32,000 bases of DNA, taken from the NCBI RefSeq assembly GCF_000009705.1, contig NC_003240.1, forward strand, positions 60,001 through 92,000. Direction: 5' to 3'. This document shows, piece after piece, positions 1-32,000 of the stretch (its first letter is position 1; the number at the start of each line of letters is the position of its first letter). The position numbers and the translations under genes are program-made. This DNA comes from Nostoc sp. PCC 7120 = FACHB-418 (GTDB taxonomy: Bacteria; Cyanobacteriota; Cyanobacteriia; Cyanobacteriales; Nostocaceae). Under the pieces are notes generated by a model, which was given only the letters and a program-made list of their open reading frames with translations, did no database searches and was not told where the DNA came from.

Positions 1-1
1 T

Positions 2-151
2 GCAGTTATCCGTCACTCAGAACGATTAGCTACTGAATGGGAGGTAAAAGCTTGGAATGTTCCAACCTCCCTAATTCTTGAATGCGCCGTCAAAGATTTA
101 AAGGAATCAAGCAATGCAACTATCTCTACTAAATCTACCCTACAACGATGA
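2..151 (+). CDS. 3' end of an upstream ORF (partial, unknown function)
   Basis: Frame 2 is open from the window edge (AVIRHSERLATEWEVKAWNV...STLQR) to the TGA at 149-151. It overlaps the ATG at 114 by 38 nt. No recognisable motif. Confidence 0.3.
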   Translation, partial: AVIRHSERLATEWEVKAWNVPTSLILECAVKDLKESSNATISTKSTLQR

Positions 152-1169
152 TAATTCACCCATAGCAGATATTTTTAATATTCCTAACTTAGAAAAAGCA
201 GAATTCCTCCGTAATTTAGCTGCTTCCATGCAGCCAACAATCGACCAAAAGAAAAATCCTGCAATTGGAAATCAAAGGGTAACAAAGCGTCGTAAAACTA
301 TAGTCCAAGGGATAATTCAAGAAGGAATTGAACTTGAGATTATCCAGTCTTGGTTATTTGCGATCGCACAAATGTGGGAAACAGGAAATATCCCATTAAT
401 ACTACGCGGTATATCTCACAAATCGCAAGTAGAAGCCCTATTTAGGATTTCCCAAATGGGAGAAACAATTCAGAAAGTCCACGAAAAATTGGCAGGCGAA
501 TATTACCAAGACTGGGTAAAGTCTTTAAGTCGCGCCGGATTACATACACCAAGCGAAATCATATCCGCAATAACAGAAATTCAACAGGTAGTAAAACCTG
601 AAGCAATTGATACTACTAAGGAACTACTCAATAAGCTTGAGTTAGAAATCATTGACATGAAAGATGAAGATTTCTTCCCTACTCCTAAACTAGTCTGTCA
701 ACGGCTTATTCAACTGGCAGATATTAAACCAAATTGGCAAATTTTAGAGCCTAGTGCTGGTAGTGGAAATATTGCTGAGTATATCACTAATACCTACCCT
801 AATGTTCAACTAGAGGTGGTTGAGATTAATTACGATTTACGACAAATTCTAGAACTCAAAGGATTTAATCTCGTAGGGAAAAACTTTCTGGAGTTTAACC
901 CCAGTCATTTATACAATGCCTGTATCATGAATCCTCCATTTTGTGAACTTGTCCAACATATCTACCAGGCTTGGAAGTTACTCGTAACAGGTGGTGTATT
1001 AGTTTCAGTTATACCTGAATCAGTTTTCTTCAATCGTAAGTACAAAACCTTCAAAGGCTGGCTACAAGCCAATAATAGCTATGTAGAAATGGTAGATAAA
1101 GATGCCTTTTTGAGTTCAAATAACCCTACGAATGTAGCTACCAGAATCATTAAACTCATTAAACCATAG
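114..1169 (+). CDS. SAM-dependent N6-adenine DNA methyltransferase, with no cognate nuclease visible (orphan)
   Basis: The C-terminal half has motif I (ILEPSAGSGNIAEYI) followed by motif IV (CIMNPPF), the order typical of N6-adenine MTases. The N-terminal ~190 aa are unassigned. The start is uncertain because of the overlap with the upstream ORF. Confidence 0.7.
   Translation: MQLSLLNLPYNDDNSPIADIFNIPNLEKAEFLRNLAASMQPTIDQKKNPAIGNQRVTKRRKTIVQGIIQEGIELEIIQSWLFAIAQMWETGNIPLILRGISHKSQVEALFRISQMGETIQKVHEKLAGEYYQDWVKSLSRAGLHTPSEIISAITEIQQVVKPEAIDTTKELLNKLELEIIDMKDEDFFPTPKLVCQRLIQLADIKPNWQILEPSAGSGNIAEYITNTYPNVQLEVVEINYDLRQILELKGFNLVGKNFLEFNPSHLYNACIMNPPFCELVQHIYQAWKLLVTGGVLVSVIPESVFFNRKYKTFKGWLQANNSYVEMVDKDAFLSSNNPTNVATRIIKLIKP
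360..367. repeat. HIP1 octamer GCGATCGC (one example of many)
   Basis: Exact GCGATCGC here and at 4381, 5284, 7912, 8486, 10413, 10830, 11439, 17050, 17091, 17350 and elsewhere. High HIP1 density is a cyanobacterial genome signature. Confidence 0.8.
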
Positions 1170-1249
1170 TGTACTACAAGCGCATGGCATACTGCCAAAT
1201 TGATAAAACTAAATATGTCACGTATATTTTCCCTATATGGGGACAATAT

Positions 1250-1387
1250 ATGAGATACAAAATCCTTACACAGCAAGAGTTAGAAGTAGCACTCAATAAG
1301 TGCAAGCTTGCTGGTTGGAAGGTCAGTAATATCACCAAACTTAGTAATAAAATGCTTGAAATCAAACCCCAACGAACAAGGAGATAA
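1250..1387 (+). CDS. small hypothetical protein (46 aa from the internal ATG)
   Basis: The ATG at 1250 is preceded by GGGGA. The GTG start at 1169 in the ORF track is less convincing. No motif recognised. Confidence 0.3.
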   Translation: MRYKILTQQELEVALNKCKLAGWKVSNITKLSNKMLEIKPQRTRR

Positions 1388-1389
1388 AT

Positions 1390-1677
1390 ATGGCAATTGA
1401 AACTATTGCTTCTTATAGATTTATTCCTGGTAAAGACAGTCAAATAACCAGTTATGGATCTCCTGAAGAACAAACAGTCGCAATTCATAATTCAAGCATG
1501 GCATCTGTGTCACTGACTTTCACAACTGAAAACACATCTGTTCTTAGACAAATTATCATCAGTCTTCAGCAAATATACCAGACACTTATAAATACTAAAA
1601 CTGAAATTATTCAGGAAGATAATTGCATTGACAGCTTTACAAACTTAAGGGGAGAGTGTGATGAAAAGTTTATCTAA
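1390..1677 (+). CDS. hypothetical protein (95 aa)
   Basis: The ATG is preceded by AGGAGA, and a strong terminator follows the ORF. No motif recognised. Confidence 0.4.
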   Translation: MAIETIASYRFIPGKDSQITSYGSPEEQTVAIHNSSMASVSLTFTTENTSVLRQIIISLQQIYQTLINTKTEIIQEDNCIDSFTNLRGECDEKFI

Positions 1678-1702
1678 ATAACTAAGCATCAATCAATCTT
1701 TT

Positions 1703-1736
1703 AAGTCGTCTTAATAACAGACGACTTTTATTTTTT
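1703..1736 (+). terminator. rho-independent terminator
   Basis: A 9-bp stem (AAGTCGTCT 1703-1711 with AGACGACTT 1719-1727) is followed by TTATTTTTT. Confidence 0.6.
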
Positions 1737-1788
1737 ACAACGACTTTTTGCTTTACGCATTAAATATTGATTTCCATTAATTAAAATT

Positions 1789-2781
1789 ATGGCAAGGAAT
1801 CAAACAAAGCCTACTAATTCTGCTACTGAAGAAAGCACAGTATCCCAGTCTGAACCCCCTGAACAAACAGTTCAGAATAGTACAAACATACAAAAGCGTA
1901 AATTAGCTATTTCTAAATTTGCAAATCCTGAGTACAATGCGCCGATTAGTAACATCTGCATCTGCCAAGTCATTAACCACATGGAAGCAGAAAAAGTCGG
2001 GTTGTTTATCAAAGATAAATACTTAGCAGCAATTAACTGGCAAGGACAAGAACCTACACACAAGCACACTTTCTCTAGTGGCACGCCAGAAATGGGAGTG
2101 TTGTTGCAATCGCCCAGGATGCACATTCTTGATGTCTCTCCCAGATACATTGAACAGCGCGATGACGGCAAGATTGTAGGAGTGTACGAATCACCTGATG
2201 GGTACGAAATGTACCAAGCACTTGGCAAAGATGCCGCAGTATTGAGACGGTTTTATTTGTTGCAACTTGTTGATGAAAATAATCATAACCTGCACTCAGT
2301 ACCAATTGTCCTATCAATTAAAGGCGTTGCATCATCAAAATTTGGCGAGGCTTATAAACAGTTCCAACGCGAACTAGAGGTTGCATTCGCCCGATTTACT
2401 GATACGACTGTTGCTGAAAAACGTGCAGAGTTTCATCGTCTCGGTGTATTTCAACCCACCTTTACGCCATCTCTTGAACCTAAAGAAGCAGTCAACCAAA
2501 GAGATAAATCTTGGGTAGCAGTTGTCACTTCCTATAAATCACCGAACCCCGATGGCAGCGATTTTCTTGAATTCTTCTCAGAAGGCAAAGAAATCGATAT
2601 CCAAACAACAATGCAGGCAAATCCCGAATTCTCTCATCGCATCGGTAAAACATCAACTGTTATAGCAGAACATAATCGCCTGGTAGGTGCAGCTGATATG
2701 CCAGTAGCAGCACTTCCTCCTAGTACAGCAGGTCAAACTTATACAGCATACAGTACTGAGATGGAAGAACTGCCCTACTAA
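1789..2781 (+). CDS. hypothetical protein (330 aa) with an acidic-aromatic C-terminus (EMEELPY)
   Basis: Long ORF that is first in the + strand run ahead of dnaN. No family recognised. Confidence 0.6.
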   Translation: MARNQTKPTNSATEESTVSQSEPPEQTVQNSTNIQKRKLAISKFANPEYNAPISNICICQVINHMEAEKVGLFIKDKYLAAINWQGQEPTHKHTFSSGTPEMGVLLQSPRMHILDVSPRYIEQRDDGKIVGVYESPDGYEMYQALGKDAAVLRRFYLLQLVDENNHNLHSVPIVLSIKGVASSKFGEAYKQFQRELEVAFARFTDTTVAEKRAEFHRLGVFQPTFTPSLEPKEAVNQRDKSWVAVVTSYKSPNPDGSDFLEFFSEGKEIDIQTTMQANPEFSHRIGKTSTVIAEHNRLVGAADMPVAALPPSTAGQTYTAYSTEMEELPY

Positions 2782-2860
2782 AACAAGTATCTCATGTAAC
2801 CCAAAAGGGTGCTAGAAATAGCACCCGTTAAAACATCATCTACTAAAAGCAAAATAACAA

Positions 2861-4231
2861 ATGAAACTAAGCATTGAACAATCTAAACTCGCAGAAATTC
2901 TAGAAACCGCTTATTTCGCAATTAGTCCTAAGCCCACTGACCCAATTTTAGGAAATATCTTACTGATAGCAAATGAAGATGGGATAGTATCAGCAACAGG
3001 AACAAACCTTAACCTCACAATTCATACTACAACTACGGCTAATGTAGAAACTTCAGGTCAGGTAGCACTACCAGCCAAACTATTAACTGACACTATTAAC
3101 AATGTCAGAGGAGAAATTACCTTAGAGGTAGAAAACCAAGCCTGCATAATTACTCACAATAGCGGTAAATGCCGTCTGATTGGCGGAAAACCTGACGAGT
3201 TTCCAACTCTTCCCAAAGGAGAAAATCCAATAGAAGTAAATTTAAGTGCCAAGAAACTCCAAGCCGCACTTGAAGGGACACTATATTGCACCAATGGTGA
3301 CGAAACAAAGTTAGTTCTAACTGGTGTCAACTTCAAAATTGATACTAATAAGTGGCAAGCTGCTAGTACAAATGGTCACAAATTAGCACTAGTCACAGGA
3401 ACACTTGATAGCGAATATTCTGACCCAATTGACTTTACTGTTCCAGGTAAGTCACTTAGTGAGTTAAGCAAAATTCTCTCTCAAAGTGCTGATACAAGCG
3501 TGTGCAATATTCTTCTATCAAATAAAACTATTGAGTTTAGTCTTCCTCACACAAAAGTCATTTCCCGACTTTTAGAGGGAGAATACCCCAAAATCAATAG
3601 CTTGATTCCCAGAACATTTGAGTATGAATTTACATTAGAACGCAAGGGATTTGAGAGCGCACTGAAGCGGGTAAGTTATCTAGCCGAACGCAAGCAAAAG
3701 GTTGTCAAAATTCTCTGGGAATTGGAAGCTACACAGGCAACACTATACACCGAAGCTACTGATATCGGGGATGCAGTTGACTCGGTACTGATGAAACCAG
3801 CAACTAATCATTCAGAAAACATCAGTATTGGATTAAATATCGACTACCTTCTCGAAGGATTAAAGCACATTAGTACTGATGAAATCGTGGTGCGGTGTAA
3901 CAAACCCACGCAACCAGTCATTATCTGCCCAATGGGAGGACTGCTCAATCAGTTGTATCTAGTAATGCCTGTAGAAATTAAGCAGGGGTTTGAAAATAAA
4001 TCCACCCCAAGCAAAACGACAACAGCAGAGAAAACTCCTGAAGCATTGGAAACAACAGAAACTACTGTAGTAGCCGAACTAGAAGAAGCCATAAATAATA
4101 CTCAGACTTCTCAAACGGAAAGCAATGGTGAAACCTCTGAAGTAGAGACATCAACAGCTGAGGCCAAAGCTAGTAACAAAAGTAAGCCTAGTTCGCGTAC
4201 ACGAGCCAAGAAAGAGGCTGCTTCTGTATAA
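2861..4231 (+). CDS. dnaN: DNA polymerase III beta subunit (sliding clamp) with a ~82-aa low-complexity C-terminal extension
   Basis: The N-terminus MKLSIEQSKLAEILETAYFAISPKPTDPILGNILL and the canonical C-terminal ...LYLVMPVEI are typical of DnaN. The extra T/E/S-rich tail lies at 3983-4228. Confidence 0.9.
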   Translation: MKLSIEQSKLAEILETAYFAISPKPTDPILGNILLIANEDGIVSATGTNLNLTIHTTTTANVETSGQVALPAKLLTDTINNVRGEITLEVENQACIITHNSGKCRLIGGKPDEFPTLPKGENPIEVNLSAKKLQAALEGTLYCTNGDETKLVLTGVNFKIDTNKWQAASTNGHKLALVTGTLDSEYSDPIDFTVPGKSLSELSKILSQSADTSVCNILLSNKTIEFSLPHTKVISRLLEGEYPKINSLIPRTFEYEFTLERKGFESALKRVSYLAERKQKVVKILWELEATQATLYTEATDIGDAVDSVLMKPATNHSENISIGLNIDYLLEGLKHISTDEIVVRCNKPTQPVIICPMGGLLNQLYLVMPVEIKQGFENKSTPSKTTTAEKTPEALETTETTVVAELEEAINNTQTSQTESNGETSEVETSTAEAKASNKSKPSSRTRAKKEAASV

Positions 4232-4240
4232 AAGCAAACT

Positions 4241-4264
4241 CTCCTACCAGATAACTGGTAGGAG
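4241..4264 (+). other. perfect 10-bp hairpin between dnaN and dnaX (attenuator or RNA-processing candidate)
   Basis: CTCCTACCAG-ATAA-CTGGTAGGAG. There is no strong T-run after it. Confidence 0.35.
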
Positions 4265-4293
4265 GAATTTCAAATAAATCATTGGAAAGAACT

Positions 4294-5583
4294 ATGTACC
4301 GACCACTACATCTCAAATACCGTCCCCAGATTCTTAGTGAAGTTATTGGGCAAGAACATATCGTTCGCACTCTCATAAATGCGATCGCATTCCAAAAGAT
4401 TGCACCTGCTTACCTATTTAGTGGCCCCAAAGGTACAGGTAAAACCAGTACCGCCCGCATCATCGCTAAATCTCTTAACTGTCAATCAAGCAATGAGCCG
4501 ACAACTAAGCCCTGTGGAGAATGCAATTCATGCAAGGGAATTACGGCATCTTCTTCTGTTGATGTAACCGAACTGGATGCAGCAAGCAATAGTGGGGTAG
4601 AACTGATCCGAGAGCTTATATCCACTACCCAATTTGCACCAGTGGAGAGTAGATTCAAAATATTCATTATTGATGAATGTCATGCCCTAAGTAGCCAATC
4701 GTGGCAAGCACTCCTCAAAACCATTGAAAGCCCTCCCCGTCATGTAGTATTTATCTTCTGCACAACCGAGTTACACAAAGTTCCAGAAACGATTGTCTCC
4801 CGTTGCCAAAAGTTTGACTTTAAGAGAGTTCCTGTCTCGCTAGTTGCAAGCTACCTAGAAAAAATATCTCACCAGGAAAGTATCAACATTGCGCCATCAG
4901 CAGTTACCGCCGTAGCTAAAGCAAACAAGGGACATCTGCGCGACTCACTCAAACTGTTAGATCAGCTAACCTTACTAGGTGAAGAGGAAATTACCTATAA
5001 CTGGGTTTGGGAACTATCAGGCACTATTCCCGAATACGATCTACTCACCGTCTGTGAAAATATCATCAAAGGAGAAATTACGGGGAATTTAGGCATCCTT
5101 CAAGATTGGATTGAATCTGGTAAACAGCCAACTGCTATCCATACAAGTCTTGTCAACTTCCTCAAAGACTTACTTGTGTGCAAAACTAATCCCAATGGCA
5201 GACATCTTACACAGCTAGAACAGGACACCTGGGAGGAATTAGTAAGTATCTCGCAGTTGTGGAATATCGACCAGATCCGAAACGCGATCGCAATCTTAAT
5301 GGCACGCCAAAGTCTCATGCGGGATGAAGACGCGCACCTTTGGTTGGAAGCTACACTTATCGAGATAGTGCCAACCAACAAGGGTAGTCACCAATCACAA
5401 CCCTGGAAAGATTGGAAAACTGCTCAAGATGCAATTAACTGGGGCAAGGAACAGTTACCCCACTTAACACAAGCGCAGTTACAAGAACACTGGCAAAAGC
5501 TGACACCTATTAATGGTAAAAAGGCACCTGCTTGGGTAGAAGCTGTCCAAAAGCTGCAACAAAAACAATTACAGCAAGCTTAA
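4294..5583 (+). CDS. dnaX: DNA polymerase III gamma-type clamp-loader subunit (short DnaX, no tau C-terminal domains)
   Basis: MYRPLHLKYRPQILSEVIGQEHIV, Walker A GPKGTGKTS, zinc module CGECNSCKG, Walker B FIIDECH, and SRC (VSRCQKF). I prefer the ATG at 4294 to the TTG at 4282. Confidence 0.9.
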   Translation: MYRPLHLKYRPQILSEVIGQEHIVRTLINAIAFQKIAPAYLFSGPKGTGKTSTARIIAKSLNCQSSNEPTTKPCGECNSCKGITASSSVDVTELDAASNSGVELIRELISTTQFAPVESRFKIFIIDECHALSSQSWQALLKTIESPPRHVVFIFCTTELHKVPETIVSRCQKFDFKRVPVSLVASYLEKISHQESINIAPSAVTAVAKANKGHLRDSLKLLDQLTLLGEEEITYNWVWELSGTIPEYDLLTVCENIIKGEITGNLGILQDWIESGKQPTAIHTSLVNFLKDLLVCKTNPNGRHLTQLEQDTWEELVSISQLWNIDQIRNAIAILMARQSLMRDEDAHLWLEATLIEIVPTNKGSHQSQPWKDWKTAQDAINWGKEQLPHLTQAQLQEHWQKLTPINGKKAPAWVEAVQKLQQKQLQQA

Positions 5584-5590
5584 CTTTAAC

Positions 5591-5634
5591 GAGGGTTATA
5601 ACTATAGTTATAATCCTCAATTTATAGTTTTTTA
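5591..5634. terminator. near-palindromic hairpin plus T-run between convergent dnaX and the kinase-like gene
   Basis: GAGGGTTATAACTA/TAGTTATAATCCTC (one G-U pair), followed by TTTATAGTTTTTT. Confidence 0.45.
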
Positions 5635-5692
5635 GTAACAATTAAAATGCTAAAACTACTAAAGGGCTTAATATTTATTAAAATACTCTCAT

Positions 5693-6319
5693 TTAGGCAA
5701 CCTGCATCAATTCCATACATTTCTTTGAAAGTTCGTCTGCCACTGACACAGATTCTACATCAATACATATAAATCCGAGATGTTCAACCTTCTCCCTCAT
5801 GCGTTTATTATATAATAAGGTACGGTCTAAAAACTTTTGAATTAGGTACTTTTTATCCTCACTTACATTATAAAAATTACTTTCACTAAAGATTCGGTAA
5901 GAGAAGAGTTGGTCACTAGCCGTAAGCCAAATCGCTTTAACACCATTTTCGCTAACTAAATTCGCTACAAATTCAGGCCATAATGCAGAGCCTTCAAGGA
6001 TAAGGCATTCCGTTGATAAATCAGACGCATGAGAATGAACGATAATCTCGACTTGCGGTAACACATTTTTCTCATAATGCGACAATACATCTACAAAAAG
6101 AGCGTCAACAGACAAAGTTCCATAATGTTCTGCTACGTGTTCTGGAATAGCATTTCTATTTGCACCCACCCAAGGATGTCCAGGATGCCGAGCGAGTTTG
6201 TCTGTAGAACGATAACTCCAACCAAGCCTCGCCGCCAAAGATTGGCCAAGGGTGGATTTGCCTACATGAGAGGAGCCACCAATTAAAATCACTCGTGTTT
6301 CATTGCTTAATTCATTCAT
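5693..6319 (-). CDS. P-loop NTPase / small-molecule kinase-like protein
   Basis: Walker A motif LIGGSSHVGKST near the N-terminus. The size (208 aa) fits the kinase-like P-loop families. This is the only minus-strand gene between dnaX and polB. Confidence 0.6.
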   Translation of the reverse strand: MNELSNETRVILIGGSSHVGKSTLGQSLAARLGWSYRSTDKLARHPGHPWVGANRNAIPEHVAEHYGTLSVDALFVDVLSHYEKNVLPQVEIIVHSHASDLSTECLILEGSALWPEFVANLVSENGVKAIWLTASDQLFSYRIFSESNFYNVSEDKKYLIQKFLDRTLLYNKRMREKVEHLGFICIDVESVSVADELSKKCMELMQVA

Positions 6320-6461
6320 AAGTACTGATTAACCATATTTATTTCTGTATTTATTTAATCAAATAACCAAATAAATTAACATTTACTACCACAGCAGCAT
6401 ACGCAGTTAAGTTGATAGTTAAAAATTAATATCAACATGAAGTTAGGAAAATCTCTAATTA

Positions 6462-8279
6462 ATGAGTTATAACCACAGAGATTTTGTGAGAAAATCTAGA
6501 GGGATAATCGTTGTCGATGAAGACAAACTAAACATTTATTGGAAAGATCCCTCTTCAATAAAACCTTGGCAACCCAAAATACAACTCAAGCCATACCAGG
6601 AACTTTCACAAATATTTGTTGATATCGAAACAGCAGGAATCAACTCATTTGAAAGCCGTATTTATGCTATTGGTTGTATGGATTCAAGGGGATATTCTAC
6701 TATTTTCATGGATATCTCAGAAGCTAAAATACTAACCAAATTTATCAACCATCTCAGTAAAAGAAATCCAGATGTAATTTTCACATATAACGGGATGGCA
6801 TTTGATATTCCATTTATTATTACTCGATGCAACTTGCACGGTATAAAACACCCATTTAAAGTTGCATCCAAATCTCGGACTATTCGTACCGCCCAAGTAC
6901 GGGGCGAGCCACTAAAAATTCAGGAGGTGTTCATCCGAAATAGCCAACACGTAGACATTTATATCTGCGTTCTGAGGTGGGATTTCATAGCCAAAAAGCT
7001 AACTAACGGCAGATCGCTCAAAAAGGCTGTATTGGACATGGGACTGCGCCAGAACACCAGGCTAGTTCTTCCCTATGAGGAAATCCTCGCTTGTTGGAAA
7101 GATGGCCCCAATAGCAAGGGATGGAAACGGCTAAAAGAATATCTTATTTACGACCTTGAAGACACCCGGCTAATTGCAAATAGACTTGTACCCTCATACT
7201 ATTACGAAGCACTAATTGTACCGGAAATGAATCTCCAGCAGCTAACACTTGCTGGTAATGGTACTAAATGGGAACGAATATTTGAGCATCATTATCCAGG
7301 TTATAAACCAAAACCCCATCGCAAGTACAAATTCCAAGGAGGGATGGCTTACTCTATTCCTGGATTGTATAGAAGGGTTGGATATGCAGATATTAGCTCA
7401 ATGCATCCTTGGGCAATGCTAGACAAGGGTATTTGCTCAATTAAAGATACAGAACGTATTGGGCTAAGTATTCTGCAATATTTGGTAAATGAAAAATTTA
7501 GGTTGGAACAACTTGCATCTGCTGGAGATGTTGCTGCTAAGGAAAAAAGAGAATCAGTCAAGGTTTTAGCTAACTCCGAATTTGGATTCTTAGGCACCTC
7601 TGAACTCGCCTTCAATGATATGGAGGCTGCTGCATTAGTTACAGCCTACAGTCGAAAAGTACTCAAGCTAATGATTGAAATTATCACGCGGTACGGCGGT
7701 ACTCCTGTGGAAGTTGACACAGATGGAGTGTTCTTCACACATCCCAACCCAGAAGAGGTACGTAGTTTACTTCAATCTCAATTGCCCAAAGGGATAACTG
7801 TCAAGCTAGAGTTTATCGCTGACGCTATGTTTATCCCCGAACGGGGAACCAAAAATTACCTTTTATGGCTTCCAGACGGGAAAATCATCACTAAAGGCAA
7901 CTGGCGCAACCGCGATCGCTCTCAACTAGAGAAAGAGTTTTCTATTGAGTATTTAACCCTGCTAATTCAAAATGTATCAGCAGCAGAAGATTATTATGCA
8001 CACATCAAATCCCAGATTTTATCAAGGGAATATCCAAAAGAAAAACTTGCAATTACACGCAAGATTAAAGAGGGCGAAAAAGAAATACTCAAACTAGGGA
8101 AACCTGGAGATGTAGTAACTTACTATTACGGAATTAGCGGCATAACCAATATCAGCAGTAATGAGAATTACTCACGTCAATACTATCTTCACCTTATTGA
8201 AAAAAGGCGAGAAGAAATTCTCAAAATAGCTGCTCCTACAACACTAGAAAGTAACAAACGTCAATTATCTCTTTTCTAA
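6462..8279 (+). CDS. polB: compact family-B DNA polymerase with 3'-5' exonuclease motifs and a C-terminal QLSLF clamp-binding motif
   Basis: ExoI FVDIETAG (aa ~54), ExoII YNGMAFDIPF, ExoIII YLIYDLED, pre-motif A FQGGMAYSIPGLY, motif A YADISSMHPW, motif B KVLANSEFG, motif C VEVDTDG, KxY TKNY. The last five residues are QLSLF. Confidence 0.85.
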   Translation: MSYNHRDFVRKSRGIIVVDEDKLNIYWKDPSSIKPWQPKIQLKPYQELSQIFVDIETAGINSFESRIYAIGCMDSRGYSTIFMDISEAKILTKFINHLSKRNPDVIFTYNGMAFDIPFIITRCNLHGIKHPFKVASKSRTIRTAQVRGEPLKIQEVFIRNSQHVDIYICVLRWDFIAKKLTNGRSLKKAVLDMGLRQNTRLVLPYEEILACWKDGPNSKGWKRLKEYLIYDLEDTRLIANRLVPSYYYEALIVPEMNLQQLTLAGNGTKWERIFEHHYPGYKPKPHRKYKFQGGMAYSIPGLYRRVGYADISSMHPWAMLDKGICSIKDTERIGLSILQYLVNEKFRLEQLASAGDVAAKEKRESVKVLANSEFGFLGTSELAFNDMEAAALVTAYSRKVLKLMIEIITRYGGTPVEVDTDGVFFTHPNPEEVRSLLQSQLPKGITVKLEFIADAMFIPERGTKNYLLWLPDGKIITKGNWRNRDRSQLEKEFSIEYLTLLIQNVSAAEDYYAHIKSQILSREYPKEKLAITRKIKEGEKEILKLGKPGDVVTYYYGISGITNISSNENYSRQYYLHLIEKRREEILKIAAPTTLESNKRQLSLF

Positions 8280-8367
8280 ATGAACAAAGTTGAGATTTTA
8301 GGTAAATTTTGAAGGCACTAAATATAAAGGTTTTTCAAATTCATACATTCTGATTTGTCTGTAACTA

Positions 8368-9150
8368 ATGAAAAATAAATCCGCTTCTCGCAAGCCCAGA
8401 CTTAATAAAAAGCAAAGGGCTTGGGTAAACTCATTCCTTTCGTCTCATCCTAATGCCAGAGTTAGAACTATCTACGAATTAGATGGCGATCGCGTAGTTC
8501 AAATTGAGTGGTGGGAAAACACAAACCCAGTAATATTAGACCCAAAAACTTACATCCAAGGAATTATCAGCTACAACATGTGGGTCAAACTAAGAAAGTC
8601 TGGCGACCCCAGGAAAACAGCTGAGTTTTCTTATCGCATTACCCCACCAGAAAAACGAAGTGCATCATGGCACTTAACAGGTCAACTCTCTCTAGAACTT
8701 CCCCAATGTTACGAAGTTACAGAACCAAACAACCCAGTTATCATTAAACCAAAAAGGAGAAATGCTCAAACCAAAAAAGTTAAAAAATTTCTTCAATATA
8801 CTCTTCCTTTATCAGAAATTAGTGTTCAACTTCATACTACAAATATAGAAGATAATGGTGTTACTCTATCTGGACAAGAAATATTACTAGAAAACACATC
8901 GCAGCTAAATTTAGATACTGGTAAAGACACTAAACTTCCCGAAGCTATAGTCAAAAGTCTCTCAGAGAAACAAGCCGACTTAAAGGAATGGGAAACAGCC
9001 ATTACACTATACGAGGTAGCTGGTTATAGTGGAGTAATAGAGTATCTTCAACAGTTAGATTCTTGGCGCAAATACTTGGGTAATAAACCAGTAGATAACC
9101 ATATTGATAAAGACTCAATTCAAAATTTCGTACAACCAGTACAAACTTAA
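8368..9150 (+). CDS. hypothetical protein (260 aa) with a basic N-terminus and an internal QLSLEL
   Basis: Long ORF between polB and holA, followed by a good terminator. No family recognised. Confidence 0.55.
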   Translation: MKNKSASRKPRLNKKQRAWVNSFLSSHPNARVRTIYELDGDRVVQIEWWENTNPVILDPKTYIQGIISYNMWVKLRKSGDPRKTAEFSYRITPPEKRSASWHLTGQLSLELPQCYEVTEPNNPVIIKPKRRNAQTKKVKKFLQYTLPLSEISVQLHTTNIEDNGVTLSGQEILLENTSQLNLDTGKDTKLPEAIVKSLSEKQADLKEWETAITLYEVAGYSGVIEYLQQLDSWRKYLGNKPVDNHIDKDSIQNFVQPVQT

Positions 9151-9194
9151 GTAAGTGTTTACTGGTCACACATAATAAATGCCAAGCAAGCAGA

Positions 9195-9222
9195 AAGAGT
9201 TAATACTAACTCTTCTTTTTTT
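9195..9222 (+). terminator. rho-independent terminator
   Basis: AAGAGTTA-ATAC-TAACTCTT stem-loop followed by a T7 run. Confidence 0.65.
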
Positions 9223-9273
9223 AACCACTGCTTATAACTAACGCATGATAATTAGATGTTTATCTAACTTGTA

Positions 9274-10233
9274 ATGCCAGTATACCTATACTACGGCGAA
9301 GATACCTATTCGCTCAATCAAAAAATTAACCATTTGGTGAATCAAAATGTTCATGCTGAATGGAAAGATTTCAACTACATCAAGCTATCTGGAAATGAGA
9401 AAAATATCACTGCCAAGGTTTTTACTGAGGTTATGACTTTGCCCTTTGGAGATGGTAACAAAATTGTTCATACAGACAGCGATCATTTAATTGAAAGTTT
9501 ATCAAATGAGGATAATAACCAAGAACTTGAAAATCAACTTTCTCGAATACCTGCAAGTAACATTCTTTTAATTGCTAGTAACAAAAAGCCAGATTCCCGC
9601 AGAACAGTAGTAAAAACTATCCTAAAATATGCTCAACAAGAAGAGTTTCCTCTCGTTCCTTGTTGGGATAAAAAGGGGATAGTTAATTTGATAGGAAAGT
9701 ATGCAGCTATCCATCAAGTTAAACTTACACCGGATGTGACTGATTATCTAGTCGAAGCAATTGGTAATAACACTGCAAGAGCCGATAGCGAATTTGCTAA
9801 ACTTGCTGTCTATGCAATTGAAAAAATTATTTCCCTTGAGGAAATAAAACAATTAGTTAGTAATCACAATACTGACTACCAAAAGCTTACTATTGCTATG
9901 TTAAGGAATCATTCAAACTTGGCAATAGCACAAGTGGATAAACTACTAGATAGTAATGAACATCCACTCAAAATAGTAGCAACTATTACGTCAATTTTTC
10001 GTACTTGGCTAATAACTAAAGCTGGCGTAGAAGCTAAGTTATCTGACATGAAGATTGCAGAAATAGCCGAATTGAAGAACCCTAAAAGATTGTATTACCT
10101 CAAAGATGAAATCAAGTTTGTAGGCGTTCAAAAACTGAAAAATAGCCTTACCTTACTTTTACAACTCGAAACGGAACTCAAAAGCGGCACTAACAATTTA
10201 ACTAGCCGAATTATCGAAATTTGCACGATATGA
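9274..10233 (+). CDS. holA: DNA polymerase III delta subunit
   Basis: The N-terminus MPVYLYYGEDTYSLNQKI and the LVEAIGNNTARADSEFAKLAVYA segment match the HolA pattern, as does the length (319 aa). Its stop overlaps the holB start. Confidence 0.8.
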   Translation: MPVYLYYGEDTYSLNQKINHLVNQNVHAEWKDFNYIKLSGNEKNITAKVFTEVMTLPFGDGNKIVHTDSDHLIESLSNEDNNQELENQLSRIPASNILLIASNKKPDSRRTVVKTILKYAQQEEFPLVPCWDKKGIVNLIGKYAAIHQVKLTPDVTDYLVEAIGNNTARADSEFAKLAVYAIEKIISLEEIKQLVSNHNTDYQKLTIAMLRNHSNLAIAQVDKLLDSNEHPLKIVATITSIFRTWLITKAGVEAKLSDMKIAEIAELKNPKRLYYLKDEIKFVGVQKLKNSLTLLLQLETELKSGTNNLTSRIIEICTI

Positions 10234-11105
10234 AAAACGACTTATTTACAGAAATCATCGGACAGCATACCGCCAAACTTCTACTAACTGAAGCAATCGA
10301 ACGTAATCAAATTGCTCCCGCATACCTATTTAGCAACGAAGTTGAGGGAGTGGGCAAAGGAAAAATTGCTTTGGCATTTGCAAATGCAATACTCTCAAGA
10401 GGAAGTCGCTCCGCGATCGCAGGAGAATCTAAACATCTAGACATCTTACAAATCAAACCAAGCTATACCGAAAACACCTCCCAGCAGAAAGGTGTACCTG
10501 CTATTCGAGTAGAACAGGTGCGCGAGGTAATTGAATTTCTCTCAACTAGTGCAGTCGAGGGCAAGCAAAAGGTTGTGATTATCCACGAAGCAGATATGCT
10601 CAACCCTACTGCCGCTAACAAACTTCTTAAGACGCTGGAAGAACCTAAAACTGGAACGTTTATTCTGATATCATCCTATCCTCAAAAGCTATTACTCACT
10701 ATCAAGAGTAGGTGTCAAATCATACCTTTCCAAAGGTTAACTGATGAGGAGGTTATTTCTGTCCTTAAAGACCAACAGATTGAGGCAACAGAAAAAATAC
10801 TAGCTATCAGTTCGGGCAGTCCTGGTCAAGCGATCGCCAACATGACAATGTTAGCTTCCATCTCACAAGAAATCACAAGCCAACTCGAAGTACCTCCTGA
10901 CGATATCCTCAAGGCACTCAGTTTGAGTAACTGCATCTCAAGCTGGAATCACCAAACGCAGTTATGGTTGCTTACCTACCTGCAATACAACTGGTGGCAG
11001 AAATTAAAAAGCACTATGCTACTAGCCAAATTCACTCAAGCAAGAAAGCAATTGCTGCATCACGTTACTCCTAGAAGCGTTTGGGATAGCCTACTTCTGC
11101 CATAG
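10230..11105 (+). CDS. holB: DNA polymerase III delta' subunit
   Basis: IIGQHTAKLLLTEAIERNQIAPAYLF, a degenerate P-loop, KVVIIHEADMLNPTAANKLLKTLEEP, and SRC (KSRCQIIPF). The ATG at 10230 overlaps the holA TGA (ATGA). Confidence 0.85.
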   Translation: MKNDLFTEIIGQHTAKLLLTEAIERNQIAPAYLFSNEVEGVGKGKIALAFANAILSRGSRSAIAGESKHLDILQIKPSYTENTSQQKGVPAIRVEQVREVIEFLSTSAVEGKQKVVIIHEADMLNPTAANKLLKTLEEPKTGTFILISSYPQKLLLTIKSRCQIIPFQRLTDEEVISVLKDQQIEATEKILAISSGSPGQAIANMTMLASISQEITSQLEVPPDDILKALSLSNCISSWNHQTQLWLLTYLQYNWWQKLKSTMLLAKFTQARKQLLHHVTPRSVWDSLLLP

Positions 11106-11130
11106 CAAAATACACTCATTATCAAAAAGC

Positions 11131-11170
11131 ACTGCCAGTTAGAAGTATTTCTAGCTGGCAGTATTTGTTT
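11131..11170 (+). terminator. candidate terminator after holB
   Basis: An ACTGCCAG...CTGGCAGT stem followed by ATTTGTTT. Confidence 0.45.
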
Positions 11171-11183
11171 ACACATAAAAGAT

Positions 11184-11855
11184 ATGAACCAGCAACACAG
11201 TTTATTCAATGTCGAAGAAACCATCCGCAACAGTAAAAACCAAAAAACCAGCGAAATATTAAACCCTAGCACTAGAAAGATACTTCAGTTACTAACCAGT
11301 CAAGGGATTAACAAAGCTGTAACAGCCAGCCTACTCGATCTAGCAGGAGCAAGTCGTGAAATTGTTCAATACATCGCTGGGCCAATTGTCACTCAGCAGA
11401 ACGGCTGGCAACAGTCAATTCCCACTTGGGTTTGGCGCGCGATCGCAGTTGATAGATTAGACGCAGCTTTACAAGAGATAGACAAGGGAGAAGTAGGTAA
11501 ACTCGCCTCTAGCAGCGAAGTCGTTGCACTGATGATGCCAATTGCTTTTGAAGTGCCGCTATCATCTGAATGGACAGATGTTTATCTCTGGGCAAGTTAT
11601 GATGCCCTCGTTAGGCACAGACCTTTCAAGAATTTTAACTATGAAAACCTCTGGGAGAAGATTGGTACAACTCCGGTTTCGTATGACAAAATTCGCTCTG
11701 ATTATGAAACCCTTGCTGCTGATATTCGTTCTCGTGTAGTCAAACACGCGGCGAAAGAGGGATGGGGTAAGAAGTCTTCAAATAACAACAAACACCCTGT
11801 TACAGCAAATTCAACTGAAAGTAATACGAAGATGGAGCAATTGTCACTGTTTTAA
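11184..11855 (+). CDS. hypothetical protein (223 aa) ending in the clamp-binding pentapeptide QLSLF
   Basis: ORF directly after holB. The C-terminus is ...NTKMEQLSLF, and the N-terminus MNQQHSLFNV carries a second motif-like peptide. Confidence 0.6.
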   Translation: MNQQHSLFNVEETIRNSKNQKTSEILNPSTRKILQLLTSQGINKAVTASLLDLAGASREIVQYIAGPIVTQQNGWQQSIPTWVWRAIAVDRLDAALQEIDKGEVGKLASSSEVVALMMPIAFEVPLSSEWTDVYLWASYDALVRHRPFKNFNYENLWEKIGTTPVSYDKIRSDYETLAADIRSRVVKHAAKEGWGKKSSNNNKHPVTANSTESNTKMEQLSLF

Positions 11856-11858
11856 TAA

Positions 11859-12554
11859 CTAATTGTTAGTACTTTTTTCAACACTCCTCCCAAATTCCTT
11901 CCTCTCTTTGTCCGTGAGAGGAGGAAGTTCTTCCTTGTAATAAAAATTGCCTAATTTCTGACACTGATTGACATAAATTCGTCTTGCTGAATCACTTGCC
12001 CCCAAGTCCTGACGCAAAAGTAATTTAAATGATTTTTCATGCTCCTTCAATTCTTTTGCTGCTACAATAATTTCTGGTGATACGGCAGGATTTTCATAAG
12101 TAGAAGAAAGTTCCTCACTTGATGAATAAACGCTTAGTCTATTGCCAGCAGGTTGTGTTAGAAAACGCTGAGTATTATACGAACGCCATAGACCTAATTT
12201 TTCGCGCTGTAGTGACTCAATTTCAACCTCACCAACTCGGTCTGGAGTACTGCGCCGCACGTAGAGAAAACAAGCTTTATCAGCCGCTACAGTCAAACTT
12301 ACTTTTACACCATTACCATCAAAATAAAACGAGTCAATTAAGTCGTTTTCTGCACTAATTTCTCCAAGCTTCTCTTTATTTGATAAATCAGGTAACACTT
12401 CTGAATTTAACGACGGCGTAGCATTATTAACATTAGCTGAGGATAATGAAGGTGTAGGTGAAGGATTCGATTCTATAGCTGAAACTTTATTTTCTTTTTC
12501 TGGAGATGAACATCCAACCAGTAAGAATAATCCTATAAATAAGTATATTTTCAT
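11859..12554 (-). CDS. lipoprotein of unknown function
   Basis: MKIYLFIGLFLLVGCSS gives a signal peptide and an LVGC lipobox. The ATG at 12554 is preferred to the TTG at 12581. Confidence 0.6.
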   Translation of the reverse strand: MKIYLFIGLFLLVGCSSPEKENKVSAIESNPSPTPSLSSANVNNATPSLNSEVLPDLSNKEKLGEISAENDLIDSFYFDGNGVKVSLTVAADKACFLYVRRSTPDRVGEVEIESLQREKLGLWRSYNTQRFLTQPAGNRLSVYSSSEELSSTYENPAVSPEIIVAAKELKEHEKSFKLLLRQDLGASDSARRIYVNQCQKLGNFYYKEELPPLTDKERKEFGRSVEKSTNN

Positions 12555-12595
12555 AAATATAAATTTGTCTTTATTAACCAACAGCAGAATATTAA

Positions 12596-13771
12596 TTATT
12601 GTTTTCCATTCAAACGACCTGTTTGATAAAAATCAAGCAGGTTAGGGAAAGCTTTTTGTAGCAACCAGTTCCGCCCAATTTCTGATTCGGGAATATTTGA
12701 AGCAGCCATGTAATAACCACTTCTGTAAGCAGCTACACCCAAACAAGCTTGTAGGCTGGATATAGCCCGTGAAGAAGCTGGAATATCCATCAAATCTTGT
12801 ATATGACTGGGATGATAATTTTGTCCTGCCACCAAAAAATAAACTAAAGTATGAACCAACCGGGATAAAATTACTGTTCGGTCTTGCCAACGCTCTAAAT
12901 GAGACTTGATACAGAAGTAATCAGGTAAATCAGCTGCTTGAGATTGATCAAGGAATAAATCGCTTTGGCTTTCGATAAAACTAGAATCCAGACCTATAAA
13001 CTGTTTTAGAAAAACAAGCGTTTTGCCCCAACGTTCGTGTTCCTTAGTTTCAGGAGAGAACGCACCTTCTGAATATTGTGAGCCATACTTTTCTTGAAGC
13101 TGTACAACTGCCTCTTGATTGATATCACCTTGCCAGTCAGATTTAGCAAAAAATTTTTTGAAAATATCTTTCAAATAAATGGATGAAAATTCACTAATAT
13201 CCGGTGCTTCATCATCAAAATCGTCTTCATAAGTATCAATAAGAAATTTCTCTAACTCGATTTCTAGCTCTCGTTTTCTATTAACTGGCAGTAATGATTT
13301 AGCATCTTCTAATGATAAAGGAAAATCTAAATAAGGATGTCCTTTAGCTAAGTAAGAATCACCCAAATCTGTCAAACTTTTTAGCGCAATAGTCCGGGCA
13401 AAATACTCATCTTGTGGATGTACGCATATCCCATCTAATTCCTTATCCACCAACATCATAGTAATTGCCAGTAGAGCAAACCATGAAGCATCGTGCAAAC
13501 AAGTTGGTAAATCAGTAACTAAATCTACTAACTTCAGTTCTAGGATTTCTCCCCAAACGCCTATCCTAGCGGTATTGGAAACATCACAAAAATGCTCGAC
13601 CTCTTCTCCAACAGATGTTTCTCCTAACCACGTAAGATTTTCTACTTGCAAAGGAGAGGAGTAGTCAGGAGTTAGCTGGTTTTGGCTGTCTTCATCGAAC
13701 TGTATCCACATCAAAGCCAAGAGCATCAGCTTACAAATACTTACTCGCTTCAAGAGAAGATATTCAAGCAT
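12596..13771 (-). CDS. hypothetical protein (391 aa)
   Basis: Long ORF with an ATG start. No family recognised. Confidence 0.55.
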   Translation of the reverse strand: MLEYLLLKRVSICKLMLLALMWIQFDEDSQNQLTPDYSSPLQVENLTWLGETSVGEEVEHFCDVSNTARIGVWGEILELKLVDLVTDLPTCLHDASWFALLAITMMLVDKELDGICVHPQDEYFARTIALKSLTDLGDSYLAKGHPYLDFPLSLEDAKSLLPVNRKRELEIELEKFLIDTYEDDFDDEAPDISEFSSIYLKDIFKKFFAKSDWQGDINQEAVVQLQEKYGSQYSEGAFSPETKEHERWGKTLVFLKQFIGLDSSFIESQSDLFLDQSQAADLPDYFCIKSHLERWQDRTVILSRLVHTLVYFLVAGQNYHPSHIQDLMDIPASSRAISSLQACLGVAAYRSGYYMAASNIPESEIGRNWLLQKAFPNLLDFYQTGRLNGKQ

Positions 13772-14006
13772 AAGTCATTACTTATAATTTTTAGATACAT
13801 ACCACGACATTTGCAATCCCACCATAGCACAGGATAATTAGCCGTTCCTTAGTAAAAACCGCAATGCTATGAGAAACAGAAATAAAAAATAACTCATAAG
13901 TATGAAGCAAAAAGTGTGCTTTAAATAAAACAATTCGTCAAAATGATAAATCCTAAAAGAACTAATGCTGACGCAGCAATAAAAGAAATATATCAATTCT
14001 CGCGTT

Positions 14007-14390
14007 ATGAACTATATCAACAAAGTCATGCTAGTTGGCAGATGTGGACAAGAACCTGATCTGAAATTTTTCGAGTCGGGTGCAGTTAAGGCTTCAATCT
14101 CTATTGCAGTAAGACCGCCCTACAGAAGTGAACAAGCCCTTTGGTTTGATTTAGTCGCTTGGGGAAATCAAGCAGAAGTGATTGGAAATTACGTTCGTAA
14201 AGGAACTCAGATTGCAATTACTGGTGAGTTTGGATTTGATCGTTGGGCTGATAAAAATTCTGGCACTATGCGACAAAAACCTGTAATCACAATCAACACC
14301 ATCGAATTATTAGGTTCACCCCGTAAAGAAGAATCTACATCCACTTCTGCACCAAACGAAACACAGGCTGTAGCTAACGCAAATTTCTAG
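14007..14390 (+). CDS. ssb: single-stranded DNA-binding protein, short form lacking the acidic C-terminal tip
   Basis: OB-fold pattern NKVMLVGRCGQEPDLKFF...WFDLVAWGNQAEVIGNYVRKGTQIAITGEF. It ends ...AVANANF, with no Gly-rich linker and no D-D-D-I-P-F type tip. Confidence 0.85.
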   Translation: MNYINKVMLVGRCGQEPDLKFFESGAVKASISIAVRPPYRSEQALWFDLVAWGNQAEVIGNYVRKGTQIAITGEFGFDRWADKNSGTMRQKPVITINTIELLGSPRKEESTSTSAPNETQAVANANF

Positions 14391-14400
14391 AAAATTACAA

Positions 14401-14430
14401 ATCGCCTATGCAGTATAAATCATAGGCGAT
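14401..14430 (+). other. perfect 10-bp hairpin between ssb and the next ORF
   Basis: ATCGCCTATG, a 10-nt loop, then CATAGGCGAT. No T-run follows. Confidence 0.3.
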
Positions 14431-14463
14431 TAACCATCTAATCAATCTACAAATCAAACGACC

Positions 14464-14883
14464 ATGATTCATAATACTGCAACTATTAATCTTAAATCAG
14501 TGAACACAACCCACGACAAAGAAGGTTCCTTGATTGCTTTTGGGATTGCTGAATTCTACTACCGTTCCAAGGAAGGAGTCGTTACTGACGAGATACCATT
14601 CCGTTCCAAGGGCGCACCTGCTGTCGTTATCAACGAACAGGGGGAAGGCGTACATGGTACAGCAGAAGGATATCTTGATTTAGTGGTAGATAACAGGGGT
14701 GAGTACAAAGAAAAGATTGCCACATTCGTAATTAAAAACTTTATCTCAGCACAACCGATTAACGAACTTACCCAAGTTAGCAAAAACTCTCACTCGCCTG
14801 AAACTCCCGATTTTGCCAAGGAACTACTCGAAGATAACGTTACTTCGACAAATGAAGACCTAGACGAAGAACCTCCATTTTAG
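14464..14883 (+). CDS. hypothetical protein (139 aa) ending in an SSB-like acidic tip (DLDEEPPF)
   Basis: ORF directly downstream of ssb. Its C-terminus NEDLDEEPPF resembles the SSB interaction tip. Confidence 0.6.
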   Translation: MIHNTATINLKSVNTTHDKEGSLIAFGIAEFYYRSKEGVVTDEIPFRSKGAPAVVINEQGEGVHGTAEGYLDLVVDNRGEYKEKIATFVIKNFISAQPINELTQVSKNSHSPETPDFAKELLEDNVTSTNEDLDEEPPF

Positions 14884-14902
14884 AACCAACTAACTGAATA
14901 AT

Positions 14903-14948
14903 GCTAGTCCAGACAGGTTTACTGGTTTGAACTAGCGTTATTTTTTTC
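14903..14948 (+). terminator. rho-independent terminator
   Basis: A GCTAGTCCAG...CTGG...ACTAGC stem followed by a T8 run. Confidence 0.6.
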
Positions 14949-15020
14949 AAAAATCCAAAATAAAAATCCACTGTTTGGTAGAATCGCTGACATGGGTTCA
15001 CAAAATCGCTTCATTAATAT

Positions 15021-15791
15021 ATGTCATCAACCAAAATAATTGCCACTTTCAATCAGTCAGGTGGTGCAGCTAAGACAACTATTACACACAATCTTGGATA
15101 CCACCTTGCTAAAAAACATCGTGTACTGCTTGTGGATATGGACCCACAAGCATCACTAACAGCTTTTATGGGATTAGGAGAAGTCAAGCTGCAAACTGAA
15201 CAAACTATCTATGGCGCGATCGCTGAAGAAACTCCCCTCTATGTATGGGAAAAACCCATTTACGGGATGCACCTTGTGCCTACAAATATACAATTGGCAG
15301 GTACGGAGCAAAAAATTTTCCATGACCTGACCATCGACAACCGCCAACGGCTCAAGTTTGCACTCTCAAATGTACTTGACCAGTATGATTATATTTTGAT
15401 TGATTGTCCGCCTTCTCTAGGAATCCTAAGCATTATGAGCTTAGTAGCTGCTTCACACGTTATTATTCCTGTTGAGACACAATACAAGTGCTATCTTGGC
15501 ACCAATCAACTGCTAGAAACAATTGCCCGGCTTAAAAAAGGAGGACACCAGAAATTACAAATTGCCTGTATAATTCCAACCAAATACGATAATCGTAATC
15601 TTCAAGACACAGGAATACTGGAAGAAATTAAACAACAGGTTGAAGGACGGATACATGTTACTGCCCCCATTCCTAAATCAACAGCTTTTCCTGACGCAAC
15701 CCAAGCACATCTACCACTTGCACTCCACAAAAAAAACCACCCCGCAGTTAGCATACTCGAAGAAATCACAAAATATATCACTCAACTATGA
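15021..15791 (+). CDS. parA: ParA-family partition ATPase with a deviant Walker A lacking the signature lysine
   Basis: IIATFNQSGGAAKTTITHNLG (Walker A), LLVDMDPQ, ILIDCPPSLG. Its end overlaps the parB start by 4 nt. Confidence 0.9.
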   Translation: MSSTKIIATFNQSGGAAKTTITHNLGYHLAKKHRVLLVDMDPQASLTAFMGLGEVKLQTEQTIYGAIAEETPLYVWEKPIYGMHLVPTNIQLAGTEQKIFHDLTIDNRQRLKFALSNVLDQYDYILIDCPPSLGILSIMSLVAASHVIIPVETQYKCYLGTNQLLETIARLKKGGHQKLQIACIIPTKYDNRNLQDTGILEEIKQQVEGRIHVTAPIPKSTAFPDATQAHLPLALHKKNHPAVSILEEITKYITQL

Positions 15792-16735
15792 GCCAAAAAC
15801 GCGAACTAGAAAAACTCACCGGACTCGATAATTTATTTGGAGACGAAGAAGAACAATCCTTATCCGATTCCACTTTACCTTTATCCCAAATCATCCTTCC
15901 GCCGAGTCAGCCCCGTCGCTATTTTGACCCTGTAAAACTCAAATCGCTCGCCAACAGCATTAAGGAAGTGGGTTTATTAGAACCCATAGCCGTCAGAAAG
16001 ATTGAGGAAGACAAGTACGAACTTATCGCTGGTGAACGCCGTCTCAAAGCTTGTGAAATTGCAGGACTTGAGGAAATTTCTGTAGTCATTCTTGAATGTG
16101 ACGAGAAAAAAGCTCGCAAACTCCGCTTAGTTGAAAACCTCCAGAGGGAAGACCTCAACGCTTATGAGGAAACTATCGGAATTCTCGAACTACTTGCCGA
16201 AGAACTCGATCTTGACCAAGAAGCGGTGGTCTCTCTTCTATATCAGATGAATAATGAGACAAAAGGAAATTCTAACCATAACGTTATGGTTAGTGAAGAA
16301 GCACTTGCTATACAAACAATATTCCTCCAGATAGGCAAGATATCTTGGGAATCGTTTGTATCCAACCGCCTTCCTCTACTCAAACTTCCTCAAGATATCC
16401 AAATCACCCTTGAAAAGGGTCAAATCGAGTATACAAAAGCACAAGTGATTGCACGTATCAAGGATAATAAAAAGCGGCAAAATATTTTAAAAAAAGCTAT
16501 TGAAGAAAATCTGTCATTATCTGCAATCAAAGAGTTAGTGGGGGATATTCTCCCAATTCAATCAGAAAACAAGCCGCAGTCTCCCCAGCAACAAAATAAA
16601 GAAAGAGCAAGCAAAATATACAAATCACTGCTTAAGAGCAAAATCTGGGATGACGAGAAAAAAGTAAAAAAAGTTAATCGTCTTTTTGACCAAATTGAAG
16701 CACTTTTAGAAGAAAAGAAGGAGGATGCTTCTTGA
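15788..16735 (+). CDS. parB: ParB-family partition protein
   Basis: ParB-box motifs GLLEPIAVRK and YELIAGERRLKA. The C-terminus is charged. Confidence 0.9.
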   Translation: MSQKRELEKLTGLDNLFGDEEEQSLSDSTLPLSQIILPPSQPRRYFDPVKLKSLANSIKEVGLLEPIAVRKIEEDKYELIAGERRLKACEIAGLEEISVVILECDEKKARKLRLVENLQREDLNAYEETIGILELLAEELDLDQEAVVSLLYQMNNETKGNSNHNVMVSEEALAIQTIFLQIGKISWESFVSNRLPLLKLPQDIQITLEKGQIEYTKAQVIARIKDNKKRQNILKKAIEENLSLSAIKELVGDILPIQSENKPQSPQQQNKERASKIYKSLLKSKIWDDEKKVKKVNRLFDQIEALLEEKKEDAS

Positions 16736-16892
16736 CTCGGTTTGATCCAAGAATTCAGTTCAGGTGCTCTCAAAAAAATTCCAGCTAATAGAACCTGATC
16801 AACCAAAGCCAGTTTACTCTATAAAGGCTTGTAAACAGTTTGGATGGTAATTGTCTTTAAAAGTTTTTCCAACAGTACCAATTTTACTGTTA

Positions 16893-18293
16893 TTAATGTG
16901 AGCGACGATATAGCATTTTAAATGGGTAAATAGAGCGAACGCTATCAAGTGGACGGACATCGAAAGGTAACTTAATAGTAAATGTGCTACCTTTACCAAA
17001 TTCACTTTGCACATCTATGCTGCCGTGATGTGCCAAAACAATTGCTTGGGCGATCGCTAATCCCAAACCAGAACCGCCAGTGCTACGAGAGCGATCGCTA
17101 TTGACTCGATAGAAGCGGTCAAAAATTTTAGTCAAATCATGCTGCGGAATACCAATACCCGTATCTTGAACCTGAATCACAGCATAATGGTCACTGCGAT
17201 CTAGGTAAACGGTTATCTTTCCTCCTTTTGGCGTGTATTGAATCGCATTGATAATTAAGTTAGAAAACAAGCGATAAAGCTGATCTGCATTACCAATAAC
17301 ATCCAAAGAAGTTGGCATCCGTACTGAAGATGTTAATGTTACATCAGATGCGATCGCCAAGGCTGCAAATTCCTCTATTAAGTCGTTAACAATATCATCC
17401 AAGCAGCAAATATCTCGTTGCATTGGCATTGGTTGACGATCCAGACGAGTCAGCAGCAACAAATCTGTAACCAGAGTTGTGAGTCGCTGATTTTGACGCT
17501 GTAGAGTTTGCAGAATGTCCCGTGCTTCTATTTCATCTATTTGGGGCATCAAAAGGGCTGATTCTACTGTCGCTTGTGTTGCTGCTAGAGGTGTCCGTAA
17601 TTCGTGTGCAGCATCTGCTGTAAATTGTTGAATTTGTCTATATGAGCGATAAATTGGCTGCATTGCTAACCCTGCTAACCACCAACTAGCAACACCAACC
17701 AGAGCCATTACCATTGGTAATCCCAATGCTAAAATGAGCTTCACAGCAACAAGATAACTGTTGAAGTCTGCCAGACTTCGCCCTACTTGAATGTAACCCC
17801 AATCACGATTGTCTTGGGTGTGTAGAACAAAAGAAATTTGGTGGTAGAAATGTCCTTTGCTGTCTTTCAGAGTTTGCCAAAGTTCCTTGTTAAAGGCTAC
17901 GGGTAATCCTTCTGGATAAGTTCCGGCTAGAGCAATCAAGCGTCCGGAATTATCGAAAAAACGCACATAATAATTACCTTGATTGATTGCGCTTAAAATA
18001 TGGCGTTTGGAACTTAACTGCTCTTGAATACAGCTTTTATCAACTACACAAATATTGGGTAAAAGCTGCTGTATAACTGGTTCTAATTCACCAGGTTGCT
18101 GTAATTTTAATTCAATACTGTCATGTAGTGTTCCGGCAACAGACTCCAGTTCTCGATCTAATGTCATCCAATGGGCATGGGAAATCGCTCTGTAGATACC
18201 AAATCCGCACAGGCTTAAAATCAAAGCCATAACGAGCGCATACCACAAGGCTAAACGCAGGCGGGTCTGCTTAAACAGTTTATTTTGATTCAT
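16893..18293 (-). CDS. sensor histidine kinase (two TM segments, periplasmic loop, HAMP, HisKA, HATPase)
   Basis: H-box [10 protein letters not shown]-box [11 protein letters not shown]-boxes DTGIGI and GGSGLGLAI. The start overlaps the response-regulator stop. Confidence 0.9.
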
Positions 18294-18994
18294 GGCGTGA
18301 GATTGAGACGATATCCTGTACCATGCAAAGTTTCAATCATATTCCCGCACCCACTGTTGGTTAGTTTGCGTCGCAGCAAACGCATTTGAGCAGCTACTAC
18401 ATTACTTATGGGTTCTGCACTCACTTCCCAAAGCTGATTACGAATTTGTTCAGTAGTTACAATTTGGTTTGGGTGTTTCATAAAATACTCTAGTAACTGG
18501 AATTCTTTATTAGTTAAGGAAATCTCCTGTTTCTTGCCTGTATTATTTTGACTAACAACCATATTGTTGCCGTAATCTAGAGTTAAGTTGCCAACAGTTA
18601 ATTCTTGGGGCTGAAATTGGGGCGATCGCCTCTGCAATGCCCGCAATCTAGCCAATAATTCAGCCATCCCAAATGGCTTTACCAAGTAGTCATCTGCACC
18701 CGCATCCAGCCCAGTCACTTTATCTTCCATTCTGTCTTTAGCTGTCAGCATTAAAACAGGTAGAGGACTTTGACGATAACGTAGCCTTTTGCATAACTCT
18801 AATCCTGATATTCCTGGCAACATCCAATCGAAAATAGCTAGCGTGTATTGTGTCCACTGATTTTCTAGATATGCCCAGGCATCATTACCATCGAGTACCC
18901 AATCAACTAAGTACTTCTGCTGGGTAAGAGTTCGCTTAATAGCAGCACCCAAATCTGGTTCATCTTCGACTAGTAACACTCTCATAGAGTTCAC
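18290..18994 (-). CDS. OmpR-family response regulator
   Basis: Receiver domain [11 protein letters not shown]...FDWMLPG...LMLTAK, then a winged-helix C-terminus ([13 protein letters not shown]...GTGYRL). Confidence 0.9.
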
Positions 18995-19221
18995 CTGTCA
19001 ACAGTAAGTTGATATCTTTTTAAAAACTTTTTCATCTGTACATTTATATAAAATTTAAGTATAAAATTTTACAGAATTTTTTTTGAAATAGCAAAATGTT
19101 AACAGTGAAAAAGGACTCAGTAGATTGACTTGCCAAAATAGGTGTGGTCTTAGTTTGAGGAGTTACAGAAACTAAGTATTTGCAAGAGTCTATTGAGTCA
19201 CTATTTATTTTGACAGGTAAA

Positions 19222-19239
19222 GATGAAACTAAGATGAAA
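19222..19239 (-). promoter_or_regulatory. direct-repeat box a (GATGAAACTAAGATGAAA on +), 228 nt upstream of the response-regulator gene
   Basis: Two heptamers with an 11-bp period. The strand given is that of the presumed target gene. The function is inferred, not shown. Confidence 0.5.
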
Positions 19240-19491
19240 TTCCAGCTATTTCCCGAAAATTTATAAACTGATTTATAAACTATTGGTGTTCATTGTCACA
19301 TCAAGAAAGTTCATTAGCATTATTTTTCTCATATTCGAGTTTGACGCTATACAAACAAACCCTCCATTAACTTAAGCTTCATCGTCATGCAAGCAATAGT
19401 GTATACAAAGCAAATCATGGAAGTCAATTTAATGACAATGAGAAAATCATAGCTACTGATTTTTGGAAATTATTTAAGACAATATCTGAAA

Positions 19492-19509
19492 TTTCATCTT
19501 AATTTCATA
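19492..19509 (+). promoter_or_regulatory. direct-repeat box b (TATGAAATTAAGATGAAA on the minus strand), 338 nt upstream of the PLP-enzyme gene
   Basis: Same 18-mer in the opposite orientation to box a, so it has the same orientation relative to its nearest gene. Confidence 0.45.
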
Positions 19510-19846
19510 TTTATCTTTCAGGATAGAAATATCGAGTCTATTCATGAATGAATACAGGCATTTCTGAGAATTGGCTTGAAAAAATAAACCTGTTAGATAT
19601 TGATTATTAACTAGGAGTGATGCCCCGTAAAGCTGACACACCAATTGCCATAGCACAAAAGCAAACCTACCAATAATTGGGGCGGCTGATTTAATCAGGT
19701 ATTCCAAGACATTTGTACATGACATCAAGTTTATTACAAATATCACTAAATTTAGGCTGTAAATACGACATAAGAGAGCTTTAGCAAGTAAGCAAGTTTA
19801 CAAAGTTGCAGCCACAGTAATTTCCTCATTTGTTTCAATATTCAAT

Positions 19847-20941
19847 ATGAATTCTTTTCCCAAAACTTTATCGTCCGAGAACTTTTCTAGTTCGCAATAC
19901 AACAATCGTAAGAGATACAATCTTTTTGTATCTGCCAATGTTACCCAGGCACTAGGAAATGTCCCGATCGTACAGCTTGGAAACATATCCCGTGTATGTA
20001 TTGAATCAGAGTGTTTATTAAAGCTTGAGAGCTGCAATCCTGGAGGATCAATTAAGGAGAAAAATGCAGTTTACCTCGTCAAGCGTGCGGAGGAAGAAGG
20101 ACTACTTGTACCTGGTGGTACGATTATCGAGTCAAGCTCAGGAAATTTCGGCGTTGGTTTAGCAATGGTAGGAGCAGTCCGAGGGTATCGAGTGATTATT
20201 GTTGTCGATGCCAAAACTGCGCCACCGTTTAGACGAATGCTGAAAGCATATGGTGCGGAACTTGTGGATGTACCGCTACATGAAGCAGACGAATCAGGCT
20301 CTATGCAAAAGGCGAGAATGAAACGAGCGCATGAGCTTACCGCAACTATCCCTAATGCTTGGTATCCATGTCAGCACTTGAATCCTTGGAATACTGAGGC
20401 ACATTCATACTACACTGCGCGGGAAATTGAAGCCCACTTTGCTGGTGAACTTGATGCTGTCGTGGTAGGTGTTAGCACGGCGGGACAAATAATGGGAATA
20501 GCTCGTTATCTCCTACCGCGATTTCCCAAAATACGTATTGTTGGCGTTGATGTGGTGGGTTCAGTGATTATGGGAACGCCAGCCAAACCATACAAGATGA
20601 CGGGTATTGGGTTATCTTTCTTTCCACCAAATCTGGATATTTCAATGCTCGATCGCGCTTACGTGATACCAGAGGATATGGCTTACTCGGTGTGTCATGC
20701 ACTTGCAAGTCGTGAAGGATTGCTTCTTGGTGCATCAACAGGGGCAATTGTCGCTGGTGGTTTGCATCTGGCGCGCTCTCTTGGTGCGGGTGCGCGGATT
20801 TTGATGATCAATCCAGACCGAGGGGATAGATACCTTGAGACAGTCTACGATTCCGATTGGCTTGATCATCATGGATTTACCTTGAAACAGGGGGAACATC
20901 TTGATGATGCGATCGCCTCACTGACTCCTCTGTATTTTTAG
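19847..20941 (+). CDS. PLP-dependent cysteine synthase / CBS-family beta-replacement enzyme
   Basis: LESCNPGGSIKEKNA (PLP-lysine motif) and ESSSGNFGVGLAMVGAVRGYRVIIV (Asn-loop region), with C-terminal GASTGA. It has a ~25-aa N-terminal extension relative to the usual CysK start. Confidence 0.8.
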   Translation: MNSFPKTLSSENFSSSQYNNRKRYNLFVSANVTQALGNVPIVQLGNISRVCIESECLLKLESCNPGGSIKEKNAVYLVKRAEEEGLLVPGGTIIESSSGNFGVGLAMVGAVRGYRVIIVVDAKTAPPFRRMLKAYGAELVDVPLHEADESGSMQKARMKRAHELTATIPNAWYPCQHLNPWNTEAHSYYTAREIEAHFAGELDAVVVGVSTAGQIMGIARYLLPRFPKIRIVGVDVVGSVIMGTPAKPYKMTGIGLSFFPPNLDISMLDRAYVIPEDMAYSVCHALASREGLLLGASTGAIVAGGLHLARSLGAGARILMINPDRGDRYLETVYDSDWLDHHGFTLKQGEHLDDAIASLTPLYF

Positions 20942-22302
20942 TGGCTCATCATAGATTAATGTTGAAAAAAATCATGAACATTTCACCTCAGCAGGGACAG
21001 GAAGGTAATAATACAGCTTCAGGGCGATCGCTACTAGCACTACTGAAGCAGTTTATTCCACTTTCCCTATCTGATGTGGCAATGACTCTCGGAGATCCGC
21101 TTCAGACATCTGCACTTAGCCGCCTATCTTTTCCGCAAGAGACATTAGCTGGAGTCGGGGTAGTCAAAGGAGTTGCCGTATTTCTGGAAAGCCCCATTAT
21201 CATGATTCTTCATGCCTCAACTGCACTGGGAGGCCAAGCTAAATCTCGTCGCGTACTTTGGCAGTTTACGGTAATTGCGGGACTAGCTCTGAGTGGTATC
21301 TTTCTGTTCCTCACTTGGAAACCCTTATATAACTGGCTACTGCTTGATTTATTCGGCGTTAGCTCATCAATCGCTGCACGAGGAAGAACTGCTTTTCTGC
21401 TAATGTTCCTGTGGCCTTTCGTGATTGCTTGGCGGCGATTCTTTCAAGGGTTACTGATCCGCGCTCACAAGAGCATAGCTGTAGGTTGGGCAAGTGTAGC
21501 GCGATTGACTTGGGTAATTGTGACGCTAGCAGTGGGAGTAAGTTTGAGGTTAGATGGCGCATTTTTAGCAGGTATCACCATGATGGGAGCAATACTCATT
21601 GAGGCGGTGCTGGTTACATGGTTTGGTCTACGTCTTGGTGCTATTTCTATTCTTAATCAACAAGGATATTCTGAAACTAAGAAACTGCCTCAAACCTTTG
21701 GTGAAGTTACCTTTTACTATCTTCCTTTAGCCTCAACCATGCTTTTGGTTTGGGGTGCAAGAGCAATACTCTTGAGTTTGATTGCACGCGCATTCGATGG
21801 TAGCATTGCACTTGCTGTTTGGCCTGCGGCCTGGGGGCTACTTCTTTCGATCGCTAACGGTACACGTATGATTCAACAAGTGGTAATTTCTGCTTATGAA
21901 GAAACTTCCAGGCGAACACTTGCTGCTTTTGTAATTATTGTCGGGTTAAGTTTTACTTTGATACCTTTTTTTCTGGGGTATACAGATCAAGGATTATTTT
22001 TACTGCGTCAGTTTTTGGGTAATAATCCCTCTCTTGTAAACGCATCTCGTCCAGTTATACAAATACTCTCATGTTTACCCCTGCTCTTGGCTCTGCAAAA
22101 TACTTTTCAAGGGCTACTGATTCACAAAGGCAAGAACTGGTTCATTAACTTGGCAACACTGGTTGCCGCAATCTTGACTTTAGTAGTATGCGGAACCCTA
22201 ATTTTTACCAGACATAGCGGAGCTAATTCAGCAGCTTATGGAATGCTTGCAGGTGTAATTGGTGAAATAATAGTGCTTTTTTTCGCGCTTCAGAGTAAAT
22301 AA
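20941..22302 (+). CDS. polytopic membrane protein, MATE/MOP-superfamily-like exporter (tentative)
   Basis: About 12 hydrophobic segments, and an N-terminal region resembling the MATE pattern (FIPLSLSDVAMTLGDPLQT...LAGVGVV). The GTG at 20941 overlaps the upstream TAG; ATGs at 20959 or 20974 are alternative starts. Confidence 0.5.
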   Translation: MAHHRLMLKKIMNISPQQGQEGNNTASGRSLLALLKQFIPLSLSDVAMTLGDPLQTSALSRLSFPQETLAGVGVVKGVAVFLESPIIMILHASTALGGQAKSRRVLWQFTVIAGLALSGIFLFLTWKPLYNWLLLDLFGVSSSIAARGRTAFLLMFLWPFVIAWRRFFQGLLIRAHKSIAVGWASVARLTWVIVTLAVGVSLRLDGAFLAGITMMGAILIEAVLVTWFGLRLGAISILNQQGYSETKKLPQTFGEVTFYYLPLASTMLLVWGARAILLSLIARAFDGSIALAVWPAAWGLLLSIANGTRMIQQVVISAYEETSRRTLAAFVIIVGLSFTLIPFFLGYTDQGLFLLRQFLGNNPSLVNASRPVIQILSCLPLLLALQNTFQGLLIHKGKNWFINLATLVAAILTLVVCGTLIFTRHSGANSAAYGMLAGVIGEIIVLFFALQSK

Positions 22303-22324
22303 TTGGATTAATTTTGACTAGCAA

Positions 22325-22798
22325 CTATGGCACTATTAACACGGAACAAAAAGCATGATGAAGCAGATAGTTGCTAACACGACCTAAAACAAATTCTTCT
22401 ATAGTAGAAAGCCAACGCCGCCGTCCAATTACAATCAAGTCTGCTTGCCAATTCCGAGCAAATTCACAAATGGTTTCGCCAGGTTGACCAACGTGTTGTT
22501 TGTATTCTACTTCTACACCTGCTGCTGTTGCTTCTGTTGTATATAAATGCAGCATCTCTAACTTTGGCTGGGAGAATTTATCTAACATTTTTTGGCTGTG
22601 TTGTGCAGCTTCACTGTCTTTATCGGGATCATAGTAATTTAAAATGTCAGTAGTATCTAGATATCCCTCTTCTTCAGGACATAAAACGTTAAATATCATA
22701 AGGTTAGCCTTTGTGAGTTTTGCCAGAGCAAGTGCTTTTTCAAAAACACGCTTGCTAACTTTAGAACAGTCTATTGCCACTAAAATTTTCTGAAACAT
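22325..22798 (-). CDS. universal stress protein family (UspA)
   Basis: MFQKILVAIDCS...ADLIVIGRRR...GRVSNYLLHHAFCSVLIV. Confidence 0.85.
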   Translation of the reverse strand: MFQKILVAIDCSKVSKRVFEKALALAKLTKANLMIFNVLCPEEEGYLDTTDILNYYDPDKDSEAAQHSQKMLDKFSQPKLEMLHLYTTEATAAGVEVEYKQHVGQPGETICEFARNWQADLIVIGRRRWLSTIEEFVLGRVSNYLLHHAFCSVLIVP

Positions 22799-22813
22799 AA
22801 AAAACTCCTTATC

Positions 22814-23509
22814 TTATTCCATACGCACAATATCTCTCATTCCTAGCCAGTTATAGCGTCGAATCAACCAAGGCAACACTATAATTACAATGAGGAAAAT
22901 AACAGAAATAGCCATTCCTAAAGGTGTTCCTACGCTTAATGCTTCTCCCATATATGTCAGCAAAAATGTTGAAGGAATCATACCTAAAAACGTAGCAATT
23001 GCATATTTAGGGAAAGAAAGACCAGCTATTCCCGCAGCATAGCTAATCAAATCAAAAGAAAATATTGGCAACATCCGAGTAATAAAAATTAACCAGCTAA
23101 GATAGGTCTCTCCTTTGTTTTTTGAGAAATAAATGATTTTACCTGTTAAAGCTTTAATTGCCGATCGCCCCAAAGTTCGTCCCAAAAAATAAGCAATTAA
23201 ACCACCTAGAAAACCTCCTATGATGCTGTAAACTCCTGCCATGAATGTCCCCCAAATAGTGCCAGCTATAACTGCGAGTGGCGCACTGGGAATAGGACTA
23301 ATAACTACAGATAAAGCCAAGATACCAATATAGACAAATGGGCCAAGTAACCCTAAATTTTTTACAGTTTGTCTAAATCCTTCTGGTGTTAATAAATTCA
23401 ACTGGGGATTCAATAGCCAATAACAGACGGCTAAACATAGGAGCAAAATTGCCAACCCAAAGGCGTTTTGACGATTAAACAGGATTTTGATTCTTTCCTG
23501 TCTTTTCAC
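22814..23509 (-). CDS. DedA / TVP38-TMEM64 family membrane protein
   Basis: VISPIPSAPLAVIAGTIWG...GGFLGGLIAYFLGRTLGR is typical of this family. Confidence 0.75.
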   Translation of the reverse strand: MKRQERIKILFNRQNAFGLAILLLCLAVCYWLLNPQLNLLTPEGFRQTVKNLGLLGPFVYIGILALSVVISPIPSAPLAVIAGTIWGTFMAGVYSIIGGFLGGLIAYFLGRTLGRSAIKALTGKIIYFSKNKGETYLSWLIFITRMLPIFSFDLISYAAGIAGLSFPKYAIATFLGMIPSTFLLTYMGEALSVGTPLGMAISVIFLIVIIVLPWLIRRYNWLGMRDIVRME

Positions 23510-23530
23510 TTACTTAGTTCTCCCAATATT

Positions 23531-24184
23531 TTAGGTATTACTTCTCTTGGTGCTGTCTCCCAGACGAGGGAAAAAAGCTGGTGTATTGCTGGCATAGCGA
23601 TCGTACTCTTCGCCAAATTCTGCTCGTACCTCACGTTCTTCTTGGCGTGCTAGTCGTGTATACATCCACACCAGCACCGGAAACATCAATAATGTGAGAA
23701 TTGTCGGCCACTGAAGCAAAAAACCAAACATGATACTGATAAAAGCTAGATACTGGGGATGGCGAATTGTTGCATAAGGGCCAGTAGTAGCTAATGTGTG
23801 AGAACGCTGGGCTTTGTACAGAACCTCCCAAGCTGATGCCAATAAGATAAACCCACCAAAAATGAGGATGTTACTCAAAATATGCAACACATTAAAGTGA
23901 GGATTGCCTTTCATACCCAGCATTGTCCACCAGAGATGTCCTACATCATGGGAAAGTAAATCCAACTTTGGATAGCGGCTTTGCAACCAACCTGAAAGTA
24001 GGTAAATTGTTAAAGGTATGCCGTACATTTCAGTGAACAAAGCCATGATAAAGGCAGAAAAAGCACCAAAGGCTCGCCAATCACGGGGACTTTTTGGTTT
24101 TGTAAAGCTGAAGGCAAAGATAATAAATACCAAAGAGTTGATAATCACCAAAGACCAAAGACCGTAGGCGGGTGCGTTGTTCAT
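23531..24184 (-). CDS. isoprenylcysteine carboxyl methyltransferase (ICMT/PEMT)-like membrane methyltransferase
   Basis: TTGPYATIRHPQYLAFISIMFG motif in a multi-TM protein. Confidence 0.75.
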   Translation of the reverse strand: MNNAPAYGLWSLVIINSLVFIIFAFSFTKPKSPRDWRAFGAFSAFIMALFTEMYGIPLTIYLLSGWLQSRYPKLDLLSHDVGHLWWTMLGMKGNPHFNVLHILSNILIFGGFILLASAWEVLYKAQRSHTLATTGPYATIRHPQYLAFISIMFGFLLQWPTILTLLMFPVLVWMYTRLARQEEREVRAEFGEEYDRYASNTPAFFPRLGDSTKRSNT

Positions 24185-24211
24185 TTCTTATTTCCTGTTG
24201 ATTGATATTTT

Positions 24212-24442
24212 TTACCGAGATGAACGATCATTTCCGTCACTGTGTCCGCCGTGTCCACCATGTCCTCCGTGCATAAATAAGTGCATGAATGGGCAGGCTA
24301 AAAGTAACAAGTAGGGGAGAATTCCAGCTAGATGTGCTAAGTGTTCAGTGATGAGAAAAAATGCAGCAATGGCCAGGAAAATATATAAGGCTATTTTGGC
24401 GGGCGATCTCCACCAACTATCTTGACTAGATTGATGATTCAT
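24212..24442 (-). CDS. DUF2933-like small membrane protein with a His-Gly repeat
   Basis: Two TM segments, then FMHLFMHGGHGGHGGHSDG. This type of protein commonly accompanies heavy-metal ATPases. Confidence 0.65.
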   Translation of the reverse strand: MNHQSSQDSWWRSPAKIALYIFLAIAAFFLITEHLAHLAGILPYLLLLACPFMHLFMHGGHGGHGGHSDGNDRSSR

Positions 24443-24477
24443 AGAATTTTTCCCCCAATCCAGTTAACAATTGCAAT

Positions 24478-26652
24478 TCAATTTGTTGACAATTTGAATC
24501 CTTTCAACAGTGATGAATTAACAATCACTGACAAGGAACTCAAAGCCATCGCAGCTGCGGCAATCATTGGGTTGAGTAAACCGAAGGCAGCAATGGGAAT
24601 GCCAATGGAGTTGTAAATAAATGCCCAAAATAGGTTTTGTTTAATTTTGAGCATCGTGGCACGAGATAGGCGAATTGATGTGACAACATCGCGCACATCG
24701 TTTTTAACCAGAATGATGCCGCCTGTTTCCTTGGCCACATCTGCACCAGAACCAATAGCAATCCCAATGTCAGCAGTTGCTAAGGCTGGTGCATCATTAA
24801 CACCATCTCCCACCATTGCCACAACTTCGCCACGTCGTTGAATATCTTTAACGACTTGGGCTTTATCACCGGGTAATACCTCAGCAATTACCTTATCGAT
24901 TCCTAGTTGACGAGCGATCGCTTCGGCAGTACGCTGGTTATCTCCAGTGAGCATCACAACTTTGACCTTTTCCCGACGCAAAGCAGCGATCGCTTCCTTG
25001 GCTTCAGGTTTGATGGTGTCGGCTACTGCTACAATCCCCATCAACAAACCATTACAACCAACCAGCATGGCTGTTTTACCATCAGATTCCAGACGAGTCA
25101 ATATCTCTTCTGTTGCCGGATTTATTTGATAGCCTTGCTCGCGGAACAAGCGGCGATTACCCAGCAAAATCCTATCTCGATTAATTGCTCCCCGAATCCC
25201 ATGTCCGGGAATTGCCTCAAAATTACTCACCTTGGGAATATCTAGCCTCTGATGTCTGGCTGCTCGCACAATTGCTTCACCCAAAGGATGTTCTGAACCC
25301 GCTTCTACCGCCGCCGCCAACCGCAGAATTTCATCGTTTGGGCGTTCTGCCAAGGGTACAATATCCGTCACACTAGGCTCACCACGAGTCAAAGTTCCAG
25401 TTTTGTCGAAAATTACGGTAGAGAGCTTTTCAGCTCGTTCTAAAATTTCACCACCCCGAATCAAAATCCCGCCTTCTGCTCCCTTACCCACACCAACCAT
25501 CAACGCGGCGGGAGTAGCAATACCCAAAGCACAGGGACAAGAAATAATTAACACAGCAATAAATGCCAGTAAAGCTTGCGGAAAGTTCCCGACAAGTAAC
25601 CAACCGAGAAATGCCAGTACCGCAATTCCCACAACCGCAGGCACAAAATAACCCGTCACTTTATCTGCCAACCGTTGGACTTGAGCCGTACTTGTCTGGG
25701 CTTCCTCCACAATTTTGATGATTTGAGCTAAAGCCGTTTCCGCCCCCACACGAGTCGCCCGAAAACGGAAAAGTCCGGTTCTGTTTAAAGTACCACCAAT
25801 CACCGCAGATTCGGCTTGCTTCTCTACTGGTAGTGACTCCCCTGTCAGCATTGACTCATCTACAGATGAAGATCCATCCAGCACAATTCCATCCGTCGGT
25901 ACTTTTTCTCCCGGACGGACAACAACTGTTTCATCCACCATTAATTGCTCTGCCGGAATTTCCATCTCCATACCATCTCGGATGACTCTGGCGGTGGCAG
26001 GTTTTAAATCTAGAAGTTTGCGTACTGCTGCCGATGAGTTCTTTTTGATAATTTCTTCCATATACTTGCCTAGTAAAACAAAGGCAATGACGACGGCAGA
26101 AACTTCAAAATAAACGCTACGTTCCTCAACTCCAACAGGTAGAGCATTAGGAAAGAAAATCACTGCCACACTATAGAAATAGGCAACACTGGTTCCTAAA
26201 GCAATCAGGAAATCCATGTTTACATTGCGGCTTTTGATGGCATTCCACGCTCCCACGTAAAATGACCAGCCACCAATGAACTGTACAGGGGTAGCCAGGA
26301 TAAAAAGCCAGACTCCCCAAGTGAACCAGGGTAGAGCAGAAATCGGCACCCAGCTTAAGATACTTACACCAGCTGCCAGTCCCAAAAATGCAGCCGCTCG
26401 CAGAATTGCTAAAAATAGTACCCCCGTCATCGCAATGGTGACGCGAGTCCGCATTGATTTAAGTTCCTTCTCAGGATCTAAAAATGTGTTTAAGCAAGTT
26501 TGGCTGCAAAAATAGTAATTGCGTCCACCTCTTTCTGTCTTCAAGGATGTGGCTTTAGGTACTGTCATGCCACAAATAGGATCTTTCGCCATCCCACCTT
26601 GAGGTACAATGCTTGCGTGTCTATGTCCGTGATGCTCGTGAGTTCTTGCCAT
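24478..26652 (-). CDS. P1B-1-type Cu(I)/Ag(I)-translocating P-type ATPase with a His-rich and YHS/TRASH N-terminus
   Basis: CPC (IISCPCALG), [17 protein letters not shown]7 YNSIGIP (YN-x4-P) and TM8 MALSSLS (M-x2-SS). The N-terminus has HEHHGHRH and DPICGMTV...YYFCSQTC. Confidence 0.95.
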
Positions 26653-26668
26653 TTTTGAATGAACTCCT

Positions 26669-26845
26669 TCATCCTGCTGGTTGTGATTTAAAAGTATGCA
26701 GCCAAGTCTGGCTGCAAAAATAGTAAGTCTGTCCGTCTCGCTCGGACTTCAATGCTGTAGCCTTTTCTACAGTCATGCCACATATTGGGTCTACAGCAGT
26801 CTTTTCACTATCTTGTTGACGCTTGCGTCTAAAAAAATTCCACAT
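26669..26845 (-). CDS. unannotated 58-aa YHS/TRASH-domain protein (below the ORF-track size cut-off)
   Basis: Hand translation gives [58 protein letters not shown]. It closely parallels the ATPase N-terminus. An AAGGAG before the ATPase ATG lies just after its stop. Confidence 0.7.
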
Positions 26846-26901
26846 AATTGACCTCCTTGAGAGCAGATGTCAATCCTGTCAGGTCAAAATCTCCCCGGAA
26901 T

Positions 26902-27603
26902 TTAACTTTCTTCGGGGTTGGATTTATACCAAGCCTGATACCACTGCTGCATCTGGTTAATTTCAGCTGTTTGAGTTTTAATGATGGACTGAGCTAAGTT
27001 ACGAATTTCTGGTTTGGTAGCTTTTTTAGTAGCCATCTGCGACATCATTAGAGCCATGCGATGATGAGGAATCATCTGACGGATAAATTCTTTGTCGAAA
27101 TCTGGTGCATTTTTCAAGGCTGCCAAATCTACATTCATACCCATCATGTTGCAGTTCATCGGCATTTTCATCATGCCTGGGTTCATCTGTTGGCACATAC
27201 GCTGATGCCTTGCCATCATGCCTTGATGATTCATGGCTGTTGCAGGTACTTCTTTCCCGTACCATGCCTTGTACCAAGTTTTCATTTGCTGAATTTCGCG
27301 GTTTTGTTCTTGTTTAATAGCTTGAGCTAGCTTTTTAATTTCTGGGCGTTGAGCGCGACTTAATGCGATATCAGCCATTTCCATTGCTTGAGTGTGATGA
27401 GGAACCATCATTTCAATGAAATGTTGATCCATATTAGTCATCATCCTTCTTTGGGGAGGAGGACTAGTTTCTGTAGATGGGTGATGAGTATTGTGTTCTG
27501 AGTTTGAAACCTGTGCTTGTGCGTTATTTAAAATTACTAATCCAGCGAGCGTACTACTGGTTAATAGACCAGCTAAGCCATAAAACAATGTTTTTGTCTT
27601 CAT
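26902..27603 (-). CDS. DUF305 periplasmic metal-binding protein (CopM-like)
   Basis: Signal peptide, then two internal repeats (FIEMMVPHHTQAMEMA... and FIRQMIPHHRMALMMS...) and a Met-rich linker (MNPGMMKMPMNCNMMGMN). A GAGGTGG Shine-Dalgarno precedes the ATG. Confidence 0.8.
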   Translation of the reverse strand: MKTKTLFYGLAGLLTSSTLAGLVILNNAQAQVSNSEHNTHHPSTETSPPPQRRMMTNMDQHFIEMMVPHHTQAMEMADIALSRAQRPEIKKLAQAIKQEQNREIQQMKTWYKAWYGKEVPATAMNHQGMMARHQRMCQQMNPGMMKMPMNCNMMGMNVDLAALKNAPDFDKEFIRQMIPHHRMALMMSQMATKKATKPEIRNLAQSIIKTQTAEINQMQQWYQAWYKSNPEES

Positions 27604-27845
27604 AACCCCACCTCATTTTAGGAGTTAAACACAACTTATATTTATGAAATTATCGAGAGATTGTGAGGAACTTGTGAGATAAAAAATATTCGATTAACTC
27701 AATGAAATTGTGCAAATAGAAAGCGGTAATCACGGCTTTTTAAAGCTTTACTTTCTTGAAATAATTAAGCTAATTTTCTTTCCAACCACTTAGTTAGATA
27801 TTTCTATCTTCCATAAAATCCTATACTTTAAGCTTTTCACCTAGA

Positions 27846-27863
27846 GATGAAAAGAGGATGAAA
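27846..27863 (-). promoter_or_regulatory. direct-repeat box c (GATGAAAAGAGGATGAAA on +), 243 nt upstream of the DUF305 gene
   Basis: Same 11-bp-period heptamer pair as boxes a and b. It is the only box upstream of the long minus-strand operon. Confidence 0.5.
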
Positions 27864-28019
27864 TATTTTTTATGTACACCTTTCTTTACAAATCAAGGCG
27901 ATAGCAAAGGACTGCTTTCAGTAGATGATATCTTCGTTAGTGTCGTAATAGATGCGATGGTCTCCGAATCTACCGTGGGCGATCGCGCTTTTTGGCATTT
28001 GTGTAACATCCATGCCTAC

Positions 28020-28275
28020 TTAATTAAGGGATTGTCCCACATCGACTGCTAGCAATTGGTCATGAGTTGCTTTACCAGTCAACACTAGTACCCCGTTGAT
28101 GGCGATTGCTTGCATTGACTGAACTCCATACTGTTCAACTTTCGCTAGATAAGTCTGCTGCTCCTAAACTGAACACAAGTCATCAACTAATACTTCACAA
28201 TTTGAGCCAGCTAGTTCTTACGCTGTGCAAACTGTATCCTCACAAAGAGGGCAATTAGCTATAAATATCTGAATT
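28020..28275 (-). pseudogene. decayed thioredoxin-fold (CxxC) gene with in-frame stops
   Basis: Hand translation of the minus strand gives QIQIFIANCPLCEDTVCTA*ELAGSNCEVLVDDLCSV*EQQTYLAKVEQYGVQSMQAIAINGVLVLTGKATHDQLLA...SLN*. No ATG start is evident. Confidence 0.4.
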
Positions 28276-28486
28276 TGACATTTATTTTGCCATAATGTTG
28301 ACCAATAATTACCTTACTAGTATTTTCAATCCTCCATTTACCAGGAGAGTCAAGTCTAAACAATACAATATTAATAATTTGTAATAAATTTAATTTTTTC
28401 TTCTGACAGCAAGGAAATGAAGAAGTTACTGTTAGAAAAAATGCAGCAACCGCATAAATTGACTTTTTCATAACTAACTCTGGCAA
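28259..28486 (-). CDS. 75-aa ORF whose signal peptide resembles those of the neighbouring paralogs (possible remnant)
   Basis: MKKSIYAVAAFFLTVTSS resembles MKKLIYAAAFTLVFASS of the 28586-29062 gene, including at the nucleotide level over the first ~30 nt. The rest has no similarity. Confidence 0.25.
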   Translation of the reverse strand: MPELVMKKSIYAVAAFFLTVTSSFPCCQKKKLNLLQIINIVLFRLDSPGKWRIENTSKVIIGQHYGKINVKFRYL

Positions 28487-28585
28487 GATGATATAGGGTA
28501 GGCAAAATCCACTATCCCACCCTACAGCTACCGATTAATTTGGTTGACAGCAAGCCACACCTAAAATTAACAGCAGTTACTCACC

Positions 28586-29062
28586 TTAGCCACCGTAAGT
28601 CTGAATCCGAGCTAAACCAAGTGGAATTTCTTCTTTCATATCAATCTTTTTGACAGATACGGGATAATGCCAAGTTCCCTCATAATCTGGAGTCTTAACT
28701 CCTTTCATACGAATTGATATAGTTGTACCAGGAACTACTGGTTCGGAAAAAGCTACAGTAGCTTTTTTGTTGTTAATAGAAACCGTTGTAGGAATTTTTT
28801 GACCTAATTTGTTTTGGACTTCAATTCCTTTATCAATACTTATTCCTTCTGGTAAATCAATCGCCAATTCTGAAAGTGCTTTACCTTGGACATGAACATC
28901 AAATTTATGAGTAGCATCTGGGATACGGGCATCATTAGGAACAGCAGCACTATTACCTAGATGAGAAATATTAGCATCATTTGGATTTTTAGCCCAAGCA
29001 GTAGAAACTGAAGATGCAAAAACTAAGGTAAAAGCAGCTGCGTAAATCAGCTTTTTCATCAA
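28586..29062 (-). CDS. secreted protein, paralog 1 (DUF2808-like, tentative)
   Basis: Signal peptide ending in AWA, an AAGGAG Shine-Dalgarno, and the shared C-terminal pattern ...EIPLGLARIQ. Confidence 0.7.
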   Translation of the reverse strand: MMKKLIYAAAFTLVFASSVSTAWAKNPNDANISHLGNSAAVPNDARIPDATHKFDVHVQGKALSELAIDLPEGISIDKGIEVQNKLGQKIPTTVSINNKKATVAFSEPVVPGTTISIRMKGVKTPDYEGTWHYPVSVKKIDMKEEIPLGLARIQTYGG

Positions 29063-29225
29063 TATTCTCCTTATTTAGTTAACCAATGAACTATCTCTAT
29101 AGGAATCCGACTTGAGTCTTGCTATGTATACTGAGAAGCCAAACCTTATTTGACAGGCTTTCAGTTAGGTTGACTTTTCAACAATCAAATGGGATTTCTA
29201 TATATTTATAATTATGAAAGCTATT

Positions 29226-29243
29226 GATGAAATCAAGATGAAA
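29226..29243 (-). promoter_or_regulatory. direct-repeat box d (GATGAAATCAAGATGAAA on +), 164 nt upstream of paralog 1
   Basis: Exact heptamer pair with an 11-bp period. Confidence 0.5.
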
Positions 29244-29350
29244 TATTGTTATGTCAAGGGAAATTTAAAATGTAGTTATTAAACGTAATTATTCAAAATT
29301 GTTTCTGATTGAACTATTAAATATCTAAATTTAAAAGCAACTTAAAATTC

Positions 29351-29388
29351 TCCTGATAGTTAACTCAAAAATCAGTTAACTATCAGGA
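29351..29388 (-). terminator. terminator hairpin after paralog 2
   Basis: Perfect 15-bp stem TCCTGATAGTTAACT / AGTTAACTATCAGGA with an 8-nt loop, flanked by T/A runs on both strands. Confidence 0.65.
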
Positions 29389-29411
29389 ATTTTATTTGGA
29401 TAGCGAAGATT

Positions 29412-29900
29412 TTAAGGACTAATACGAAACCTAGCTACACCTATAGGTATTTTTGCATCACTACCAATGAGATTAGCAGATAAATAATAAACAGGGCCAT
29501 TACCAAGAAATGGTTGTTTGACATTCTTAATGTCAATCTCTAGCTTACTGTTAGGAGCAACTGGTTCAGCAAAAGCTAGTAGTATAGTCTTACCATTCAA
29601 AGAAACATTAGCGTTAATTTTTTGACCATTCTCTTTGTTTACAACAACATCATTAATATCATTGCTCCACCTTACAGTACTTGGAACTTCAATATTTAAC
29701 TGCGAAACATCTTTACTATTTTTAGGAACGTGTACTCGCAAAGTATGTCTAACAACCGCCCAGCGAGTCGGAGGAAATTGATAGTTACCCTCAACATGAG
29801 GAAGACTATCATTTTCTTCATTGGCACTTGCATAGTTGGCAGAAATTAAAAATGCAGCAGCTAGAGTAGATATAGCAATGTAAGCTAGCATTTTTTTCAT
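29412..29900 (-). CDS. secreted protein, paralog 2 (DUF2808-like, tentative)
   Basis: MKKMLAYIAISTLAAAFLISANYASA signal peptide; the ATG at 29900 has an AGGAG Shine-Dalgarno. HTLRVHVPKNSKDVSQLNIEVPSTV...KIPIGVARFRI aligns with paralog 3. Confidence 0.7.
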   Translation of the reverse strand: MKKMLAYIAISTLAAAFLISANYASANEENDSLPHVEGNYQFPPTRWAVVRHTLRVHVPKNSKDVSQLNIEVPSTVRWSNDINDVVVNKENGQKINANVSLNGKTILLAFAEPVAPNSKLEIDIKNVKQPFLGNGPVYYLSANLIGSDAKIPIGVARFRISP

Positions 29901-30116
29901 ATTTACTCCTAATTTAATCAGTAACATCAGCAAATATTCAGATTCGTGTTTAGTAAGCCGTTATCAACTAATACATAACAACTAGGTAAAGACAGAATTA
30001 TCTATCTCCTACATTCACACAAGAATCAAGAGAAGTTAAAAGCCTTCTCATTAACTTGTTTACTGTTTTAAGTCAAAAAGGCCTACTACCTTTATTGATC
30101 AAGTTTGGCAGGTCTT

Positions 30117-30134
30117 AATGAAATCTGGATGAAA
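30117..30134 (-). promoter_or_regulatory. direct-repeat box e (AATGAAATCTGGATGAAA on +), 217 nt upstream of paralog 2
   Basis: Heptamer pair with an 11-bp period. It shares the flank TTTGGCAGG-N4 with boxes a and f. Confidence 0.5.
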
Positions 30135-30161
30135 TTTTTGATTAACATAAAAATCTACATA

Positions 30162-30625
30162 TTAAAATGTAGGGAATTTAGCTAAACCAATAGGAATTTC
30201 TACCTCACTGCCAACAACTTTCACTGAAAAGCGGTATACAGAATCCGGGCCTGTAACTGGTTGTTGAACTTTATTAAAATTAACTAAGAGCTTAGTGTTA
30301 GAAATAACCTTTTCAGGGAACTCTATAATAATTTGTCTGCCATTGGCGGAAATATTAGTATTAATTTTCTGATCATTCACATCCAAGACATCAATATCAT
30401 TACTCACTGCTACAGTAGATGGAGTTTCAATAATAAGTTGAGAAAGAGCGTTGTTATTTTTGGGGATATTTAACCGAAAAGTATGTTTTACAAAACGCCA
30501 GCTATTAGTAGGATATTGCAAATTATTATCAACATAGTCTCCTTAGCATTTGCCTTAGTCATGCAAATGAAAGCTATAGTGCCAAGAGCAAATACTGTAC
30601 CTGTGTAAATCCATATTTTCTTCAT
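30162..30625 (-). pseudogene. paralog 3 (DUF2808-like), with its signal peptide and mature domain in different frames
   Basis: The ATG at 30625 encodes MKKIWIYTGTVFALGTIAFICMTKANA, and that frame stops at 30488-30490. The domain frame (GDYVDNNLQYPTNSWRFVKHTFRLNIP...) is closed by a TAA at 30543-30545. The frames switch near 30539-30550. Confidence 0.6.
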
Positions 30626-30709
30626 CTTGAATTGTGAAACAACCATTATGTAAAATAAGTTACAATTTTCTACTGAATAGACCTTTACATAATAAGTTTG
30701 ACATGTCAG

Positions 30710-30727
30710 GATGAAATTAGGGTGAAA
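30710..30727 (-). promoter_or_regulatory. direct-repeat box f (GATGAAATTAGGGTGAAA on +), 85 nt upstream of paralog 3
   Basis: Heptamer pair with an 11-bp period. In the gene direction a TATTAT follows it 15 nt later. Confidence 0.5.
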
Positions 30728-30967
30728 TTTTGACTAGTTCAAAAAATAATTTGGTGATGTTGTGATAGTTAGCTAAACCTGAACTAGAACTTTAGTTACT
30801 GCAACAAAAAATTCAATATTTTCAGTCTCAAGAACTAACAAGATCGTGGAAATCAGTTGTGGATGATATTAAAAAATCAGGCTTTTAGTTGTAAAAGTAC
30901 AATTAAAAGTCCGATTCTGCATCAAAGCATAAGTATAAAAGGCTCAATAATAGTATAGAGACATCAA

Positions 30968-30985
30968 AGTGAAATTAAGATGAAA
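30968..30985 (-). promoter_or_regulatory. direct-repeat box g (AGTGAAATTAAGATGAAA on +), with no obvious target ORF
   Basis: Heptamer pair with an 11-bp period. In the minus direction a TATACT follows it 10 nt later. Confidence 0.4.
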
Positions 30986-31041
30986 ATTGAGCATGACTAA
31001 AGAGAAAATTAGTGTTTACTATCATTCACCCGAACAAATTA

Positions 31042-31719
31042 TTAACGCTGAATTTGCTGAATCAGGGCTTGTGTTTGTTGATAAGCTTGGGTATCACCTT
31101 GTTTAAGAAACAGTTTTGCAGCTTGCTGAAGGTCTGTAACAGCACTCTTACTGTCTCCTAAAGCATATTGTGCCAGTCCTCGGTTGCCATAGGCATCAGC
31201 TAAATTGGGATTGATTTGTAGTGCTTTATTAAAATCTGCGATCGCTTGCTGATGATTTCCCTGTCTAAAATGGGCTAGTCCTAGATTGTAATAACCATCT
31301 TGTGAGTTTGGATCAATTTTCACTGTCTGATTAAAGTCGGCAATGGCTTTCTGAAAATCTCCTAGTTCTACATAAGAAATTCCCCGACCATTATAAGCAT
31401 CTGTATGCTTGGGATTTAACCGCAGCGCTAGGTTAAAGTCAGAGATGGCTGCACTGAAGTCTCTCAATTGAGATTTAGCTAAACCACGAAGGCAAAAACC
31501 TTCATAAAACCGTGGATTCATCTGTACTACAGAGTTAAAATCTGCGATCGCACCATTGAAGTTGCCTTGCTCAAGCTTTTGCACTCCTTGGTTATAGTAC
31601 TCTTGGAAGTTCGTCGCCTTCAAAGGTATTTGTGCTTCTCTCGCAGAAACAGCAGCAGGCATTACACCCAGTAGACTTGTTATTCCCAGGATGGCTACTG
31701 TTCGCTTGATATATTTCAT
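31042..31719 (-). CDS. secreted TPR-repeat protein
   Basis: Signal peptide ending in AVSA, then five or more 34-aa repeats with AIADFN..L.(I/L)NP...A(Y)..RG periodicity. Confidence 0.85.
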   Translation of the reverse strand: MKYIKRTVAILGITSLLGVMPAAVSAREAQIPLKATNFQEYYNQGVQKLEQGNFNGAIADFNSVVQMNPRFYEGFCLRGLAKSQLRDFSAAISDFNLALRLNPKHTDAYNGRGISYVELGDFQKAIADFNQTVKIDPNSQDGYYNLGLAHFRQGNHQQAIADFNKALQINPNLADAYGNRGLAQYALGDSKSAVTDLQQAAKLFLKQGDTQAYQQTQALIQQIQR

Positions 31720-31779
31720 GGCTTTACCCCTTCATTCTTGCAGCATGACATTGGATTGCCACGGATCTGTTCCTTTATT

Positions 31780-32000
31780 TTAACTGGGAACTTGTAATAG
31801 CCATCCCCAAAGACTTTGTAATAGCAACCAAGCATTTAAGCCAACGATGACAATAGCAACTAACCAAGCTAAAGATTTTAACCACAAGGGATTGACAAAC
31901 TCACCCATCAAGCGGCGATTACTTGTAAACATCACCAAGGGAATTACTGCAAACGGTAACTGTAAACTGAGGATGACTTGACTGAGAACTATGAGGCTGC
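31780..32000 (-). CDS. mntH: Nramp-family Mn(II)/Fe(II) transporter, C-terminal part (partial; continues beyond the window)
   Basis: Hand translation gives ...[60 protein letters not shown], which matches the conserved MntH C-terminus. Confidence 0.75.

Follow-up and report, generated by a model that had tools for sequence, protein, structure and literature searches.

Positions 114-16735 of the window (the whole 32,000-nucleotide stretch of Nostoc sp. PCC 7120 DNA analysed here) probably represent the downstream half of a conserved, co-oriented replication backbone, with a module that copies its plasmid using a hybrid holoenzyme (probability roughly 0.6). The backbone would span ~25-30 kb in a family of MOBP/MPF_T conjugative megaplasmids, mostly from filamentous cyanobacteria. 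A family B DNA polymerase (PolB) of phage or mobile-element descent would be held on DNA by the plasmid's own beta clamp through a C-terminal QLSLF motif, and a plasmid-encoded gamma-delta-delta prime loader (short DnaX, HolA, HolB) would load that clamp.

Gene content and conservation of the module

All ORFs of the module were read from the sequence at the positions given in a preliminary description, and profile HMM searches confirmed its calls of dnaN, a short dnaX, PolB, holA, holB, ssb and parA/parB. It had placed nearly all genes on the + strand, which holds for most; the genes at 5693-6319, 11859-12581 and 12596-13771 lie on the - strand. The window is ~95% identical to Nostocales megaplasmids (MOBP/MPF_T conjugative, 215-300 kb).

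The beta sliding clamp gene dnaN (2861-4231, + strand) encodes all three Pfam beta-clamp domains and scores 254 bits against TIGR00663 (cut-off 138). DnaN residues 1-373 align with complete solved clamps and are followed by an extra C-terminal tail of ~80 aa that is acidic and S/T-rich, with a Lys/Arg patch at its end. This tail is found in most lineages, with variable sequence, but three Oscillatoriales-type loci showed none. The short dnaX (4282-5583, + strand, 433 aa; TIGR02397, 436 bits) encodes a gamma-like motor with Walker A, Walker B, SRC and zinc module all present; its true start is probably the ATG at 4294, matching RefSeq relatives. Tau domains IV-V are absent, and a conserved C-terminal segment (...P(I/V)(N/K)GKKAPAWV...) occupies their place. 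Delta, the clamp-opening wrench, is encoded by holA (9274-10233, + strand; TIGR01128, 176 bits) and delta prime, the stator, by holB (10230-11105, + strand; NF005638, 341 bits, cut-off 230). The ATGA overlap reported to couple these two genes is directly visible in the sequence.

A synteny comparison of PolB loci recovered the co-oriented order dnaN-dnaX-PolB-holA-holB in 47 of the 56 loci with enough flanking sequence, and conserved clamp/loader synteny reaches 46-50% PolB identity in several cyanobacterial orders. The remaining variation includes some loci with a truncated PolB or an incomplete gene set. Delta and PolB are fused into one continuous ORF in two independent metagenomes, and a 360-aa dnaX without the tail precedes the fusion gene. 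PolB would probably be tied to the loader as well as to the clamp, either by the unusual tail of DnaX or, in a single lineage, by covalent fusion to delta.

The partition genes parA (15021-15791, + strand) and parB (15788-16735, + strand), identified by profile HMM and joined by an ATGA overlap seen in the sequence, adjoin the module, and this linkage is kept in many Nostocales loci. The ORF at the dnaX-PolB junction (5693-6319, - strand) has weak P-loop kinase matches only. It occurs in some close relatives and, because most lack it, represents variable cargo outside the machine; elsewhere a SAM methyltransferase or an IS is found instead. The minus-strand pair between the loader genes and ssb (11859-12581 and 12596-13771), a predicted lipoprotein and a 391-aa protein, is also probably cargo. 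A lipobox-like LLVGC is visible in this pair, which had no family matches in profile and PHROG searches; both genes are kept in many Nostocales relatives, whereas more distant relatives lack them. Searches of the window for an origin, iterons or parS found none.

Lineage and active site of PolB

PolB (6462-8279, + strand) is a compact proofreading family B DNA polymerase of 605 aa by profile HMM, PDB matches and motifs. It scored above threshold against DNA_pol_B_exo1 and 21.3 against DNA_pol_B (cut-off 23), and PDB family B polymerases matched it at 4e-21. The exonuclease and polymerase motifs are complete, as first described, and on alignment the catalytic residues, including the Asp residues, are invariant in 16 homologs (33-98% identity). 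The motif A steric-gate Tyr is replaced by His in the window's PolB subclade, which could alter sugar selectivity or activity.

Motif C of PolB is Glu-x-DTDG, as in the PolEpsilonN-like/G3 lineage, and the ExoII 'GWN' signature of Pol II is absent. A Pol II-type identity was rejected on these two features and on the G3 viral relatives of PolB, which belongs to the PolEpsilonN-like/G3 lineage and is predicted to proofread and to depend on a primer. Strong phage relatives were limited to Nostoc/Anabaena and Salinibacter phage PolBs; the Nostoc and Salinibacter enzymes are named viral members of G3 (PMC7544198), and plasmid PolBs were earlier noted as relatives of the phage A-1/N-1 PolB (PMC4916379). 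A beta-clamp-binding motif has been reported for G3 PolBs, a group called uncharacterised (PMC12926913). Polymerases of Nostoc phages, along with primase-helicase-PolB fusions from metagenomes, are its closest relatives. The nearest non-cyanobacterial relatives (~40% identical) fuse Prim-Pol, PriCT-2, DUF3987 and PolB, an architecture that appears to resemble all-in-one mobile-element replicases. A distant Deinococcus plasmid PolB is solitary.

PolB is 97-98% identical across Nostoc, Tolypothrix, Scytonema, Calothrix, Fortiea, Chlorogloeopsis and Hydrococcus assemblies, and copies, some truncated, occur on chromosomes too. Plasmid C of A. variabilis ATCC 29413 and strain 0441 both have the gene cleanly split by ISAva7. 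Plasmid C is still maintained, and PolB is therefore not strictly essential there; the host replisome may be able to substitute when PolB is lost.

Clamp-binding motifs and acidic tips

Residues 601-605 of PolB are QLSLF, a consensus beta-clamp motif, and essentially every full-length PolB of at least 46% identity terminates in QL[ST]LF. QLSLF was absent from the phage PolBs examined, and no clamp or loader gene lies within 9 kb of PolB in phage A-1(L); the C-terminal motif is kept in the clamp-linked plasmid clade only. QL[ST]LF occurs 132 times in the ORFs of these loci (3.1 expected) and 127 times at C-termini (0.06 expected), with nearly all occurrences within module proteins. Together with the conserved gene order (47/56 loci) and the delta-PolB fusion, the motif argues for the earlier proposal that PolB, not DnaE, would be the clamp-tethered polymerase. 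As QLSLF is the universal consensus, the proteins that bear it could equally use the host clamp.

The same plasmid clamp may serve as a docking hub for orf8368, orf11184, an adenine methyltransferase and a small ORF that adjoins the primase gene and bears a QLSLF-type motif. The four unknown ORFs interleaved in the module, previously put forward as candidate accessory subunits, are real, conserved genes. QLSLF-type motifs in orf8368 and orf11184 and SSB-tail-like tips in the DUF5895 protein and orf14464 would fit such a role. The two-domain protein orf8368 (8368-9150, + strand), a candidate clamp client from its alignment and AF2 model, has an invariant GQLSLELPQ (hexapeptide QLxLxL type) in nearly all of ~60 orthologs. 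In the model this segment falls within a disordered linker of low confidence that joins two folded domains, and a fold search gave no match. The conserved 223-aa orf11184 (11184-11855, + strand) is a candidate client on its terminal motifs, one per end: Q(H/Q)SLF at the N-terminus and EQLSLF at the C-terminus. Pfam, PHROG, NCBIfam and PDB searches with orf11184 all gave no match.

An orphan DNA methyltransferase of N6-adenine type (114-1169, + strand) has matches as strong as 6e-51 among PHROG DNA methyltransferase families and contains EPSAGSG and NPPF motifs. It starts with a clamp-binding-like MQLSLL, and MQLSL[L/F] is kept in ~30 orthologs down to 60% identity. The module on a Calothrix plasmid has a different methyltransferase-helicase of 1731 aa, which ends in QLSLFEL.

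The single-stranded DNA-binding protein gene ssb (14007-14390, + strand; profile HMM) encodes a conserved, non-acidic tip (...ANANF) in place of DDDIPF. Published alr7579 primers match it exactly, and the protein is identical to, or an ortholog of, PCC 7120 Alr7579. The purified ortholog Alr7579 binds short ssDNA poorly and prefers long, structured ssDNA (PMC3976300). After ssb there is always orf14464 (14464-14883, + strand), a conserved 139-aa protein whose acidic C-terminal tip (...DLDEEPPF; DDIPF in some orthologs) resembles an SSB tail. Profile comparison detected no relationship of orf14464 to SSB, and a PDB search gave no match. The DUF5895 protein (1789-2781, + strand; Pfam DUF5895 at 3e-30), first gene of the core, has an acidic, invariant C-terminal tip (...E(E/Q/K)LPY). 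Its AF2 model has a core (residues 58-290) with pLDDT ~90 and disordered termini, a PDB fold search gave no match, and 21 matches to uncharacterised viral proteins were found at E<=1e-3. The variant SSB may handle ssDNA together with orf14464 and the DUF5895 protein, whose acidic-aromatic tips are SSB-like.

Upstream genes and host plasmids

As first described, no helicase, primase or dnaE is present in the window. A look upstream of position 1 in 95%-identical relatives revealed a Prim-Pol primase at ~5 kb and an SF2 helicase at ~9-12 kb. The label 'self-contained' holds only when this upstream primase and helicase are included. The Prim-Pol and PriCT-2 domains make up a separate protein of 310 aa that lacks the DUF3987 helicase domain and is a homolog of the N-terminal region of CyRepA1-family Rep proteins; CyRepA is a validated cyanobacterial Rep protein (PMC10079941, PMC10899382). 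Each of the 18 PolB plasmids of cyanobacteria in PLSDB has the Prim-Pol gene, in most cases a short way upstream in the same orientation. This protein would provide priming and probably initiation too, and unwinding may fall to the neighbouring SF2 helicase, which carries an MrfA zinc-binding domain and is of a repair-associated type. No replicative hexameric helicase was recognisable. Searches of the complete 215-kb Tolypothrix plasmid turned up no dnaE, polC, dnaB or dnaG, nor any polymerase domain in its large unannotated proteins. The cluster has no dnaE or polC near it, and its PolB is G3-like rather than of Pol II type.

All typed module-bearing plasmids are MOBP and most are also MPF_T conjugative; the T4SS block adjoins the upstream end of the backbone in the same orientation. 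The module could be mainly active in transfer rather than in vegetative replication, a reading we consider unlikely. The incoming strand would be made duplex in the recipient by Prim-Pol priming, SSB coating and elongation by PolB and clamp, with the methyltransferase shielding the new DNA from restriction and the donor's displaced strand possibly resynthesised. The genes near the module (an ArdC-like zincin, a Gp157-like gene, orphan methyltransferases) and SSB resemble leading-region content, the SSB ortholog's preference for long, structured ssDNA would suit transfer, and PolB is dispensable for maintenance of A. variabilis plasmid C. However, on the Tolypothrix plasmid more than 70 kb separates the module from the relaxase and MobB, and with them from the probable oriT, an arrangement that is not that of a classical leading region. 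The block also includes parAB and the CyRepA-like Prim-Pol, hallmarks of vegetative maintenance, related PolBs are used by phages and fusion replicases, and chromosomal copies exist too.

The plasmid cargo comprises stress and metal resistance, and a conserved gene in the block carries a PD-(D/E)XK nuclease annotation in one of the relatives. Both could point to repair, damage tolerance or recombination-dependent synthesis, with PolB acting in a Pol II-like manner with beta and the gamma complex and helping plasmid or host through UV, desiccation or metal stress, instead of serving as a replicase. The MrfA-type domain of the upstream helicase, tolerated loss of PolB, a DUF5895 protein that could anneal or bind ssDNA, the near-lack of Y-family polymerases in cyanobacteria and the general view of bacterial PolBs as non-essential accessory enzymes (PMC12926913) are compatible with this account. 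It is nevertheless improbable: PolB comes from a lineage that differs from Pol II and serves phages and primase-helicase fusions, a Rep-like Prim-Pol and parAB are in tight linkage with the module, and no sign of a connection to LexA or SOS emerged. A repair polymerase could do without a dedicated clamp, full loader, SSB and primase, since E. coli Pol II borrows those of its host.

The IS insertion in one lineage, truncated and partly chromosomal copies, the steric-gate His and cargo insertions at gene junctions might suggest a decaying phage or mobile-element replication module, captured once and hitch-hiking without present function, but this is very improbable given that catalytic residues, clamp motifs and terminal tips are kept over 33-98% identity in several orders, gene order is intact in 47/56 loci and ATGA translational coupling is preserved.

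Comparison with known replication systems

E. coli Pol II is a proofreading PolB with a C-terminal QLxLF-type peptide that uses beta loaded by the DnaX complex. The plasmid PolB is likewise a proofreading bacterial family B enzyme with a C-terminal clamp motif, but it belongs to the G3 lineage (E-x-DTDG motif C, no 'GWN' ExoII), lacks the N-terminal domain, has no visible SOS context and is accompanied by a plasmid-encoded clamp, loader, SSB and primase, where Pol II relies on those of the chromosome. Like G3 PolBs and phage A-1/N-1 PolBs, the plasmid enzyme has the motif C glutamate; unlike the phage enzymes, it has QLSLF and clamp/loader genes, and unlike canonical G3 enzymes it has no N-terminal domain.

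The comparison with phage T4 (gp43 PolB, gp45 clamp, gp44/62 loader, gp32 SSB) made in the preliminary description stands as a functional analogy only, because the clamp and loader are of bacterial type. Both are mobile elements encoding PolB, clamp, loader and SSB, but the plasmid has a three-domain beta dimer-type clamp and DnaX/HolA/HolB where T4 has PCNA-like and RFC-like proteins, and it is a conjugative element with parAB rather than a virus. CyRepA plasmids share the homologous Prim-Pol/PriCT-2 region, although the small ones have no polymerase, clamp or loader. In contrast to the Prim-Pol-helicase-PolB fusion replicases, primase and PolB are separate proteins here and PolB is predicted to be clamp-tethered.

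The PolB lineage and the clamp motif on G3 polymerases are already published. The accounts we found treat the polymerase alone and do not describe the clamp/loader/SSB/primase operon or the other motif-bearing proteins; the hybrid of a Pol-epsilon-like PolB, a bacterial clamp and loader and motif-bearing proteins appears to be new as a system. The C-terminal QLSLF pattern, the synteny, the delta-PolB fusion, the motif-bearing ORFs and methyltransferase, and the upstream primase and helicase are new. No expression or genetic data on the module genes were found. Gene identities, motifs, synteny and the fusion are seen in the sequences, from which we infer the physical interactions and in vivo role of the module. 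The machinery would copy the plasmid itself and lower its dependence on host Pol III, which would fit a plasmid whose near-identical copies occur in many genera.

Gene content of the replication module

All ORFs listed in the preliminary description are present where it placed them, and every one of its gene calls was borne out by profile searches. The beta clamp gene dnaN (2861-4231) encodes three Pfam clamp domains (N-terminal, central and C-terminal) and scores 254 bits against TIGR00663. The dnaX gene (4282-5583) encodes a short protein of 433 aa with Walker A (GPKGTGKT), Walker B (IIDECH), SRC and zinc-module (CGECNSC) motifs, without tau domains IV-V. The family B polymerase, PolB (605 aa; 6462-8279), matches DNA_pol_B_exo1 above the Pfam cut-off and contains the ExoI-III motifs, motifs A-C and the KxY motif. 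HolA is encoded at 9274-10233 and HolB, which has the SRC motif only, at 10230-11105; DnaX, HolA and HolB all score above the cut-offs of TIGR02397, TIGR01128 and NF005638, respectively. These genes are accompanied by ssb (14007-14390; PF00436 at 3e-22, TIGR00621 91 bits), by parA (15021-15791), encoding the ParA ATPase of a ParABS system, and by parB (15788-16735), whose product has the N-terminal and HTH domains. An adenine-type methyltransferase of 351 aa is encoded at 114-1169. The ATGA coupling of holA and holB is directly visible in the sequence, and parA and parB are coupled in the same way.

The organisation had been likened to that of phage T4. The likeness stands in that a mobile element carries its own PolB replisome, but it does not extend to the clamp and loader: T4-type viral replisomes use a PCNA-like trimeric clamp and an RFC-like loader, whereas the proteins encoded here match the bacterial DnaN, DnaX, HolA and HolB models. 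Tau domains IV-V bind DnaB and Pol III alpha; where they would be expected, the C-terminus of DnaX has a conserved NGKKAPAWV segment. For a Gloeothece-type DnaX homolog, matches to folds related to tau domain V all stayed below threshold.

Searches of the window for an origin, iterons or parS returned only short two-copy matches and no arrays, no parS site was found for ParAB, and promoter and terminator scans did not exceed shuffled expectation.

The polymerase is probably of the PolEpsilonN-like type

PolB had been described as having all exonuclease and polymerase motifs, and its catalytic residues proved invariant in an alignment of 16 homologs (33-98% identity). This applies to D54, D115 and D231 of the exonuclease motifs FVDIETAG (ExoI), YNGMAFDIPF (ExoII) and YLIYDLEDT (ExoIII), and to D310, K367, N371, G375, D419, T420, D421, K464 and Y466 of the polymerase domain, with motifs DISSMHPW (A), KVLANSEFG (B), EVDTDG (C) and KNY (KxY). 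The Pfam DNA_pol_B score is slightly below threshold (21.3 vs a cut-off of 23), and phmmer matched solved archaeal PolBs in the PDB at 4e-21. Among solved structures, the best-matching relatives are archaeal PolBs and, for the exonuclease region, Pol epsilon.

Motif C reads EVDTDG, ESDTDG or ECDTDG throughout the cyanobacterial plasmid PolB clade, with S at that position in phage PolBs. The glutamate of this motif (E-x-DTDG) is a synapomorphy of the PolEpsilonN-like clade and its bacterial group G3 (PMC7544198, Kazlauskas et al. 2020). Among 50,697 phage records, matches to PolB at E<=1e-20 came only from Nostoc/Anabaena/Dolichospermum phages (38% identity) and Salinibacter phages; PolBs from Salinibacter MAGs were matched as well. 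These two phage groups are exactly the viral members named for G3, namely the Nostoc and Salinibacter phage PolBs (PMC7544198). The supplementary tables of that study contain no cyanobacterial names.

Three other assignments were considered and rejected. The preliminary description had set a position among Pol II repair enzymes, combined with a neighbouring dnaE or polC gene, against its proposal; such a Pol II-like identity (group G1) is ruled out, as ExoII reads YNGMAFD and not the 'GWN' that marks the Pol II clade (PMC7544198), and NCBIfam Pol II models score at most 45 bits against cut-offs of at least 570. The PolB_SITDG group (PMC7544198), weighed because it is cyanobacterial, is excluded by the intact DTD of motif C. 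A protein-primed or primer-independent PolB is likewise excluded, since the best matches are primer-dependent, KxY is present and there is no similarity to those groups.

Motif C and the similarity matches thus mark PolB as a probable PolEpsilonN-like, G3-type enzyme; it is not Pol II-like. It differs from its canonical relatives in two respects. Canonical G3 polymerases have an N-terminal domain, which PolB lacks: ExoI begins at residue 54, and the alignment pairs residue 85 with residue 185 of archaeal PolBs, which leaves the protein ~100-130 residues short at its N-terminus, like the phage PolBs related to it. The second difference concerns the steric-gate tyrosine, which excludes ribonucleotides in family B polymerases. 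Canonical members have this tyrosine in motif A, whereas the subclade of PolB has histidine (7395-7415, residues 312-318; SSMHPW vs SS(L/M)YPS in the family). Relatives have the histidine as well as far down as 85% identity, and MHP (G-M-H-P) recurs in a second subclade.

In the RefSeq/GenBank records of its relatives, PolB is named '3'-5' exonuclease', 'ribonuclease H-like domain-containing protein', 'DNA polymerase I' or 'hypothetical protein', and because of this misannotation the module is hidden from keyword searches.

Sequence links between the polymerase and the clamp and loader of the plasmid

PolB ends in QLSLF, which is the consensus beta-binding pentapeptide. QL[S/T]LF terminates essentially every full-length PolB homolog of at least 46% identity and is absent from the phage PolBs examined; no clamp or loader gene adjoins PolB in phage A-1(L). 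We looked for the gene set in cyanobacterial plasmids, as the preliminary description had suggested, and dnaN, dnaX, holA and holB surround PolB in 47 of the 56 loci with enough flanking sequence. The genes are co-oriented in these 47 loci, in the order dnaN-dnaX-PolB-holA-holB, which persists to 46-50% PolB identity across several cyanobacterial orders, including plasmids of Chroococcidiopsidales and Chroococcales. Two independent metagenomes encode HolA and PolB as one continuous protein of 940 aa, preceded at a distance of 4 bp by a 360-aa dnaX without the C-terminal tail. Judged by sequence, this fusion is a Rosetta-stone link that would join loader to polymerase.

The dnaX and PolB genes have a common history unlike that of dnaN, holA and holB, a pattern that adjacency alone could cause. 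Identity correlation was accordingly discarded as a test of dnaX-PolB co-adaptation: the mosaic is clear, yet the loci are not independent and adjacency suffices. The pattern emerges when loci L029-L045 are compared with L024, L051, L061 and L078. In the Nostoc group, divergence is greatest in dnaX and PolB (68-73% identity) and their neighbours are 82-97% identical; the Scytonema/Iphinoe group has the reverse arrangement (dnaX and PolB 72-84%, neighbours 45-52%). This mosaic points to probable exchange of cassettes by recombination. A protein of 625 aa (P0049; ncbi/Logan) joins the N-terminal ATPase of DnaX to the C-terminal two thirds of PolB in a single ORF, and probably arose by deletion between the adjacent genes.

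Clamp tail and candidate clamp and SSB partners

Residues 1-373 of DnaN align end to end with complete solved clamps. They are followed, after ...LVMPVEIK, by an extra tail of ~80 aa (residues 375-456; 3983-4231) that is acidic and rich in Ser/Thr and has a Lys/Arg patch at its tip (KSKPSSRTRAKKEAASV). The tail begins exactly where canonical clamps end, beside the peptide-binding pocket. Tails of 70-110 aa occur in most lineages and were not seen in three Oscillatoriales-type loci. Two tail alleles are found among plasmids that are otherwise 98% identical.

Across the ORFs of all fetched loci, QL[ST]LF was observed 132 times (~3 expected from composition) and at the extreme C-terminus 127 times (0.06 expected), almost all of these in module proteins. 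The ORF at 11184-11855 (orf11184) has both a C-terminal EQLSLF and an N-terminal Q(H/Q)SLF. In relatives, the motif is also borne by a small ORF of 160 aa directly after the primase gene and by a 1,731-aa methyltransferase-helicase that closes the module of the Calothrix PCC 7716 plasmid. The product of the ORF at 8368-9150 (orf8368) contains an invariant GQLSLELPQ, a hexapeptide of the QLxLxL type, which a structure model places in a disordered linker between two folded domains. The methyltransferase starts with MQLSL[L/F], and this N-terminus is kept down to 60% identity. Taking motifs that are terminal or disordered and conserved among orthologs, the candidate clamp clients are PolB, orf11184, orf8368 and the methyltransferase, together with the ORF beside the primase and the 1,731-aa methyltransferase-helicase of the relatives.

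The tip of SSB is likewise specific. It reads ...VANANF instead of DDDIPF and is conserved over 48-100% identity; the acidic tip DDDIPF serves partner recruitment in SSB. The ORF at 14464-14883 (orf14464), which always lies directly after ssb, has an acidic tip of its own (...EEPPF, or DDIPF in some orthologs), and the DUF5895 protein (1789-2781) ends in ...ELPY. On the strength of these short motifs, orf8368 and orf11184 look like putative clamp partners, and the DUF5895 protein and orf14464 like putative SSB-type partners.

AlphaFold2 models of the DUF5895 protein and orf8368 matched no PDB fold at E<=1e-3. The fold searches returned weak OB-fold-like matches (RPA, Stn1 and the MCM N-terminus; probability ~0.1), which are not evidence, and in a viral fold library the DUF5895 protein matched uncharacterised viral proteins only. 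A divergent SSB was considered for orf14464 and rejected, as profile-profile comparison showed no relation. Profile searches of orf14464 and orf11184 against the PDB, and of the ORFs without assigned function against PHROGs and NCBIfam, found nothing. The published alr7579 primers match both ends of the ssb ORF exactly, which identifies the element as pCC7120beta of Nostoc PCC 7120 or a plasmid very close to it. Purified SSB Alr7579 binds short ssDNA poorly (PMC3976300).

Backbone and cargo around the module

The preliminary description found no helicase or primase in the window and proposed to look upstream of it. On a Tolypothrix plasmid (95% identical), the backbone runs on upstream of the window, co-oriented, and genes of both kinds are found there: an MrfA-type SF2 helicase is followed by a 310-aa Prim-Pol and PriCT-2 protein, the small QLSLF ORF, an E2/JAB/E1 triad and a conserved ORF, annotated as a PD-(D/E)XK nuclease in a Chroococcidiopsis plasmid, and then by the methyltransferase at the start of the window. 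A T4SS block lies just past this backbone. The Prim-Pol gene is present on all 18 cyanobacterial PolB plasmids in PLSDB (18/18). Its product shares homology with the N-terminal half of proteins of the CyRepA1 family, whose role as Rep proteins of cyanobacterial plasmids has been validated (PMC10079941, PMC10899382). A dnaE or polC gene beside the cluster, together with a PolB nested among Pol II enzymes, had been named as evidence against a PolB replisome; none of dnaE, polC, dnaB or dnaG is annotated on the complete Tolypothrix plasmid, and none of its large unannotated proteins has a polymerase domain.

The triad, an E2 of family D, a JAB/MPN peptidase and a ThiF-type E1, lies between the Prim-Pol and the methyltransferase (11913-14079 in the Tolypothrix locus L001; also in L003, L062, L065, L067 and L087) and is conserved to ~42% identity. 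It may be a defence system, or it may act on replication proteins such as the clamp with its Lys-rich tail.

Downstream of the module, 16893-32000 consists of stress and metal cargo, for which most names come from the annotation of the 95%-identical relative: an RppA/RppB two-component system, a cysteine synthase with an ANKH-like membrane protein, a universal stress protein, a TVP38 protein, an isoprenylcysteine methyltransferase-like protein, a heavy-metal P-type ATPase, and DUF305 and DUF2808 proteins. The AT-rich spacer (GC 0.32) between rppA and the cysteine synthase gene contains a 45-nt inverted repeat (19206-19250 and 19481-19525; 82% complementary, arms 230 nt apart), next to which lies a 12-nt tandem repeat (19259-19281).

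Distribution of the polymerase

Relatives of PolB are encoded at 114 loci among 185,579 species (one genome per species), and the best 80 are all cyanobacterial. Megaplasmids from Tolypothrix, Aulosira, Scytonema, Nostoc, Microchaete and Trichormus (A. variabilis plasmid C), 215-300 kb in size, match the window at ~95% identity over 17 kb; the majority are typed as MOBP/MPF_T conjugative. Two distant cyanobacteria, one of them in the Pleurocapsales, have PolBs that are 97-98% identical: in Hydrococcus rivularis NIES-593 (L041) the whole module is nearly identical, and in Chlorogloeopsis sp. ULAP02 (L050) only PolB and orf8368 were found. This identity reflects either very recent transfer of plasmids between orders or contamination of cultures.

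In an exhaustive search of 1.84 billion representative proteins, 272 relatives reached E<=1e-30. Many of these are 1,400-1,900 aa long and are fusions of a ~40%-identical PolB with Prim-Pol, PriCT-2 and DUF3987 helicase-type domains. Dozens of fusions occur among the best 150 representatives, the fullest with all three domains and others with only some; in P0117, P0122, P0123, P0126 and P0129 (metagenomic proteins of 950-1,770 aa) a ~40%-identical PolB lies behind upstream replication domains. From their domain content, these fusions look like all-in-one replicases of mobile elements. Given its phage and fusion-replicase relatives, the lineage is therefore one used by phages and mobile elements for genome replication.

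Deinococcus deserti plasmid 1 (L089) and nine further megaplasmids of Deinococcus encode distant relatives (24-28% identity), for which the annotation says no more than '3'-5' exonuclease'. No clamp or loader genes adjoin PolB at L089, the one locus examined.

A proposed hybrid holoenzyme and its rivals

The best reading of these sequence comparisons is a plasmid-encoded hybrid holoenzyme, in which the Pol-epsilon-like PolB would use a clamp and loader of the bacterial type, and the clients would be specific to the plasmid. Priming would be carried out by the CyRepA-like Prim-Pol, and the holoenzyme would copy the plasmid itself and lessen its dependence on host Pol III. We assign a probability of only about 0.3 to the full claim that a natural replisome of the bacterial type (beta clamp and DnaX complex) has this enzyme, and not a C-family polymerase, as the main replicase of a replicon, and that the plasmid clamp is a private hub for coded clients, including a clamp-tethered adenine methyltransferase that methylates nascent DNA at the fork. 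Such a methyltransferase would be, by analogy, the bacterial counterpart of DNMT1-PCNA. More speculatively, the E2/JAB/E1 triad might modify the Lys-rich clamp tail, in a manner like PCNA ubiquitination.

The main caveat to the holoenzyme reading is a split PolB in two strains. In plasmid C of A. variabilis ATCC 29413 (L002 9025-11730, corresponding to 6462-8279 here), the gene is cut cleanly by the IS5-like element ISAva7; the halves are otherwise intact and 98% identical, PolB of strain 0441 is likewise split, and the plasmid persists. The host replisome can therefore substitute, at least in culture. At the dnaX-PolB junction, different relatives have different cargo genes, and the junction therefore behaves as an insertion hot spot. 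Further cautions are the weak binding of short ssDNA by Alr7579 and the lack of a recognisable origin in the window.

Among the rival explanations, a role in conjugative establishment draws on the T4SS linkage and on genes resembling those of leading regions, but the relaxase is >70 kb away, which weakens a strict 'leading region' reading. The module could alternatively act in repair or damage tolerance; the family B enzymes of bacteria are generally seen as accessories in repair that are dispensable. That the module is a decaying relic is contradicted by its strong conservation.

Parts of this picture were known. The plasmid PolB has been published, as has its relationship to the PolBs of phages A-1/N-1 (PMC4916379); the unusual SSB Alr7579 has been reported (PMC3976300), group G3 has been defined (PMC7544198), and a beta-clamp motif has been reported for G3 enzymes, which were called uncharacterised (PMC12926913). 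In the literature outside subscription journals, we found no description of a dedicated clamp/loader/SSB/primase operon, of a delta-PolB fusion or of the motif-bearing accessory protein family, and a literature search on PCC 7120 gene IDs around alr7579 found nothing. Mobile elements that encode a PolB replisome of their own are a known kind; new here is the use of bacterial clamp and loader genes to build one.

Leads for further work are the polymerase, a compact proofreading enzyme of 605 aa that comes with a defined processivity kit, and the uncharacterised proteins now flagged as candidate clamp or SSB partners; the close relative pCC7120beta resides in the genetically tractable model strain PCC 7120. 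The components may also serve as parts for orthogonal replication in cyanobacterial synthetic biology. A plasmid-borne replisome might explain why the metal-resistance megaplasmids have a wide host range. In the usual view, C-family polymerases copy bacterial replicons; the conserved operon of G3-type PolB, clamp, loader, SSB and primase is a system in which a Pol-epsilon-like enzyme may be a bacterial replicase, and it bears on how polymerase families are exchanged between clamp systems in evolution.

Follow-up and report, generated by a model that had tools for sequence, protein, structure and literature searches.

The compact family-B DNA polymerase (PolB) encoded in the window (the whole 32-kb stretch of DNA that was analysed) has as its last five residues the beta-clamp-binding motif (CBM) QLSLF, and the best explanation as a whole is that this motif very probably sits on a flexible tail and tethers the enzyme to a beta sliding clamp. 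The motif is present and conserved, polB is linked to genes for a clamp and a clamp loader, and both the catalytic residues of the polymerase and the peptide pocket of the clamp are intact. The features concerned are listed in Table 1.

Table 1. Features of the PolB/clamp region, with positions in the window.
Feature	Position	Strand	Remarks
DNA methyltransferase-like protein, 351 aa	114..1169	+	N-terminal M-QLSLL at 117-131; PHROG DNA methyltransferase, E ~1e-50
Plasmid-type beta sliding clamp DnaN, 456 aa	2861..4231	+	Three DNA_pol3_beta Pfam domains
DnaN pocket segment TNGHKL	3368-3385	+	
DnaN normal C-terminus MPVEI	3965-3979	+	
DnaN C-terminal extension	3980..4228	+	Acidic, T/S-rich, low-complexity; basic tip SRTRAKKEAASV at 4193-4228
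DnaX-like clamp-loader ATPase, 433 aa	4282..5583	+	Pfam DNA_pol3_delta2, AAA, DNAX lid, gamma3
DnaX Walker A GPKGTGKT	4423-4446	+	
DnaX SRC	4798-4806	+	
Compact family-B DNA polymerase PolB, 605 aa	6462..8279	+	Exonuclease and polymerase; Pfam DNA_pol_B_exo1, RNase_H_2, DNA_pol_B
PolB ExoI, FVDIET, residues 52-57	6615-6632	+	
PolB motif A, D310	7389-7409	+	
PolB motif B, K367	7560-7586	+	
PolB motif C EVDTDG, D419/D421	7710-7727	+	
Putative beta-clamp-binding pentapeptide QLSLF, PolB residues 601-605	8262..8276	+	CAA TTA TCT CTT TTC, then TAA at 8277-8279
orf260	8368..9150	+	Syntenic, directly 3' of polB; internal QLSLEL at 8683-8700
HolA (delta) clamp-loader subunit	9274..10233	+	Pfam DNA_pol3_delta, delta_C
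HolB (delta') clamp-loader subunit	10221..11105	+	Pfam DNA_pol3_delta2
orf223	11184..11855	+	Predicted mostly helical; N-terminal QHSLF at 11193-11207, C-terminal QLSLF at 11838-11852
Plasmid SSB	14007..14390	+	Pfam SSB
ParA/ParB partition pair flanking the module	15021..16735	+	Pfam

The reading frame ends in ...LESNKRQLSLF, and both its codons and its stop bear out the claim of an earlier note on this DNA that PolB finishes exactly in the pentapeptide. The fit to the bacterial beta-binding consensus QL[S/D]LF, also claimed there, is exact (PMC3716654). With amino-acid frequencies taken from the proteins of the cluster, a QL[SD]LF ending is expected by chance at ~2e-6 per protein, or ~6e-5 for 30 proteins. 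Six-frame translation of the window yields only two copies of QL[SDT]LF, in PolB and in orf223, each forming the very C-terminus of its open reading frame within one replication cluster.

PolB relatives were found in 172 species genomes, and 80 loci, all cyanobacterial, were kept. All intact PolB orthologues, in ~85 cyanobacterial loci and at identities from 98% down to 41-46%, retain QL[ST][LI]F. Among the orthologues Q601 is invariant and L602, L604 and F605 are at least 92% conserved, with a mean conservation of 88% in the motif columns compared to 43% across the 15 residues before them. The earlier note had let its claim depend on conservation at this C-terminus, and what is found is an island of conservation that follows a variable linker. 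In the database, QL[ST][LI]F ends 58 of 98 full-length homologues, including all the close ones, and in the wider PolB clade, sampled as 145 diverse representatives at 50% identity, only 24 have a C-terminal motif of the QLSLF type. A C-terminal CBM is therefore not universal in the clade, and its restricted occurrence marks it as specific and maintained rather than as the usual way in which this fold ends. In the structure model the last five residues have a pLDDT of 47, compared to 74 for the preceding block, in an otherwise confident protein; with its low-confidence tip and variable linker, the pentapeptide as modelled is an exposed, flexible terminal segment. Judged from sequence, it is in all likelihood a real clamp-binding motif and a variant of the clamp tether of Pol II and PolC.

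PolB is apparently a complete, active and proofreading family-B polymerase, as D54/E56, D115, Y227/D231, D310, K367/N371/G375 and D419/D421 vary little or not at all among 46 homologues. An AF2 model (pLDDT 92.3, pTM 0.84) gave archaeal PolBs as all of the best 50 Foldseek matches (E ~1e-30), headed by KOD, 9°N and Pfu (TMq ~0.71) and with the archaeal PolB-PCNA structure 3A2F among the top matches. HMMER offsets to KOD and Deep Vent indicate that ~87-100 N-terminal residues are missing, and a conserved segment of ~45 aa is left of an N-terminal domain that occupies ~130 aa in the archaeal enzymes. The early position of ExoI thus agrees with the earlier note, which had placed it within the first 60 aa and taken the large N-terminal domain to be absent. 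Its claim of short spacings holds between motifs A and B (57 residues compared to 83 in KOD) but not between motifs B and C, where 52 residues compared to 53 is normal.

The G3 or 'EpsilonN-like' bacterial PolBs have a conserved Glu in motif C (PMC7544198), and this signature is present here as E417 (E-x-D-T-D-G), invariant in the homologue alignment. By pairwise identity, the best phage matches are Nostoc phage (38-39%) and Salinibacter phage (25-28%) PolBs. Orthology to E. coli Pol II (G1) was rejected, since NCBIfam Pol II models scored 18-45 bits against cut-offs of 570-1103 and the N-terminal domain of a Pol II-type enzyme is absent. Protein-primed PolBs have a fold with TPR insertions, and in primer-independent piPolBs motif C is without its first Asp (PMC7544198); assignment to either class was also rejected, as both motif C aspartates are kept and no protein-primed enzyme is among the top 50 structural matches.

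All loci with sufficient flanking sequence show the module in the order DUF5895, dnaN, dnaX, polB, orf260, holA, holB, with SSB and ParAB genes close by. dnaN and a complete DnaX/delta/delta' loader are co-located with polB in virtually every plasmid locus with enough flank, and this linkage spans at least three cyanobacterial orders. Neither the Pfam scan nor reading of the sequence detected tau domains IV and V in DnaX. The tip of the SSB, ANANF, is non-canonical and conserved. Sister plasmids carry prim-pol and helicase genes just upstream of the stretch equivalent to the window, and in a 215-kb sister plasmid PolB and the prim-pol are the sole annotated polymerases. Those host plasmids that could be typed are all conjugative or mobilizable (MOBP/MPF_T), and anti-restriction-like genes (methyltransferases and an ArdC-like zincin) lie close to the module. 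Pfam, NCBIfam and PHROG scans gave no match for orf260, orf223, orf139, orf391, orf240 and orf95, and no description of a cyanobacterial plasmid PolB/clamp module was found in the literature searched.

The clamp that the earlier note placed 2 kb upstream is there: dnaN ends at 4231, 2.2 kb before the start of polB. This DnaN is 36-40% identical to chromosomal cyanobacterial DnaN, and an extension of 55-105 aa is found in all plasmid-type DnaNs and in none of the chromosomal ones. Its peptide pocket is intact (T172, G174, H175, L177, P242, N320, Y323, M362 and P363, E. coli numbering). The chromosomal, host-type clamps have the same pocket residues, so by sequence either clamp could be the partner. 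Comparison by eye of the DnaN pockets that accompany the QLSLF and QLTLF clades of PolB revealed no obvious pattern. The clamp-tether reading of the earlier note is therefore favoured by motif conservation, gene linkage and pocket, but its choice of the upstream clamp is not separable from the host clamp on these data.

Some relatives of PolB occur apart from a clamp. The PolB of Nostoc phage N1 (39% identity) is without the motif, and this phage encodes no clamp or loader. Other phage and prophage relatives have CBM-like ends and no clamp gene within 10 kb, and solitary Leptolyngbya copies end in QLTLL with no clamp close by; a DnaN HMM search for a hidden divergent clamp near these clamp-less relatives gave nothing better than E = 0.6. 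Since such relatives keep CBM-like ends, the motif does not need a dedicated clamp. In the 300-kb plasmid C of T. variabilis and in strain 0441, polB is split by ISAva7 while the rest of the module persists, which makes polB dispensable in T. variabilis plasmid C. Truncated polB copies occur at loci L056, L071, L081 and L084, and together the split and decayed copies count against an indispensable role as replicase.

Conserved QLSL-type motifs, terminal or internal, are found in four more protein families of the module. The GQLSL[EDYT][LI]PQ stretch of orf260 is conserved to 30% identity. Homologues of orf223 keep both terminal motifs to ~50% identity and still have the C-terminal one at 39%; the predicted structure of this protein (pLDDT 49.5) was too poor for a fold search. 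The N-terminal MQLSL[LF] of the methyltransferase is conserved to 60% identity, and HolB of other clades carries QLDLL, QLELL or QLNLL in an N-terminal extension. Of 316 occurrences of QLxL[FL], 139 lie no more than 3 residues from a C-terminus, compared to ~5 expected. The clamp proposed to tether PolB appears from these motifs to be a hub for several further tagged plasmid proteins.

In the mechanism we propose, the plasmid DnaX/delta/delta' loader would set the beta2 ring onto a primed template, and the QLSLF tip would lodge in the hydrophobic cleft that separates clamp domains II and III, as the tails of Pol II and PolC do. The tether would render the compact proofreading PolB processive. 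Binding, processivity and the use of the plasmid rather than the host clamp as main partner are what this model predicts. PolB would form the catalytic core of a hybrid replisome, encoded by the plasmid, that joins an archaeo-eukaryotic-type polymerase to a bacterial-type clamp and loader and may further include the SSB, prim-pol and helicase.

The CBM could be real and its working partner the host chromosomal clamp, or both clamps interchangeably, with the plasmid clamp serving mainly other clients or copy-number needs. The shared pocket residues, the CBM-like ends of phage, prophage and Leptolyngbya PolBs that lack a neighbouring clamp gene, and the status of QLSLF as a universal consensus (PMC3716654, PMC12309361) are all consistent with this. 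A host partner is nevertheless rather unlikely, as a dnaN of its own and a complete loader set accompany polB almost without exception in three cyanobacterial orders, the plasmid has no annotated polymerases besides PolB and the prim-pol, and the plasmid-specific DnaN lineage with its conserved tail suggests a dedicated machine. A non-clamp role of the terminal QLSLF, for example as a signal for type IV secretion or degradation, would account for its presence at the C-termini of several unrelated proteins of conjugative plasmids, but is very improbable: the sequence matches the beta-clamp consensus exactly, it is found at N-termini (methyltransferase, delta') and internally (orf260) as well as in phage PolBs without a type IV secretion system, and in the plasmids it is always linked to dnaN. 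A functionless hydrophobic C-terminus produced by chance, which has the shortness of the motif in its favour and nothing more, is effectively refuted by retention of the motif across 41-98% identity beside a variable linker, as well as by its expected frequency of ~2e-6 per protein.

The tether could also be real in a module that is not the vegetative replicase but an accessory one, acting in repair or damage tolerance in the manner of Pol II, or in complementary-strand synthesis and establishment after conjugation. This has a fair amount in its favour, although we lean against it. The persistence of plasmid and remaining module in two T. variabilis strains with an interrupted polB, the truncated copies elsewhere, the conjugative or mobilizable nature of all typed host plasmids and the anti-restriction-like genes in the vicinity point towards such a role. 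Placement of the module in a conjugative leading region is not supported, however: in Tolypothrix PCC 7601 ~110 kb separate it from the relaxase, so that it is not an obvious leading region, and it adjoins ParA/ParB. With SSB, prim-pol and helicase beside a complete loader, the module also exceeds the needs of a repair polymerase, and the proofreading sites of PolB are intact.

E. coli Pol II ends in TLMTGQLGLF, and its QLGLF binds in the beta-clamp pocket (PMC3716654). Like the plasmid enzyme it is a proofreading, RNA/DNA-primed family-B polymerase with QLxLF at its extreme C-terminus, but it belongs to a different clade (G1), whereas the plasmid PolB has the E-x-DTDG motif C and is nearest to PolBs of Nostoc and Salinibacter phages. 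Pol II is also larger (~783 aa compared to 605 aa) and is a chromosomal SOS gene product that uses the host clamp, whereas the plasmid PolB lacks most of the N-terminal domain and is genetically linked to a clamp and loader of its own. The PolC of Firmicutes has a C-terminal QLSLF, and its clamp interaction is essential (PMC12309361). This replicative polymerase shares the identical pentapeptide with the plasmid enzyme but is a chromosomal C-family polymerase of unrelated fold. T4/RB69 gp43-gp45-gp44/62 and the archaeal PolB-PCNA systems resemble the plasmid module in having a PolB encoded with a ring clamp and an ATPase loader on a mobile element, and a clamp peptide at the polymerase C-terminus. 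Their clamps are trimeric and of the PCNA/gp45 type, with RFC-like loaders and PIP-type motifs, whereas the plasmid module has a clamp of the bacterial beta dimer type, a gamma-complex-type loader and a bacterial CBM. The G3 PolBs of Nostoc phages N1 and A1 share the motif C signature at 38-39% identity but, unlike the plasmid PolB, have no C-terminal CBM. The main text of the survey of G3 PolBs by Kazlauskas et al. (2020, PMC7544198) describes no clamp linkage and no CBM for this group.

C-terminal QLxLF tethering was already firmly documented for Pol II and PolC, so what is new lies not in the mechanism but in its setting: a minimal, probably G3/'EpsilonN-like' PolB that lacks the large N-terminal domain and is paired, on cyanobacterial plasmids, with a bacterial-type clamp and loader dedicated to it. 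If the tether is confirmed, the compact PolB/beta/loader set could be of use in biochemistry or in synthetic orthogonal replication, and the CBM-tagged partners, the DNA methyltransferase among them, would be directly testable as clamp riders. A broader and still doubtful proposal is that large conjugative cyanobacterial plasmids bring a self-contained hybrid replisome in which a G3-type PolB, and not Pol III, is processive on the tailed plasmid clamp, and that this clamp is a docking hub for orf260, the doubly tagged orf223, a prim-pol-adjacent protein of 160 aa and the methyltransferase, coupling methylation to replication as in eukaryotic DNMT1-PCNA. If the tethering holds, these plasmids would be a natural bacterial replicon with a B-family polymerase working on a beta clamp.

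The family-B DNA polymerase (PolB) of this gene cluster has 605 residues and the C-terminus ...LESNKRQLSLF. Its last five codons, CAA TTA TCT CTT TTC, followed by TAA, bear out the earlier note's claim that the protein ends exactly in a beta-clamp-binding motif (CBM; consensus QL[S/D]LF). Given the composition of proteins in the cluster, a single protein would have QL[SD]LF as its C-terminus by chance with a probability of ~2e-6. When the whole window is translated in six frames, QL[SDT]LF occurs only twice, both times as the final five residues of an ORF within one gene cluster. An AlphaFold2 model of PolB built on a 46-sequence alignment (pLDDT 92.3, pTM 0.84) falls to pLDDT 47 at the final five residues, and the drop is confined to this flexible tail.

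The earlier note had made its reading depend on conservation of the motif at the C-terminus of orthologs, and such conservation was found. In a 24-sequence alignment, mean column conservation is 88% in the motif against 43% in the 15 residues of linker before it; Q601 does not vary, and conservation at L602, L604 and F605 is 92% or higher. Full-length database homologs down to ~46% identity end in QL[ST]LF, preceded by freely variable residues, with few exceptions: P0025 has a different C-terminus, P0034 ends in MTLSLF and P0048 in QFSLF, P0052 is truncated, and P0027 and P0051 carry two further residues past the motif. A locus scan with one genome per species gave a PolB relative in 172 genomes, and the 80 loci kept were all (80/80) cyanobacterial. 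Intact copies in these and five plasmid loci end in QL[ST][LI]F apart from five: two QLSL[LF]-type ends with one substitution, a QLSLF with two extra residues (L078), and two Leptolyngbya PolBs ending in QLTLL. Further polB copies in cyanobacterial loci are truncated. Among 145 diverse representatives examined from the wider PolB clade (2135 representatives at E < 1e-30), only 24 have a C-terminal motif of this kind; the motif thus reflects specific maintenance and does not simply come with the fold.

Exonuclease and polymerase domains of PolB were found by Pfam. Because every catalytic residue of both active sites is invariant or nearly so in the 46-sequence alignment, which extends down to 24% identity, PolB should be an active proofreading polymerase. 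The best 50 Foldseek matches of the model in the PDB are archaeal PolBs only (E ~1e-30, TMq ~0.71), including KOD, 9°N, Deep Vent and the Pfu Pol/PCNA complex 3A2F. HMMER alignments equate D54, D310, K367 and D419 with KOD D141, D404, K487 and D540, offsets which indicate that PolB lacks ~90-100 N-terminal residues of the archaeal enzymes and retains a conserved 45-residue stub. The earlier description of a compact enzyme without a large N-terminal domain thus stands. Its claim of short motif spacings holds for A-B (57 residues against 83 in KOD, 26 fewer) but not for B-C, which is normal at 52 against 53. PolB scores far below the cut-offs of the NCBIfam Pol II models and is therefore not a Pol II ortholog. 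Kazlauskas et al. (PMC7544198) assign a signature Glu in motif C to their bacterial PolB group G3, 'EpsilonN-like', which takes in PolBs of Nostoc and Salinibacter phages. The signature fits the plasmid PolB, and its phage matches are exactly those named for G3, from Nostoc and Salinibacter phages. Many members of the wider clade (among P0261-P0399) are fusions of 1400-1900 aa in which PolB forms the C-terminal part. In a separate subset, to which Salinibacter-type relatives belong, the last residues are D-[DE]-V-P-F, like the SSB tip and not a CBM.

The window is part of a large Nostocales plasmid. Conjugative plasmids (MOBP/MPF_T) of 215-300 kb from Trichormus, Scytonema, Tolypothrix, Nostoc, Aulosira and Microchaete carry genes with 97-98% identity to this PolB. 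The genes for the beta clamp (dnaN) and its loader (dnaX, holA, holB) are present in virtually every PolB locus with enough flank, and the polB-clamp-loader linkage is seen in Nostocales, Chroococcidiopsidales and Chroococcales. No further DNA polymerase is annotated on the 215-kb Tolypothrix PCC 7601 plasmid, inspected as a whole with an incomplete gene table; the clamp and complete loader are therefore encoded with one processive-type polymerase only, PolB. In sister plasmids a DEAD/DEAH helicase and a PriCT-2 prim-pol extend the module upstream, and a trio of prokaryotic E2, MPN (JAB) and ThiF (E1-like) genes is conserved directly upstream of the replication module. The dnaX-polB slot is variable, with a class I SAM methyltransferase in the Tolypothrix and Nostoc C052 plasmids and a kinase-like gene in the window. 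Nostoc CCY 9925, Phormidium LEGE 05292, Chlorogloeopsis ULAP02 and one MAG each contain the PolB module in two distinct versions (L013/L040, L072/L075, L025/L048 and L037/L061). The CBM does not differ between the two, so the peptide itself confers no orthogonality.

Features of the PolB module and of related loci. Positions are those of the window, or of the compared locus where an L number is given.
Feature	Position	Strand	Remark
DNA-methyltransferase-like gene	114-1169	+
DUF5895	1789-2781		
DUF5895 C-terminal tip	2764-2778		...EELPY
dnaN	2861-4231		
DnaN C-terminal tail	3980-4228	+	~83 aa, acidic, T/S-rich; basic tip SRTRAKKEAASV
dnaX	4282-5583		
P-loop kinase-like gene	5693-6319	-	small; between dnaX and polB
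polB	6462..8279	+	
ExoI	PolB residues 52-57		FVDIET
ExoII	PolB residues 109-115		YNGMAFD
ExoIII	PolB residues 227-234		YLIYDLED
Motif A	PolB residues 310-316		DISSMHP
Motif B	PolB residues 367-375		KVLANSEFG
Motif C	PolB residues 417-422		EVDTDG
PolB C-terminal pentapeptide	8262-8276	+	QLSLF
orf260	8368-9150	+	
orf260 internal hexapeptide	8683-8700	+	QLSLEL, within GQLSLELPQ
holA	9274-10233		
holB	10221-11105		
orf223	11184-11855	+	
orf223 N-terminal motif	11193-11207	+	QHSLF
orf223 C-terminal motif	11838-11852	+	QLSLF
SSB	14007-14390		
SSB C-terminus	14373-14387		...ANANF
orf139 C-terminal tip	14866-14880		...EEPPF; gene between SSB and ParA/ParB
ParA/ParB	15021-16735		
E2/MPN (JAB)/ThiF trio	L087 9950-12116; L001 1810-3958; L002 4795-7203		outside window
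155-160-aa protein	L087 8271-8753; L002 3167-3634		sister plasmids
1733-aa protein	L004 16733-21934		Calothrix
delta' with N-terminal motif	L002 18820-19842; L003 17224-18240		
polB split by ISAva7	L092 9025-11730		T. variabilis ATCC 29413 plasmid C

The window DnaN was aligned with E. coli beta, 15 plasmid-type DnaNs and 8 chromosomal cyanobacterial DnaNs; the E. coli sequence was checked against PDB 1MMI and was identical. The plasmid DnaN retains the peptide-pocket residues T172, G174, H175, R/K176, L177, P242, N320, Y323, M362 and P363, which makes it a plausible acceptor of QLSLF; three of the plasmid-type DnaNs have Ser in place of G174. Chromosomal cyanobacterial DnaNs keep the same pocket positions at an overall identity to the plasmid DnaN of only 36-40%. 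Plausibly the plasmid clamp takes the PolB peptide; the host clamp equally could, and sequence alone does not discriminate between them. All plasmid-type DnaNs have an acidic, T/S-rich tail of 55-105 aa with a conserved basic tip, and the 8 aligned chromosomal proteins stop at ...MPVQ[VI]R[SN].

The correlation of motif and clamp is not absolute, as some motif-bearing PolBs have no dnaN nearby. CBM-like ends occur in PolBs of a cyanophage-like contig (P0070, ...QLSLFS), a Mu-like contig (P0096, ...QLSLELAVV) and a prophage (P0091, ...QLSLMK) and in solitary Leptolyngbya copies (QLTLL), and no dnaN was found within 10 kb of these genes, a DnaN HMM search included. Such clamp-less relatives presumably use the host clamp. 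The PolB of Nostoc phage N1 (39% identity) has no C-terminal motif, and no homologs of DnaN, DnaX, HolA or HolB were found in the whole phage genome; in Deinococcus plasmid relatives neither C-terminal motif nor clamp was found. The IS5-like ISAva7 splits polB in plasmid C of T. variabilis ATCC 29413 and likewise in strain 0441. There dnaN, dnaX, holA and holB are intact and the plasmid persists, so that in these strains, at least, the plasmid can be maintained without PolB.

Several other proteins carry the tag. Down to 39% identity, homologs of orf223 keep a C-terminal QL[ST]LF, followed by 0-2 further residues, and to ~50% an N-terminal Q-x-[ST]-L-F; the protein could engage both pockets of one clamp dimer. 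The 223-aa product has no family match, and its AF2 model (pLDDT 49.5) is too poor for fold assignment. The 351-aa methyltransferase-like protein, which matches PHROG DNA MTases (E ~1e-50), begins M-QLSLL, and MQLSL[LF] is kept to 60% identity; it is a candidate for a methyltransferase tethered to the clamp and coupled to replication, in analogy to DNMT1-PCNA. The orf260 gene always adjoins polB, directly downstream, and its product has a stretch GQLSL[EDYT][LI]PQ, conserved to 30% identity, that matches the hexapeptide CBM type QLxLx[LI]; orf260 may act as an accessory subunit of PolB or as a further client of the clamp. In sister plasmids the 155-160-aa protein behind the prim-pol ends in NQL[ST]LF, a Calothrix protein of 1733 aa ends in KQLSLFDL, and delta' of the Anabaena/Chroococcidiopsis clade has N-terminal QLDLL, QLELL or QLNLL. 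Over all cyanobacterial loci, QLxL[FL] lies within three residues of the C-terminus in 139/316, against ~5 expected, counts which homology inflates. A clamp that acts as a hub for several docking partners would be expected to leave such a pattern. DUF5895 and orf139 have conserved SSB-tail-like C-terminal tips, and the non-canonical tip of SSB is also conserved, a hint that the module may contain a second network of peptide docking.

By established CBM biology, the loader would put the beta dimer onto primed DNA, and the PolB tail would fill the cleft between domains II and III with the side chains of its Q, L, L and F residues, in the way known for the complexed Pol II peptide (PMC3716654). 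PolB tethered in this way would gain processivity, and the remaining tagged proteins would either share the dimer's two pockets or compete for them. The machine may serve plasmid replication during growth, or else repair or establishment. The proposed tether resembles those of E. coli Pol II (QLGLF-COOH), outside whose group the plasmid PolB falls, and of PolC (QLSLF-COOH; PMC12309361), and RB69 and archaeal PolBs have a C-terminal clamp peptide in a like position; the plasmid PolB differs from all of these in its combination of features. No description of this PolB/clamp module was found in the literature searched, and one paper, in a passage on Planktothrix viral contigs, merely lists DnaN and DUF5895 together. 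The tether mechanism is already known from Pol II and PolC, and the novelty is the combination, on conjugative plasmids, of a minimal PolB of G3 signature with a dedicated, tailed clamp of bacterial type, a minimal gamma-type loader and several CBM-bearing partners.

Follow-up and report, generated by a model that had tools for sequence, protein, structure and literature searches.

The T223 gene within a plasmid replisome module

The DNA considered here is a 32,000-nucleotide stretch from Nostoc sp. PCC 7120 (contig NC_003240.1, positions 60,001 to 92,000), referred to in its entirety as the window and numbered from its first letter. It carries genes for a DNA methyltransferase, a sliding clamp, the subunits of a clamp loader and a family-B polymerase, all on the plus strand, and the clamp-loader gene holB is followed by T223, which encodes a protein of 223 aa. 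The features in question are the following.

114..1169, plus strand: SAM-dependent DNA methyltransferase, starting MQLSLL (motif at 117-131); from domain searches and the N-termini of homologs
2861..4231, plus strand: DnaN beta sliding clamp, 456 aa, the presumed docking target; from three DnaN Pfam domains
4282..5583, plus strand: dnaX, a short gamma-like clamp-loader ATPase, 433 aa; from Pfam
6462..8279, plus strand: PolB, family-B polymerase, 605 aa, ending RQLSLF (motif at 8262-8276); from Pfam and PHROG
9274..10233, plus strand: holA, clamp-loader delta; from Pfam
10221..11105, plus strand: holB, clamp-loader delta', immediately upstream of T223; from Pfam, with the adjacency kept
11131..11162, plus strand: 14-bp hairpin and T-rich tract in the gap between holB and T223; from folding and ortholog comparison
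11184..11855, plus strand: T223 coding sequence for the 223-aa protein, stop included; from the ORF list, dN/dS and 55 orthologous loci

The T223 ATG lies at 11184 and the stop codon at 11853-11855, the protein beginning MNQQHSLFNV and ending KMEQLSLF before the stop. On re-checking, these coordinates and sequences agree exactly with those of the initial annotation, which had also placed the ORF after holB and a hairpin, as is indeed the case (holB stop at 11105, hairpin at 11131-11162). Scanning of genomes brought up 55 related loci, almost all from Nostocales. For the 43 distinct full-length orthologs, pairwise dN/dS has a median of 0.17 (794 pairs, counted only where dS exceeds 0.1). Orthologs are found, for example, at 112670-113338 of plasmid NC_007412 of Trichormus variabilis ATCC 29413 and in Tolypothrix PCC 7601/7712. 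The gene is under purifying selection, and this, along with its fixed place in the module, shows that the ORF is a real and conserved gene.

According to Pfam, the gene order in the window runs methyltransferase (114-1169), DUF5895, dnaN, dnaX, a variable slot, PolB, orf260, holA, holB, T223, two unknowns on the opposite strand, SSB, orf139, ParA and ParB (15788-16735). This corresponds to a replisome module of Nostocales conjugative plasmids, made up of DUF5895, dnaN, dnaX, PolB, orf260, holA, holB, T223, SSB and ParAB, the order of which is the same in every locus long enough to be compared, including that of the Iningainema ortholog at 49% identity. The adjacency of holB and T223 is found in every locus that reaches far enough upstream. 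The window itself is about 95% identical to conjugative plasmids of roughly 215-300 kb from Tolypothrix, Microchaete, Nostoc, Scytonema and Trichormus. The synteny shows a tight linkage of T223 with an element-encoded clamp, clamp loader and polymerase. No iterons, origin, or tandem or direct repeat arrays were found near the T223 gene, and the family profile of T223 revealed no relationship with the methyltransferase N-domain, orf391 or orf260 of the module.

The hairpin between holB and T223 has a folding energy of -24.7 kcal/mol (z = -4.5), is followed by ATTTGTTT and lies only 21 nt ahead of the T223 ATG. It is kept in orthologous loci, with some compensatory changes. No repeat of its sequence was found elsewhere in the window, and thus the hairpin most simply resembles a terminator or attenuator, through which the T223 transcript must be read.

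Motifs at both ends of the protein

Proteins that dock on the bacterial sliding clamp carry a short peptide with the consensus QL[SD]LF or QLxLx[LF] (PMC4549789, PMC12867686), and QLSLF has been termed the 'full consensus' beta-binding motif (PMC4549789). T223 can be divided into four parts, with a motif of this kind at each end.

11193..11207, plus strand: N-terminal clamp-binding-like motif QHSLF, residues 4-8; from ortholog conservation
11211..11756, plus strand: all-helical core domain, residues ~10-191; from AlphaFold2, Foldseek and Pfam/PDB searches
11757..11837, plus strand: disordered, slightly basic linker, residues 192-218, beginning with a conserved GWGKK; from pLDDT and the family alignment
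11838..11852, plus strand: C-terminal clamp-binding motif QLSLF, residues 219-223, an exact consensus; from ortholog and family conservation

The motif-bearing peptides of T223 are MNQQHSLFNVEE and NTKMEQLSLF. In a six-frame translation of the window QLSLF occurs twice, each time right before the stop of a real gene (PolB and T223). With shuffled sequence (n = 300) the mean QLSLF count is 0.07 and QL[SD]LF followed by a stop never arises. The terminal QLSLF pattern exceeds chance. When the search is widened to Q[LHQ]SL[FL], four of the five matches in the window lie at termini of replication-module genes.

No intact ortholog, even at 49% identity, has lost either terminal motif. The intact Nostocales orthologs start MNQQ[QH]SLFD[VI]E and end in EQLSLF or EQLSLFS, with QLSLL as the single exception; the most distant ortholog has NLTLFEVE at its start and RQLTLFE at its end. 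Q219, L220 and L222 never vary, and 41 of 43 orthologs have F223. The motif codons vary synonymously (L220 as TTG or TTA, L222 as CTG, TTG or CTA, F223 as TTT or TTC, and S6 as AGT or AGC). The initial annotation had tied its claim to the conservation of a terminal motif among orthologs, and both motifs proved to be conserved. The N-terminal motif departs from the consensus at position 2, which is H or Q, and is less general across the wider family (40% of representatives). T223 combines three features of motif-bearing clamp clients, namely a consensus peptide, a predicted flexible terminal location and conservation among both orthologs and homologs.

The plasmid clamp and other carriers of the motif

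The plasmid-encoded DnaN is a complete beta clamp, alignable in all three domains with clamps of solved structure (E = 3e-40 to B. subtilis beta); it keeps the conserved strings GHKLA, YP and VMP, which presumably line the peptide pocket. It also carries an acidic C-terminal tail of about 85 aa, and the clamp of a Leptolyngbyaceae element has a similar tail.

T223 has company among the proteins of the module in its possession of the motif. The PolB polymerase ends in QLSLF, as RQLSLF or HQLSLF, at 38 of 39 orthologous loci, the remaining one having QLSLLF. The PolA-type polymerases that accompany some T223 relatives carry QMSLL or QLSLF at about residue 248. The methyltransferase at 114-1169 starts with MQLSLL, and its relatives on Microcystis and Gloeothece plasmids, which are 35-36% identical, start MQLSIFDL and MYQLSLFDL; on these N-termini the methyltransferase is likely to be a further clamp client. 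The description of T223 as the 'second' clamp client therefore falls short, since the MQLSLL of the methyltransferase is also present and is conserved in distant homologs, and T223 is very probably one of at least three putative clamp clients in the module. The sharing of one motif by PolB, the PolA-type polymerases and the methyltransferase implies that the proteins of the module would compete for one pocket.

An unnamed family

A profile search with T223 of 1.84 billion representative proteins returned at least 328 proteins or clusters (50% identity) at E <= 1e-3, of which 119 lie at E <= 1e-10. None of Pfam, NCBIfam, PHROG and PADLOC holds a named family for T223, the only PHROG matches being two whose function is unknown (E = 0.013 and 0.062). 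In a Pfam scan of 54 diverse members (E <= 0.1) there were only scattered, single weak matches, including one to Sigma70_r4_2 at E = 0.05, and a sequence profile search of the PDB gave one match at the chance level (E = 0.087). The initial verdict of 'no recognisable family' is right to the extent that no named family matches; however, with at least 328 clusters at 50% identity the protein is not an orphan. Few distant members came up in a second, word-indexed homolog search that used the family profile, and a metagenome scan yielded one 1-kb locus. Literature searches turned up no paper on either the cyanobacterial plasmid replisome module or the T223 family.

The motifs extend into this wider family. 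Of the listed representatives, 121 have at least 180 aa; Qxx[LIM][FL] lies within the last 15 residues of 64 of these (53%), and with F in 54 of the 121, against a background in internal windows of the same proteins of 0.65%, or 0.08% with F. This amounts to an enrichment at the C-terminus of about 80-fold. Typical endings are QLSLF, QTSLF, QISLF, QLDLF, QLALF and QFSLF, and some members have two copies of the C-terminal motif. Towards the other end, [LIM]F is found inside the first 40 residues of 49 of the 121 representatives, compared with 16% of internal windows. The N-terminal form is usually xSLF[DE], and on PolA-type plasmids it is QLNLLTPE or QLSFIPEE.

Where relatives occur

In the plasmid database, a tblastn search with T223 matched 23 plasmids, all of them cyanobacterial and 20 of them conjugative; in two strains there are two such plasmids, each with its own T223 paralog. 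The replication genes that accompany the relatives differ from one element to another. For instance, a PolA-type exonuclease/polymerase lies directly downstream of the relative at locus L057 and on Nostoc carneum plasmid3, and on pOSC7112.01 of Oscillatoria PCC 7112 the relative is upstream of a PolA-type polymerase with a methyltransferase in between. One cyanobacterial relative comes immediately after dnaX, a Leptolyngbyaceae relative is three genes away from a helicase-dnaN-dnaX-holA cluster, one from Allocoleopsis is near holA, holB and SSB, and one in a Nostoc metagenome-assembled genome is 8 kb from dnaN. For several relatives no clamp, loader or polymerase gene was found within 6-20 kb.

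Other relatives belong to different surroundings. On phage-like viral contigs there is a shorter form, with an LF-motif end, just before a portal gene, and on viral and other metagenomic contigs relatives adjoin ParB-like genes and methyltransferases. A tblastn search of GenBank phages with two distant family members found none. Fusion of the core to a methyltransferase is seen in two proteins, L069 and P0170; in L069 the catalytic domain shares 30% identity with the methyltransferase at 114-1169 (E = 2e-22). A zincin-like peptidase gene adjoins related methyltransferases. Azospirillum carries a further copy of the core (E = 4e-26) on its conjugative plasmid p5, within an ORF that runs without interruption for about 9000 aa. 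Neither this giant-ORF copy nor the methyltransferase fusions have an obvious motif at their termini or beside the core, so that the core can function without motifs.

T223 is not dedicated to PolB, since relatives occur with PolA-type polymerases, with ParB-like genes, as methyltransferase fusions and in a giant ORF. A PolB-specific subunit was likewise rejected because relatives accompany PolA-type polymerases or have no polymerase nearby. Some further combinations were set aside as architectures: P0061, which joins the N-terminus of holB to the C-terminus of T223, probably reflects a deletion between adjacent genes, and P0026 (the T223 N-terminus with a ParB HTH), P0022 and P0027 are probably rearrangements or assembly artefacts.

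Predicted structure of the core

From 18 close orthologs AlphaFold produced a model that could not be used (pLDDT 50), whereas the 54-sequence family alignment gave a confident one, with a pLDDT of 88.3 and a pTM of 0.81 under AlphaFold2. The model has nine helices over residues 10-191, no beta strands and no secondary structure after residue 191. The N-terminal motif sits directly ahead of helix 1 (residues 1-9 with a pLDDT of about 64), and the C-terminal motif is predicted to be borne on a disordered tail of about 30 residues (192-223), with the pLDDT declining over residues 201-223 from 57 to 40. The length and sequence of the linker vary over the family. A Foldseek search with the model returned no relative in the PDB (best E = 1.1) or in BFVD (best E = 0.38), with TM values below 0.25.

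Over the family the core is neutral to acidic, with a median net charge of -1 and a pI of 6.4, and its conserved positions are mainly hydrophobic or aromatic, together with R91, E98, E112 and R182. These two properties argue against a DNA-binding domain of the classical type. The three short helices that the model places at residues 28-65 were considered as an HTH, a candidate that was rejected since they are hydrophobic and have no conserved basic residues. T223 has no cysteines.

Comparison with known systems

With which of the known clamp partners can T223 be compared? The closest functional analogue, although by analogy and not by homology, is the C protein of phage Mu. This has QHDLF at residues 2-6 and QPDLF at its C-terminus, and mutation of either abolishes clamp interaction, lethality and transcription (PMC12867686). 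Mu C and Mor, like T223, are small mobile-element proteins with motifs at both ends, in nearly the same positions. However, T223 matches neither Mor nor HTH families in Pfam and has no Foldseek relative, its core is larger (about 180 aa), neutral to acidic and devoid of a DNA-binding signature, and it is found in replisome operons, whereas Mu C acts in a transcription cascade. Membership of the Mor/C family was rejected because the Mor-family domain, a dimerisation region with a C-terminal HTH, is absent.

Hda and YabA act only when docked on DNA-loaded clamps. The N-terminal QLSLPL-type motif of Hda, a hexapeptide, resembles the QLNLLTPE and QLSFIPEE of T223 relatives on PolA-type plasmids, but T223 lacks the AAA+ domain of Hda and the Zn-binding domain of YabA, and has a second, C-terminal motif. 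T223 was therefore not assigned to either: no AAA+ domain with an arginine finger was found in Pfam or NCBIfam, the fold being all-helical, nor any Zn-binding domain.

TrfA is an iteron-binding replication initiator with winged-helix domains. As the initiator of plasmid RK2 it engages the beta clamp through QLSLF in replisome assembly (PMC8034659), and it resembles T223 in being a plasmid-encoded replication protein with that motif. A Rep initiator of the TrfA/RepA type was rejected as T223 has no winged-helix Pfam match or beta strands and there are no iterons nearby. Membership of chi/psi (HolC/HolD) was dismissed for want of any match in Pfam, NCBIfam, PDB sequences or fold. The E. coli Pol III core offers a parallel, in that two motifs of one unit (alpha and epsilon) fill both beta2 pockets, as those of T223 would; in T223, by contrast, both motifs are on one small, non-enzymatic polypeptide, and PolB has a separate C-terminal motif.

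The polyvalent proteins of phages and conjugative elements are very large and multidomain (PMC5512222), and the distribution of the T223 core recalls them, as it is found alone, fused to an N6-adenine-type methyltransferase or within the ~9000-aa Azospirillum ORF, with ParB_N proteins and methyltransferases as neighbours. It differs from them in that the core, across 54 members, matches no LPD or other Pfam family, and in that T223 is part of a replication operon in cyanobacterial plasmids. The paper on polyvalent proteins makes no mention of clamps (PMC5512222). As a putative motif-bearing clamp partner, T223 has a two-ended layout and a core with no detectable relative.

The role of T223

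The logic of the motifs and the genomic context together make T223 very probably a clamp client, from an unnamed mobile-element family. The initial interpretation is supported in part: the conserved gene, its motifs and its linkage to the clamp module stand, but T223 is not the 'second' client, nor an orphan, nor dedicated to PolB. On balance T223 is best read as an adaptor or regulator that docks on clamps by both ends and acts in the replication of mobile elements, the core of which would be parked on clamps, a reading we consider moderately probable. T223 would be made from the clamp-loader operon by read-through of the conserved hairpin, and its motifs would insert into the peptide pockets of the beta2 ring, that of the plasmid DnaN and possibly the host clamp too. 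With two motifs, a single T223 could occupy the two pockets of one ring or span a pair of rings. Docking of this kind would park the core on DNA-loaded clamps at or behind the plasmid PolB fork, where T223, PolB and the methyltransferase with its own motif would be rivals for the same pockets. The core itself would be a protein-protein adaptor or regulator and not a DNA binder, linking clamps to functions of the element on new DNA such as the methyltransferase, ParB-like proteins and the polymerase. Such a role for the core is favoured because of its neutral-acidic surface, its fusion to methyltransferases and its recurrent adjacency to ParB. As partners of the core, ParB and the methyltransferase are neighbourhood hints only.

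Could T223 serve to keep other proteins off the clamp? As a blocker or negative regulator it would fill both pockets and so sequester or cap clamps, either limiting re-initiation or elongation of the plasmid in the manner of Hda and YabA, as a copy-number brake, or denying clamps to host polymerases and repair factors as an effector of takeover or establishment. The two-motif layout would favour avidity and occlusion of the clamp face, and the hairpin ahead of T223 suggests that expression is kept low. The same reading draws on the core inside the ~9000-aa multidomain plasmid ORF, on the phage relatives of the fused methyltransferases, which occur in very large proteins (one with a weak DarB-like antirestriction match), and on copies of the core beside ParB_N and DUF2958 genes, neighbours of a type that is typical of early or establishment regions. 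There is also a precedent in Mu C, which when overproduced titrates clamps and disturbs RIDA (regulatory inactivation of DnaA) (PMC12867686). Against this, T223 belongs to the stable core of large plasmid replisome modules that are maintained vertically, in which blocking would come at a cost, and it has no AAA+, DnaA-like or Zn-binding domain and not a single cysteine, so that a blocker is unlikely. More doubtful still is a clamp-dependent transcription activator after the fashion of Mu C/Mor or T4 gp33/gp55, with loaded clamps delivering T223 to promoters and thereby coupling the expression of plasmid or phage genes to replication. The presence of the family on both phages and plasmids, with phage copies just upstream of portal and head genes, would suit such an activator, as would the three short helices at residues 28-65. 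Yet the 54 members gave no Mor or HTH Pfam match at E <= 0.1 (bar Sigma70_r4_2 at E = 0.05), Foldseek found no PDB relative, and the core is neutral to acidic, with the helices at residues 44-65 hydrophobic and lacking conserved basic residues; the absence of an HTH signature in particular weakens the likeness to Mu C, and we regard this role as very unlikely.

It might also be asked whether the motifs have to do with the clamp at all. They could instead bind ParB, SSB or the clamp loader, or serve in folding, degradation or secretion, their likeness to clamp peptides being convergent. That fused and embedded cores have no obvious motif at their termini or beside the core, and that ParB and not clamp genes are the neighbours of many relatives, speak for this possibility. 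On the other side are an exact consensus pentapeptide at the extreme C-terminus on a flexible tail, an adjacent polymerase that ends in the same motif and the repeated co-occurrence of T223 with an element-encoded dnaN; a role away from the clamp is very unlikely because of the ~80-fold enrichment at family C-termini and the genomic context. The docking adaptor or regulator can, lastly, be taken a step further, to a core that represents a novel clamp-handling module by which mobile elements control sliding clamps. The module might be a cap with two ends that passes clamps on to the polymerase of the element itself, or a coupler by which methylation and ParB loading are tied to the fork as it passes, for which the use of PCNA by eukaryotic DNMT1 and CAF-1 offers an analogy. 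We hold this extension to be rather unlikely. If true, it would constitute a new class of bacterial clamp regulator, spread over cyanobacterial plasmids, phages and proteobacterial conjugative elements.

Significance

Besides polymerases and repair enzymes, we know of few bacterial clamp clients. The other architecture with motifs at both ends, that of phage Mu C, was published only in 2026 (PMC12867686). To this T223 adds an extensive family (at least 328 clusters) that has no name and no structural match, that bears clamp-like motifs at both ends and that is a fixed part of the plasmid-borne PolB and PolA replisome modules of cyanobacteria. As putative clamp clients, these proteins could bear on how self-replicating megaplasmids share clamps with the host replisome or keep them separate from it, and on whether DNA methylation or the assembly of partition complexes is linked with the fork in bacteria.

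Components of the replication module

Several genes surround T223, the 223-aa protein with clamp-motif-like ends, within the plasmid replisome module.
1789-2781 (+): DUF5895 protein, first in the module, with a conserved C-terminal E[EQ]LPY
5693-6319 (-): P-loop kinase-like gene, occupying the slot between dnaX and PolB
8368-9150 (+): orf260, between PolB and holA
14007-14390 (+): annotated SSB
14464-14883 (+): 139-aa protein without assigned function, adjoining the SSB gene and ending in DLDEEPPF

The 139-aa protein ends in a manner that resembles the acidic tip of the bacterial SSB tail, and its orthologs finish in D[EQ]EPPF, DEDIPF or ADDIPF, whilst the annotated SSB has no such acidic tip and terminates in a conserved ANANF. 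For orf260 no family match was found. A relative (L073 12938-13714; 28% identity, E = 1.5e-19) is present on another Nostoc element, one with a dnaN gene of its own, 2 kb from the T223 relative there, and orf260 may represent another conserved component of the replisome module. The slot between dnaX and PolB varies among orthologous loci, such that the kinase-like gene is found in only some of them and is replaced in Tolypothrix PCC 7712 by a class I SAM methyltransferase. The related plasmid of this Tolypothrix strain also carries a ubiquitin-like conjugation cluster of prokaryotic E2, Mov34/MPN and ThiF-family genes (L001 1-2079), directly upstream of the replication module and of the stretch that matches the window. 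Elsewhere in the window, the AT-rich stretch that separates the two-component genes rppA/rppB from the gene for cysteine synthase contains a 45-nt inverted repeat (19206-19525; 82% complementary, arms 230 nt apart), whose right arm overlaps a 90-aa ORF.

PolA-type plasmids

Three cyanobacterial plasmid loci encode PolA-type enzymes of about 595 aa, combining exonuclease and polymerase, with an internal QMSLL or QLSLF at around residue 248.
L057 10799-12586: PolA-type enzyme
L079 10522-12300: PolA-type enzyme
L080 10428-12224: PolA-type enzyme

In each of these the polymerase gene is preceded by a T223 relative and also by a protein of about 100 aa, encoded on the opposite strand and ending in PELEL or DLEL; M23 peptidase genes follow it in two of the three. 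The Oscillatoria plasmid (L080) also has a DUF5895 gene (1749-2771), separated from the T223 relative by 7 kb. The DUF5895 protein is a candidate for a further core replication function, possibly that of a replication initiator.

The T223 core in larger proteins

The helical core domain of T223 is also housed within larger proteins. On Azospirillum argentinense plasmid p5 it is accompanied by an AAA+ module and DUF6884 in an ORF of about 9000 aa, annotated as an AAA family ATPase (record 244195-271188), in which no stop codon interrupts the 5510 residues read. In two proteins of about 460 aa each (L069 9986-11377 and P0170) the core is fused to an MTS-type DNA methyltransferase. These share the N-terminus M-x-NPFP-x-P/A...DL in place of a clamp-like motif.

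Clamp tails and a clamp-like methyltransferase motif

Long acidic, low-complexity C-terminal tails are found on the element-encoded beta clamps.
3974-4231: tail of the window dnaN product, about 85 aa
L058 ~13600-13781: D/E-rich run in the clamp tail of a Leptolyngbyaceae element

The tail exits the clamp beside the peptide pocket. In client proteins basic residues stand shortly before the motifs (KRQLSLF, GWGKK), and the acidic tail might therefore tune which clients dock.

A methyltransferase of the window and its plasmid homologs begin with similar motifs.
114-1169 (+): SAM-dependent DNA methyltransferase, N-terminus MQLSLL
L082 12001-12828: Microcystis plasmid homolog, MQLSIFDL
L083 11995-13038: Gloeothece plasmid homolog, MYQLSLFDL

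On both homolog plasmids a zincin-like peptidase gene lies beside the methyltransferase gene or one gene away. The homologs share 35-36% identity with the window enzyme, and the three seem to form an orphan family of plasmid methyltransferases with a tether to the sliding clamp. If so, methylation would be coupled to replication.

Follow-up and report, generated by a model that had tools for sequence, protein, structure and literature searches.

Gene content of the locus

The window, i.e. the whole 32-kb stretch of plasmid DNA that was analysed, encodes an OmpR/PhoB-type response regulator of the CopR/RppA family (18290..18994, minus strand), with Pfam Response_reg and Trans_reg_C domains and an ATG at 18985 as the likely start codon. 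It scores 420 bits against the NCBIfam RppA equivalog (cut-off 250) and stays under the cut-offs of NCBIfam PhoB (188 bits vs 296) and the heavy-metal regulator model TIGR01387 (172 bits vs 279). The adjoining gene (16893..18293, minus strand) shares 4 nt with the regulator gene and encodes the cognate sensor histidine kinase, a member of the CopS/RppB family with HisKA, HATPase_c and ArlS_N sensor domains that reaches 765 bits with NCBIfam RppB (cut-off 400). Identity to Synechocystis CopR (plasmid copy slr6040) is 66.5% for the regulator, and identity to CopS (slr6041) is 53% for the kinase over its full length, periplasmic part included; this comparison of the pair covered CopR/CopS only. 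The 15-residue recognition helix is identical in the window regulator and CopR.

A candidate target operon (19847..22302, plus strand) diverges from the regulator gene. Its first gene encodes a PLP enzyme of the cysteine-synthase/SbnA family (19847-20941) and its second a 453-aa ANKH-like membrane protein (20941-22302). On the minus strand are genes for a secreted, CopM-like DUF305 protein (26902..27603; Pfam DUF305 and NCBIfam CopM domain), which is 43% identical to Synechocystis CopM, and, downstream of it, a P1B-type copper ATPase with an N-terminal YHS domain and a CPC motif (24478..26652; TIGR01511, 610 bits). Three DUF2808 paralogs, all assigned by Pfam DUF2808, follow on the same strand: paralog 1, a secreted beta-sandwich protein (28586..29062; model pLDDT 85.5), paralog 2 (29412..29933) and paralog 3 (30162..30646), the last carrying a frameshift in the window, caused by the loss of 1 nt near 30536.

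The 18-bp direct repeats

An 18-bp box is present seven times between 19222 and 30985, and every copy lies where the first-pass annotation had seen it. Each box carries the half-site A-TTTCAT twice, in direct orientation and with 11-bp spacing. As had been claimed, orientation relative to the nearest downstream gene is uniform, and all seven read TTTCAYC-N4-TTTCAY in the gene direction. The pattern RRTGAAA-N4-GRTGAAA has six exact matches in the window, on the plus strand, where shuffled sequences lead one to expect 0.01. The relaxed RTGAAA-N4-GRTGAAA adds box b, on the minus strand, and its seven matches compare with 0.40 expected and are reached in none of 100 shuffles, so that practically no such set is expected by chance. 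A matrix built from the seven window sites gives them 23.8–27.4 bits. The top score elsewhere in the window is 13 bits, and 12.3 bits in the replication half, which agrees with the earlier statement that no such pair occurs there.

Six boxes can be assigned to a gene. Box a (19222..19239, minus strand; TTTCATCTTAGTTTCATC towards the gene, 26.2 bits) belongs to the candidate promoter of the regulator–kinase operon, and this arrangement upstream of a regulator is repeated in 18 other matches. Box b (19492..19509, plus strand; TTTCATCTTAATTTCATA, 25.5 bits) marks the candidate promoter of the divergent PLP-enzyme/membrane-protein operon; the gene pair together with its box is conserved in other loci, and orthologs of the PLP enzyme are preceded by the box in eight matches, also in Leptolyngbya. 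Box c (27846..27863, minus strand; TTTCATCCTCTTTTCATC, 24.6 bits) is assigned to the candidate promoter of the DUF305/CopM-like gene. The P1B ATPase gene has no box of its own in the matrix scan of the window and is separated from the DUF305 gene by a hairpin (26716-26697) and a consensus-like promoter (26873-26844); it may or may not belong to the box c unit. Boxes d (29226..29243; TTTCATCTTGATTTCATC, 27.4 bits), e (30117..30134; TTTCATCCAGATTTCATT, 23.8 bits) and f (30710..30727; TTTCACCCTAATTTCATC, 26.1 bits), all on the minus strand, are in the candidate promoters of DUF2808 paralogs 1, 2 and 3, respectively. Box g (30968..30985, minus strand; TTTCATCTTAATTTCACT, 24.5 bits) is either an orphan or part of a tandem promoter at the distal position. 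The earlier assignment of boxes to genes needs correction for g, which has no gene of its own.

Taken in order from a to g, the boxes are ~227, 337, 242, 163, 183, 84 and 343 nt from the start codon, in accord with the 85–340 nt given previously. The boxes had also been called intergenic without exception. Box b falls within a mechanical open reading frame (19474-19746) and box c touches another (27858-28052), but neither frame is annotated in a 95%-identical Tolypothrix plasmid, and the boxes are therefore effectively intergenic.

The box in other genomes

The motif extends well beyond the window. A matrix scan of 80 Nostocales loci (1.49 Mb) found 147 matches of at least 20 bits, compared with 0–1 in simulations. 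With the Tolypothrix and Synechocystis loci included (82 loci), 141 of 155 matches are outside called open reading frames, and DUF305 is the commonest gene downstream (37), followed by DUF2808 (34), the CopB-like RND adaptor (25), the regulator (18) and the PLP enzyme (8). In the sister plasmid, scanned whole (214,777 bp), all 13 matches are inside the metal island and the ~156 kb outside it has none. The box also adjoins rppA genes in Oscillatoria, Leptolyngbya and Acaryochloris, and more weakly in S. elongatus pANL. It thus appears to accompany the CopR/RppA regulator family across cyanobacterial orders and to front the same gene families.

Comparison with known regulatory systems

The closest resemblance is to the Synechocystis CopRS system (Hik31/Rre34; copMRS, copBAC). 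CopR binding to the copM and copB promoters has been reported (PMC4284471), and PMC4890671 credits the direct repeats of PcopM to Giner-Lamia 2012. The window matrix, which was not trained on these sites, finds the box in both promoters (TTTCATCCTGATTTCATT in copM, 26.1 bits; TTTCATCTTGGTTTCATA in copB, 23.5 bits), and in both TTTCATC-N4-TTTCAT is followed by TGnnAnACT, as in the window. As judged from the pSYSX sequence and secondary citations, the window box would be the published CopR repeat. Both systems are plasmid-borne and have a DUF305/CopM target. They differ in that the window regulator and kinase form their own operon with its own box, whereas the Synechocystis order is copM-R-S; copBAC is absent from the window, which has the P1B ATPase instead. 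There are seven candidate promoters in the window and two in Synechocystis, and the window adds three DUF2808 genes and the PLP-enzyme/membrane-protein operon as candidate targets. The predicted window leaders are also much longer.

The Escherichia coli pho box, recognized by PhoB, is CTGTCAT-A(A/T)A(T/A)-CTGTCA(C/T). It likewise repeats a 7-bp half-site directly, at a period of 11 bp and with a 4-bp A/T-rich spacer, has the same orientation to transcription, and is ~10 bp upstream of the −10 element in place of a −35. T-TCAT is common to both half-sites, although CTGTCAT differs from the window ATTTCAT, as do regulator subfamily and signal. The HLR1 of RpaB ((G/T)TTACA(T/A)(T/A) twice, 10-bp period) is also a T-rich direct repeat with a CA core bound by a cyanobacterial OmpR-type regulator, but half-site and spacing differ, and the window holds no excess of the HLR1 pattern (18 matches vs 24.8 expected). 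Proteobacterial CusR/CopR/PcoR are copper-responsive OmpR-type two-component regulators that activate efflux and periplasmic copper proteins. Their copper box is a palindrome-like site, in contrast to the 11-bp direct repeat of the window.

The NCBI models that name the window proteins are RppA/RppB, and with Synechocystis RppA/NrsR the window system would share an OmpR-type regulator, a link to metal efflux and autoregulation. The binding motifs, on the other hand, do not correspond: AAMAWCTCYYWCCCC, published for RppA/NrsR (sll0797) by Yu et al. 2025, as cited in PMC13421787, is unrelated to the window box and is not enriched in the window (one match with two mismatches vs 1.38 expected).

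The proposed regulon and its signal

The boxes are very probably operators of CopR/RppA-family regulators (OmpR/PhoB class), which would form a plasmid-borne metal-stress regulon, most likely for copper. The first-pass annotation had proposed OmpR/PhoB-type operators, autoregulation, and control of the DUF305, DUF2808 and PLP-enzyme genes; comparison strongly favours this, given the identity to CopR, the shared recognition helix and the copM and copB boxes. Since the box matches that of the CopR-controlled copper-resistance operons, the plasmid would carry a known metal-stress regulon in enlarged form, extended to several genes whose function is unknown.

Copper is the likely signal by analogy with CopRS. 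It is possible but doubtful that the regulon responds to another metal (Ni, Co, Zn, Cd or Ag), or that its signal comes from the envelope or redox state independently of metals. RppA/RppB, the name given by NCBI, denotes in Synechocystis the nickel system NrsRS, which is also redox-linked; a cobalt-transporter gene in Acaryochloris is preceded by the same box; the DUF2808 protein All7597 of Anabaena increases under Cd stress; and CDF, MFS and RND genes are also behind sister-plasmid boxes. Against these observations stand the 66.5%/53% identity of the pair to CopR/CopS (the only pair covered by the comparison), the CopM-type DUF305 among the targets, and the adjacent Cu-type P1B ATPase with its CPC motif and YHS domain.

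Which regulator occupies the boxes is a separate question. In the sister plasmid a second paralog (rppA, L083 1266-2003, 69% identical) is found ~6 kb beyond the window end. It is part of a DUF2808-rppA operon, encodes the same recognition helix and has boxes of its own. This raises the possibility that a different paralog on the same replicon is the main or joint regulator, several kinase–regulator pairs being cross-wired through one box. Acaryochloris has two neighbouring rppAB pairs, and nrsBAC in Synechocystis is copper-induced as well. Nevertheless, the adjacent regulator owns box a, with divergent box b in the same intergenic region, boxes are also present where 20 kb of a locus contain just one rppA, and only one regulator is found in the window, all of which make this arrangement unlikely. 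The earlier claim that the adjacent regulator controls all units is thus upheld as to CopR-type operators, as far as sequence comparison goes, but its exclusivity is not: control shared with a paralog of the sister-plasmid type is inseparable from sole control because the recognition helix is the same.

Predicted promoter layout

A −10 element (NAnnnT, usually with TG upstream) begins at a constant distance, 9–10 nt past the box. The logo computed from 83 dereplicated sites shows conservation of T25 and G26 (69/83), A29 (75/83) and T33 (73/83), and the positions around them have ~0 bits. Placed from this logo, the extended −10 of box a is TGTCAAAAT (19207-19215; predicted start ~19198-19200); those of boxes c, e and f are TGAAAAGCT (27831-27839; ~27822-27824), TGCCAAACT (30102-30110; ~30093-30095) and TGTCAAACT (30695-30703; ~30686-30688). 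Box b is followed by CAGGAT (19519-19524; ~19531-19533) and box d by CATAAT (29211-29216; ~29202-29204), and TATACT of box g (30952-30957) is 1 nt farther from its box than elsewhere. The flank TTTGrCAkG, previously noticed at boxes a, e and f, is real and is the reverse complement of the conserved extended −10, TGyCAAA(c/a)T; most of the −10-like hexamers that had been proposed 10–17 nt after the box differ from this element. No consensus −35/−10 promoter overlapping any of boxes a–g was found, and with no −35 hexamer the box would be at about −39 to −22. Predicted leaders are long (~45–300 nt) and matched no known RNA element.

Box plus extended −10 (TGn-NAnnnT) resembles the layout of a PhoB-like activator. 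A CopS-like kinase would sense periplasmic metal and phosphorylate the regulator, a dimer of which, bound head-to-tail on both half-sites, would substitute for the −35 element and recruit RNA polymerase in the manner of PhoB on a pho box. Besides its own operon with the kinase, the regulator would in this way activate the PLP-enzyme/membrane-protein operon on the divergent side, the CopM-like DUF305 gene, perhaps together with the Cu-ATPase operon, and the three secreted DUF2808 paralogs.

It is decidedly unlikely that TG-N2-A-N3-T is instead a third, degenerate half-site or the site of another factor, with the true −10 among the A/T-rich hexamers noted earlier farther downstream. CTGTCAA is similar to a PhoB-type half-site, and 12% of sites show a small TAnnnT peak 15 nt past the box; however, the motif fits an extended −10 exactly (TG, 1 nt, then NAnnnT, which includes the two −10 positions that are most conserved), its distance from the second half-site is 13 bp and not 11 bp, and a more distal −10 in Synechocystis copM would put the start within the ribosome-binding site. 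That gene duplication multiplied a single promoter or small repeat element to give all the boxes, with no common regulator, is scarcely credible: the genes behind boxes d, e and f are paralogous and the box g stretch looks recombined, but flanks beyond box and −10 carry no information, non-homologous genes are preceded by the box, and its conservation reaches from Synechocystis to Nostocales, in every case beside the same regulator family.

Box g is 57 nt beyond the stop of a TPR gene and upstream of box f, with no open reading frame of at least 60 aa between the two boxes, and the 175-bp stretch around it (30840-31014) has no counterpart in the sister plasmid. Its sole possible target is the third DUF2808 gene, already served by box f; tandem boxes ahead of a single gene are seen in other loci.

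The seven boxes in the window

Seven 18-bp direct repeats (boxes a–g, 19222–30985), which read TTTCAYC-N4-TTTCAY in the gene direction, had been proposed in the first-pass annotation as the regulon of the adjacent OmpR-type regulator. A pattern search of the window finds all seven in place. The pattern RRTGAAA-N4-GRTGAAA has six plus-strand matches in the window versus 0.01 expected from shuffles, and RTGAAA-N4-GRTGAAA has seven, including box b on the minus strand, versus 0.40 expected; none of 100 shuffles reaches seven. With a position weight matrix made from the boxes themselves they score 23.8–27.4 bits, and the next-highest site in the whole 32-kb window scores 13 bits. The replication half (1–16735) had been described as free of such boxes, and this is borne out by the matrix scan, where its top site has 12.3 bits. 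The common orientation also stands, as all boxes read TTTCAYC-N4-TTTCAY toward the neighbouring gene.

The proposed location upstream of named transcription units is correct for boxes a–f; box g is the exception, with no gene of its own. Boxes a and b stand back to back within the 852 bp that separate the regulator and PLP-enzyme genes, box c is upstream of the DUF305 gene, and boxes d, e and f each have one DUF2808 paralog downstream. Box g lies between a TPR gene, whose stop codon it follows by 57 nt, and box f, which is 240 nt further downstream; no open reading frame of at least 60 aa was found between boxes g and f. It is part of a 175-bp stretch (30840–31014) that replaces 1.6 kb of a 95%-identical Tolypothrix plasmid (positions 17630–19234 of piece L001), an indel whose longer version carries a hypothetical gene. 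Box g and its flank show a weak likeness to promoters of the regulator gene in other Nostoc loci. The box could act as a distal tandem promoter of the third DUF2808 gene, which is possible because tandem boxes occur in other loci, or it may be a recombination remnant.

A CopRS-type regulator and kinase

The regulator (18290–18994) combines a receiver domain with an OmpR-type winged helix (Pfam Response_reg and Trans_reg_C). Its gene overlaps by 4 nt that of the kinase (16893–18293), a membrane histidine kinase of the CopS/RppB type with HisKA, HATPase_c and an ArlS_N-type sensor domain. Both proteins pass NCBIfam equivalog models, the regulator that for RppA (NF041734, 420 bits versus a cut-off of 250) and the kinase that for RppB (NF041735, 765 bits versus a cut-off of 400). 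The NCBI pipeline also gives the names RppA/RppB to slr6040/slr6041 of plasmid pSYSX, which are the plasmid copies of Synechocystis CopR/CopS (gene numbers from PMC4284471). Since the models label these as well, they do not distinguish the nickel/redox RppA–RppB pair (sll0797/98) from the copper CopRS pair.

Identity to CopR (slr6040) is 66.5% for the regulator; the kinase shares 53% with CopS (slr6041) over its full length, periplasmic part included. The recognition helix SNVVAAQ(M/V/I)RLLRRKL is common to the window regulator, Synechocystis CopR and a second Tolypothrix paralog; the helix of an unrelated OmpR-type regulator from the same plasmid is different. Judged by sequence, the window ‘RppA/RppB’ is a CopRS-type system, and the automatic name is misleading.

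Comparison with published promoters

The pSYSX copM promoter has the box TTTCATCCTGATTTCATT 49 nt upstream of the start codon, and the copB promoter has TTTCATCTTGGTTTCATA. They score 26.1 and 23.5 bits, respectively, with the window-derived matrix, which was not trained on either. In the suggested comparison with CopR boxes, the copM and copB promoters are found to carry the window box. A downstream TGnnAnACT is likewise common to them and the window. Both promoters, copM with TGCCAGACT and copB with TGAAACACT, fit the window promoter frame, and the predicted start of copM yields a leader of ∼27 nt, ribosome-binding site included.

CopR is reported to bind the copM and copB promoters directly (review PMC4284471), and PMC4890671 ascribes direct repeats in PcopM to Giner-Lamia 2012. 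From our own reading of the pSYSX sequence, these published repeats appear to be of the window box type. No stated CopR or NrsR box sequence was found in the further literature searched.

Two other published patterns were considered as the identity of the box and rejected. The motif of Synechocystis RppA (sll0797), AAMAWCTCYYWCCCC as cited in PMC13421787, is unlike the box and is not enriched; it has one two-mismatch match in the window versus 1.38 expected, and this lies distant from all these genes. The RpaB HLR1 pattern shows no enrichment in the window.

The box in other loci and genomes

A search with the regulator as query and one genome per species yielded 80 Nostocales loci (1.49 Mb) with regulators that are 83–97% identical. 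These loci contain 147 matches of at least 20 bits; five same-length second-order Markov simulations gave 0, 0, 0, 0 and 1. The scores are bimodal, with 112 matches in the 25–27-bit bins and few at 14–19 bits. Loci that appeared to lack a box at 20 bits or more were found to carry a 16.9-bit version before an RND operon whose last gene encodes the regulator.

Gene context was counted in 82 loci, i.e. the 80 Nostocales loci and those of Tolypothrix and Synechocystis, and 141 of 155 matches are outside called open reading frames. Each match, read in the TTTCAT... direction, was assigned the first gene that follows it within 500 nt. The commonest are DUF305 (37), DUF2808 (34) and a CopB-like RND adaptor (25), a cluster that includes Synechocystis CopB. 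They are followed by the regulator (18), the PLP enzyme (8) and an RND pump (4), and more rarely by two unnamed secreted families (5 each), an OprB/SLH porin (2) and DUF411 (1).

Outside the Nostocales, boxes adjoin rppA genes in several orders. Oscillatoria PCC 7112 has three boxes, which precede three DUF2808 genes upstream of rppAB. In Leptolyngbya boryana, boxes precede two DUF2808 genes, a cysteine-synthase-family gene and a sigma factor gene, and in Acaryochloris, an RND adaptor and a cobalt transporter. S. elongatus pANL has a weaker box before rppA and DUF305. In the loci scanned, the box associates exclusively with the CopR/RppA regulator family.

A 215-kb conjugative plasmid of Tolypothrix sp. 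PCC 7712/7601 shares 95% identity with the window; it was put together whole from six pieces and then scanned with the matrix. All 13 matches of at least 20 bits fall within a single uninterrupted metal island, which spans the record origin (195.3–207.5 kb and 2.6–38.7 kb). None was found in the other ∼156 kb, which contains conjugation, replication and other genes. The density of the motif in unrelated DNA had been named as a point on which the regulon proposal turns, and at the replicon level the confinement of every match to the metal island is in its favour.

The metal island also contains a second rppA paralog (69% identical) in a DUF2808–rppA operon with its own box, ∼6 kb past the window end (positions 1266–4790 of piece L083, neighbouring unit included). 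The unit that adjoins it encodes PcxA and a group-2 sigma factor and has its own box as well. Further boxes are located before RND, MFS and DUF305–RND units, up to 38.7 kb.

Promoter anatomy

A logo of 83 sites, dereplicated by the downstream 45 nt, shows A at position 0 followed by TTTCATC, y-T-r-A and TTTCAT at 12–17. These form tandem half-sites ATTTCAT at positions 0–6 and 11–17, one helical turn apart. A second conserved block consists of T25 and G26 (69 of 83 sites), A29 (75 of 83) and C32 and T33 (73 of 83). The conserved TGn-NAnnnT at 25–33 is, to judge from its form, an extended −10 signature. The −10 hexamer begins 9–10 nt past the box, which therefore is placed at about −39 to −22. 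The operator model that results is A-TTTCATC-yTrA-TTTCAT, 7 nt, TGn-NAnnnT.

PhoB at pho boxes has the same layout relative to the −10, and the E. coli pho boxes have in common with these boxes the 7+4+7 design and even a T-TCAT core. In a promoter scan none of the boxes overlaps a consensus sigma-70 −35/−10 pair, and shuffled sequence yields promoter-like sites at least as often.

The logo has ∼0 information before position 0 and after position 45, which serves as an internal control for shared ancestry. Spread of the box as a mobile repeat or by duplication was rejected, as conservation is limited to the box and the −10, the flanks hold no information and the downstream genes are unrelated.

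In the window, NAnnnT is at positions 28–33 in boxes a–f. The hexamer is CAAAAT in box a (predicted start 19198–19200), AAAGCT in box c (27822–27824) and CAAACT in both box e (30093–30095) and box f (30686–30688), all four with the upstream TG present. It is CAGGAT in box b (19531–19533) and CATAAT in box d (29202–29204). Box g has TATACT with a 1-nt shift (positions 29–34) and a predicted start at 30943–30945. The TTTGrCAkG flank pointed out earlier for boxes a, e and f is present, and it proves to be the reverse complement of the extended −10. The other −10 candidates of the first-pass annotation are located farther downstream and show no conservation. A positional scan for TAnnnT past the box gave a weak peak at +15 (just 12%) and was superseded by the position-wise logo. 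Predicted leaders in the window are ∼45–300 nt, and a window scan found no Rfam riboswitch or sRNA family match in the long leaders.

Predicted target genes

The DUF305 gene behind box c (26902–27603) has an NCBIfam CopM domain match, and its product shows 43% identity to CopM. It is followed by a P1B ATPase gene, whose product combines a YHS domain with a CPC motif and strongly matches a copper-ATPase model, and by four more genes. These five genes may share a transcript with DUF305 that starts from box c. The gap between DUF305 and the ATPase contains on the minus strand a hairpin (26716–26697) and a consensus-like promoter, TTGACA-18-AATTAT (26873–26844). The Cu-ATPase may have a constitutive promoter of its own or an attenuator.

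DUF2808 proteins carry a signal peptide, and All7597, a DUF2808 protein of Anabaena, is present in the exoproteome (PMC10957091). Structural modelling predicts a nine-strand beta-sandwich (pLDDT 85.5) with PDB fold matches to generic Ig-like adhesin domains. The copper protein YcnI is among these (TM 0.55/0.65) and does not stand out. Since this match is not distinctive and DUF2808 has a single nearly invariant His, no metal site is claimed.

The third DUF2808 paralog (30162–30646) is frameshifted near 30536, where one A is missing (ACTAATG to ACTATG) relative to the intact Tolypothrix gene. This splits it into an open reading frame with the signal peptide (30488–30646) and the remainder (30162–30521), and the gene is either a pseudogene or the product of a sequencing error. 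Just past the stop codon of the second paralog, a near-perfect palindrome with a 16-bp stem and T-runs on both strands (29350–29389) looks like a bidirectional terminator that would insulate the paralog units.

For the PLP enzyme, SbnA is the nearest model, with 296 bits that remain below the cut-off of 350; its similarity to cysteine synthases is roughly as high as that to cystathionine beta-synthases. The enzyme is paired with a membrane protein of 453 aa that matches ANKH weakly.

Proposed mechanism and signal

In the proposed mechanism, the CopS-like kinase would sense periplasmic metal and phosphorylate the regulator. A head-to-tail regulator dimer would then occupy the two half-sites and recruit RNA polymerase in place of a −35 contact. 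At box a the regulator would activate its own operon (positive feedback), and at box b the divergent operon of the PLP enzyme and membrane protein. Box c would serve to activate the CopM-like gene, and boxes d, e and f the three DUF2808 genes.

Homology makes copper the likely signal. Genes that follow the same box elsewhere include those for cobalt, CDF, MFS and RND transport. Copper cross-induces nrsBAC in Synechocystis, Anabaena All7597 rises under cadmium stress, and metal clusters of the Anabaena alpha plasmid are co-induced. Because the second paralog has the same recognition helix, sequence alone cannot assign boxes a–g to the adjacent regulator only. A broader and tentative reading, whose chances we place slightly short of even, is that paralogous CopS/CopR-type pairs of filamentous cyanobacteria share one operator and so make up a plasmid-borne, cross-wired network for several metals. 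Its conserved core would contain, in addition to CopM and RND pumps, DUF2808, group-2 sigma factors and the PLP enzyme with its ANKH-like exporter, a pair that possibly makes and exports a thiol or amino-acid-derived metal ligand. If so, DUF2808 gains a first functional context, that of envelope or extracellular metal-stress proteins.

The box type is already known from Synechocystis, as are the regulator family and the CopM target. What is new is how large the regulon is, with seven window promoters and no fewer than 13 on the Tolypothrix plasmid. Its additional conserved members (DUF2808, the PLP enzyme and exporter, sigma factors) and a defined geometry for the extended −10 are new as well. 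A 2025 review describes CopRS as well characterised in Synechocystis only (PMC12292863), and the roles of the Anabaena homologs all7583/84 and all7605/06 are stated as unknown (PMC12282138). The CopRS-type regulon is now extended to Nostocales plasmids, and the RppA/RppB annotation is corrected to CopRS-type. The seven boxes represent a solid regulon prediction, useful for annotation and of moderate interest. With the operator model, any cyanobacterial genome can be searched for the regulon, and the transcription starts that it predicts are open to direct checking. The result also connects DUF2808 and the PLP-enzyme/exporter pair with metal stress and so provides both with testable roles, and the promoters are candidate metal-inducible expression tools for filamentous cyanobacteria.

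Other features of the locus and replicon

The ∼720 bp between box c and the first DUF2808 paralog (27864–28585) contain only short mechanical open reading frames of 64 and 75 aa and an HIP1 site, GCGATCGC; the corresponding Tolypothrix stretch has no annotation. This may be a decayed gene.

The top regulator match (97%) is on a contig assigned to Hydrococcus rivularis NIES-593, a unicellular pleurocapsalean, and all other close matches are from Nostocales, which suggests plasmid transfer or a mixed culture.

The replication half (1–16735) encodes SSB and ParA/ParB. The Tolypothrix plasmid is annotated (piece L086) with its own DNA polymerase III subunits (dnaN, dnaX, holA), a 3′–5′ exonuclease and a primase-polymerase, a set that is unusual for a plasmid.
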